Shown here: piece after piece, positions 1 through 33,577 of the stretch
How the letters are laid out: each line of letters opens with the position of its first letter
Position numbering within the stretch: the stretch's first letter is position 1
Assembly (NCBI GenBank): GCA_002256025.1
Contig: NKIB01000342.1
Location: forward strand, 1 to 33,577
DNA: 33,577 nt
Direction of reading: 5' to 3'
From: Asterionella formosa
Taxonomy: Eukaryota
Program-made: the position numbers and the translations under genes
The notes under the pieces: model-generated
The model's database searches: none
What the model saw: only the letters and a program-made list of their open reading frames with translations
What the model was told of the DNA's origin: nothing

Positions 1-192
1 TGATCGTGATCGTGATTCTTGTAGCAACCAATGGCGGGAAGGGATGAAGTGAATCTGCTCAAGTTGCTTGGCCCATCGAACGCGCTTCTTTCCAGCTTTG
101 TTGAACGTCGTCAAGGCTTCGGCGTCCTTGTTGATGGACCGGACAGTGAAGCTGGAGGTGGAAAGGTCCGGAGAAAGTATTTGCCGTTTCAT
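1..192 (-). CDS. 5' part of a hypothetical protein with an RVxW (PP1-docking-like) motif; runs off the window edge
   Basis: ATG at 192-190, open to position 1: MKRQILSPDLSTSSFTVRSINKDAEALTTFNKAGKKRVRWAKQLEQIHFIPSRHWLLQESRSRS. Absent from the ORF track because there is no stop inside the window. Confidence 0.6.
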   Translation of the reverse strand, partial: MKRQILSPDLSTSSFTVRSINKDAEALTTFNKAGKKRVRWAKQLEQIHFIPSRHWLLQESRSRS

Positions 193-1573
193 GATATTTT
201 GTTGATTGGGAATGGGCGGCGCGGCGGGGCATTTGTTTCGTTATGAGAAGTGAAGAAAAGAAGGAGTTCTGTTCTATTATTCGTAAACTTAGTCGTGTTT
301 CATAGCTCAACACAGGTCTTTCAGTAATGATGATACTATTATAGCAGTCACAGCACATATTTATCGTATGAACTATCAATTGTTGTTTATTGGTATGTAC
401 CATCTCTACGACGCGGCAAACAATGTGACACTCGTCCACAGGCATCAATAAGGTGGGTTTGAAGGATATAGTCCGAATTCGAATTTATTGATTGAATGAC
501 AATATGTACGTATCTATCATACCAGGTACTCAAGTGTCCGACGGGGTATGTAGAAGTGACAAATTAAATTAAGACACATGATGACGAAGCCATGACGATG
601 AGGGACCCTAACGGGTACAGCCCATTGACTCTTGGAAATGTTATTGTCAAATTAACTAGCATACCGCATCCTTGTTAATGAAGGTGAAGCTATCCTGCCA
701 ATCAGAATATGGCATGGGATAGGTGTACATATCATACTCTGTGTCCATCATAATTAAATTCAAATCTACTGGTAAATCACTCCTGCAGTCATTCGGTTTT
801 TCTGGAAATATTACTCAATTGGATGTGCAGGGTGAGGCACTGACTGGAACGGACGTGCTTCCTCGAAGAAGCCATATTTATCATACCTCGCAGACAAAGG
901 TCTGTTTCACGTAGGTCATCAATGGGTCCTGTTTTCATATCAAGAACAGTACAATGATTGAGCATGTCGCTGGAGCGATGTTCGGGACATTACAACGTCG
1001 GGAACAACCATTCTTTTGTTGCGCACTTACCGGTACGATGTCAACATTCATTACCTGAGCCATTAGATATTGGAAAAGTTCAAAACGAGGCAACTTTACC
1101 GGTAGTATGATGGAACAGCGCTAGTGCTGGGGAAGAGGGGCATACTGCACATAGGTCAGAGACATCAGTCGACAATGACGAGAGATCGAAAGTGCCTGGT
1201 ACTAGGTACTCCTACTTCCAAGCTATTGTCACTCCAACGCTCTAGACTGGTAACTATCTACACTTTACTTGAGTGAATTGTACTCCTGAGAATTAGCAGT
1301 TTTGACACTTAGTAGACAATGGTTTTGACCAGTTTCTACATCAGGCAAATGAAGGACCCGAACTACCGGTATTAGAGCATTCGTTTCATCTGGTCTTGAA
1401 TATCCTTGCATACAGGCACATGCCTGTAGCATCGCTGCACTGGAACAACTTAGCTAAGAGTAGAAAGAACAGCGAAGAGGGAAATGGTTTGCAGTCAAAC
1501 CGAAAATGTAACAAAGGCTGTCGTTTCGCATAGTAGTCCCTCCTATCGTCCTTTCTTCGTCGCGGTAGCAGCA

Positions 1574-3919
1574 TTAGCTAGCATTCTTCTTTGCTGCAAC
1601 ATTAGTTCGCTTTCTTTTCTTGTCGCCGTTCGTTGAGTTCTCCATGGTTGACTTTATCGTAGTGCAATCCAGTCGTTCGTTTGCCTCGCTAGCTGCTGCC
1701 TCGTTCTCATCTTTGCTGTCATTGGAGCTTTCCCCTTCATTGTCGTCGTCTTCGTTGTCACTTGCATCTGAGCTATCATCAGATGACTCGCCATTGGTTT
1801 GCTTTAGAACTATCTCAAAATCTTCCGCATCGTCCACATTCTCCATCTCCTCCTCCTTTAATGCACCAAACATGGCATCGTTCAAGCGTCGGTAGTCTAC
1901 ATTCTGTCGCCGTCGCTTACCATGGATGATATTGGATTCATCTAGTGCACCTGCATCCACACTCGCGGGGACTGGATTGCGTTTAGCTCGCCTACAAGGT
2001 GGGCTAGACCCTGCCGAAAGGGCATCGAGTTCATCTTTTGGAATATTGAGTTCCACACTTGACATATCTTGCGAACTCCCATCATCATCATCATCATCAT
2101 CATCATGTCTCAGTGAAGCACCTTGTGAATTGGATTCATTGGAGTGAAAATCATCGTCGTCCTCGTCGTCACTGTCACTCCCTTCACCCAAGATAGGAGC
2201 ATTGTCCGTTACGCCTTCCACTCCAAAATAGGAAGCCAGATACACCGCTGTCTCACCAGCGACATCGCCTTCCTTCCACTTCATCGCCATTTCATACTCG
2301 TTCTCCGATTCTGGAAAAACATCGCCCACATGATTCCATGAGTGAATTGTATCTGCATCCTCCAAGACCCACTCATCACCTGTGTACTCAGATTGTACAT
2401 TCGCGACTAAATTGGCCATGGTAGTACATAACGGACAAAACCAATCATCGTCGTCTACTTCACTGACCACGGGCTTCAAGCATTGCATATGATACGCTCG
2501 AAAGCATCCCTGTCCATCACACATGAGCACATCATTCTCATCTGTTGCATCTCCCTTGAAACATATGCAGCATTTCAAATCTTCCAAGGAAATCATGTCG
2601 TCATCGACATCGCCACTGTCGGTCTTGGGATCCACTGTTTGTATTAGTGCTGACTTTGGGTTGTTAGTACAATTGTTGCTATGCAATGTAACTTCTAAAG
2701 GAATCATTCCAATGGCATTAGTTGAGGGCTTGTCGAATTTGGGAACCAGTCGTCGTCTCTGAATGTCATCATCCTGTGCTAGTCCCAACGGAAACCAAAA
2801 CTTGATTTCTTCTGTATGTTCCTTCACAAATTGGTACAACGCTGGAAGTGCAACGTGTTCATCTGTCCCTTGAATGTACTTGTTTAGTGACTGAAGCCAT
2901 TGCCTAACCCTTAGTTTGGAAGTTGCCAACTTGACAAAAGTTTGACACAATTCTTGAGAGGAGAGCAACCGTACAATGGTCAATGATTGTTTATTGTTTC
3001 TGGAATTGTTGTATGCTGCCAATGTTGCTTGTGCCAATCGCAATTGCTGCATTTGTTGGGAAATACTCTTAGTAAGGCGTTGTATCGTTGAACCAAAGGC
3101 ATGTAACTTGGCATGTTTGGCACTAAATTCCCAATCCCATTCGTCCTTTGTCATGGCTCGTGGAGTGGCGGCGTTGTTGTTGTTGTTGTTAGTGTCGTCA
3201 CTGTAGTGAGGGTAAATAATATTGTTTGCTTTGGTTGTAGATGATGATGATGATGATGATTGGCATAATAAACAATGCCATTCTCCTCGGGGTATAGTTA
3301 TAAGAGGTACAAAGTGACAACGTTGATGGTACGGTCGGTTGCAAGTATCACAAAAGACAATAGTGTTACTGGCGTCGTACAGTGATTCAGGAAGTAACAG
3401 ATTGGGCAATTTTCCTTGTTTTTTGGGATCGTCTTCCTCTTGTAACAGTGCTTGACGGTCTGATTCAAAAAAGGCGGTTCGATCAGCAAAATCAACGGCA
3501 ACATGACAGAGTACGCAGCAAATAGTTTCGTCATCATCGTCATCGTCCTCCTTTGGCTTGGAACTACCACCGGTTGGTTCTTTCTGTTTCCTTTTCGATT
3601 TTAGCTTGGGACTACCGGTAGGTTCGTTCTGTTTCCTTGTCGATTTCGGCAATGGCTTCACTCCAGTTGCTTTTTTATATTTTCGTGCTACTTCATCTGC
3701 GTTGTCATGTCAAATCGGACGAGTAAAAAGTGAGTGAGTATACTGGTATACCGAATTATAGTCATTTGAAAACCCCCAAAATGGCTCGGTAACTCGTGTT
3801 TCAGCTGCACTGGCGATTCATGAGTCAAATGTGTCCCATGCTGCCAATGCGGAATCCGCAAATTATCGTTTCCTACCTGCTGCTGCTGCTGATTTGGTTC
3901 CTCTCTTTCCTTTGGCCAT
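1574..3919 (-). CDS. Double PHD-finger chromatin protein (HAT3.1/PRH-like, no homeodomain seen); 2 exons, ~721 aa
   Basis: Exons 3919-3877 (MAKGKRGTKSAAAA, then G|GTAGGA) and 3696-1574 (GCAG| acceptor) join in frame as DEVARKYKKATGVKPLP. PHD1: CVLC...FCDTCNRPYHQRC...WHCLLC. PHD2: CCICFKGDATDENDVLMCDGQGCFRAYHMQCLKP...WFCPLC, followed by WNHVGDVFPE, an acidic tract and KRRRQNVDYRRLND, all reminiscent of plant PRH/HAT3.1. Confidence 0.9.
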
Positions 3920-4376
3920 TATTTATCAGATGGAATGATTATTTATGCTGGATATGTCAATATTGAATTGAATTGAATTGAATTGTTTCGTCTTTCTTAG
4001 TTGATGACGAACAAAGCAAAGCCATGGACGAATAAGCAAGGCTAGACTAGGTACCGGTAGTGGTGTATGTAGCAAAGTAAGTGAATTTTTATGTGATGGC
4101 GGACGATGACCACAAAATTTGTTGCTCGCGCCATTCTGTTTCAAGTTCGCGCGGGCCTTTTCGGGTGCATACGTATGTACGTACTGATACTTTCTGACGA
4201 CTGCTGCACGAATCACGTACCATATGTGTATGTAGGAGTATGACTCCGTACCTGGGTAGCCAACATTGCAATAGTGGAACAGTTCCAACAAGAATACACA
4301 CAAAAGGTCCCATTGCACTCGAGTCGAAATTTGCTAGAAGGCATTTTGCACGTTTAGCTTTATTTTACTTTAGCCT

Positions 4377-7300
4377 TTAGTGTAATTTAGATAGTAGCTC
4401 ATGCAAGGCTTCTGACATGGTCCCGTCAAGTTGATCCTTGACGACCTCATAGCAAAAGCTAGCAGACCCCCGTAACTCCAAAAGATGCTCGTCCATCCGC
4501 AGATGCAACAGAGTAGTTAGCAGACTGTCTGCCAATGCATCGAGGCAGGGGTCAGCAAAAGTCTTTGCTCGACATTGTAGCAATGCAGTCACTGTCAAGG
4601 TCCTACGTAGCATTTGGACGTCATTGCACGAAACCCTCCCTACCGGAAAGAGCGTCAGAAGGAATGCAAGGACTTCGTGAATGTCATTTTTCTCCATATC
4701 AAGAATCTCGCTCATGTATTCGGTATCTTCTTCCTTCCGCTGATGCTTTGCCAAGTCCTCGGGAGGCAATGTAGAATACCCCTTGCGAACACGAACATGC
4801 TCGTACACTGGTCCGTAGTTTATAAAGATCTCATGCTGAGAATCATCTGCTGGTAATGAAAAGAAAGTACTGCCGTCTGCCACACCAAGGAGGTAGTGCA
4901 CATTTCCCTCAGGATCATGCTCTGCTTTCACCGAAGCAACAGAATCTGGTCCGCATTCATTGACATAGGCTGGAATGTGTGATTTGGCTAGTTCATGGAG
5001 ATTGCCAGTTTCATCGTCGGTAATGTCAAATTGCAAGCCAGACTCGATTGTATCAAATGCCCACTCTTCACATTTAAGATTGTGAATATAATTCTTCACT
5101 AAAAAAACAGTTGCGTGTTTGCGGTCTTCTTTGCGAAATGGAGCATACACACCTATATCTAAGATCTCACCGGGTGCTAACACAAATGTGTCGGCCCCTG
5201 AAAAGGAAACGCAACTGACAAAGACCCCATAACCAGCATTGGGAATACCTGAGATCCTTGCCGAAAAGGTAAGTTGAAAGCCTCGAACGACCATGGTAAG
5301 TCGGGGAAGTTGATGATTGCCGTCCATCTGACTAACGAGTTCTTCAATTCTCATTTCTGGAGTGATCCAAGACCACCGATTTGCCATGACGGCGTTTTGA
5401 ATGTCATGGAACAGGCTGGTCGTTCCTGGGCAAGCACTCAATTTCTGATCATAATTGTTGCATCCACCCAACGCCCATGGTAGTGATAGCTTAGCAAGCG
5501 TAGGAATGCGCGATCCGCAGCGATTTCGGACTGTGTTTGCCAGAGTCCTGGATCGATCATCAAATACAACAGTAAATTGATAAAATGAATTGTCCATATC
5601 ATTTCGCTCACATTCTGTGACAGTCCCATAGACAATCTTGTTCTGACCGTCTAAATCTGTCCACTCTTGACAGTACCTAAGGCCTACAAGGAAGTGATCA
5701 TTCTCCTTTCGCAGGATTGACGCCCCAATTTGACGATAGAACGCATCTCGAATGCTATCCCAATCATCCCACTTTTGTCCGCACTTATAGAGGACTTCCT
5801 CGAGAGAACCAAACGTTCTTCCTGTAGGAGACACAAGTCGAAGGCCAATAAGTGAGTCGAGCGACTCTTCAGCTTTCACCTTGGAATTGCAAAACACAAA
5901 ACGCCACCCGGCTTGTAAACCAGCTGCAGCTTGTGCTTTCTGTGCCAATGGAATACGAGCACACATCTGTAAAGAGGATGTGAAAAATCCATTAGGGGTT
6001 GAAATACAATGCAGGATTTGAATTGATGTTAGATTGAAGCATTTTAAACCTTTACCTTTCGAAGACAAACTTCCATATCAAGCGGGCTTGTTGCAGAATC
6101 ACGGCTACGGCAGGTTTCACATCGGCCGCAATTTTCTGATTGGCAAAGGGAGCATTTGTTGCATCTTTTTTGAAACAACATGGCAGGCGAATATACAATG
6201 ACAGGAGCATCGTCTTTACTTCCTTGCTGATAGTAGGCATCTCGACGTTTTTGAAAATGCGATGGTATTGGAGGAGGCATTATTCCTGTTCCCTCATGAT
6301 ACTCTGCTTCAGTGTACATGTTGAGAATATTCCCCTTTGTCCATTCTCCGATATTTTGAATAATATCACCATCATCAAATTCCACCTACATTTATATATA
6401 AATATATATGCATATGTACAGATATTGTGTGCGTTCGTGTAGCATATTCGAGATAGGGACAGAAAGGGAGAGAGGGAAGACCATGTTGGTGAAATCATCT
6501 TGAACAAAAATTGTAAAATACAAAGCAAGAGAAGCACCTTCATCCAACTTACCGTATATCGAGGAGACTTGCTGGTAGTATTGTTGTCCATCATGACAAC
6601 ATTTGTAATCATTCCCCAATAAAAATTTCCATTTTTCGGCCACCTACAATATACGCGAGACCCAATTTCTCTAATATTTGTCGTCGTAGTGGTGGTGACA
6701 TCATCCTTAAAACTAATATTCGACTCATGATTTGTGTGTTTCAGGGTAGTAGTATTAGTGGTAGTAGTATCGATTGATGGAGATTGTGGCAGTAGTAGTA
6801 GTGATGGGTCCACAATAACAAGATCTTCTTCTTTTGTGGCTCCCAAGTGTGAATAGAGTAATGATAGATCCATGCCTTTGAATGTATCATCATCAATATC
6901 ATTATTCTCATAATCATTCAATGACCAATAGCAATTGCCATTCGGTGAAACAATTGTAAGCCCCGACTTGTTTGCGCAGGATTCCATACTAGGGTCTTGA
7001 AAACAAAAGCCCCACCCTTGTGGAAATCCAGGTATCGGTTGTACTCTTCGACCATGGTCAAAATTGCAACAAATCTGTTGTTTATGTATAAATAAATTTA
7101 TTGTATTGTCATCGGCATGAAGGAGCATTATTTATAAGAAAAATACAGCAAATATCAACATGCAAAATAATTAAGCAAAACATGCAAACAACAAAAAAAA
7201 ACATACCTTTTGTAAGCAAACTGGTTTCCATCCAATCCAAGTCATAGTAGTCCCTGTTGTGTAAACATTACGACAGGTCCAACATGCTTGACAATCTGGC

Positions 7301-7812
7301 TTTCGACAGGTATAACATTTTCCACAACGGAATCTTCGAAGTTCTTCCAAACTGGATCCAACGCTTCGTTTGGATCGGCCAGTATTATTTTTATTACTAG
7401 CGAAAGTGGAAGTACAACTAGCAGCGGTGGAGGTAGTAGTGGAAGTGGAAGTAGATGTAGTATTGTCTAACTCATTGTGCTTATTGTTGTCCATCTTGCT
7501 GTACCATGTACCGTAGCGAATGCGTTTGGTTGGAGATGCCAATACCTCTACAGTGGCCGTAGTATCATTGGTGGTAGTATCAGTATCAGTAGCAGTAGCA
7601 GTATCATGGATACTAGGACCGCAATGATGTTTGCCGACTTGCATTCTTTCGTTTTGCTGTTCGCCCAATTCCTTCCCTGAGTCCAGTGTAATTACTGGAT
7701 CCTTTGGAAGATGGTGGTCCATTACTCCTACTATCATGCATTGCGCAATGGTCTCATTTTCACCATTGCCATTGTCGTTGTCGTTGGCAGTGGTAACGAT
7801 GCCGGCTTCCAT
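4377..7812 (-). CDS. Multidomain chromatin protein: zf-CXXC, MBD-like, Tudor-like, zf-CXXC, MBD-like, divergent SET-like domain; 4 exons, ~1015 aa
   Basis: Exons 7812-7207, 7074-6553, 6385-6056 and 5966-4377 with three phase-0 GT-AG introns (AAG|GTATGT..CAG|ATT; ACG|GTAAGT..TAG|GTG; AAG|GTAAAG..CAG|ATG). CXXC1 RCGKCYTCRKPDCQACWTC...CLQKIC; CXXC2 RCNKCSLCQSENCGRCETC...CLRKMC; Tudor-like EIGSRVYCRWPKNGNFYWGMI...YTVEFDDGD; MBD-like PQGW...IVSPNGNCYWS and QAGW...LVSPTGRTFGSLEEV; SET-like SGIPNAGYGVF...AYVNE...EIFINYG. Confidence 0.85.
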
Positions 7813-10295
7813 CTTTTGATGTGTCGTATACTATGACCGACAGCAATTTAAAGGGGGCGGAGCCATGCATGATTTGAAGGAGACTGTGCGCTATTATTTT
7901 CGACGACACAGACAGTACGTATTGAGCAATACATACGTGTGCCGTATGGTACCAGGTACATACCGGTACTGGAAGTACAAAGGTCAACATTTCTTATATT
8001 CGTATGTACCAATGCACAGTGAGGGGTCCTGCATGAAAACCTCTCCTGCAGCTCGAACTAGGGTTAAACTAATAATATTGATTCAAAGAAATCAAACAGA
8101 AATTTTCTTCAGTACCGGTAAAACAATACATGTACCAGTATGAATATATCATCACTATCTGCTAATTCTACATACCATTTAACACCCCTTCCATATGCTT
8201 ACCAGTAGATACAGTCATCATTGGTCAAAGTATGAACATAGGTCAACTCTTTCTAATGTCAGGATGTAGGATCATCTAGCGAAAATGTGCCAGAAGGAAC
8301 TTCGGTTCTTTTACAACGCTAAATAACTAGAAATTTCGGGGCCAAACAGTTTCTTTGGCATAGTAAAAAGCCAAAGTTCCATTCTACAGCTTCTCTCCAA
8401 CATATTATAGAATATTGTTAGAATAATCTGTATCGAATTTTTTACCCAAGTTCAAGATCATAGCAGGGGTTTCAGTGCAGGAACCTTAATAAGCACACAA
8501 TAAAATTAAGGAATAAAGCAAAACATTCCTGTTACTCTACATTTTACTTGTTGTCTGCTACCTGCAAGTTGCAGTAAAATTTGCTGAAATGGACAATGTG
8601 TCGCAGGACAGGTGCTCAAAAAGATATCACAACTTGTTTGTGATGTAGGTTTTACAAAAAGTATTTTGTTTAAACGCGAAAACATCACATTGCTGAAAAA
8701 AGAAAATGACAATGACTGGTGCAATAGAGGGTCAACTAGAAGCAAAAGAAAGCAAGTCTTGCTTACTTTGCTTTATTCCCTCCAAAGCAATTCAAAATTG
8801 TTCTCCTTTTGATGCTGAAGTGGCTGATGAAAACAAACAATAATGAATGGTTCTTTATCAATTAGGATTTGAATATTCGCATGCTAGTGTCACCATACTA
8901 TAACTAAAATAACATACCACTGTAGGCATGCTGGCTGGACTCATGCTGCTCAGGGTACTGGTGGTACTACCTGAGGCAGCACACCTAAGCAGCACTGCTT
9001 GTATATAATTTTTTAGCTTCGATGATTTGATTCTTTTGTATTGATTATATATATCCCAGTAAAACTACAGAGTACAGTGCAGTTGTCATGGCTGAGTGGC
9101 TGGAGAATTTATTGTCTCAGCCTTGATTATGACAAAAATAACAAAAATCTCCATGAAAAATGAGAATGACGCTTTGCTATTTGGTACACATATTAAACAT
9201 GATAGAAAAAACATTTATAAAAGAATAGTTGTGATAACATAAATATTGAAAACGAAAATTGAAAAAGCCAGCGGGGGCGCATTTTTTAATGAAATTTGAA
9301 GATCACAATTGAAAATGACCATGTTATGAGCAGATTTGACACTAACACATAGTAGATGTACAACGACTAGTAGCTACAACAACAGCAAAACAATACCATT
9401 ATTGATTAAGAAGCAAAGATGTGAATAGTTATTGACATGACGGTATATATATATATATAGGTTGTGTACCACATGTTTATTGAACCAAGGCCAGGCAAAT
9501 GTCCATTTTCTTTTAGTACATAAGAAGAAACATATGGTAGACGAACACCAGTCAGCACGCGATTTGTTGTACATACTACCATACAATGCCGTTAAAATGT
9601 ATAGACAACACATACCGGTACACCATTATGTGTGTGCCCGGTACTCCGAGGACCAAGGTACCAGGTACCAGTTACGAGGGAACACTCCGATTAGCAGGGA
9701 CGGGGTACCAAGTACCACTCCGGAGTACCAGGTAGCTGCAAGGAACAACGAATTCATTGTTGTTCCAACATAGAAATTTACAAATTGTCAAAATATGAGA
9801 ACAGTTATTACTTTAACTTGAAGTTCACAACGATAAGCATGCACCTCCTATTTTCCGGTGGTGCCGCCTACATAGCAACCGGTAGCTGTTCGAAGGCTGT
9901 GGGGAAGGTGACGTGGAGTCTTTGAGTGAAGTTCTCGTGAGCGAAGCAACCATGATAGTACGTGGTACCAGCATACCATCCGTGATAAAATTTGGCGGTG
10001 CCGTGGCACTTAGCAGTGCCCTGGTACCTGTTACCAGGTACTACTACTCCTAGTAAGGTTCTGAACATCGTGGTACTGCATTCCGCGGACCTCATGTTTC
10101 CATGATTCAATGTGAAAGCATTTGGATATAACTGATCATCGTTTATATACGAGCATCGACAGGTCTTTAGAATCCGCAATGCGAAGGGTGCACAAATGTG
10201 AAACGAACAAGGCAATCTTTCCACCGACAGCGAACCATCTTCACACGAAGCAAGGACAACAAAAAGCCCATACCGACGCATTACAAGAACCAATC

Positions 10296-11531
10296 ATGTC
10301 AGCGTTTTCTGTGACTGCTCCTCGATTCGATCGCCGCGATCTGGCAGCAGAATTCAATGAGCTATCTCCCAGTCAGAAAAAGGCTGCTCAGAGGGATCTA
10401 TACGGCCTTACCAAAGCGATCAAAGAGAATGCCACCATGCAACACGCAGCCCTTCAAGGACTGTCACTAGCACTTGACGAAATACAAGACAAGCATGCCT
10501 TTCTTCAAGCACTTGAGCAATGTCCTCAACATGCTCAGAACGATCAGTTTACGCTATCGTTTCTGAGGGCAGATGCCTTTGACGCCAAACGAGCTTCTAG
10601 TCGACTTGTCCAATACTGGGAAGAAAAGCTCAAACTGTTTGGACCTTTGAAAACGTTTCGGCCACTGACCATCAATGATTTAGAACCGCAAGATCTAGCT
10701 ACCCTCCGTGATGGTGGGTTGCGCATTTTGCCTGGAAAGGATAGTGCTGGTCGAGGACTCTTGTACTGTGATGCAACAAAATGGTCACGAGATAGAGATT
10801 CAATGGTAAGTTGTTGTTGTGTGTGTGTGTGTCGATATGCATCTGGTTCTTGAGCCGAAAACATTAAAGAAACAAAAACCAACAAACTTTGGATAATGCT
10901 ACTTCTTTATTGCTATTAGATACGAATTCTATGGTACGTGGTTCATTCAAATCTTTATGATGAAGAGATCCAGAAAAATGGGCTTGTTATGGTTACGATT
11001 AGCCACGTACAATTCAATCTTCAACATTTTGATCGAAAGCTGGTGAGTCCTTGAGTGCGGAGCTCTATTTTGTCCACTTTGATTACCGGTATTTCCCTCA
11101 TGATGCACACGAGATGCAAAACAAACATGATAGCTTACGCCTCTACATCATTTCAGAACAATCGAATGATGGATCACTGCCGCATGATTTTACCATTCAA
11201 AATCTGTGGAGTTCATCTTTTAATAAAGAGTCACGTCATCGAACTGGCTTTACCATTTCTTTTGCACGCAATGGGCAAGAATCTAAGGGCTCGCTTTCGG
11301 ATTCATGAAGCAGCAGCGGCCAAACAGTGTATGGCCGATCTCAAGGAGTATGGAATATCTTCACAGCAGCTGCCAATTGAGATTGGAGGGACGCTGGACA
11401 GAAACTCTCAGCAACAATGGATCCATAATAGACTATTGCAAGAGGGGCATTCCTCGGTAGGGATCCCCACAAGATCTAGAAGTCCACCAAGACCTGATGC
11501 GATGCAATGTCATCTCTCAAGGGCTGCTTGA
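10296..11531 (+). CDS. CRAL-TRIO/Sec14-like lipid-binding domain protein; 3 exons, ~335 aa
   Basis: Exons 10296-10805 (ATG|GTAAGT), 10920-11042 (TAG| ... CTG|GTGAGT) and 11157-11531 (TTTCAG|), all phase 0. Motifs FLRADAFDAKRASSRLVQYW, GKDSAGRGL, QKNGLVMV, PFKICGVH, LRARFRIH, LKEYGISSQQLPIEIGG. Confidence 0.85.
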
Positions 11532-12410
11532 TGATTAGTGCAAGTTTGATTGATTATTGGTGTGTATTAGAATCCAACATGAATGGCATCTGTGGTGGAA
11601 GTTTGTAATTGTGTCAAGCTCCAGTAGGCGGCATGATAATAAGTGGGAAAAAGATACGTTCTCCGTGCATTTACACGACAGTGAAATAATGCCATATACA
11701 GTATTTTGTAACAACGAATTTCTCACCTATAAGCCATCATCAGCTAGATGCCTTTACGTAGACGCATATCATCTTTGGCATTCCACATAAGAGGGAAATG
11801 AAGCTAAAATTCTCAACGTTAAGGGTGTTGCAGTACAAGTAATACAGTTCCATGTCTTGTTTACTTCAAGCGTCGCGGCCACAAGTACGAGTGACTACCG
11901 GTATGCATGCTGGTATGCTATCAGAAACCCTCCTTCCCAATATGCTACCAGTACTATACAGTACAGTATGGTTGGATGGATGGTGCATGTACGCACAAAC
12001 ATCAGGTGAATTTCCCGGAAGTTGAATGCAAATTATACTTTCTAGTACCGCAGTAGAATTGATTCCGATGGTAAGTTAAATAATGCACCAAAGAATTGAT
12101 GAATTGGAATTTGCTTTCGATGTTGCTCCGGAGAAACGCCAGCAACAAGAGTTTGTTGTCATGTTTGGGCAGATACATAGTACAACAAACACTTGCTTAA
12201 AAATAGGCAAATAGGAGCGGGCTAGGTAAGATGAATGATGAAGCCTGATAGTATAATATAGCATAGATTTATTATTACTTCCCCTTAAATTTACTATTTA
12301 GCAAGTATTCTTACATCTTCAATGACACAGCAATCCAAATTCAATCCCACTACCGGTATTGTGGTCCAATAAATCAAGGATCTGACCAACCTAGTCCAAA
12401 CCACGGATGA

Positions 12411-13193
12411 TTATGTCTCGGTTTTGGAATTAACGAGGTACAGTTGCGAAATTTCTCCCTTTATAGAATCAACTTGTTCTTCCAAGTGTGCAACAGACTC
12501 TCGCATGTTCCGAATGTGGGCGTCGAGTTTAATATCATCGTCCGTGACTTCCATGGTTGCCTGTATCTCTTGAATAGACTTGACTATGTTCCTTCCTCTC
12601 TCTTTTTCTTTAATGAGGTCCAGTGTACGTTTCCGTAACAGTCGCAAGGCATTGTCATGCTGCGATTCTAGTTCCGCCACCTCATTCTCTAGTAGCAGCA
12701 TCTCGTTGTTCGGGTTCATGTCGGTGGTGGCGTCGTGTCGCTGTTTCTGTGTCTCCATTTGTCGCTGTTCCAACGCTGCGATGAGCTCAACGCGATCGTG
12801 GACTTGTGCTTGCAGCGCCAGTATGAGTTTGTTGGCTTTCTTATATTGCAATTTGCGTTGATTTTGTATCGCCACCAATTGTGCCTGGTCGAATTTAAGC
12901 GCTGCGTACGTGGTGGCTAATCTGTCAAAGGCTTGATTTGTTTTTTGCCGTGCTGCCAACTCCCTCCTGTCTTGGCCGTCGTCGTAGCTGAAGGAAGAGG
13001 ATTGCTGCGTGAGGTCATGGTCGTAAACGTAACTCATGTTGCTACTATTGCCAAGACTGCCGGTATGACTGTTGCTATTGTTGCTGGTAGAACAATAACT
13101 GAACGTGGCGGATCCCTGATTCCGCTTTATCTTGCGCCCCTGATCGGATGGACTATTTGAAGATGGCGGACGATCGCTCCATGATGATTTCAT
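12411..13193 (-). CDS. Hypothetical coiled-coil protein, 260 aa
   Basis: ATG-initiated single ORF, CpG-rich like the other genes. Ser-rich N-terminus, then a long E/Q/K/L-rich heptad-like region. Confidence 0.7.
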   Translation of the reverse strand: MKSSWSDRPPSSNSPSDQGRKIKRNQGSATFSYCSTSNNSNSHTGSLGNSSNMSYVYDHDLTQQSSSFSYDDGQDRRELAARQKTNQAFDRLATTYAALKFDQAQLVAIQNQRKLQYKKANKLILALQAQVHDRVELIAALEQRQMETQKQRHDATTDMNPNNEMLLLENEVAELESQHDNALRLLRKRTLDLIKEKERGRNIVKSIQEIQATMEVTDDDIKLDAHIRNMRESVAHLEEQVDSIKGEISQLYLVNSKTET

Positions 13194-14124
13194 CGTCGTC
13201 TCCTGCTGGAATATTAGTAAGAATCCAAATCCTCAGCCGTGTGCTCCATAAAGAAGAAGTGCAGACAGAGTATATTTTGTTACCCCTGCTAGACTAGATT
13301 CAATAAATAGATTGAATGCTCAACAAAAGTTTTAACAAGAAGTTATTGCAACTTCTTCCTTGCTGCTTGTCGTGCGCACGTGTTCTTGTTCTGCTTGCAC
13401 TACATACATACCTACCGGTAGTAGTGCACTACACAGCATACTGTAAGTACTGCCCTGTCTGTGACCCTGCAATGACTGCCCATTGACAACACCTACATAC
13501 TCCTACCCAATTTCCAGCATTGGTGAGAGATCCTGGTTCCAACTGTTGAATCAAAGCAGAAATCATTGTTTCCTGCCTTATGATAATGTTAATGGCCCCA
13601 ACAATAACAAGGAAGTATGCAAGACCCTAATGAAGAAAGAGGTTTTCGAATTCATGTGTTTGGTTCTTGGGAAAATGGGTGAACCACAAACACAACCCCA
13701 ACAAAGGACCTGAGCTCCATGGGGATATTGCTTGGTGTTGATGGATCATCATCCCATACTAATCAATTCTGTGTATGGTGTGCATGTCACAGGGAGCAGA
13801 GGACTGTCAAGGTATTTGTCAGATCAAAATGATGGCCAATGTAGCTAACTAACAGCAACTTGTAGCAGTCAATTAGAAATTTAGCCTTGTTTTCCTAGTT
13901 GTAAGAACCGTCTTTGCAGCAACTTTCGACTGTATACCTGATAGTATATATCAATGTGTGCCTTTGACTATATGCAATTAAGGGTAGCCAGAATCTTGCT
14001 TGAAAGCATTGCAGGCAGAGCTTTGCATTACAACCAGCTCTATTTTAACCTACTAGTACAGCACCAGCTAAGAGTACTACTACATGAATTTGATAACCTC
14101 AAGTTTGCGTCTATTTTGCAGGTA

Positions 14125-14202
14125 GTAGAGACGCCAAGCAACATGGAAAGGAGTGCGGCCATTGTAGAGACGCCAAGCAACATGGAAAGGAGTGCGGCCA
14201 TT
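14125..14202. repeat. 39-bp perfect tandem duplication
   Basis: GTAGAGACGCCAAGCAACATGGAAAGGAGTGCGGCCATT at 14125 and 14164. Confidence 0.95.
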
Positions 14203-14789
14203 ACCACATATATCAGTTACATTTATACACAATTCATATATATACCAATGCATGAGGATATCATTGTTTTCTACGACCTCATGTACTGTTTTTGAATCTT
14301 TTCCATATCAATTCTTGTTCCTACTACAAGTCAGTGATGTATAGCTAATTAAGCCCCTCAAATAGCAGGACGAGTCAATCAACTTCTTTCATATTGTACA
14401 AATCATATAATAGAATTAGTTGATTTATTTTCTCATATCATTGACACAATTTATCAGACATTAATATTATGTGATCATATGTGTAGGATAAAAGAATCTA
14501 ACTTTATGAATTACAGATCATACTTGCTGGTTAGAAAAGATTGCCAATAAAATTTAACGCTATATAGCTCGTTTGATCTTACTTTTAACATTGATATATC
14601 CTACTACTTAATATCAATTCTTTCTTATATCTATGACATTGTTTATCATGTGATCATAATGCATTTATCAAACGAATAGGATATGACACCATCAAACTTT
14701 AGCTACTGATGATTCTCTCTCTGGTCCTCGTTAATGATGCATGATTGCCAGTAAATATAGGTACTAATCATGGGCTATTTTTTCATGAG

Positions 14790-15051
14790 CTTGTAATTTG
14801 TGTACTGGCAATCACCTTATAGATTCCAATGTTAGGTTGTCTGTACTAGCTAGAACATGTTTTCTGTACCTCCCATCACCTATAGATACCATGGTTAGGG
14901 CATTTGCATGAGAACCTGTTATTGTGTACCTTCCATCATCTATAGATCATACTAAAGTTAGCTTGTTTGTACCAGACCATGTTATTGCGTACCCTCCATC
15001 ACCTCTAGATACCAATTTTCGGTTGATTTTACAAGACCATGTAATTTGTGT
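14790..15051. repeat. Degenerate ~60-63-bp tandem repeat, ~4 units
   Basis: Recurring cores ACCTCCCATCACCTATAGAT, ACCTTCCATCATCTATAGAT and ACCCTCCATCACCTCTAGAT at 14868, 14928 and 14991, plus a weaker unit near 14803. Confidence 0.75.
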
Positions 15052-15177
15052 CGTCCAGTCTTAGTTCTTTCCATGTCAATGTTGTCGTCGTATCATTGGT
15101 AGTCCGGCAATGGTTTCCATGTGAATGTTAACGTCTGATCAACTCTGTTTTTACCGATTTTCATCTGTGTTGATTTC

Positions 15178-15339
15178 ATGAATCATCATGAGAACGAGCT
15201 TTTTGAGCATCAAAGCGACAAGGAAGGAATGAATCATCATCATGAGAACGAGCTTTTTGAGCATCAAAGCGACAAGGAAGGAATGAATCATCATCATGAG
15301 AACGAGCTTTTTGAGCATCAAAGCGACAAGGAAGGAATG
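15178..15339. repeat. 51/54-bp minisatellite, 3 units
   Basis: ATGAATCAT(CAT)CATGAGAACGAGCTTTTTGAGCATCAAAGCGACAAGGAAGGA three times. Confidence 0.95.
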
Positions 15340-16603
15340 GTAGGCAATAGATTGTGCGTGCCCTGTACAACCTATCCTTCGTTGCTGAGACTGGGTCGCT
15401 TGCTCCTGTATTTCCAAAGAACATTAATGATTGCTGTTTTGTAACTTCTTTTGAGATACGTTCTCACCTACACGTTTACTAGTTCTTTTTGTTCCCTTGT
15501 TCGACATGGTCACAACGAAGTAGGAGTAGAATAAATGTAGATGTTTCAAAATCAAAGCTTGAAACAAAATTAATAAAATATCTACCAGTGCATTACTTTC
15601 ATTTTTGGCGCACCAACAATAAAAGTTAGTTGTATTAGGTCTTCAAGAATTTATTAATGGATCATTCATTTACGTTTTGTACTTCAAAGATGTAATCCGA
15701 GTACATAACGAGTGATATAGTACTAGTGATAATATGTTCGATCATGATCAAATACCTATCTATATTGATCATTCATTCCAATATCTTGAATAGCAGTGAC
15801 GTACTGTACTACTTTTCATATCATGCAATTACCAGTATACTTCGAAGACTTGTACCGGTAGGTACCAATGATACTTACTATTTCGTAACGGGGATGCGAT
15901 TACAAACAAGTCCTTTCGAGGTTCTTCCAAGTCTTGAAAGGTTTATCTAATCAATCATACTTGTTGTAGGATATTGAATGTTCCTTTGAAAAATAGATTT
16001 TAGACATTCATAGTTGTAAATGATAAATTGGAAATTACCTCTATTTCACACACCTGTATATGAAAGTGCTTGTGCACAGAAGTTATTACAATATCCTCTT
16101 GTTGGTGCTTTGTGTGTAAGAAAAGCGCTTGTGATCATAAACTGAGTGATTGTTTTGTTGCATCTACTACTATGTGGAGTTGGTTTACTCATTGCAACAC
16201 TTTATTTATCGTTGTTCTTATCTCCTACAAAAAAAAGATACAAGAAGGGTAGAATGCGATTTTGCTGTCATTCGTAATGGTGGAATTTTGAATGTTAGAC
16301 TACATCAACAATTTCGCTGACAATCATTTCATCTTTCAGAAAACATGTCGAAATAGTAAATGAAACATGAGAAAGCAAATGATTTAAACAAACATCATTG
16401 CTGGAACTGGAGTGAAAGGAATTAATACAAATATGTGCTTATTCTGTTAAAGAATTTACAGTGGGATGAATGGGGTGACCAGAAGCATAAAAATACGGAT
16501 TGTATTATTAAATAGTGATGCATCGGTTTAACTCGATTTGTGTTTGTTATTGATCGAACATGATAATTTGTTTGACCAATTATTCAGATGTCGAAGAGAG
16601 GCT

Positions 16604-16802
16604 TGCCAAAGTGATGAAAAACTTTTGAAATCAAAAAATATATCACAGGTAATACTGTAGTGCCTACGGCACAGGAGATGTTGCTGTTTTTTGTTTTTAA
16701 GAAAAGGTGGATGCATGCCTAAGTGATGAAAAACTCTTGAAATCAAAAACAATGTATCATAGGTGATACTGTAGTGCATTCGGCACAGGAGATGTTGCTG
16801 TT
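16604..16802. repeat. Imperfect ~85-bp direct duplication (offset ~112 bp)
   Basis: AAGTGATGAAAAACT.TTGAAATCAAAAA...ATACTGTAGTGC...CGGCACAGGAGATGTTGCTGTT at 16604-16688 and 16716-16802. Confidence 0.9.
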
Positions 16803-17489
16803 AGTACTGCATACCGGTTACTTCATTGTAGGCGACTAATCAACTCTATTTAATTGTCCCCTTCGCGACCCCGGCACTTCTGCGGACATGTTTCTTCTTC
16901 GCTTGGGCTTGGGCAACCGCGTTACTAACTTTGTCGATGTCCATAACTAATTATTCCCGTTCTTACCACCTCGATTTATCGTTTTTGTGGTTTGAACTAC
17001 CCACTCCTTGACCGACGCGCTGCTCTGACATTCCCTTCCTTAATTTTTTCTGTGAACAACTTTGCCAAGTTTATTTTCCCACCCCGGTTCTTGTTCCTTT
17101 CTCTTTAATGAAACCTACAACCCCCAACCTTCTTGCTCTCTATGTGGTGGACTAGCCTTCTTGATCCCAATCACCTGTCATTGATGGTTGTTGGCATGAA
17201 GAAGATGCGAAAATGCTCAAAATGGTTTCTCGTGATGGCGACTTTGATTGGCTTTGGCAACCTGGCTGAACGTGATCCACCAGCAGGGTCTTTTGACTTC
17301 CCTCCACCTCCCTCACATGCACCTGGCGCCAGCTTTAGTTTAGCACCTTGGTTGCAAGGTGATTCCTTCCGTGGCTGTCCTCATTATAAATGTGATGAAG
17401 TGGATCATGATGTCCACAACCATTCCTGTATTGTTTTCCTCGGAAACCGAGAAGTCTCCCAACCTGAGGAAAGTCAGGCTGATCTTAAC

Positions 17490-17606
17490 CCCAGTCCTTA
17501 GCTAACTCTCTTTTGTTTCTTTGTCTTGTCGCGTGGAACATCGACGAGCCCAGTCCTTAGCTAACTCTCTTGTGTTTCCTTGTCTTGTCGCGTGGAACAT
17601 CGACGA
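17490..17606. repeat. 59-bp tandem duplication
   Basis: CCCAGTCCTTAGCTAACTCTCTT.TGTTTC.TTGTCTTGTCGCGTGGAACATCGACGA at 17490 and 17549. Confidence 0.95.
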
Positions 17607-19210
17607 TCATATGATCAATATGTATTGATCGTACGTATAGGATATAAGTATCAAACGTTTTTGAGTTCAAATTGTAAGTCAATGATTAGAAATGATTCAT
17701 TTAAAATTCAGATAGACGCCGAGTATCAGGGACTGAAGAGCACCTTTGTTTTCTTTAGGTATGTCAATTTCGATGGATAGAGGCAAAGACAATTAGAATA
17801 CATTTCCCGTACTTATATTTTAAATAAACATTGTTAAACTCTATACTAGCTAAGGCTGCATTTCAATTGTATAGCGACACTATATTTTAAGATGATTGTT
17901 ACACCATGACGTCAATTATCTGAAATGCTACCGAAGAGAATAGACAATTAATTTCAAAGATATTCAAAGAAAAAAGGGCAGCGATTGATGACATCCAAAA
18001 GGTCTCCACAGCAAGCAGGAAAGCAATGAACAGCAAATCCAAAAGAATCACGTCAAGAAGGTCATTATGGTGTCACTCACAACCCCTCATCAAGCGCTCA
18101 TTCTCTCAGTATTAAGTGGAACAAAGGCATATTCCGTTCCTCATTATTAGTACCGGCGATCTACTACTACCACTGTTGAAAGGTACAACCATATGCCTGC
18201 CTCCAAGGTATCGTTGGTACTGATAGTGATGATGACATTTTCCTTCTTGTCCATTCCAGAAAAATGCCTCCTGTTTATACCACACCATTAATAACTCCTG
18301 AGCGTAGATGGAAGAGGTGTCCATACCGTAAATTTTCTAATTGTGTGGACCAAGCTATATATGACAAATTACTGGAAAAGTACTTTTCACTTGTTAGAGG
18401 ATTTATCAACAAGTGGCCACTAAAATTAACCAAGTGATTACTGAGCTTGGATCATTACAAAGGACTTAAACTAAGTTCAAAACTCATCATTGGTACTGTG
18501 GTTGCGAAGATTCATCAGAAAATTGAGCCTTCTGTTGTGTGAATTATATTTTCAAAGCCAGAGAAATTTCGAAGTGAAAGTGAACAAATGATTTTATACA
18601 GCCAGATTGTGAATTGAATACATTCTTGTGACTCAAAAAGGCCATTAAGAAACACCCTACCACTTCTGGTCCTGGTGGCAATGAAAGCATTTCCAATCAT
18701 AAATAGTTGAATGGTTTGCCCAATATTGCCTCTCTTGACAATATGCACTGATACCGAAATTAGGCAATGTGGAATGGACCTGATACAATTCTTCTGAGCA
18801 ATCACAACATGCTACACACAAACAAAGTCCCATTGTCTGCTGCTTGTTATGCAAGTTAGAGCAGATCAGTGAGTTTAACAGTGAAACACTGATTGTGGAA
18901 TGTAGATAGCTACTATTTGTCCAATTTGCGATTTGATTGCATCCATAGTTCATTTTGATCACTTCCATCATTGTTTGCCATTCTGTACTGTGTCTTTTTG
19001 GTTTGATTTTTTAGATACACAAGGGCTGATGTATGTACCAATCAATGCGCACTTTTTGAAGATGTATTGTTGATGATTTGTATACCAGGCAGCCATGTGG
19101 TCAATATTGCCACCAAGCAATGCCTTTCTTGTACTGACTCAGTTTGATATCTTTCTACATAGAGTTTTGTATCATAAGCTGCAATTCAATATTCAGCAAC
19201 AATTCTCTGA

Positions 19211-20715
19211 CTCCAAGATGGTACACCAATTGATGAGATTCAAAGGATTATGGAAGCGAATCCCCAATTCATCAAGGTCAAGGACTGGATGGAAAAACTT
19301 CCTTTGCACAAAGCATGCGAGAACAACACATCACTTGAAGTCGTGAAATTCTTGGTCGAAAAATACCCTGATTCTGTCAAGGTCAAGGACTGGTTGAAAA
19401 AAATTCCTTTGCACTGCGCATGTGAGAAAAATGCAGCACTTAAAGTCGTGAAATTCTTGGTCGAGACATACCCTGATTCTGTCAAGGTCAAGGAATCTTA
19501 CAAGGGATTTCCTTTGCACAAAGCATGCGAAAACAACGCACCACTTGAAGTCTTGAAATTCTTGGTCAAAACATATCCTGATTCTGTCAAGGTCAAAAAC
19601 TGGTTGAAAAAGCTTCCTTTGCAATGTGCATGCGAGAACAATGCACCACTTAATGTCGTGAAATTCTTGGTCAAAACATACCCTGATTCTGTCAAGGTCA
19701 AAAAATGGTGGAAAGAACTTCATTTGCACTGTGCATGCGCGAACAATGCACCACTTGATGTCGTGAAATTCTTGGTCCAACAATATCGTGATTCTGTCAA
19801 GGTCAAAAACTGGTTGAATGAACTTCCTTTGCACTGTGCATGCGAGAACAATGCACCAATTGAAGTCGTGAAATTCTTGGTCCAACAATATCGTGATTCT
19901 GTCAAGGTCAAGGACATTAATCAAATGCTTCCTTTACATTTTGCTCTAAATGAGAATATGAATCTTGAAGTGGTGACATTCTTGATTCAGGAATATCCCT
20001 ATTCTTTGATGGTCCTCGACTCTTATCAAAGACTTCCTTTGCACTGTGCAATTGAAAAAAATTGCCTCTTGAAGCTGTTGAGTTATTGGTCCAACAATAC
20101 CCTGATTCTGTCAAGGTCAAGATCAAGGTCAATGATCAATGGCTTCCATTGCACTTTGCGCTGGCACGAAATTCTCCAATTGAAGTGTTGAGATTCTTGG
20201 TCCAGCATTATCCTGATTCTGTCAAGGTCAAGGACAGTAAGCAACGGCTTCCATTGCACGTTGCATGTGCAAATAATTCGCTGCTTGAAGTTGTGCAATT
20301 CTTGGTCCAGCAAGATCCTGATTCTGTCATGGTCAAGTGCAATCATCAATTGCTTCCTTTGCACATTTCATGTTTCGGAAAATCGCCACTTGAAGTTGTG
20401 AAGTTGTTAGTTCAACAATATCCTGATTCTGTGAAGGTCAAGGACAATGATCAATTTCTTCCATTGTATGTTGCATGTGCAAACAGCTCGCCACTTGAAG
20501 TCGTGAAATTCTTGGTCCAACAATATCCTGATTCTATCGAGGTAAAGGACAGTGAGCAAAGACTTCCTTTGCAAATTGCAGGTAGAAGCAAAGCACCACT
20601 CTATGTGATGGAGTTTTTGGTTGAGCAATTTCCAGATTCAGTATTGTTCCCAGGCATGGGTGATTTGACAAACGAAAAATTTGGATATTTGCTTTTTACT
20701 ATGTATGATGAATAG
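19211..20715 (+). pseudogene. Ankyrin-repeat gene (13 x 35-aa units) interrupted by a frameshift; pseudogene, assembly error or recoded
   Basis: Consensus xxxxLPLHxACxNNAPLEVVKFLVxxYPDSVKVKD with 105-bp DNA periodicity. ORF 19250-20191 leaves the repeat frame at the A7 run 20055-20061; one extra A restores EKKLPLEAVELLVQQYPDS and joins ORF 20062-20715. An in-frame TGA at 19208 precedes the repeat-like LQDGTPIDEIQRIMEANPQ. Confidence 0.85.
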
Positions 20716-21546
20716 TGATAGAGGCAGTACAATGTAACAGTATAGCATGTCATTGTAGAAGCTTTGCATCAAGAATCTAAAGAGCCACAGAGTGGTGTCT
20801 GACAATCAAGCTTGCTAGCATGTCATTGATTAGATGGACATCATGTTTATGTAACTCATTCATTTAAGAATAAATTGATCCTTTCATATAAATTGATCCT
20901 TTCATTGAACTTGTATGATTGAGCATGGGAAATGATTTGTTGTCATTGTAGATGAATTGAGGGATCAAATCCTGATTCTTTTTTGAGAAGCAATTGTTGA
21001 GTTTGAATCCCACACTCCTTACCAAAATGTACTGTCTTAACTGGTGTGCGAGAAATGTGAGTGGGATACCCCTACAAGCGATCTGTGCCGCCTCCCTAGG
21101 TGATCAGAGTTTCCTCTAATGCTGCAGCTGAGATGACCATCTTTTGCGAAAGATGGGTAGGGACTCACCAATGCAAACAAAACAAGGAAGCACAGGTCTT
21201 GTCAGCAGGCAATGCTATGAAAAGCCATGTGTGAAATTACAAGATCTTAAAAAAGGAGTTTTTGTGATTTGATGTTTTGCATGATTGACCTTTTATTTCT
21301 TCCTCAAAACACAATTTCAAAACTTTCTGGGAAATTTTACACTTATGGTACTGGCCCCATTGCCCTCCCTAGTCACAGCTGCTAAATTTCTGACCCCACC
21401 AGGTGTCTTTTCTTTGTACGGAGTACGAGGCAGTACATAACTGGTAATATCTGATAGATGCTGTTCCTACATGCTTCCATGGGTGCAACATATTTTACCT
21501 CGCCTTCTTCTTGCTGGACTTTTGGTGTGCCGCGAAATGCCCCCGA

Positions 21547-22482
21547 TTATTCAATCCCTACAATCCTTTTCCGCACAAACCCCATTTTTTCATTTGCATA
21601 GTCATCCTTGTAGTATTCATTTGCCAATGATTCCGTATTGTTGTCAAAGAACTCGAGAAGTCGCGTGACTGCGGCTGTACTATGCTTGACATTGGACAGG
21701 GATTGAAAAATCGATTCCTCCCCAGAACTTCCCCACCCAGTTATACCAAAGTCTTCCCATGCTCCCAACCGTTCCAGCAATTCTTTTGCATCTGCTGCCG
21801 CTGTTTCAATATGGCCGACGAAATTGATGGTTTCCCAAAATCGTCGCTCCATGCGATTCGATTGCGGCATCCAATGTGGATCTACACATTGTTGCATCAC
21901 ACCAAGAAACCCTACCAACGTGGATGATTCGTTTCCACAGGATGGACAGCAGTGACGATTCACATACATGCCACCCTTGCGAACGGCTTTGTCCAAATAT
22001 GCTGACACGAACCTTTCCTTGGGGTCACGAACAAAAATGGCCCTGGTCCAGTCCTCTGCTTTCAACATTGAAGTGGCTTCGTTGATGGAATAGTTATAAA
22101 GGTATTTCAATCCATTGACATGTGGGTTGTGGGGCATACCTGAGCCGCCTAGCTTGCGCCAGTTTGGATATCCGGCCATTCTTCTGAATAATTGCTTAAA
22201 CACGGTACATCCGACTTTCGGGATCGTAAAGAAAATCAATTTATATTTCTTGAGAACTATAGGAGCCCCGTCCCACAAGCCTGGTTTGTAGATATAGCTG
22301 TTTTGTGATATATATGAATCACTTTCTTCGTTGACTTGGATTGTTGATTGCCTAACGTGTTGCGACTGTTGTATCATGAACGTAACTGGTGCAACACGCA
22401 GCCGTGTTTGTTCAACGCAAATAGTCGTTATCAGTGCCATGGAAAAGGCTAATGATATCCGCAGGCTTCGTCTAGGAATCAT
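21547..22482 (-). CDS. Golgi-type carbohydrate sulfotransferase (Sulfotransfer_2 / CHST-like)
   Basis: First ATG at 22482; N-terminal basic then hydrophobic anchor (MIPRRSLRISLAFSMALITTICV); PAPS-binding 5'-PSB motif FFTIPKVGCT; 3'-PB motif FVRDPKERFVSAY; DPHWMPQ; NFVGHIET; YYKDDY. Confidence 0.92.
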   Translation of the reverse strand: MIPRRSLRISLAFSMALITTICVEQTRLRVAPVTFMIQQSQHVRQSTIQVNEESDSYISQNSYIYKPGLWDGAPIVLKKYKLIFFTIPKVGCTVFKQLFRRMAGYPNWRKLGGSGMPHNPHVNGLKYLYNYSINEATSMLKAEDWTRAIFVRDPKERFVSAYLDKAVRKGGMYVNRHCCPSCGNESSTLVGFLGVMQQCVDPHWMPQSNRMERRFWETINFVGHIETAAADAKELLERLGAWEDFGITGWGSSGEESIFQSLSNVKHSTAAVTRLLEFFDNNTESLANEYYKDDYANEKMGFVRKRIVGIE

Positions 22483-23875
22483 GAGCGATGTTGGCGCTAT
22501 CACAAGACGTACTGATGTGTCGTCGTTTACGAAGGGATTGGTGACTGAAGCGATGGGTTTGTTCGAATGCCGAGCGTTATCAAAACCAAGGGCGTGACAC
22601 GGCTTTCAACCTGCTGGTGAGCGTACAGGAGTACCGGTAGATCGGTCGGCAGTCCACACGATGCAACCAGTGCGTAATATTTATTAGTTGCATCGATTAT
22701 TCAAATTTATCCCATTTCAACTCGTACGATTTTCTCCGGCTCAATTGCCCTACATAATGTGAGGTTACATAGCTCTAAGCTACGGATCGATGAATAATAT
22801 ATATGCATGTACCGGTAGTAAATTTCAAATCGGCAACTACCGGTAATACGTATCGAAAAAACAGTTATTCTATTCACGTTACTGTAAAACCCGGTGTCTT
22901 GTACCCCTCAATGTACACAGCCATGATTATAACACACCGGCCGGGCCTTTTTTGATCGCCAAACATTATGAAGAAACCAACTTCACCACCGTTTTCTCCA
23001 TAGTCAAAAACATAAATAACAACATTCAAAGAGATATTGTTTTAGGTTTGGTTTCTTGGATCAATCACATTTCGATTTTTGGTGCACTGGCTGGCGTGCC
23101 CGAATTTTGTAATGGCTGCAATAGTAATTTCTATGGTGTGTAAACTTTTGTACCTACTTCTATACTAGTAATAATTTGTGTAGCGTCTACAGTATTAATC
23201 TTGATAGAAATTGATGCTAACCAACCAAATCATTTTTTCGGTATCATAAAGTATGACAACCAAGAAATATCTCTGCATCAGGCAGAAGAAAAATATTGTT
23301 ATGGAAGGATAAAGCAAGCCCAACAATATCAAGGCAACTGCCAGAGCATATTCGGTTCAGCCAAAGCAGATCCAAGTTGTATAGTCTAGTACTACACCCA
23401 TTAATACTGTTGTAGGATTAGGTAAAAAAGAGGACACATTCTAGGAATTAGTATACTGGTAGATGCCATCACGAAACTCGGGCGTGAACTGGTGACAACA
23501 ACATATCTTTTAATGTTGCTATTTACGTTTTAGACTACGGAGAATGCGGTGGTGAAGTTGGTTTTTCATAATGTTGGTTGATCAAAAAAGGACCAATGTC
23601 TTGTACTCCCGCCCTCTAAGTGAAATCAGTCGTAGCTGTGTACATTGAGGGGTACCAGTACGAGACACCAGGTTTTATGGTGCATGAATCCCACGAGAAG
23701 ACAAGCAAACCAACAACCGCATCCTTGTGACAACAAATCGCTACTGACGTTGACAATGAACACATTTCGCTTCAGACTGGGCATGATGGACGATGATCGG
23801 CATGGTGAAACACGTGAATTGCTGGAGTCACTTTTCAGGCAAGGTACAAAAACCAGGTGAATACTAGAAATAATT

Positions 23876-23937
23876 TAATCAAATCTGTGGAGTGTATCAT
23901 AAAATACTAATCAAATCTGTAGAGTGTATCATAAAAT
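23876..23937. repeat. 32-bp tandem duplication
   Basis: TAATCAAATCTGT.GAGTGTATCATAAAAT at 23876 and 23908. Confidence 0.9.
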
Positions 23938-24376
23938 GGTTTTCTTAAGTAGACCCCTTGCCGATTTTGGCAATCCCAGGGCAAGAAACCAAGGGGCAAT
24001 TGGCGTAAATTGTATTGCCGAAATGCGAATATAGGAAATATACAGCGAATATAGGAAATATGCAAAATATATTTATATGATAGGCTATAGCAAGCTAAAA
24101 TTGACATTTACACTCGATGAGTGGGCAGTAGGTAAGCGAATGGCGCGACAATAGCTAGTTTGTGAAGTGCCTCAACAATACCCTTCTCGGTGGCTACATG
24201 CCTTCTCGTACACATGTGTACTCGGCTGGGATTGCACTCGTAGGGTGACCTTCTGGCAGTGCTGGGGGCGCCACTTGTACAGTCAACCTACTTGCGCTGC
24301 CCAGCCTGCTCGAACCCACCATGTACCAGTATACTCGCAGGCATCAGACCACCTTGGGCGTGTATTGCCTTTATCA

Positions 24377-24535
24377 AGCAGCAATGGCACTGCCAATACA
24401 ATGTCAGCGACGATGAAAAAGAAGCATTCACGTCACGTAATTTTTGGTACCAGTAGCTACATATCCATATCACTTCAAATATTATTTTAACAATTCTACC
24501 ACAATGATTATCATTTCAGATTGTCACACCATGTT
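24377..24535 (+). repeat. ~158-bp dispersed direct repeat, copy 1 (copy 2 at 25617-25772)
   Basis: Shared blocks AGCAGCAA.GGCAC, GAAAAAGAA.CATT, CACGTCACGTAATTTTTGGTACCAGTA, TAACAATTCTACCAC, ATTGTCACAC.ATGTT. Confidence 0.9.
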
Positions 24536-25477
24536 AAAGTATTACTTTTATTGGACAGATCTATATCCTTAGACAAAGAAGACTATAGATAGTGACATTC
24601 ATTTCTCTTTTGTTTCTATATTCTTGTTTTGAATTTACTAAACTGGTATAGGTTGTTCGGTTTGAACAAACAAACGAGCAATTCAACAAGTGCTGTTTGC
24701 ATTTCTAGAAACATACAATCATAGATAAACCCATGTCTATCTCACACTTACTGACCATAGGTTTATAACCATTGATCATTCATTTCAAACTATTGCTCTT
24801 CCGAAATAGCTTATCGACCAGCTCATTATGGCCGGAGTAACAAGAACGTTGAACATGTGGTTCTTGATGAGAGCTTGGTACATCAAAGTTGACTCATTTG
24901 ACTTTGAGTCATAACTACGTACTAGATGAGCTCACTTTGACAATAGTATAGTGTTGTTATCATTTTCTATGGAGAAATTTTCGTTATTTTCGACATGGTC
25001 AAGCAGGCGGAGATGGCATGATGCAGGATTCTCCAGCCGCGCACAAGAACTACTCAAGCATTTCTGGGAAGACAATAGCAAACCGAAATACTGGTACGTA
25101 TGGTTCAGCGATGAGGTTGCACATTATTGTTCCTGTTTGCGACTGCTTCAAACATTCCAAGAACGACCACCAGTAGTCTACCAGGTACCCGTCGTAGACT
25201 GTTATCCTTGCGTTGAGGTTCGTTGCTTACCGGTAGTAACAGTGCAATGATTTATACTAGCTTCATTTTCTTCATGGTACGAGAACCGTGTATCATCGCG
25301 CCTTCTTCCTCGTTTGTGTGGGTACCAGAGGGTACCTGGTACCAGCGTATGTAGCAGGTACCTACTCCATCTGGTTGAAAACAATTGTGTCATACACCCC
25401 AGGTATTTTGTACCAGGACCAACTCTTGTCTTTGGACCACCTCCATGATGCCGGCCAGCCAACTCAAGGCCCATCAG

Positions 25478-25961
25478 ACGTCAACTACCGGTAACAGTAA
25501 TGCTTCTCCAGGTACATGGTGCCGTACAAGTCTGGTTCTGGTGTTCAGTGGGAGTACTAACCATGTACCTTGTACTGGTACCCGACCTGGTACCAGGTAA
25601 CTAGGTAAACCGAGCCAGCAGCAACGGCACACCACCAATACGTCAGTCACGAAGAAAAAGAACCATTGCGCACGTCACGTAATTTTTGGTACCAGTACTT
25701 ATAGTAGAAATATATAATTTATCGGTAACAATTCTACCACCGCAATTACCATTTGAATTGTCACACAATGTTGTCAGATAATTTTTAAAAGCATCACGTC
25801 ACTATCTGCCGACTGCCGTCGCTCGCGTCGGATTGCTCTAATTCGGCATCATTGACGCTTCACCGGCAGGCACCTCTTCTTCGAATTGCTGTCCAGTATT
25901 AAAATCGGGTGTTGCTCATTCAGTTCATCAGATCAGATCAAAACCTTTGAAAATTACGTCA
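25478..25961. promoter_or_regulatory. Cluster of five ACGTCA (TGACGT, aureo-box/bZIP-type) sites upstream of the plastid-targeted gene
   Basis: ACGTCA at 25478, 25640, 25672, 25796 and 25956, all in the same orientation and within ~570 bp of ATG 26042. The regulatory function is inferred. Confidence 0.5.
25617..25772 (+). repeat. ~156-bp dispersed direct repeat, copy 2
   Basis: Colinear match to 24377-24535. Confidence 0.9.
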
Positions 25962-26041
25962 GTTGTTGCTTCCGTAAAGCAGATCTGATCAGATCAAGAT
26001 TGCTGATCGCAGATCGCTGATCGCTGCAACCCTCGTGACGA

Positions 26042-27839
26042 ATGAAACTCTTTGCCATCTTCGCGACTCTACTTCTCCGGTACAATCTATCAAATGGATT
26101 CGATATGCGCTCTTGGAGCGCTTCCAAAGACTCCATTCCAGCGGCCATTGGGAACACGGCGCTTCAAAAAGTTCAGCAACTCGCAGGGCAGGTTGCCCAA
26201 CGGAGGAAGCGAGGCGAAGCTCCGCAGCCTGTGACTCCGCTCTACCGAGAGGAAATACTGGAGCATAACGCAGGTGACAATGATAGGCTGATGGGAGCAG
26301 GAGGAAACGTCATGACGACGTCGGTTGATCCTGATCAGAAGCAAGTTTGGGCGGCTTTGGCCAACTTGGAACGAGACAGTTGAGTACATTTCTGTCTCTT
26401 GACTAAGTGCAATTTTGTTTGTGTTTTCCACCTGTTTCTTCTGACTTACCCTCATCCACACTCCACTAGTGCAACTGCTAGACAAGCTCACTGGACAAAA
26501 AGCACAACTATCCCCGCTTGAACTCACTTTGTTGATTGGATCTGTACTGGCAGCTGCAACAGGACCCCTAGTCTTGAACGGAGAAATAAAGGAATTCGTT
26601 GCGCCTGCTGCCGCGGCCTGTAAGTAAAATATTGACGGAAAAATAGGCACTATACTTTACCGCATCACATAGTTAACAGTGCATTCTCAACATACCTACA
26701 CAACAGTCTCTGCGGCGATTGGGATTGGCGCGGAATACGCGGGAAAAGTGGCTGTCGCCGACGGAAAAGAAGTTGCCGCACAATCTATTCAATGCGCGGC
26801 AGAATCTGAAGGCTTCCTTGCACAGGCAGAACGAGCAAAGGCAGTGACACCGCTTTGTGTTGGGATTGGAGCGACGGCACTGAGCTTTGCGCTCCTGGTA
26901 CCAGTATTGTTAGCAAGCTTAGCAGTTGAGAAGAACTTGCAGCTTGTGACAGAAGTATATTTATGCTGCCCTCTTGTTGCAGTTCTTTCCGCAGCCGTGT
27001 CTTCTTTGGCATTACAAGAGACAAGATCGTTTTCACAGCAAGCCATTTCGGTGGGTAACAGAAGATTTGCTAAGTCGGGATTGGTCGGACGAACCTGGTT
27101 GTCATCGACAGAACAGATTGAACGAAAAAGCAAAAACGCGGCGCATAAGTGGAAGACATTTGCCTTTTCCGTCCTACCAGCCCCAATATTGGGAGCACTA
27201 GTTCCGGGAGCGTTACCAACGAAAACTATTGTCGTCTCAGCCTTGGCAGCAGCACAGAGTGCATGGTTCTTGGCACAATGCGAACATACCTTATCGCGAG
27301 CCACCGACGCCGTGGCACTAAAAGCCAGATCGGCAGCAGTTTGTGACACTTACGCGAATCAAGGAGCGAGAGCGGCTGCCATCTTGCCATTCACATCAGC
27401 CCTAAGTTCTCTGTGTGCTGCAGCAACAGCTGCCATTGTGGAGTTTCCCTTTATGGAGGAGGTCGCCCTGAAAGGAGGCGTGATTCCCGAAATGTTAATT
27501 GTAGGTCTCTTCCCAACATTTTCTGCCATGTTCGCCGCTGCAGCCTCTGTCAGTAAGGCAAGATGTGAAGTTGACGCCGAAGCGGCAATGCAGGCAGCGT
27601 CGACGCTGGCCCTGGGATACGATGCTGTTGGAGAAGACGACCCCGTTTTGAGACCGCTTCGAGGCGTAATGGATCTGATCAAATTGACTGCTCAATCGTC
27701 GGTCTTGGAACCTCTCAAGAGACGAGTGAAGAATTCTTGGTTTTTGAAGTCGAGTGCTAAGCTTTTATTGTGGTTTCGATATAGAATATTGAATCAACGG
27801 CGACCGCAATCAACTGAGTTGGTGTTGCGAACAACGTAA
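26042..27839 (+). CDS. Predicted plastid-targeted, Ala-rich multi-pass membrane protein of unknown function; 3 exons, ~539 aa
   Basis: Exons 26042-26378 (GACA|GT), 26470-26619 (CTAG| ... T|GTAAGT) and 26707-27839 (ACAG|) total 1620 nt in frame (..LERDMQLLDKL.. and ..APAAAAFSAAIGIG..). Signal peptide MKLFAIFATLLLRYNLSNG followed by F, resembling the ASAFAP cleavage rule; several hydrophobic helices. Confidence 0.85.
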
Positions 27840-28010
27840 CAGTAACATTGCAAATATGTTCTTCTGTCTAGCCTTTTTTACGCTTGCCTTGCACTATGTA
27901 CGAAGAATTCAACAGAGTTGGTGTTGCGAACAACGTAACAGTAACATTGCAAATATGTTATTCTATCTACCCTCTCTTAAGCTTGCCCTGCACTATGTAT
28001 GAAGTATTCA
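27810..28010. repeat. 99-bp tandem duplication of the last codons, stop and 3'UTR
   Basis: TCAAC.GAGTTGGTGTTGCGAACAACGTAACAGTAACATTGCAAATATGTT... at 27810 and 27909. Confidence 0.95.
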
Positions 28011-29021
28011 TTTGCGGTTTAACGTGGTGCAAACAGTTGCCATCACGAAACGACATGTGATGCACCTTAAGTTTGCCAAATATAGAGCAATGCATCAAAT
28101 GACAATGCCCCTAAGGAAGTGATCATTTTTGACGTCGAATTATTCTAGCGATTTGCCAGAAAAAACTTGAGTGTTAAATAATAAAACCCTTTATGAAGGA
28201 GATACCTTTGACTTCCTAATTTTGGGTCATCAACAGTTCAAACCAGAGTTTGTCTTTATCCGCAGTTCTTTTGCCAGCAGTTCTGACGATAAGTACCATT
28301 ATGAGAACGGTGATGAAGCAGCAGGCCCGCTGGTCCTCTCTGGAATAGCTTTGAGCAACCCACACTTTGGGCTATGTTTTTTCTTGTCCAGCATGCAAAG
28401 GGCATGGTTTCTGGTAAATCTACCATTTTGCTACCATGTACGCTATATCATATGCATTTACAATAAAGAAAGGAAATCTTTCAAGTATAGTTCGCCTCAA
28501 GTTGAAACAACATCAGGCGATAGTTTCACAGACTGTAGCAAAGGTATTATGTTATGTACCTCCAAGCTAGAACAACGAGAACTCCACGAAGTCTAAATAA
28601 TTTTGAAATTTAACAAATAAATAACCTGAAAGAGAAATGTGTATCCTCGTCTGTGGCTACATTGTATGAATACAATTTACCAGTATTGGGGTGGTATCAA
28701 CACACTATCCGCACTGACTACAGAAAAACACTTTGTTCCATGCAAGTTGACAAATATAAACTTCAGATATTTGCTCTCCTGAAACAAGTCACTTCGATGT
28801 GATATATGCGGAAACAAGGAGTTAAACGGTGGTGATGAATATTCCTTGTATCCCTTTCTAGTCCACACCTTGAGATGCTTGAAATCAATTGCAATGAGCT
28901 CTGTTGTTGTAGTTTTTAGTATGTTATTAACAATAATGTTACAGGTGAAAGAATGGGCGTCTCTTTGCTCAACGTCACAATCGAATCTTTCCTCTACAAT
29001 GGCAATTCTGACTTTTTTGAT

Positions 29022-29612
29022 TTAGGATCTGAGCTCGTCGATAGAGATTTTCTTTTTTCGTAGAATGCCAACTAACAATGGCTTTGTGCTATTTTCACCG
29101 ACAGGCTGGTGCTGCTGGTCGGTCCCTTCCAGTTGTCCAAGAGCATCGATATCGTCCACCGTCAGACAGAGCAGGTACTGACGCGCGGATCTTCGACGAA
29201 GATTAAGTGCTGCTGCAAACGTAACTCTTTTTGTTCCAGCAAGTCTAAAATCTGAATGTAACGAAGAACACGATGCGGCCACGTCCAGCACAGGTTCATC
29301 ATGATCACATGTCAAAGGTTCAAGACGTTTCGTTAGCGCGATAGGAAATTGATGTGCAGATACGGGGGAAGACCTTGAATGACTTGGTCGTTGAGTTCCA
29401 GCCATCTGATTGTGTGCTAACTTTAGCTCGTCACGTAGTTGCTGAATCAGTGAGGGTTGCTTGTGGTTGTGCTTGACTGGCCAGTTGGAACTGTGGATGG
29501 TACATCCTTGATCATTCCACAGCTTGTTATCGTTGTCTTTTCCCTTGGAACTGGAGAGCGAGGTGAGACCAATAATAGGTTTGCTGTATTCTGGAAGCAG
29601 CAAGTGGTGCAT
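29022..29612 (-). CDS. Hypothetical protein, 196 aa, with KRVTF and GILRK motifs
   Basis: ATG ORF, largely disordered composition, with RVxF-like TKRVTF and SILK/GILK-like GILRKKK. No homology evidence. Confidence 0.5.
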   Translation of the reverse strand: MHHLLLPEYSKPIIGLTSLSSSKGKDNDNKLWNDQGCTIHSSNWPVKHNHKQPSLIQQLRDELKLAHNQMAGTQRPSHSRSSPVSAHQFPIALTKRLEPLTCDHDEPVLDVAASCSSLHSDFRLAGTKRVTFAAALNLRRRSARQYLLCLTVDDIDALGQLEGTDQQHQPVGENSTKPLLVGILRKKKISIDELRS

Positions 29613-30648
29613 TGTTTTGGCTCGACAACTAAGGCAGCGCTATTGTTTGCAAATGGCGATGGTTTTGGCAGAGAGGATCGTTGATGTCTGTTCTGATTAA
29701 ATGAGATGATTCCCATACCGGTGAGAGCAAGATTGTGATTGATAGGAGGCACTAGAAGCTACAGTCCGGAAGTAACTTTTTTGCATTTTATCGCAAAGTG
29801 AAAGAAGCAGTGAAAAGTGCTTCTAGCGGCATCAATACATGATCATGAGCTGTTGGAAAAGGTCTTGGGAAAGTACCGTTTGCAGTAGAAAGGCCCAACA
29901 AGAATACGAAAGCATAAGACAGGACACGTCGAAATTCTACTGTGGAGGATGAGTCGGTTGAGATCATCAAAGATTTAGATTTCGAACTGGCACTCCTTGT
30001 ACATGAACCCAACATGTCACACTCTTAATAGGCCACATCACTCCTTGAATGTCTACATACGCATGCTCAACTTTCGGGAGGAAATGACCCTTTGCAAATA
30101 TGCTAAGCGGTATACTGGTCCCGTTTTAAAAACGGGTTCCCAAAATATAGAGGTAACATGTTCGGAGGTTCTATATAGCTACCAGATTCAAAGACCGCGT
30201 CAAAACGAGGGATCTCTTCTCATGTGCCGTGCACATGATGCATTATCAGAGTGGTGGTGGTTAAACTACCGGTAAGAAAAGGCCCACTGGACGATTTCTG
30301 AACAATTTACTGCATTGATACTGGTAGGGCCTGATATTGCATTGGGTATATGGTGTCCAGAGAATAATAGGGATACAGTACAAATACCGCGCCCACGGAC
30401 GATTTCATCAGGGATCTCTTCTCAGGTGAGCGCAGTACATAGCTGATATTTTGTATCTAACATTAAATGAATCGTTCGAGCAAACAAAGGTTTCAATATT
30501 TAGATGCTATGAGAACTACGTGGAGCATCAGTCAAAGTAAAAAAGCAAGATTGTGGGGCCATTAATGACCCATGATGACTGGTTAAAGGCGACATGTGTT
30601 GTCCCGCTCAGCATTCTGGAAATTCTAATGATTCAAGCAGATACATTT

Positions 30649-30730
30649 GTCTCATCATTGAAATACAAATCGTGAAACTAAAAGGATGGGTCTCATCATT
30701 GAAATAAAAATCGTGAAACTAAAAGAATGG
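30649..30730. repeat. 41-bp tandem duplication
   Basis: GTCTCATCATTGAAATA.AAATCGTGAAACTAAAAG.ATGG at 30649 and 30690. Confidence 0.95.
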
Positions 30731-31020
30731 ATGACTCATCGGCGCCTAATTCTGTTGGTCATCAGCCAGGTTCCCAGTTCTTTCGAGCTCCCCGGAAGTT
30801 TGAAATACCCCTTTCTTTTACCCTTGCTGCCTTCACAGCTCACGAGAAGCCTGGTACCTGGTACCAGCCAGCATATTCCCTGTTTGCTCGAAAATTGATA
30901 TAAATTGATTGAAATCAGCACTTAGTATAATTTACTGGACCTTCCAGCACTCAGACAACAAAAAGAAAACAGCTGGCCGGATTCAACGTTATACATCTAA
31001 GCTTTTTCGAATTTTTGTCT

Positions 31021-31979
31021 AAAGTGACATATTGGGCGCGCTCTGATAATAAAAAATATTATAGCTATCATGTGTGTATTATAACACAAATTATTCTGGT
31101 GATCTGCTACATAATATCGTTCTTGCGTTCTGAAAATAGAGATATTTTAGATTACTTTTCTGACATTAGATATATTTTTAACTTCAATTTTCAGCAGTTA
31201 AATTTTCATATCGAGGCATCCTCTTGTATGCTATGCCGCCTCTTGTTCATTATATGCAGGAGTTCTATATATTCATCATCGTCGGTCACTGACCATGTCG
31301 ACATTCATCTCATCTTCTGATGATGACGATGATGACATTATGATCACATTGCTACTGTTAGCAATGTGCTACCCACCAGTAAATATGACGCCATCGTTCA
31401 GGGAAAGTTTGACTGTTGCTGAGGTCAGAAGAAGAAGTGGCAAAATCCATCGCCACGCACTACAGCATCCATTATCAAGTCCATTCTGGAATTTGTTCAA
31501 AAGCAAATATGATGATGCTCTGATTACCTTGTGTGGGTTCGACCATGCTTCTTTCGAGCTCCTACACCAGCTGTTCAAACCTTGTTTTTATTCCTTAATC
31601 CCTGTAGGAAAAATGCGGATTTCATTTTTAGAAATTCAACAACCAAGAAAGGTCGGCAAAGATACCTCTGTTCCATCAGTTGTCTAGCGCTTGAAATAGC
31701 ATGGACCAGAACTCGCGGTTACTACATGATTCCTCAGATTATTTTCGGACTAACTCATGGTTCATTGAGTGTTTGGTTGAGGTTTTCAAGGCGAATGATT
31801 CAGCACCGGTGTCATCTTCATTCTCGTCGTCATCCTCCTTCTCCTCTTCTTGCTTACCAGGTTTACCAAATTTGGTCAAAACAAACACAAAATTTGGGGT
31901 TATAGGTACAGCGATTTGTGTTATAATGTACATCATATAATAATTTTTAATTATCAGAGCGCCACATTTATGTTACTTT
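31021..31979 (+). mobile_element. Non-autonomous, internally deleted DNA transposon of the PIF/Harbinger (PHIS)-type
   Basis: ~65-70-bp imperfect inverted repeats at 31021-31091 and 31915-31979 (AAAGT.ACAT...GCGCTCTGATAAT.AAAAAT..TTATA...ATTATAACACAAAT) flank a transposase-like fragment. No TSD could be resolved. Confidence 0.75.
31295..31800 (+). pseudogene. N-terminal fragment of a stramenopile DDE_Tnp_4-type (Harbinger-like) transposase, frameshifted and truncated
   Basis: RRRSGKIHRHALQHP..SPFWNLFKSK.DDALITLCGFDHASFELLHQLF, a frame change near 31600-31625, then KKGRQRYL..ISCLAL..AWTRTRG....QIIFGLT..SLSVWLRF.RR. This matches my recollection of the HTH region of diatom/oomycete Harbinger-like transposases; no DDE domain follows. 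Confidence 0.7.
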
Positions 31980-32349
31980 CCTAAAATATTATTTCCCTAC
32001 TTTTTTCGAATTAAACAAAAAATTACTTCATTTATCGAATAATTATGTGATCACATCAATAATCATGTGTGTTTGTGACAATATATGTTGACCAACCAGC
32101 CATTGCGACAGTGTAAAAGCGAAATCATGCTATGCCGCAGCAATATTATGCTTCTTTCACCATGTAATGAACGAAAGTGTTGCCAATTCCGATTACAATA
32201 TTTTTTTCCGCTCCAACAACATATTTCTTTGATCTGAACTGGCAAAGAACAACACATGCAAGAAGAATATGTAGAGTTTAAAATAGCCAGCCAGACTAGA
32301 AATAAAGCATCGTTGGTCCTCATTGAGCATCGTTGAGTCTCGTTGAACC

Positions 32350-32980
32350 TTGCATGTCGCTGTCCGTCTCCTTTTCGGAGCGTCTACAAATAGGAGTCTA
32401 CATCGATATCTCTAGCAAGTACAATGTAGAAAAAGAAGCAAAGGATGATCAGCTTTATATGATTGAATTCGTAAATTTGTTAAGAAACAGCTGTTGCTTA
32501 TTTTATCATGCATGCATTGCATGTCGCTGTAGTAAGTCGAAATAGAGATGTGCCGCAATGACCATCTCCTTTTCGGAGCGGCTATGAATAGTCTACATCG
32601 ATATCTCTATCAAGTACAATGTAGAAAAAGAAGCAAAGGATGATCAGCTTTCTATGATTGAATTCGTAAATTTGTTAAGAAACAGCTGTTGTTTATTTTA
32701 TCATGCATGCATTGCATGTCGCTGTAGTGAGTCGAAATAGAGATGTGCCGCAATGACCATCTCCTTTTCGGAGCGGCTACAAATAGTCTACATCGATATC
32801 TCTAGTAAGTACAATGTAGAAAAAGAAGCAAAAGATGAGTAGCTGTCAACGATTGATATGGAAATTTGCTTAGAAACAGCTTTTGCATATTTTACAGTCA
32901 TTGCATGTCGCCGTAGTGAGTCGAAATAGGGATGTGCTGCAATGGCCTTCTCCATTTCGGATCAGCTAGCTTACATCTAT
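32350..32980. repeat. ~195-bp tandem satellite-like array, ~3.2 units
   Basis: Unit start TCTCCTTTTCGGAGCG at 32367, 32565 and 32760, and a diverged TCTCCATTTCGGA at 32949 (periods 198, 195, 189). Confidence 0.95.
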
Positions 32981-33577
32981 ATTGATAACTTAAGCAAATA
33001 CCGAGGAGATGAGTATCTTCAACTTCATTGAATTCAAACACTCCCTAACGTGTATTTTTTGCAATATTTCGCCTTTTTTCTGCGCATCAGTCAACGCACT
33101 CAAAACATATTTGATGATGTAAATTTACACATACTGATGTCTTAGGGTGATGCACCAGTACCAAAAACAAGGCAACAGCTGCTTCAAAGGTACATCGACA
33201 CTTGCCATCAAGGAGAGCAGATTCCACGAAATGCACTTGCTGCAGCACAGCTTCGCTCCTGATCCTCAGCATGCTGCTGAAGATGCAGGTGATGCTGTGG
33301 CCAATGGGATCGCAATGATCTGACCATTGGACTTGAAAGTTAGAGGAGCATCATGATGGTGGACGGTGCGGCATCTTGAATATATGTTTTTAGTAAAAAG
33401 GTATACCGTATACTTCATTGTCCTGGACCCCCCTGAGGTTGCTGGACCCCCCTGTACATTTTTTTCGAGGTGGCACCAAACACCCAATAATTTTCTAGAC
33501 ATAGACAAAGTAACGTGTTATAATTCTGATTTTTGTGGCGGAAATTGAATGACGCTACCATTATAAACTACCAGTAA

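Follow-up and report, generated by a model that had tools for sequence, protein, structure and literature searches.

Why should one eight-letter palindrome, TACCGGTA, recur throughout a stretch of nuclear DNA of the freshwater diatom Asterionella formosa? In the 33,577-nt window, the whole stretch of DNA that was analysed, the word occurs 19 times, compared with a mean of 0.15 and a maximum of 1 in 100 dinucleotide shuffles, none of which reaches 19. It ranks first among the 35,396 distinct 8-mers counted on both strands, above all microsatellite words, and the window contains 24 ACCGGT sites, 19 of them TACCGGTA itself and 5 elsewhere. A preliminary description had given every coordinate of the 19 copies correctly, and its observation as a whole is confirmed. 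It had also proposed that the enrichment should be judged against Markov models of order 4–5. When trained on the entire window, such models predict 0.79 copies at order 3, 4.19 at order 4 (P = 1e-7), 14.1 at order 5 (P = 0.12) and 17.5 at order 6, so that the excess formally disappears at order 5. This loss at orders 5–6 is circular, because the model learns from the copies themselves; once the 19 copies are masked out of the counts used for training, the expectation is 0.37, 0.66 and 0.45 at orders 4, 5 and 6, respectively. At 19 sites for an expectation of 0.15–0.8, the excess is both extreme and robust. An origin of all copies from one repeat family is refuted, because the sequences surrounding them are unrelated, and no repeat family spans the copies. 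A cytosine directly precedes TACC in 16 of the 38 half-sites (P = 0.002); in our reading, a binding site should carry weaker information of this kind in the half-site flanks.

The one-letter variants of TACCGGTA are very unequally represented. The two words produced by a transition at the CpG, referred to here as decayed copies, account for 17 sites, and the remaining 22 variants together for 6. In addition, the window contains nine copies of a 9-mer, TACCWGGTA, all at exactly the positions first described for them (shuffle mean 0.19, maximum 2; 0 of 100 shuffles reach 9). On the plus strand seven of these read TACCAGGTA and two TACCTGGTA, with C or G at the centre in none of the nine. The 9-mers are placed in short 7-bp arrays, (GGTACCW)n, and the earlier claim that copies chain via GGTACC is borne out for six of nine 9-mers but for just one of the 19 8-mers. 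The members of the family are distributed as follows:

520..528: 9-mer TACCAGGTA, 75 bp upstream of the ATG (445) of a minus-strand ORF.
1028..1371: intact 8-mers at 1028, 1097 and 1364, in a spacer that is upstream of ORF 59-448 (minus strand) and downstream of the PHD gene stop at 1574; decayed copy at 767.
3613..3620: intact copy inside a PHD-finger gene (long ORF 1574-3709, minus strand), no other intact copy lying in a long ORF.
4052..4059: intact copy, probably intronic, flanked by ORF pieces of a large minus-strand CXXC/PHD gene; listed with it, a decayed copy at 3741.
7950..8207: cluster upstream of a minus-strand gene (ATG 7812), with a 9-mer at 7950, intact 8-mers at 7961 and 8113 and decayed copies at 8133 and 8200, lying 129-379 bp outside the outermost RNA-contig base (7821).
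9613..10040: cluster upstream of a plus-strand gene whose ATG is at 10179 and whose RNA contigs extend left to 10111, with an intact 8-mer at 9613, 9-mers at 9659, 9726 and 10032, and 7-bp (AGGTACC)n arrays at 9656-9679 and 10020-10041.
11084..11091: intact copy in a GT..AG intron (11042-11155); RNA contigs of 3/3 runs join 11041 to 11156.
11896..11953: intact copy at 11896 and decayed copy at 11946, between two convergent genes; a variant (11897 A>G) in the X10 and X7 contigs turns the former into TGCCGGTA, so that this copy is destroyed in contigs from another population.
12351..12358: intact copy in the 3'UTR of a minus-strand gene (12411-13193), within RNA contigs 12281-13236 and 12326-13313.
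13413..13420: intact copy upstream of a minus-strand gene, 220 bp from its ATG (13193) and ~90 bp outside the outermost RNA-contig bases of two studies (13313, 13329).
15830..15860: decayed copy at 15830 and intact copy at 15853, the sole family members in an AT-rich, ORF-poor 4.5-kb block (14000-18499).
22632..22845: intact copies at 22632, 22810 and 22838, 150-356 bp upstream of a sulfotransferase ATG (22482, minus strand).
23454..24455: decayed copies at 23454, 23653, 24324 and 24448 and no intact copy, in a foldback/repeat block (22884-25000); the copy at 23653 makes up the 6 bp by which the two foldback arms differ.
25089..25697: densest cluster, upstream of a plus-strand gene whose RNA contigs start at 25803 and 25813 (two studies), with intact 8-mers at 25228 and 25486, 9-mers at 25179, 25333 and 25591, decayed copies at 25089, 25573 and 25690, and eight GGTACC.
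26899..26906: decayed copy TACCAGTA within a long ORF (26673-27839).
28678 and 33569: isolated decayed copies.
30267..30863: intact copy at 30267, decayed copy at 30319 and 9-mer at 30855 (within a CCTGGTA x2.3 array), between divergent ORFs 29022-29612 (minus strand) and 31295-31687 (plus strand).

Coding DNA, which makes up 34.7% of the window, is avoided by intact copies (1/19, P = 0.003), decayed copies (1/17, P = 0.007) and 9-mers (0/9, P = 0.02), in agreement with the statement that only one copy, that at 3613, falls in a CDS; the intronic position ascribed to the copy at 11084 also holds. The promoter classes were drawn after the sites had been seen and are defined by ORF orientation, with RNA contigs covering part of the window; as so defined, promoter-class DNA (7,277 bp, 21.7% of the window) contains 13 of the 19 intact copies, 1.79 per kb versus 0.32 per kb in the remaining 12,424 bp of non-coding sequence (P = 0.001), a 5.5-fold higher density upstream of genes. 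All nine 9-mers are also found there (P = 1e-4). An unbiased comparison of words between promoter-class and other non-coding DNA places GGTAC/GTACC at the top (62 versus 32, P = 1e-8) together with GGTACC (16 versus 4 sites), and after masking of the 8- and 9-mers the enrichment is 3.8-fold for GGTACC and 2.8-fold for GTACCA. TATATA is enriched in promoter-class DNA too, serving as a positive control for the classes. At four genes the copies are 79-624 bp outside the outermost RNA-contig bases. The six intact copies outside promoter-class DNA lie in a long ORF, an intron, a 3'UTR, a convergent spacer, a large gene and the ORF-poor block, respectively. Family sites reach 7-10 per kb in three promoters versus 0.44 per kb in the ORF-poor block, and no family member is found upstream of the ankyrin gene (18500-19249) or in the convergent spacer 20716-21546.

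Intact copies are biased toward promoters and decayed ones are not: the ratio of intact to decayed copies is 13:7 in promoter-class DNA and 4:9 outside it (odds ratio 4.2, P = 0.08), and the mobile-DNA block contains four decayed copies and no intact one. With 19 CG versus 17 TG/CA sites, the CG form is retained far above the background prediction. Methylation of the CpG probably plays a part in this decay, since the sole common variants are the two CpG-transition products. Such a sharp variant profile is unusual for a binding site and looks like that of a word that is “born perfect, then decays”.

The same 8-mer is found in oomycetes. In the available text of PMC3597505 and its supplementary file 1 (row 97), TACCGGTA appears as M94, a “high-confidence” predicted promoter motif of Phytophthora infestans, beside M93, TACATGTA; it is tied to particular stages and gene classes, being over-represented in two of six sets (P = 0.0078 and 0.00012) and linked to elicitin, PcF and RXLR promoters. 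According to the available part of PMC10031896, it also matches GTACCGGTA (Seidl motif 9) and ATACCGGTAT upstream of 206 Plasmopara genes. The accessible account of PsMyb37, a single-repeat Myb-related protein of Phytophthora sojae, reports binding to TACATGTA by yeast one-hybrid and by gel shift (PMC11134190). Neither the available text of the cited papers nor a search for the string in PMC11267843, a binding-array survey, yields a protein that binds TACCGGTA itself. The window contains no Myb gene, which is uninformative. In 24 non-redundant loci of other diatoms (127.6 kb), the top over-represented TAC-NN-GTA words are TACATGTA (11 versus 1.1 expected) and TACCGGTA (5 versus 1.0), and just 12 of the 35 sites of this word family lie in long ORFs, which represent 74% of the sequence (P = 1e-6), so that long ORFs are avoided in these loci as well. 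The family is thus present in other diatoms, but TACCGGTA occurs in just 2 of 31 loci from other diatoms (5 copies in 165 kb), so its abundance is lineage-specific.

The rank of TACCGGTA as the commonest 8-mer and its position mostly just upstream of genes make it most likely that a gene-regulating protein docks on the word; we regard it as rather probable that the palindrome is a promoter element bound by protein and present at unusual density in this lineage. The DNA-binding protein, abundant and sequence-specific, would occupy the word at the promoters of many genes, presumably as a homodimer contacting the two TACC/GGTA half-sites, and TACCWGGTA, the (GGTACCW)n arrays and GGTACC would be alternative arrangements of one half-site. 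Sites at promoters would be kept intact by selection, while those elsewhere and in mobile DNA would erode, chiefly by C-to-T change at the central CpG. The diatom word would be the counterpart of oomycete M94 and of M93 / AM-20 (TACATGTA) and, by this analogy, the binding factor may be a single-repeat Myb-related protein, like that of Phytophthora sojae. The preliminary interpretation is thus upheld in part: of the three mechanisms it offered, binding of an abundant protein fits best, given the upstream density and the oomycete word, but as a promoter element, not a generic architectural site, and an origin by methylation or repair bias finds no support.

An architectural, boundary or nucleosome-excluding factor, marking gene borders generally without control of particular genes, is an unlikely identity for the bound protein. 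The very high density upstream of genes, with several copies per spacer, and the top rank of the word among 8-mers would suit it, as would the loose spacing to RNA-contig ends, the unrelated functions of the genes carrying the word and the copies in the 3'UTR, in the intron and between convergent genes; the two spacers devoid of family members and the ties of the oomycete word to particular stages and gene classes argue against it.

Still less likely, and weaker than a promoter element as an account, is an origin of the copies by excision of a TA-targeting Tc1/mariner-type cut-and-paste transposon with ends CC...GG, each visit leaving TA + CC + GG + TA as a footprint that then decays neutrally, with promoters hit most as open chromatin. 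Both TACCGGTA and TACATGTA have exactly the form TA-NN-NN-TA, and according to the available text of PMC3520976 the excision of Tc1 in C. elegans leaves TACATGTA as a rare footprint. The sharp variant profile, the lineage-specific abundance and a TA-flanked foldback/MITE-like element in the window also favour this origin, as do two independent 6-bp indels (TA versus TACTGGTA), one between the arms of the foldback and the other between haplotypes L017 and L018 of another diatom, which are 99.77% identical. However, the window contains no element with TA|CC...GG|TA ends, the sole 12/12 inward match of a TACC...GGTA pair being inside the foldback arms and not at their ends, and no transposase domain in its 68 + 10 scanned ORFs. 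Partial footprints are not enriched (TACCTA/TAGGTA 16 versus 13-15 expected; TACCGTA 4 versus 2.7; TACCATGGTA 0). At both indels the direct repeat exceeds TA (GTAC..GTAC; TGGTA..TGGTA), as in slippage deletion, which accounts for them equally well, and both have the TG form, unexpected of a fresh CC/GG footprint in a haplotype 99.8% identical to its partner. Nor would footprints explain the promoter bias shown by intact but not by decayed copies, or that of the 9-mers and of GGTACC; in the accessible part of their paper Seidl et al. considered this reading of TACATGTA and rejected it because the word is conserved (PMC3520976).

Weaker again, and very improbable, is a HIP1-like mutational process in which a CCGG/CCWGG cytosine methyltransferase and biased mismatch repair build the word without any protein reader: it could draw on the CCGG within TACCGGTA, the CCWGG within the 9-mer with its constant A/T centre, the CpG hot spot and a CpG observed/expected of 0.77 in the window versus 0.96 in the pooled other-diatom loci, but deamination of methylated CpG destroys the word and cannot build it, a repair bias able to build it should suppress the TG/CA products, which are as common as the intact word (17 versus 19), a genome-wide bias should also affect coding and ORF-poor DNA, where the word is scarce, the process accounts neither for the flanking TA..TA nor for the preference for C/G outside the 8-mer, and the 9-mers are accounted for by the 7-bp arrays.

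Among known systems, the sites of the yeast general regulatory factors Reb1, Abf1 and Rap1 are short and highly specific, occur in a large share of yeast promoters, often in divergent spacers, and are bound by Myb-type or similar factors; the diatom copies are likewise short, specific and mostly upstream of genes, with an unrelated sequence. HIP1 of cyanobacteria occurs in coding and non-coding DNA alike, unlike TACCGGTA, which is found in eukaryotic nuclear DNA, avoids coding sequence and clusters at promoters. Both are 8-bp palindromes with a methylatable core and the top word of their length (HIP1, GCGATCGC, is linked to orphan methyltransferases in the available text of PMC4390886), so that the label “eukaryotic HIP-like” describes the frequency and not the mechanism. 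The closest likeness is to the oomycete palindromes M94 and M93 / motif-1 / AM-20 of Phytophthora and Plasmopara (PMC3597505, PMC3520976, PMC10031896, PMC11134190). Oomycetes and diatoms are distantly related stramenopiles, and M94 is identical to the diatom 8-mer: an abundant palindrome of non-coding DNA, over-represented in the first ~1 kb upstream of genes. The density in diatom promoter-class DNA is, however, 8-60 times that given for P. infestans promoters in the available data (0.03-0.22 per kb), the CG-centred word dominates in A. formosa with TACATGTA at background (1 site), the reverse of Phytophthora, and the half-site is further arranged with a spacing of +1, giving the 9-mer, and in 7-bp arrays, unlike in M94/M93. 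A predicted promoter signal already described in oomycetes thus reaches an unusual density in this diatom lineage.

The palindrome TACCGGTA heads the unbiased ranking of over-represented 8-mers in the window, with 38 both-strand counts against 1.6 expected under an order-3 model (z = 29), and among the 35,396 distinct 8-mers it has the highest count as well, microsatellite words ranking below it. An exact word search of the whole window recovered 19 copies of it and nine of the 9-mer TACCWGGTA, all at the positions reported in the preliminary description; the means over 100 dinucleotide-preserving shuffles are 0.15 and 0.19, respectively. That description had proposed that loss of the enrichment under a Markov background of fourth to fifth order would refute it. 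The enrichment is kept at order 4 (19 sites observed, 4.2 expected, P = 1e-7) and formally disappears at orders 5 and 6, where models trained with the copies included predict 14.1 and 17.5 sites. This loss is circular, because 19 of the 24 ACCGGT sites in the window are TACCGGTA itself, so that the model learned the motif; when the 19 copies were masked from training, the expectation was 0.37, 0.66 and 0.45 sites at orders 4, 5 and 6, which restores the enrichment. Nor do the copies belong to a single repeat family, the other possibility raised at that time: the flanks of all 28 8-mers and 9-mers are unrelated, and no repeat family covers them. An interspersed repeat or MITE family was rejected on the same flanks, the only direct repeats that cover copies being short 7-bp arrays, and a structured RNA or tRNA was discarded with 0 Rfam matches and 0 tRNAs.

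The word comprises two half-sites, TACC and GGTA, which are adjacent at 19 sites and separated by a single base, always A or T, at nine, while gaps of 2 to 15 are found at 0–3 sites each in the window (about 0.7 expected). The 9-mers belong to short arrays with a 7-bp unit, (GGTACCW)n, located at 9656, 10020 and 30850, and to a similar run at 25328. Flanking GG or CC is present at six of the nine 9-mers and at one of the 19 8-mers, so the chaining via GGTACC noticed earlier holds for most of the former and for only one of the latter. Of the 38 half-sites, 16 have a C before TACC (P = 0.002). A GTAC-core (SBP-type) site was rejected, as GTACCGGTAC has 0 occurrences and only 8 of the 38 have a G there. 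Among the one-letter neighbours of TACCGGTA, TACCAGTA occurs at 11 sites and TACTGGTA at six, and the remaining 22 variants total six. These two, hereafter the decayed copies, are what a C-to-T transition in the central CpG yields on one strand or the other; the observed/expected ratio of CpG in the window is 0.77. Only the CG and TG/CA centres of TAC-NN-GTA are enriched in the window, and a general degeneracy of this frame in the genome was rejected, with TACATGTA at one site and TACTAGTA at two. A second over-represented palindrome, TAGCTA, has 16 sites in the window against about 5 expected (order 3, z = 6.5).

The long ORFs of the window contain PHD fingers, CXXC-like fingers, ankyrin repeats and a family-2 sulfotransferase, whose named relatives are diatom proteins (Fistulifera, Seminavis, Fragilaria, Amphora) at about 42–46% identity, and GT..AG introns are seen in RNA contigs. 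The tested 10-kb stretch, 19000–28999, is at least partly present in 20 of the 24 sequencing runs listed, from 13 studies. Seven runs contain half or more of the words sampled from it, two of them labelled freshwater metagenome and one algae metagenome, and several with smaller shares are labelled freshwater or lake-water. From the diatom relatives, the introns and the freshwater-labelled runs, the window is therefore nuclear DNA of a diatom, and DNA of this diatom recurs in freshwater samples. Pfam was run on 68 of the 106 ORFs of at least 75 codons and on a separate set of 10; the 38 ORFs outside the 68 for the most part overlap long ORFs in antisense or lie within them, and some long ORFs are among the 10. 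Among these 68 + 10 window ORFs, Pfam detected no transposase, Myb or DNA methyltransferase. Genes and repeats of the window include:

1574–7821, minus strand, putative large multi-exon chromatin-reader gene (PHD fingers, 52.6 bits)
15182–15339, young non-coding tandem repeat (54 bp, 2.9 copies, 100% identical)
19272–20580, ankyrin-repeat gene (12.4 tandem copies of a 105-bp, 35-residue unit)
22884–23670, foldback/MITE-like element (arms of about 170 bp, 83% alike; TA on both sides; ends AAACCYGGTGTCT)
27810–28010, young non-coding tandem repeat (99 bp, 2.0 copies, 90%)
32367–32968, young non-coding tandem repeat (195 bp, 3.1 copies, 89%)

The minus-strand ORFs at 1574–7821 probably form a single large chromatin-reader gene, whose intron at 7075–7206 is crossed by a 3,045-nt RNA contig. 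It also contains two CXXC-like zinc-finger matches below the Pfam cut-off (23.9 and 19.5 against 26.5 bits). CXXC domains read unmethylated CpG, and the position of such a gene beside a CpG-centred motif is probably a coincidence. In the ankyrin gene, RNA-contig joints omit whole units (19802 to 20414, 20116 to 20414), which probably reflects assembly collapse and not splicing. The foldback element adjoins three motif copies at 22632–22838. Beyond it, at 23675–25008, DNA contigs of sequencing run X7 reach a depth of about 800–900, against 4–8 in most bins, and numerous variant letters. This pattern points to repeated or mobile DNA, the X7 depth not being a copy number, and Pfam found no domain in the ORFs of this stretch. 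A small plus-strand transcript (about 8300–8878) that no long ORF predicted ends in a poly(A) loose end at 8878 in the polyA-selected run X17.

Coding DNA, defined as sense ORFs of at least 150 codons trimmed with RNA-confirmed introns (34.7% of the window), contains one of the 19 intact copies, as had been noted earlier, one of the 17 decayed copies and none of the nine 9-mers. The non-coding DNA was divided into gene-upstream (7,277 bp, 21.7% of the window) and other (12,424 bp) by ORF orientation and, between 7000 and 27000, by RNA-contig extents; the RNA evidence consists of assembled contigs and supports part of the window only. In these classes, which were drawn after the sites had been seen, 13 intact copies are gene-upstream and four lie in other non-coding DNA (1.79 and 0.32 per kb, P = 0.001), and the 9-mers number nine and zero, respectively. 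The decayed copies have no such bias (7 and 9), giving intact-to-decayed ratios of 13:7 upstream and 4:9 elsewhere (odds ratio 4.2, P = 0.08). A blind comparison of words between the two classes returned GGTAC/GTACC (P = 1e-8) and GGTACC (16 against 4 sites) at the top, TATATA also being enriched upstream, which serves as a control for the division. Masking the 8- and 9-mers left a 3–4-fold upstream enrichment of GGTACC and GTACCA. The TACC/GGTA half-site is therefore the shared basis of a single phenomenon that comprises the 8-mer, the 9-mer, the heptamer arrays and GGTACC.

At four genes, sites of this family lie 79–624 bp outside the last base covered by RNA contigs, such contig ends being weak hints of transcription starts. 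The family reaches 7–10 sites per kb in three upstream regions and falls to 0.44 per kb in an AT-rich, ORF-poor block of 4.5 kb at 14000–18499, and the foldback/repeat block at 22884–25000 has 0 intact and 4 decayed copies. RNA depth is 0 or near 0 in bins 14337–18338 in three RNA runs and 0.18–3.9 in bin 25009–25675; these gaps were left unused as evidence, because missing contig cover does not show silence. Three intact copies are placed by RNA contigs:

11084, inside an intron skipped by RNA contigs in 3/3 RNA runs
11896, between two convergent genes, covered by an RNA contig
12351, in a 3′UTR

Contigs of sequencing runs X10 and X7 differ at 11895–11897 by C>A and A>G, so that copy 11896 reads TGCCGGTA there, a natural loss of this non-promoter copy in another population.

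We favour, with moderate confidence, the interpretation that TACCGGTA is a palindromic protein-bound promoter element with two half-sites, unusually dense here, and the diatom counterpart of the predicted oomycete promoter palindromes M94 (TACCGGTA) and M93 (TACATGTA). A protein would read the word as two TACC/GGTA half-sites at promoters; intact copies would be maintained there and would erode elsewhere to the CpG-decay products, and the ratios of 13:7 and 4:9 follow the pattern expected from such maintenance and erosion. The 0:4 ratio in mobile DNA, in small numbers, would fit methylation of such DNA. A footprint at AM-20, another name for TACATGTA, has reportedly been seen by ATAC-seq in P. 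sojae. In Phytophthora infestans, motif M94 is TACCGGTA (PMC3597505); row 97 of supplementary file 1 gives it as a palindrome, with 0.00012 as the lowest over-representation P among six gene sets, 0.03–0.22 hits per kb and three conservation columns reading yes/no/yes (PMC3597505). The Plasmopara motif ATACCGGTAT, upstream of 206 genes, was equated with GTACCGGTA, motif 9 of Seidl et al. (PMC10031896). Seidl et al. described TACATGTA upstream of 12,070 Phytophthora genes, suggested a homodimeric factor, and weighed and rejected a Tc1-footprint origin (PMC3520976). Yeast one-hybrid and gel-shift assays showed binding of TACATGTA by PsMyb37, whose only Myb repeat is of the R3 type, and knocking out PsMyb37 lowers effector gene expression (PMC11134190). 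By analogy with this oomycete sibling, the diatom binder may, tentatively, be Myb-related. Judged by titles and the starts of abstracts, no literature was found that treats TACCGGTA (as ACCGGT or CCGGTA) or TACATGTA as a diatom motif, and TACNNGTA gave a single, unrelated E. coli paper. The accessible text of a P. infestans binding-array survey, whose motifs sit in figures, contains none of the strings (PMC11267843). By word match and placement, the window would hold an oomycete-type promoter palindrome in a diatom, at very high density.

With an alignment of the diatom-expanded sulfotransferase family, 31 metagenome loci of other diatoms (165 kb) were fetched, at protein identities of at most 59%. 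They have five TACCGGTA sites (about 1.2 expected), confined to two loci, L022 and L025, and the density of the window is therefore lineage-specific. As pooled counts over the 31 loci are inflated by near-identical loci, a non-redundant set of 24 loci (127.6 kb) was used, L005, L016, L017, L020, L021, L024 and L031 being dropped. It contains 11 sites of TACATGTA (1.1 expected; five from one low-complexity block of L022), five of TACCGGTA (1.0 expected), eight of TACTAGTA (1.7 expected) and 11 of TACCAGTA/TACTGGTA (3.7 expected), and the remaining TAC-NN-GTA centres are close to expectation. These words, too, avoid long ORFs, which make up 74% of this sequence and contain 12 of their 35 sites (P = 1e-6). 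The dense TAC/GTA-rich block at L022:1500–1640 has two TACCGGTA and four of the five TACATGTA of the locus, both oomycete palindromes being interleaved within 140 bp immediately following the sulfotransferase match. In L017 and L018, the palindromic 8-mers that rank first are CTAGCTAG and AGCTAGCT.

The preliminary description had offered a HIP-like methylation/repair bias, a transposon footprint or an abundant architectural protein; this interpretation is partly supported, in that protein binding is favoured, the HIP-like origin is not supported, and the footprint is unproven. That the bound protein is architectural and not gene-specific appears unlikely. We regard it as quite unlikely that the copies are excision footprints of a Tc1/mariner transposon. 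TA-CC-GG-TA does have the form of TA, a few end bases and TA; the profile of perfect or CpG-decayed copies and nothing else resembles birth as a perfect copy; and two 6-bp indels oppose TA to TACTGGTA, one between the foldback arms (left TCTT------GTACCCC, right TCTCGTACTGGTACCCC) and one between haplotypes L017 and L018, which are 99.77% identical. However, both indels have direct repeats of 4–5 bp (GTAC, TGGTA), and slippage deletion is therefore favoured; both also carry the TG form, unexpected of a fresh CC/GG footprint. In the window, moreover, no TACC...GGTA pair reveals a terminal inverted repeat, partial footprints are not in excess, and the scanned ORFs lack a transposase by Pfam. A HIP1-like methylation or repair process is very unlikely to have produced the word, since it would be expected to place the word in coding and ORF-poor DNA too, and its own deamination products would not match the word in frequency. 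Finally, it would be a long shot that the copies arose when a TA-targeting mobile element, or some related insertion process, added 6 bp at TA dinucleotides, and that a Myb-type factor later adopted them as binding sites. In that scenario, transposon footprints would have seeded a promoter code common to diatoms and oomycetes, and the central CpG would be a methylation-sensitive off-switch, eroding where the site is unused.

Few diatom cis-regulatory words turned up in the literature, and TACCGGTA is visible by eye; it is identical to a predicted oomycete motif with a sibling, TACATGTA, whose Myb-related binder is known. If TACCGGTA is indeed a bound promoter element, it would point to a promoter code older than the diatom/oomycete split, the search for the diatom factor would be directly testable via oomycete Myb orthologues, and the word would provide a compact, portable element for diatom promoter engineering. 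Its central CpG, which shows clear marks of CpG-specific decay outside promoters, may serve as a simple read-out of where the lineage methylates DNA.

Cyanobacterial HIP1 is spread across coding and non-coding DNA alike. TACCGGTA resembles it as an 8-bp palindrome that is the top word, far above compositional expectation (19 against at most 0.66 with masked training), and differs in avoiding coding DNA, where one of 19 copies lies although this class makes up 34.7% of the window (P = 0.003). With M94, the window shares the identical 8-bp palindrome, in 19 exact copies, and its over-representation within about 1 kb upstream of genes (13 of 19 in 21.7% of the window, in classes drawn post hoc).

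Follow-up and report, generated by a model that had tools for sequence, protein, structure and literature searches.

In the Asterionella formosa DNA analyzed here (the window, a stretch of 33,577 nt of contig NKIB01000342.1), four stop-to-stop open reading frames overlap or follow each other on the minus strand (7171-7830, 6280-7131, 6044-6385 and 4377-6077). They raise the question of whether they form a single gene and whether its product senses the methylation state of CpG sites and writes a histone mark accordingly, as a first-pass annotation had proposed. Positions 7812 to 4377 of the minus strand are one real, expressed four-exon diatom gene, encoding a chromatin protein of 1015 residues. 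The reading that we favor, at a probability of roughly 0.6, is that the product would be a nuclear chromatin protein acting as a reader-targeted lysine methyltransferase, each of its domain types being known and their combination being new.

The exon/intron model was read from the sequence and then checked by script; all features described below lie on the minus strand. Exon 1 (7207..7812, 606 nt, aa 1-202) opens with the start ATG at 7812-7810, shortly downstream of an in-frame stop at 7831-7833, and encodes an acidic and Thr-rich low-complexity N-terminus and most of a first CXXC finger. The eighth Cys of this finger comes from exon 2 (6553..7074, 522 nt, aa 203-376), which also encodes a first MBD-like segment and, after a linker rich in Thr, the N-terminal half of a Tudor barrel. 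Exon 3 (6056..6385, 330 nt, aa 377-486) adds the second half of the barrel, a linker and most of a second CXXC finger. Exon 4 (4377..5966, 1590 nt including the stop codon at 4377-4379, aa 487-1015) contributes the eighth Cys of the second finger, a second MBD-like segment, a reader barrel, a SET/PR-like domain and a helical C-terminal domain. The canonical phase-0 introns named in the first-pass annotation were all found: three GT..AG introns of 132 nt (intron 1, 7075..7206), 167 nt (intron 2, 6386..6552) and 89 nt (intron 3, 5967..6055), all in phase 0, since the lengths of exons 1-3 are divisible by 3. The GC content of the introns is 25-35% (25% in intron 1), compared to 39-46% in the exons. 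Read-through would meet in-frame stops in introns 1 and 3 and a frame shift from intron 2. Intron 1 cuts the first CXXC finger between K202 and I203 (CLQK|IC), intron 3 cuts the second finger at the equivalent site (CLRK|MC) and intron 2 divides the Tudor barrel (SPRYT|VEFDDGD).

Transcription and splicing of the gene were observed in RNA contigs. Record 2 of X1 and records 3 and 8 of X2 place the mRNA at 4342..7821, with the 3' end at about 4342 and the 5' end at least at 7821; no RNA depth was found past 7868. A single contig from a poly(A) library (X1 record 2, 3020 nt) covers all four exons (4342-5966, 6056-6380, 6551-7074 and 7207-7741), and ends at 4342 in a loose T8, the poly(A) tail of an mRNA transcribed from the minus strand. 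Three of the four RNA runs (X1, X2 and X7) show the 89-nt skip (5966>6056), and two of them (X1 and X2) the 132-nt skip (7074>7207). A repeat mask at 6381-6421 keeps the joint of intron 2 off the skip list. The letter count of X1 record 2 fits the joint 6385|6553 exactly, with three letters between the two pieces and an 'AC' that fits either side. Unspliced contigs across introns also occur in the RNA libraries (X2 record 4, 6357-6573; X8 records 17 and 18) and could represent pre-mRNA or carried-over DNA. The database protein P0160 (717 aa) begins with the same Met and matches the joined model without a difference over residues 1-688, after which it departs into another frame. Relatives align over all three exon junctions, with no gap at these points.

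The RNA contig with all four exons and the identity to P0160 thus bear out the earlier proposal that the four frames belong to one gene with one spliced mRNA and a product of about 1015 aa, and not to separate genes. The motifs described from the sequence are also present, namely two copies each of C-x2-C-x2-C-x4-C-x2-C-x2-C ... C-x2-K-x-C and GW...SPxG, a Tudor-like barrel that intron 2 interrupts, and SET-like motifs near the C-terminus. Profile and structure searches returned the order CXXC-MBD-like-Tudor-CXXC-MBD-like-SET that had been suggested. Two further elements are added here, a helical domain at the C-terminus and a second reader barrel that lies between MBD-like segment 2 and SET.

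CXXC finger 1 (aa 163-204, 7069..7326) extends across intron 1 and CXXC finger 2 (aa 451-488, 5961..6163) across intron 3. A regex scan recovered both, with eight of eight Cys of the zf-CXXC pattern (PF02008; C-x2-C-x2-C-x4-5-C-x2-C-x2-C ... C-x4-C) in each. Single exons score just 21.8 and 23.3 bits for zf-CXXC (exon 1 alone, E 1.9e-4) because the introns cut the domain. For Pfam scoring, P0160 was used as a stand-in for the spliced protein, valid for aa 1-688, and passes the gathering cutoff with 27.9 bits against 26.5 (E 2.3e-6) over two stretches, the best being 448-488. Cys 6 and Cys 7 are separated by a linker of 18 aa in finger 1 and 14 aa in finger 2, with neither KFGG nor KQ in either finger. 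In Long et al. (2013, PMC3685328), type-1 fingers, which read CpG, are described by a KFGG motif and a KQ/RQ DNA-binding dipeptide, and by this description both fingers of the window fall outside type 1. KFGG turned up in none of the 46 CXXC modules that the regex scan covered across the family; two of the 46 have [KRH]Q at most six residues before the seventh Cys, and neither of these is a module of the window. Both fingers are basic (pI 9.3 and 8.8), and a K-x-Q just past the eighth Cys is conserved in the family (K in 25 of 30, Q in 26 of 31 sequences).

The MBD-like segments follow the fingers. Segment 2 (aa 496-570, exon 4 residues 10-84, 5715..5939) was modeled by AF2 with a pLDDT of 89, and the model shows the small beta-sheet followed by a helix that characterizes the MBD fold. 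Foldseek matched it to MBD2 6c1a_B (probability 0.99, E 0.13, rmsd 3.4 over 57 columns), with MBD2 chains at probabilities of 0.98-0.99 and E 0.13-0.23. VIA aligned it to MBD2 6c1u_E at Z 5.2 (rmsd 3.3, 61 of 69 aligned, 20% identity), a score that is low in absolute terms and, like those of about 5 for the reader barrel, lies below 8, where by the tool's own caution a match can reflect a common arrangement. In an unfiltered structure search of 48,161 chains, MBD2 6c1a_A ranked second (Z 5.0) and MBD1 1ig4 reached Z 4.3; among the matches listed, all that cover model residues 2-84 are MBDs. Segment 1 (aa ~212-285, 6826..7047), with the motif GW...SPNG, is acidic (pI 4.4) and shows a weak Pfam match to DUF7028 (E 0.21). 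It probably adopts the MBD fold as well, judging from its blastp alignment to segment 2, the sole copy that was folded. Pfam MBD (PF01429) had no match at E<=1 in the window pieces or P0160 and one match among 40 family sequences (E 0.092), and PDB sequence searches with each segment returned no MBD.

Methyl-CpG-reading MBDs of the MeCP2, MBD1, MBD2 and MBD4 type contact the mCpG pair by two Arg fingers, an Asp and a Tyr and have a basic surface. The corresponding positions were mapped by the register SP-x-G-x-x-F-[R]-S and predicted secondary structure, not by a residue-level structural alignment. The position that we take to be that of the second Arg finger is occupied by W in module 1 and by G53 in module 2, with R in 11 of 38 family sequences, and the position presumed to be that of the Asp by G in the window and in 27 of 37 family sequences. 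The MBD-like domains of 33 relatives have a median pI of 5.8, with 10 of them above 8. Across the family, conservation of the presumed Arg fingers is lacking, and most of the MBD-like domains are not basic.

The Tudor barrel (aa 338-395, 6329..6669), scored on P0160, matches Tudor_5 (PF18359, SETDB1-type) with E 5.1e-6 and 26.6 bits against a cutoff of 31, and also BAHCC1-like_Tudor and Tudor_2. Four relatives lie above the Tudor_5 cutoff (P0050, 37.3 bits; P0071, 39.2; P0073, 41.1; P0151, 33.7), and the window Tudor is 47% identical to the P0050 segment that passes it. Of the profiles matched, Tudor_5 of the SETDB1 type comes closest to this domain. The first-pass annotation had missed a second beta-barrel of the reader type, which has a helical extension, at aa 571-672 (exon 4 residues 85-186, 5409..5714). 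Its VIA matches are mixed between BAH and Tudor domains, all at Z values again below 8: the BAH domain of EBS (Z 5.1), BAH1 of DNMT1 (Z 5.0-5.1), the SETDB1 Tudor 6bhh (Z 5.0, rmsd 3.0, 58 aligned) and the RDM15 Tudor (Z 4.8, rmsd 2.7, 56 of 58). L93, W102 and G114 of this barrel (exon 4 numbering) are invariant in the family.

The SET/PR-like methyltransferase fold (aa ~691-886, exon 4 residues 205-400, 4767..5354) was recognized by structure. The AF2 model that includes it has a pLDDT of 91.3 and a pTM of 0.85, and Foldseek matched the region to SET7/9 and PRDM9 (E ~1e-3, probability 0.99-1.0), so that the predicted structure gives the SET as well as the MBD fold that the earlier proposal called for. 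The best VIA match is PRDM9 4c1q_A (Z 10.8, 159 aligned, rmsd 3.8, 17% identity), followed by SET7/9 (Z ~10) and, within Z 8.9-10.1, SET8, EZH2, MLL1/2/3, Set1, SETD2 and PRDM2/3/5. The best 50 matches are all SET or PR domains; Z>=8 is reached by 137 of the 985 chains aligned. Pfam SET (PF00856) matched none of 40 family sequences at E<=1 and none of 24 plus six longer relatives at the cutoffs used. Sequence and profile searches against the PDB gave nothing significant for SET, the sole related row being an 18-residue stretch of PRDM16 (E 0.45).

SET domains are characterized by a GxG motif, the N of an N-H motif and the Tyr of an E-L-x-x-D-Y-type motif. The residues assigned to these motifs, by order and spacing and not by residue-level superposition, are invariant in the family: G731 and G733 (G245 and G247 in exon 4 numbering) and N822 (N336) in 40 of 40 sequences and Y870 (Y384) in 36 of 36. 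E823 (E337, 40/40), Y274 (39/39) and H357 (37/37; exon 4 numbering) are invariant as well. Where most SET domains have N-H, this family has N-E, and cofactor binding could differ. No Cys clusters of the SUV39/SETDB1 pre-SET/post-SET type are conserved on either side of the SET region; moderately conserved Cys are limited to C99, C119, C252 and C299 (19-31 of 40 sequences), with none after Y384. The SET region of the model contains no long insertion. It is followed by the helical C-terminal domain (aa 887-1015, 4380..4766), seen as helices in the AF2 model, which was assigned to no known family and for which a PDB profile search gave chance matches of the coiled-coil type only.

A search with exon 4 yielded 425 representatives (50% identity) at E<=1e-3, of which 143 remain at E<=1e-30. 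The three relatives named are all from diatoms, and the database names of relatives are restricted to 'hypothetical protein', 'Uncharacterized protein' and 'CXXC-type domain-containing protein'. The mean column identity of the family is about 28%. Among the 150 representatives listed, 40 start exactly at the M-C after the position of intron 3, which suggests that gene callers often keep the last exon only. This habit, together with the failure of Pfam to detect the SET domain, suggests why the family was overlooked in databases. The CXXC plus MBD-like module was duplicated in tandem, intron included, as aa 162-350 align to aa 450-640 (blastp E 4e-15, composition correction off) and introns 1 and 3 occupy the same site. 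Relatives carry one to five CXXC modules, and in 25 of 46 modules the spacing from CXXC to G-W is 13 or 17 residues; P0094, P0099 and P0154 have weak C2H2 matches in place of CXXC. Exon 4 is under coding constraint. It differs from contig X8 of a related strain at 22 or more positions, and among the differences listed 17 are at third codon positions, 16 are synonymous and six non-synonymous, none of the six falling in exon 4 aa 236-400; the indels listed within the coding sequence measure 3 and 6 nt.

Several known proteins share parts of this architecture. SETDB1 (KMT1E) is described in PMC8397983 as a triple Tudor followed by an MBD and a pre-SET/bifurcated SET/post-SET region. The window protein resembles it in carrying Tudor, MBD fold and SET fold in the same order in one chain; its Tudor has Tudor_5, the profile of SETDB1-type Tudor domain 1, as its best match, at a score below the cutoff, and its second barrel aligns to the SETDB1 Tudor 6bhh. 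Unlike SETDB1, the window protein has two CXXC fingers and an unsplit SET domain without conserved pre-SET/post-SET Cys clusters, which best matches PRDM9 and SET7/9 and not SUV39-type enzymes. MBD1, with an MBD and three CXXC fingers, likewise combines the two folds, and the type-2 fingers of MBD1 (PMC3685328), like the fingers described here, keep eight Cys and lack KFGG and KQ. In the window protein, however, the order is reversed, with a short, fixed distance from each CXXC to the MBD-like domain that follows it, and a SET-type domain is present in cis. KMT2A/B (MLL1/2) join CXXC and SET fold in one polypeptide, and the SET domains of MLL1 and MLL3 align at Z 9.1-9.3, whereas MLL proteins have neither MBD nor Tudor, their SET domain is recognized by sequence models and their fingers are of type 1 with KFGG and KQ (PMC3685328). 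PRDM9 and SET7/9, the best structural matches, also have no Zn-cluster pre-SET/post-SET modules, but C2H2 arrays are found in PRDM proteins and an N-terminal beta domain in SET7/9, and neither has CXXC, MBD or Tudor. DNMT1 places a CXXC upstream of a BAH/Tudor-like barrel, and its BAH1 aligns to the barrel described here at Z 5.0-5.1, whereas it methylates DNA and not protein, has a type-1 CXXC and lacks the MBD-like domain found between finger and barrel in the window protein. A full-text search of the literature outside subscription journals found no paper on a diatom protein combining CXXC, MBD fold, Tudor and SET.

The proposed sensor of methylation state, in which CXXC would bind unmethylated CpG, the MBD-like domains methyl-CpG and SET would set the histone mark accordingly, is in our view unlikely. 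Both folds are present twice, the fingers are basic, the conserved K-x-Q could contact DNA, 11 of 38 relatives have Arg at the second-finger position, and MBD and CXXC occur together in MBD1 (PMC3685328). Several observations nevertheless speak against it: KFGG is absent from all 46 modules and [KRH]Q from all but two, W and G stand at the mapped second Arg-finger position and G at that of the Asp, the median pI of the MBD-like domains is 5.8 (4.4 in module 1), and Pfam MBD matches one family sequence in 40, at E 0.092. Sensing of the CpG methylation state is therefore not supported, and the suggested role at boundaries of transposable elements and genes was not borne out here. The other half of the earlier proposal, a histone writer, is plausible from the predicted fold and its motifs.

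In a rival reading, the SET-like domain would be a catalytically dead scaffold that keeps its fold as an interaction platform only, a role proposed for some PR domains. Its invisibility to Pfam and sequence searches, the N-E in place of the usual N-H and the presence of PRDM3, PRDM5 and PRDM2 PR domains among the closest structural matches would fit such a scaffold. We nevertheless consider it improbable, since the GxG, the N, the C-terminal Tyr and several further positions (Tyr, His and Asp) never vary among the 36-40 sequences compared, at about 28% mean column identity, a pattern expected of a selected active site. An active enzyme might also act mainly on non-histone substrates and use its reader modules for localization only. 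SET7/9, one of the best matches, has been crystallized with TAF10, ER and DNMT1 peptides according to the entry titles, and SUV39/SETDB1-type Zn clusters are lacking. The array of CXXC, MBD fold and Tudor/BAH-like barrels, however, is of a chromatin type, and PRDM9, SET8, EZH2 and MLL are equally good matches that point to chromatin; we regard mainly non-histone targets as very unlikely.

In the favored reading, a reader-targeted lysine methyltransferase, the MBD fold, Tudor/BAH-like barrel, SET/PR-type domain and helical domain would form a conserved C-terminal unit, most likely an active S-adenosylmethionine-dependent protein-lysine methyltransferase with histones as its probable targets. 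The N-terminal part would be a variable targeting array of CXXC and MBD-like domain, then Tudor, then a second CXXC adjoining the C-terminal unit. The Tudor and the second barrel may read methyl-lysine marks, the CXXC fingers, which are basic but have no canonical CpG-reading loop, may bind DNA or a partner protein, and the MBD-like domains probably serve as structural or protein-binding modules and not as 5mC readers. A wider version can be put forward only tentatively and is rather doubtful as a whole. It would see a large diatom family of 'cryptic' SET/PR lysine methyltransferases hard-wired to an MBD fold and a reader barrel, in which the preceding CXXC plus MBD-like module, variable in number and duplicating as a unit, is a new DNA or chromatin reader. 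K-x-Q would replace the lost KQ loop, and the specificity of the module, possibly for CpG methylation state, would direct the histone mark in a transposon-methylating lineage.

The presence of CXXC and MBD domains in one protein does not by itself imply methylation sensing, and this tempting reading is corrected here. As candidate methyltransferases, the members of the family would add a whole class of writers to the chromatin toolkit of diatoms, and they supply a concrete set of candidate readers of DNA and histone marks.

On the minus strand of the A. formosa contig NKIB01000342.1, the ORF scan revealed four long ORFs, delimited from stop to stop, at positions 4377-7830. They were joined into a model of four exons: exon 1 (7812-7207, 606 nt), exon 2 (7074-6553, 522 nt), exon 3 (6385-6056, 330 nt) and exon 4 (5966-4377, 1590 nt including the stop codon). 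According to the scripted analysis of the sequence, the three introns (132, 167 and 89 nt) have GT..AG ends throughout and are in phase 0. They are AT-rich (25-35% GC vs 39-46% in the exons). Without splicing, in-frame stops would be read in introns 1 and 3 and a frame shift would occur through intron 2. Upstream of the ATG at 7812, an in-frame stop is located at 7831-7833. The model, translated by script, reproduces the length of the 1015-aa product proposed in the first-pass annotation.

That the four ORFs form one gene with one spliced mRNA is supported by transcript data. Public RNA libraries contain as much as 85% of the words sampled from this stretch, 89% of which is exon. One contig of 3020 nt (run X1, record 2; poly(A) library) covers all four exons (4342-5966 / 6056-6380 / 6551-7074 / 7207-7741). 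Its loose end at 4342, 35 nt past the stop codon, carries T8, which is the poly(A) tail of an mRNA read from the minus strand. The 89-nt skip was found in three and the 132-nt skip in two of the four runs placed on the window. The joint of intron 2 is hidden by a repeat mask; the three letters between the pieces, together with an "AC" fitting either side, give exactly the five expected for 6385/6553. A contig of run X2 extends to 7821, so that the proposed start codon lies within the transcript. In addition, the database protein P0160 (717 aa, from a different source) agrees with the joined model at every one of residues 1-688 and shares its start methionine. The contig with all four exons and P0160 together rule out four separate genes. 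Relatives align to the joined protein without gaps at each exon junction. In the related strain of run X8, exon 4 differs at at least 22 sites; among those listed, 17 are in the third codon position and 16 are synonymous. Two indels were listed in the coding sequence of the RNA contigs, 3 and 6 nt long. A tblastn search with the joined protein revealed no second gene copy within the window, only the internal repeat.

Some RNA-library contigs read through introns (X2 record 4; X8 records 17 and 18), which may represent pre-mRNA or carried-over DNA. The two X8 records (5630-7129), from a related strain 95-99% alike to the window, retain intron 3 and, in part, introns 1 and 2, and the intron sequences of this strain are present and similar to those of the window. 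Residues 689-717 of P0160 (about 5267-5360, minus strand) follow another reading frame of the exon 4 DNA. An error of the assembly, a variant with a frameshift and a minor splice form are all possible sources of this end; no joint matching it after residue 688 was found in the four RNA runs placed on the window. A 129-nt joint in X2 (6769>6899) was rejected as a true intron because of its TC..TA ends, a depth of 4, a shorter side of 21 letters and its position in a low-complexity, Thr-coding stretch. It is treated as a variant or an artefact. Loose ends occur in the same region at 6746 and 6919. In the Thr-rich low-complexity coding stretches of the minus strand (6746-6919 and 7587), environmental RNA contigs lack 3 nt at 6789 and 6 nt at 7587, both in-frame. 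These linkers appear to differ in length between strains.

Both CXXC fingers (aa 163-204 and aa 451-488) show the complete 8-Cys pattern in a regex scan. In both, a phase-0 intron is located after the K of C-L-x-K|x-C, so the last zinc ligand is supplied by the next exon. This explains why single exons stay below the Pfam cutoff: the four exon translations gave a sub-threshold CXXC and a weak Tudor_2 match and no match for SET or MBD, and zf-CXXC rises above the cutoff on the spliced protein (27.9 vs 26.5 bits). Residues 162-350 align with residues 450-640 (blastp E 4e-15, composition correction off). Together with the common intron site, this internal alignment shows a tandem duplication of the CXXC and MBD-like unit, giving modules 1 and 2.

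The MBD-like segments of the window were not recognized as MBD by any sequence method used, apart from weak matches of both to DUF7028 (Pfam E 0.21 on the exon translations, E 4.3e-4 on P0160), a family for which the literature search found no paper. Searched with phmmer against PDB sequences, each segment gave no MBD, only ELAV-like proteins and acetyl-CoA carboxylase at E ≥ 0.06. Residues 1-196 of exon 4 (residue 1 corresponds to aa 487) were folded with 38 relatives (pLDDT 89.2). Residues 10-84 of this model match MBD2, MBD3, MeCP2, MBD4 and MBD1 (Foldseek probability ≤ 0.99, E 0.13-0.6). The structural alignment with VIA to 6c1u_E gave Z 5.2 and rmsd 3.3 over 61 of 69 residues, and a search of 48,161 chains that did not depend on Foldseek ranked an MBD second (Z 5.0). 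Among the matches listed, all over this part are MBDs, with the modest Z to be expected of so small a domain (about 65 residues). Of the MBD-like segments of the first-pass annotation, that of module 2 is upheld by its fold and not by any Pfam MBD match.

The first Tudor domain (aa 338-395) is split by intron 2 and matches Pfam Tudor_5, the type of SETDB1 Tudor 1, below the cutoff (E 5.1e-6). The homologous segments of four relatives are above this cutoff; Tudor_5 matches occur in several family members. Residues 84-186 of exon 4 are modeled as a beta-barrel with a helical extension. This second reader barrel, absent from the earlier domain list, resembles readers of histone marks (Z 4.7-5.1), namely the BAH domains of EBS, AIPP3 and DNMT1 and the Tudor domains of SETDB1, RDM15, Spindlin and UHRF1.

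The SET domain is likewise recognized by its structure. Pfam SET matched none of 40 family sequences, and searches of PDB sequences with exon 4 (phmmer) and with the family-alignment profile gave only chance or coiled-coil matches and, besides these, an 18-residue stretch of PRDM16 (E 0.45). Weak matches in the ESM Atlas to diatom SET-domain clusters (score 0.80) were taken as a lead only. The AF2 model of exon 4 (pLDDT 91.3, pTM 0.85) is closest to SET7/9 and PRDM9 in Foldseek (E about 1e-3, probability 0.99-1.0). Structural re-alignment gave Z 10.8 for the PRDM9 SET domain (159 residues, rmsd 3.8) and Z 8.9-10.1 for SET7/9, SET8, EZH2, MLL1-3, Set1, SETD2 and PRDM2/3/5; all 50 of the 50 matches listed are SET/PR domains. 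The predicted structures returned both folds, MBD and SET. Cofactor binding and catalysis of SET domains depend on GxG, the N of the N-H motif and the Tyr of a C-terminal motif. In the 40-sequence family alignment (mean column identity 28%), G245 and G247 (GxG), D270, G272, Y274, P276, K291, D314, N336, E337, H357, G361, E379, Y384 and R392 (exon 4 numbering) are invariant, and the order and spacing of these residues agree with the SET motifs for cofactor binding and catalysis. The H of the N-H motif is replaced by an invariant E. The SET-like motifs of the first reading stand by fold and by the invariant GxG, N and Tyr, without recognition by Pfam. Clusters of conserved Cys like those of pre-SET and post-SET are absent from the alignment. 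The SET domain is followed by a helical C-terminal domain of about 130 residues with no assignable family.

The first-pass annotation had proposed a histone writer which senses DNA methylation. In Long et al. (2013; PMC3685328), the defining marks of type-1, CpG-reading CXXC fingers are KFGG and a loop with KQ or RQ. KFGG occurs in none of the 46 CXXC modules of the family, and [KRH]Q before the seventh Cys in two, neither of them in the window. The fingers themselves are basic (pI 9.3 and 8.8). MBDs read mCpG by canonical Arg, Asp and Tyr residues, whose positions were mapped via the S-P-x-G-x-x-F-x-S register and the predicted strands. By this mapping, the second Arg-finger position holds W in module 1, G in module 2 and R in only 11 of 38 relatives, and in 27 of 37 the Asp position is occupied by G. 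The MBD-like domain is not basic (median pI 5.8; module 1, pI 4.4). Judged from the sequence, the claim of CpG-methylation sensing fails the available tests. A K-x-Q directly after the eighth Cys is conserved (K 25/30, Q 26/31) and the spacing between finger and MBD-like domain is fixed, so that the pair may work as one composite module.

SETDB1 has the architecture Tudors-MBD-SET (PMC8397983). The diatom protein resembles this arrangement, but adds CXXC fingers, and its catalytic domain is unsplit and PRDM9/SET7/9-like. A SETDB1 orthologue is ruled out by the missing pre-SET/post-SET clusters, the missing bifurcation and the best folds, PRDM9 and SET7/9. MBD and CXXC are shared with MBD1, CXXC and SET with MLL1/2. 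Since it lacks defining features of each, the protein should not be filed under the SUV39/SETDB1 subfamily, type-1 CXXC or mCpG-reading MBDs. No account of such a protein in diatoms turned up in full-text literature searches, which do not cover subscription literature.

Downstream of the poly(A) site, at a distance of about 630 nt, the minus strand continues with the next gene (1574-3709). This 711-codon ORF codes for extended acidic tracts and for two PHD fingers (Pfam PHD E 4.9e-14; PHD_NSD E 1.3e-4). Two chromatin-type genes are thus located in tandem. Further away (19211-20715, plus strand; 21547-22605, minus strand), two adjacent ORFs rich in ankyrin repeats (Ank_2, both at E about 1e-32) are probably parts of a single gene, and another ORF matches Sulfotransfer_2 (E 6.4e-24).

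Among 1.84 billion cluster representatives, the exon 4 search found 425 at E ≤ 1e-3 and 143 at E ≤ 1e-30. The three relatives with a named organism are all diatoms, of three classes: Ditylum brightwellii, Attheya septentrionalis and Entomoneis paludosa. Relatives are named "hypothetical protein", "Uncharacterized protein" or "CXXC-type domain-containing protein" in their sources. The C-terminal unit of MBD-like domain, barrel, SET and helices is constant and the N-terminal part variable. Of 151 proteins examined, 31 have one to five copies of the full 8-Cys pattern; many of the others are truncated ORF calls. P0094, P0099 and P0154 have weak C2H2 zinc-finger matches in place of CXXC, and DUF7128, before the C-terminal MBD-like/barrel/SET unit; going by these matches, fingers with a PR/SET-like domain are a PRDM-like arrangement in diatoms. 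The long members P0013 and P0055 show an N-terminal sub-threshold PDZ_6 match (24-25 bits vs a cutoff of 27), which is unusual beside chromatin domains. 40 of 150 listed representatives begin exactly at the M-C after the position of intron 3, which suggests a conserved break at this site and routine misannotation of the gene as its last exon alone.

The gene is expressed, and its multi-domain product carries a conserved active-site signature of the SET fold. With a probability of about 0.6, it would be an active lysine methyltransferase, as predicted from the models, which is brought to chromatin by its own reader modules.
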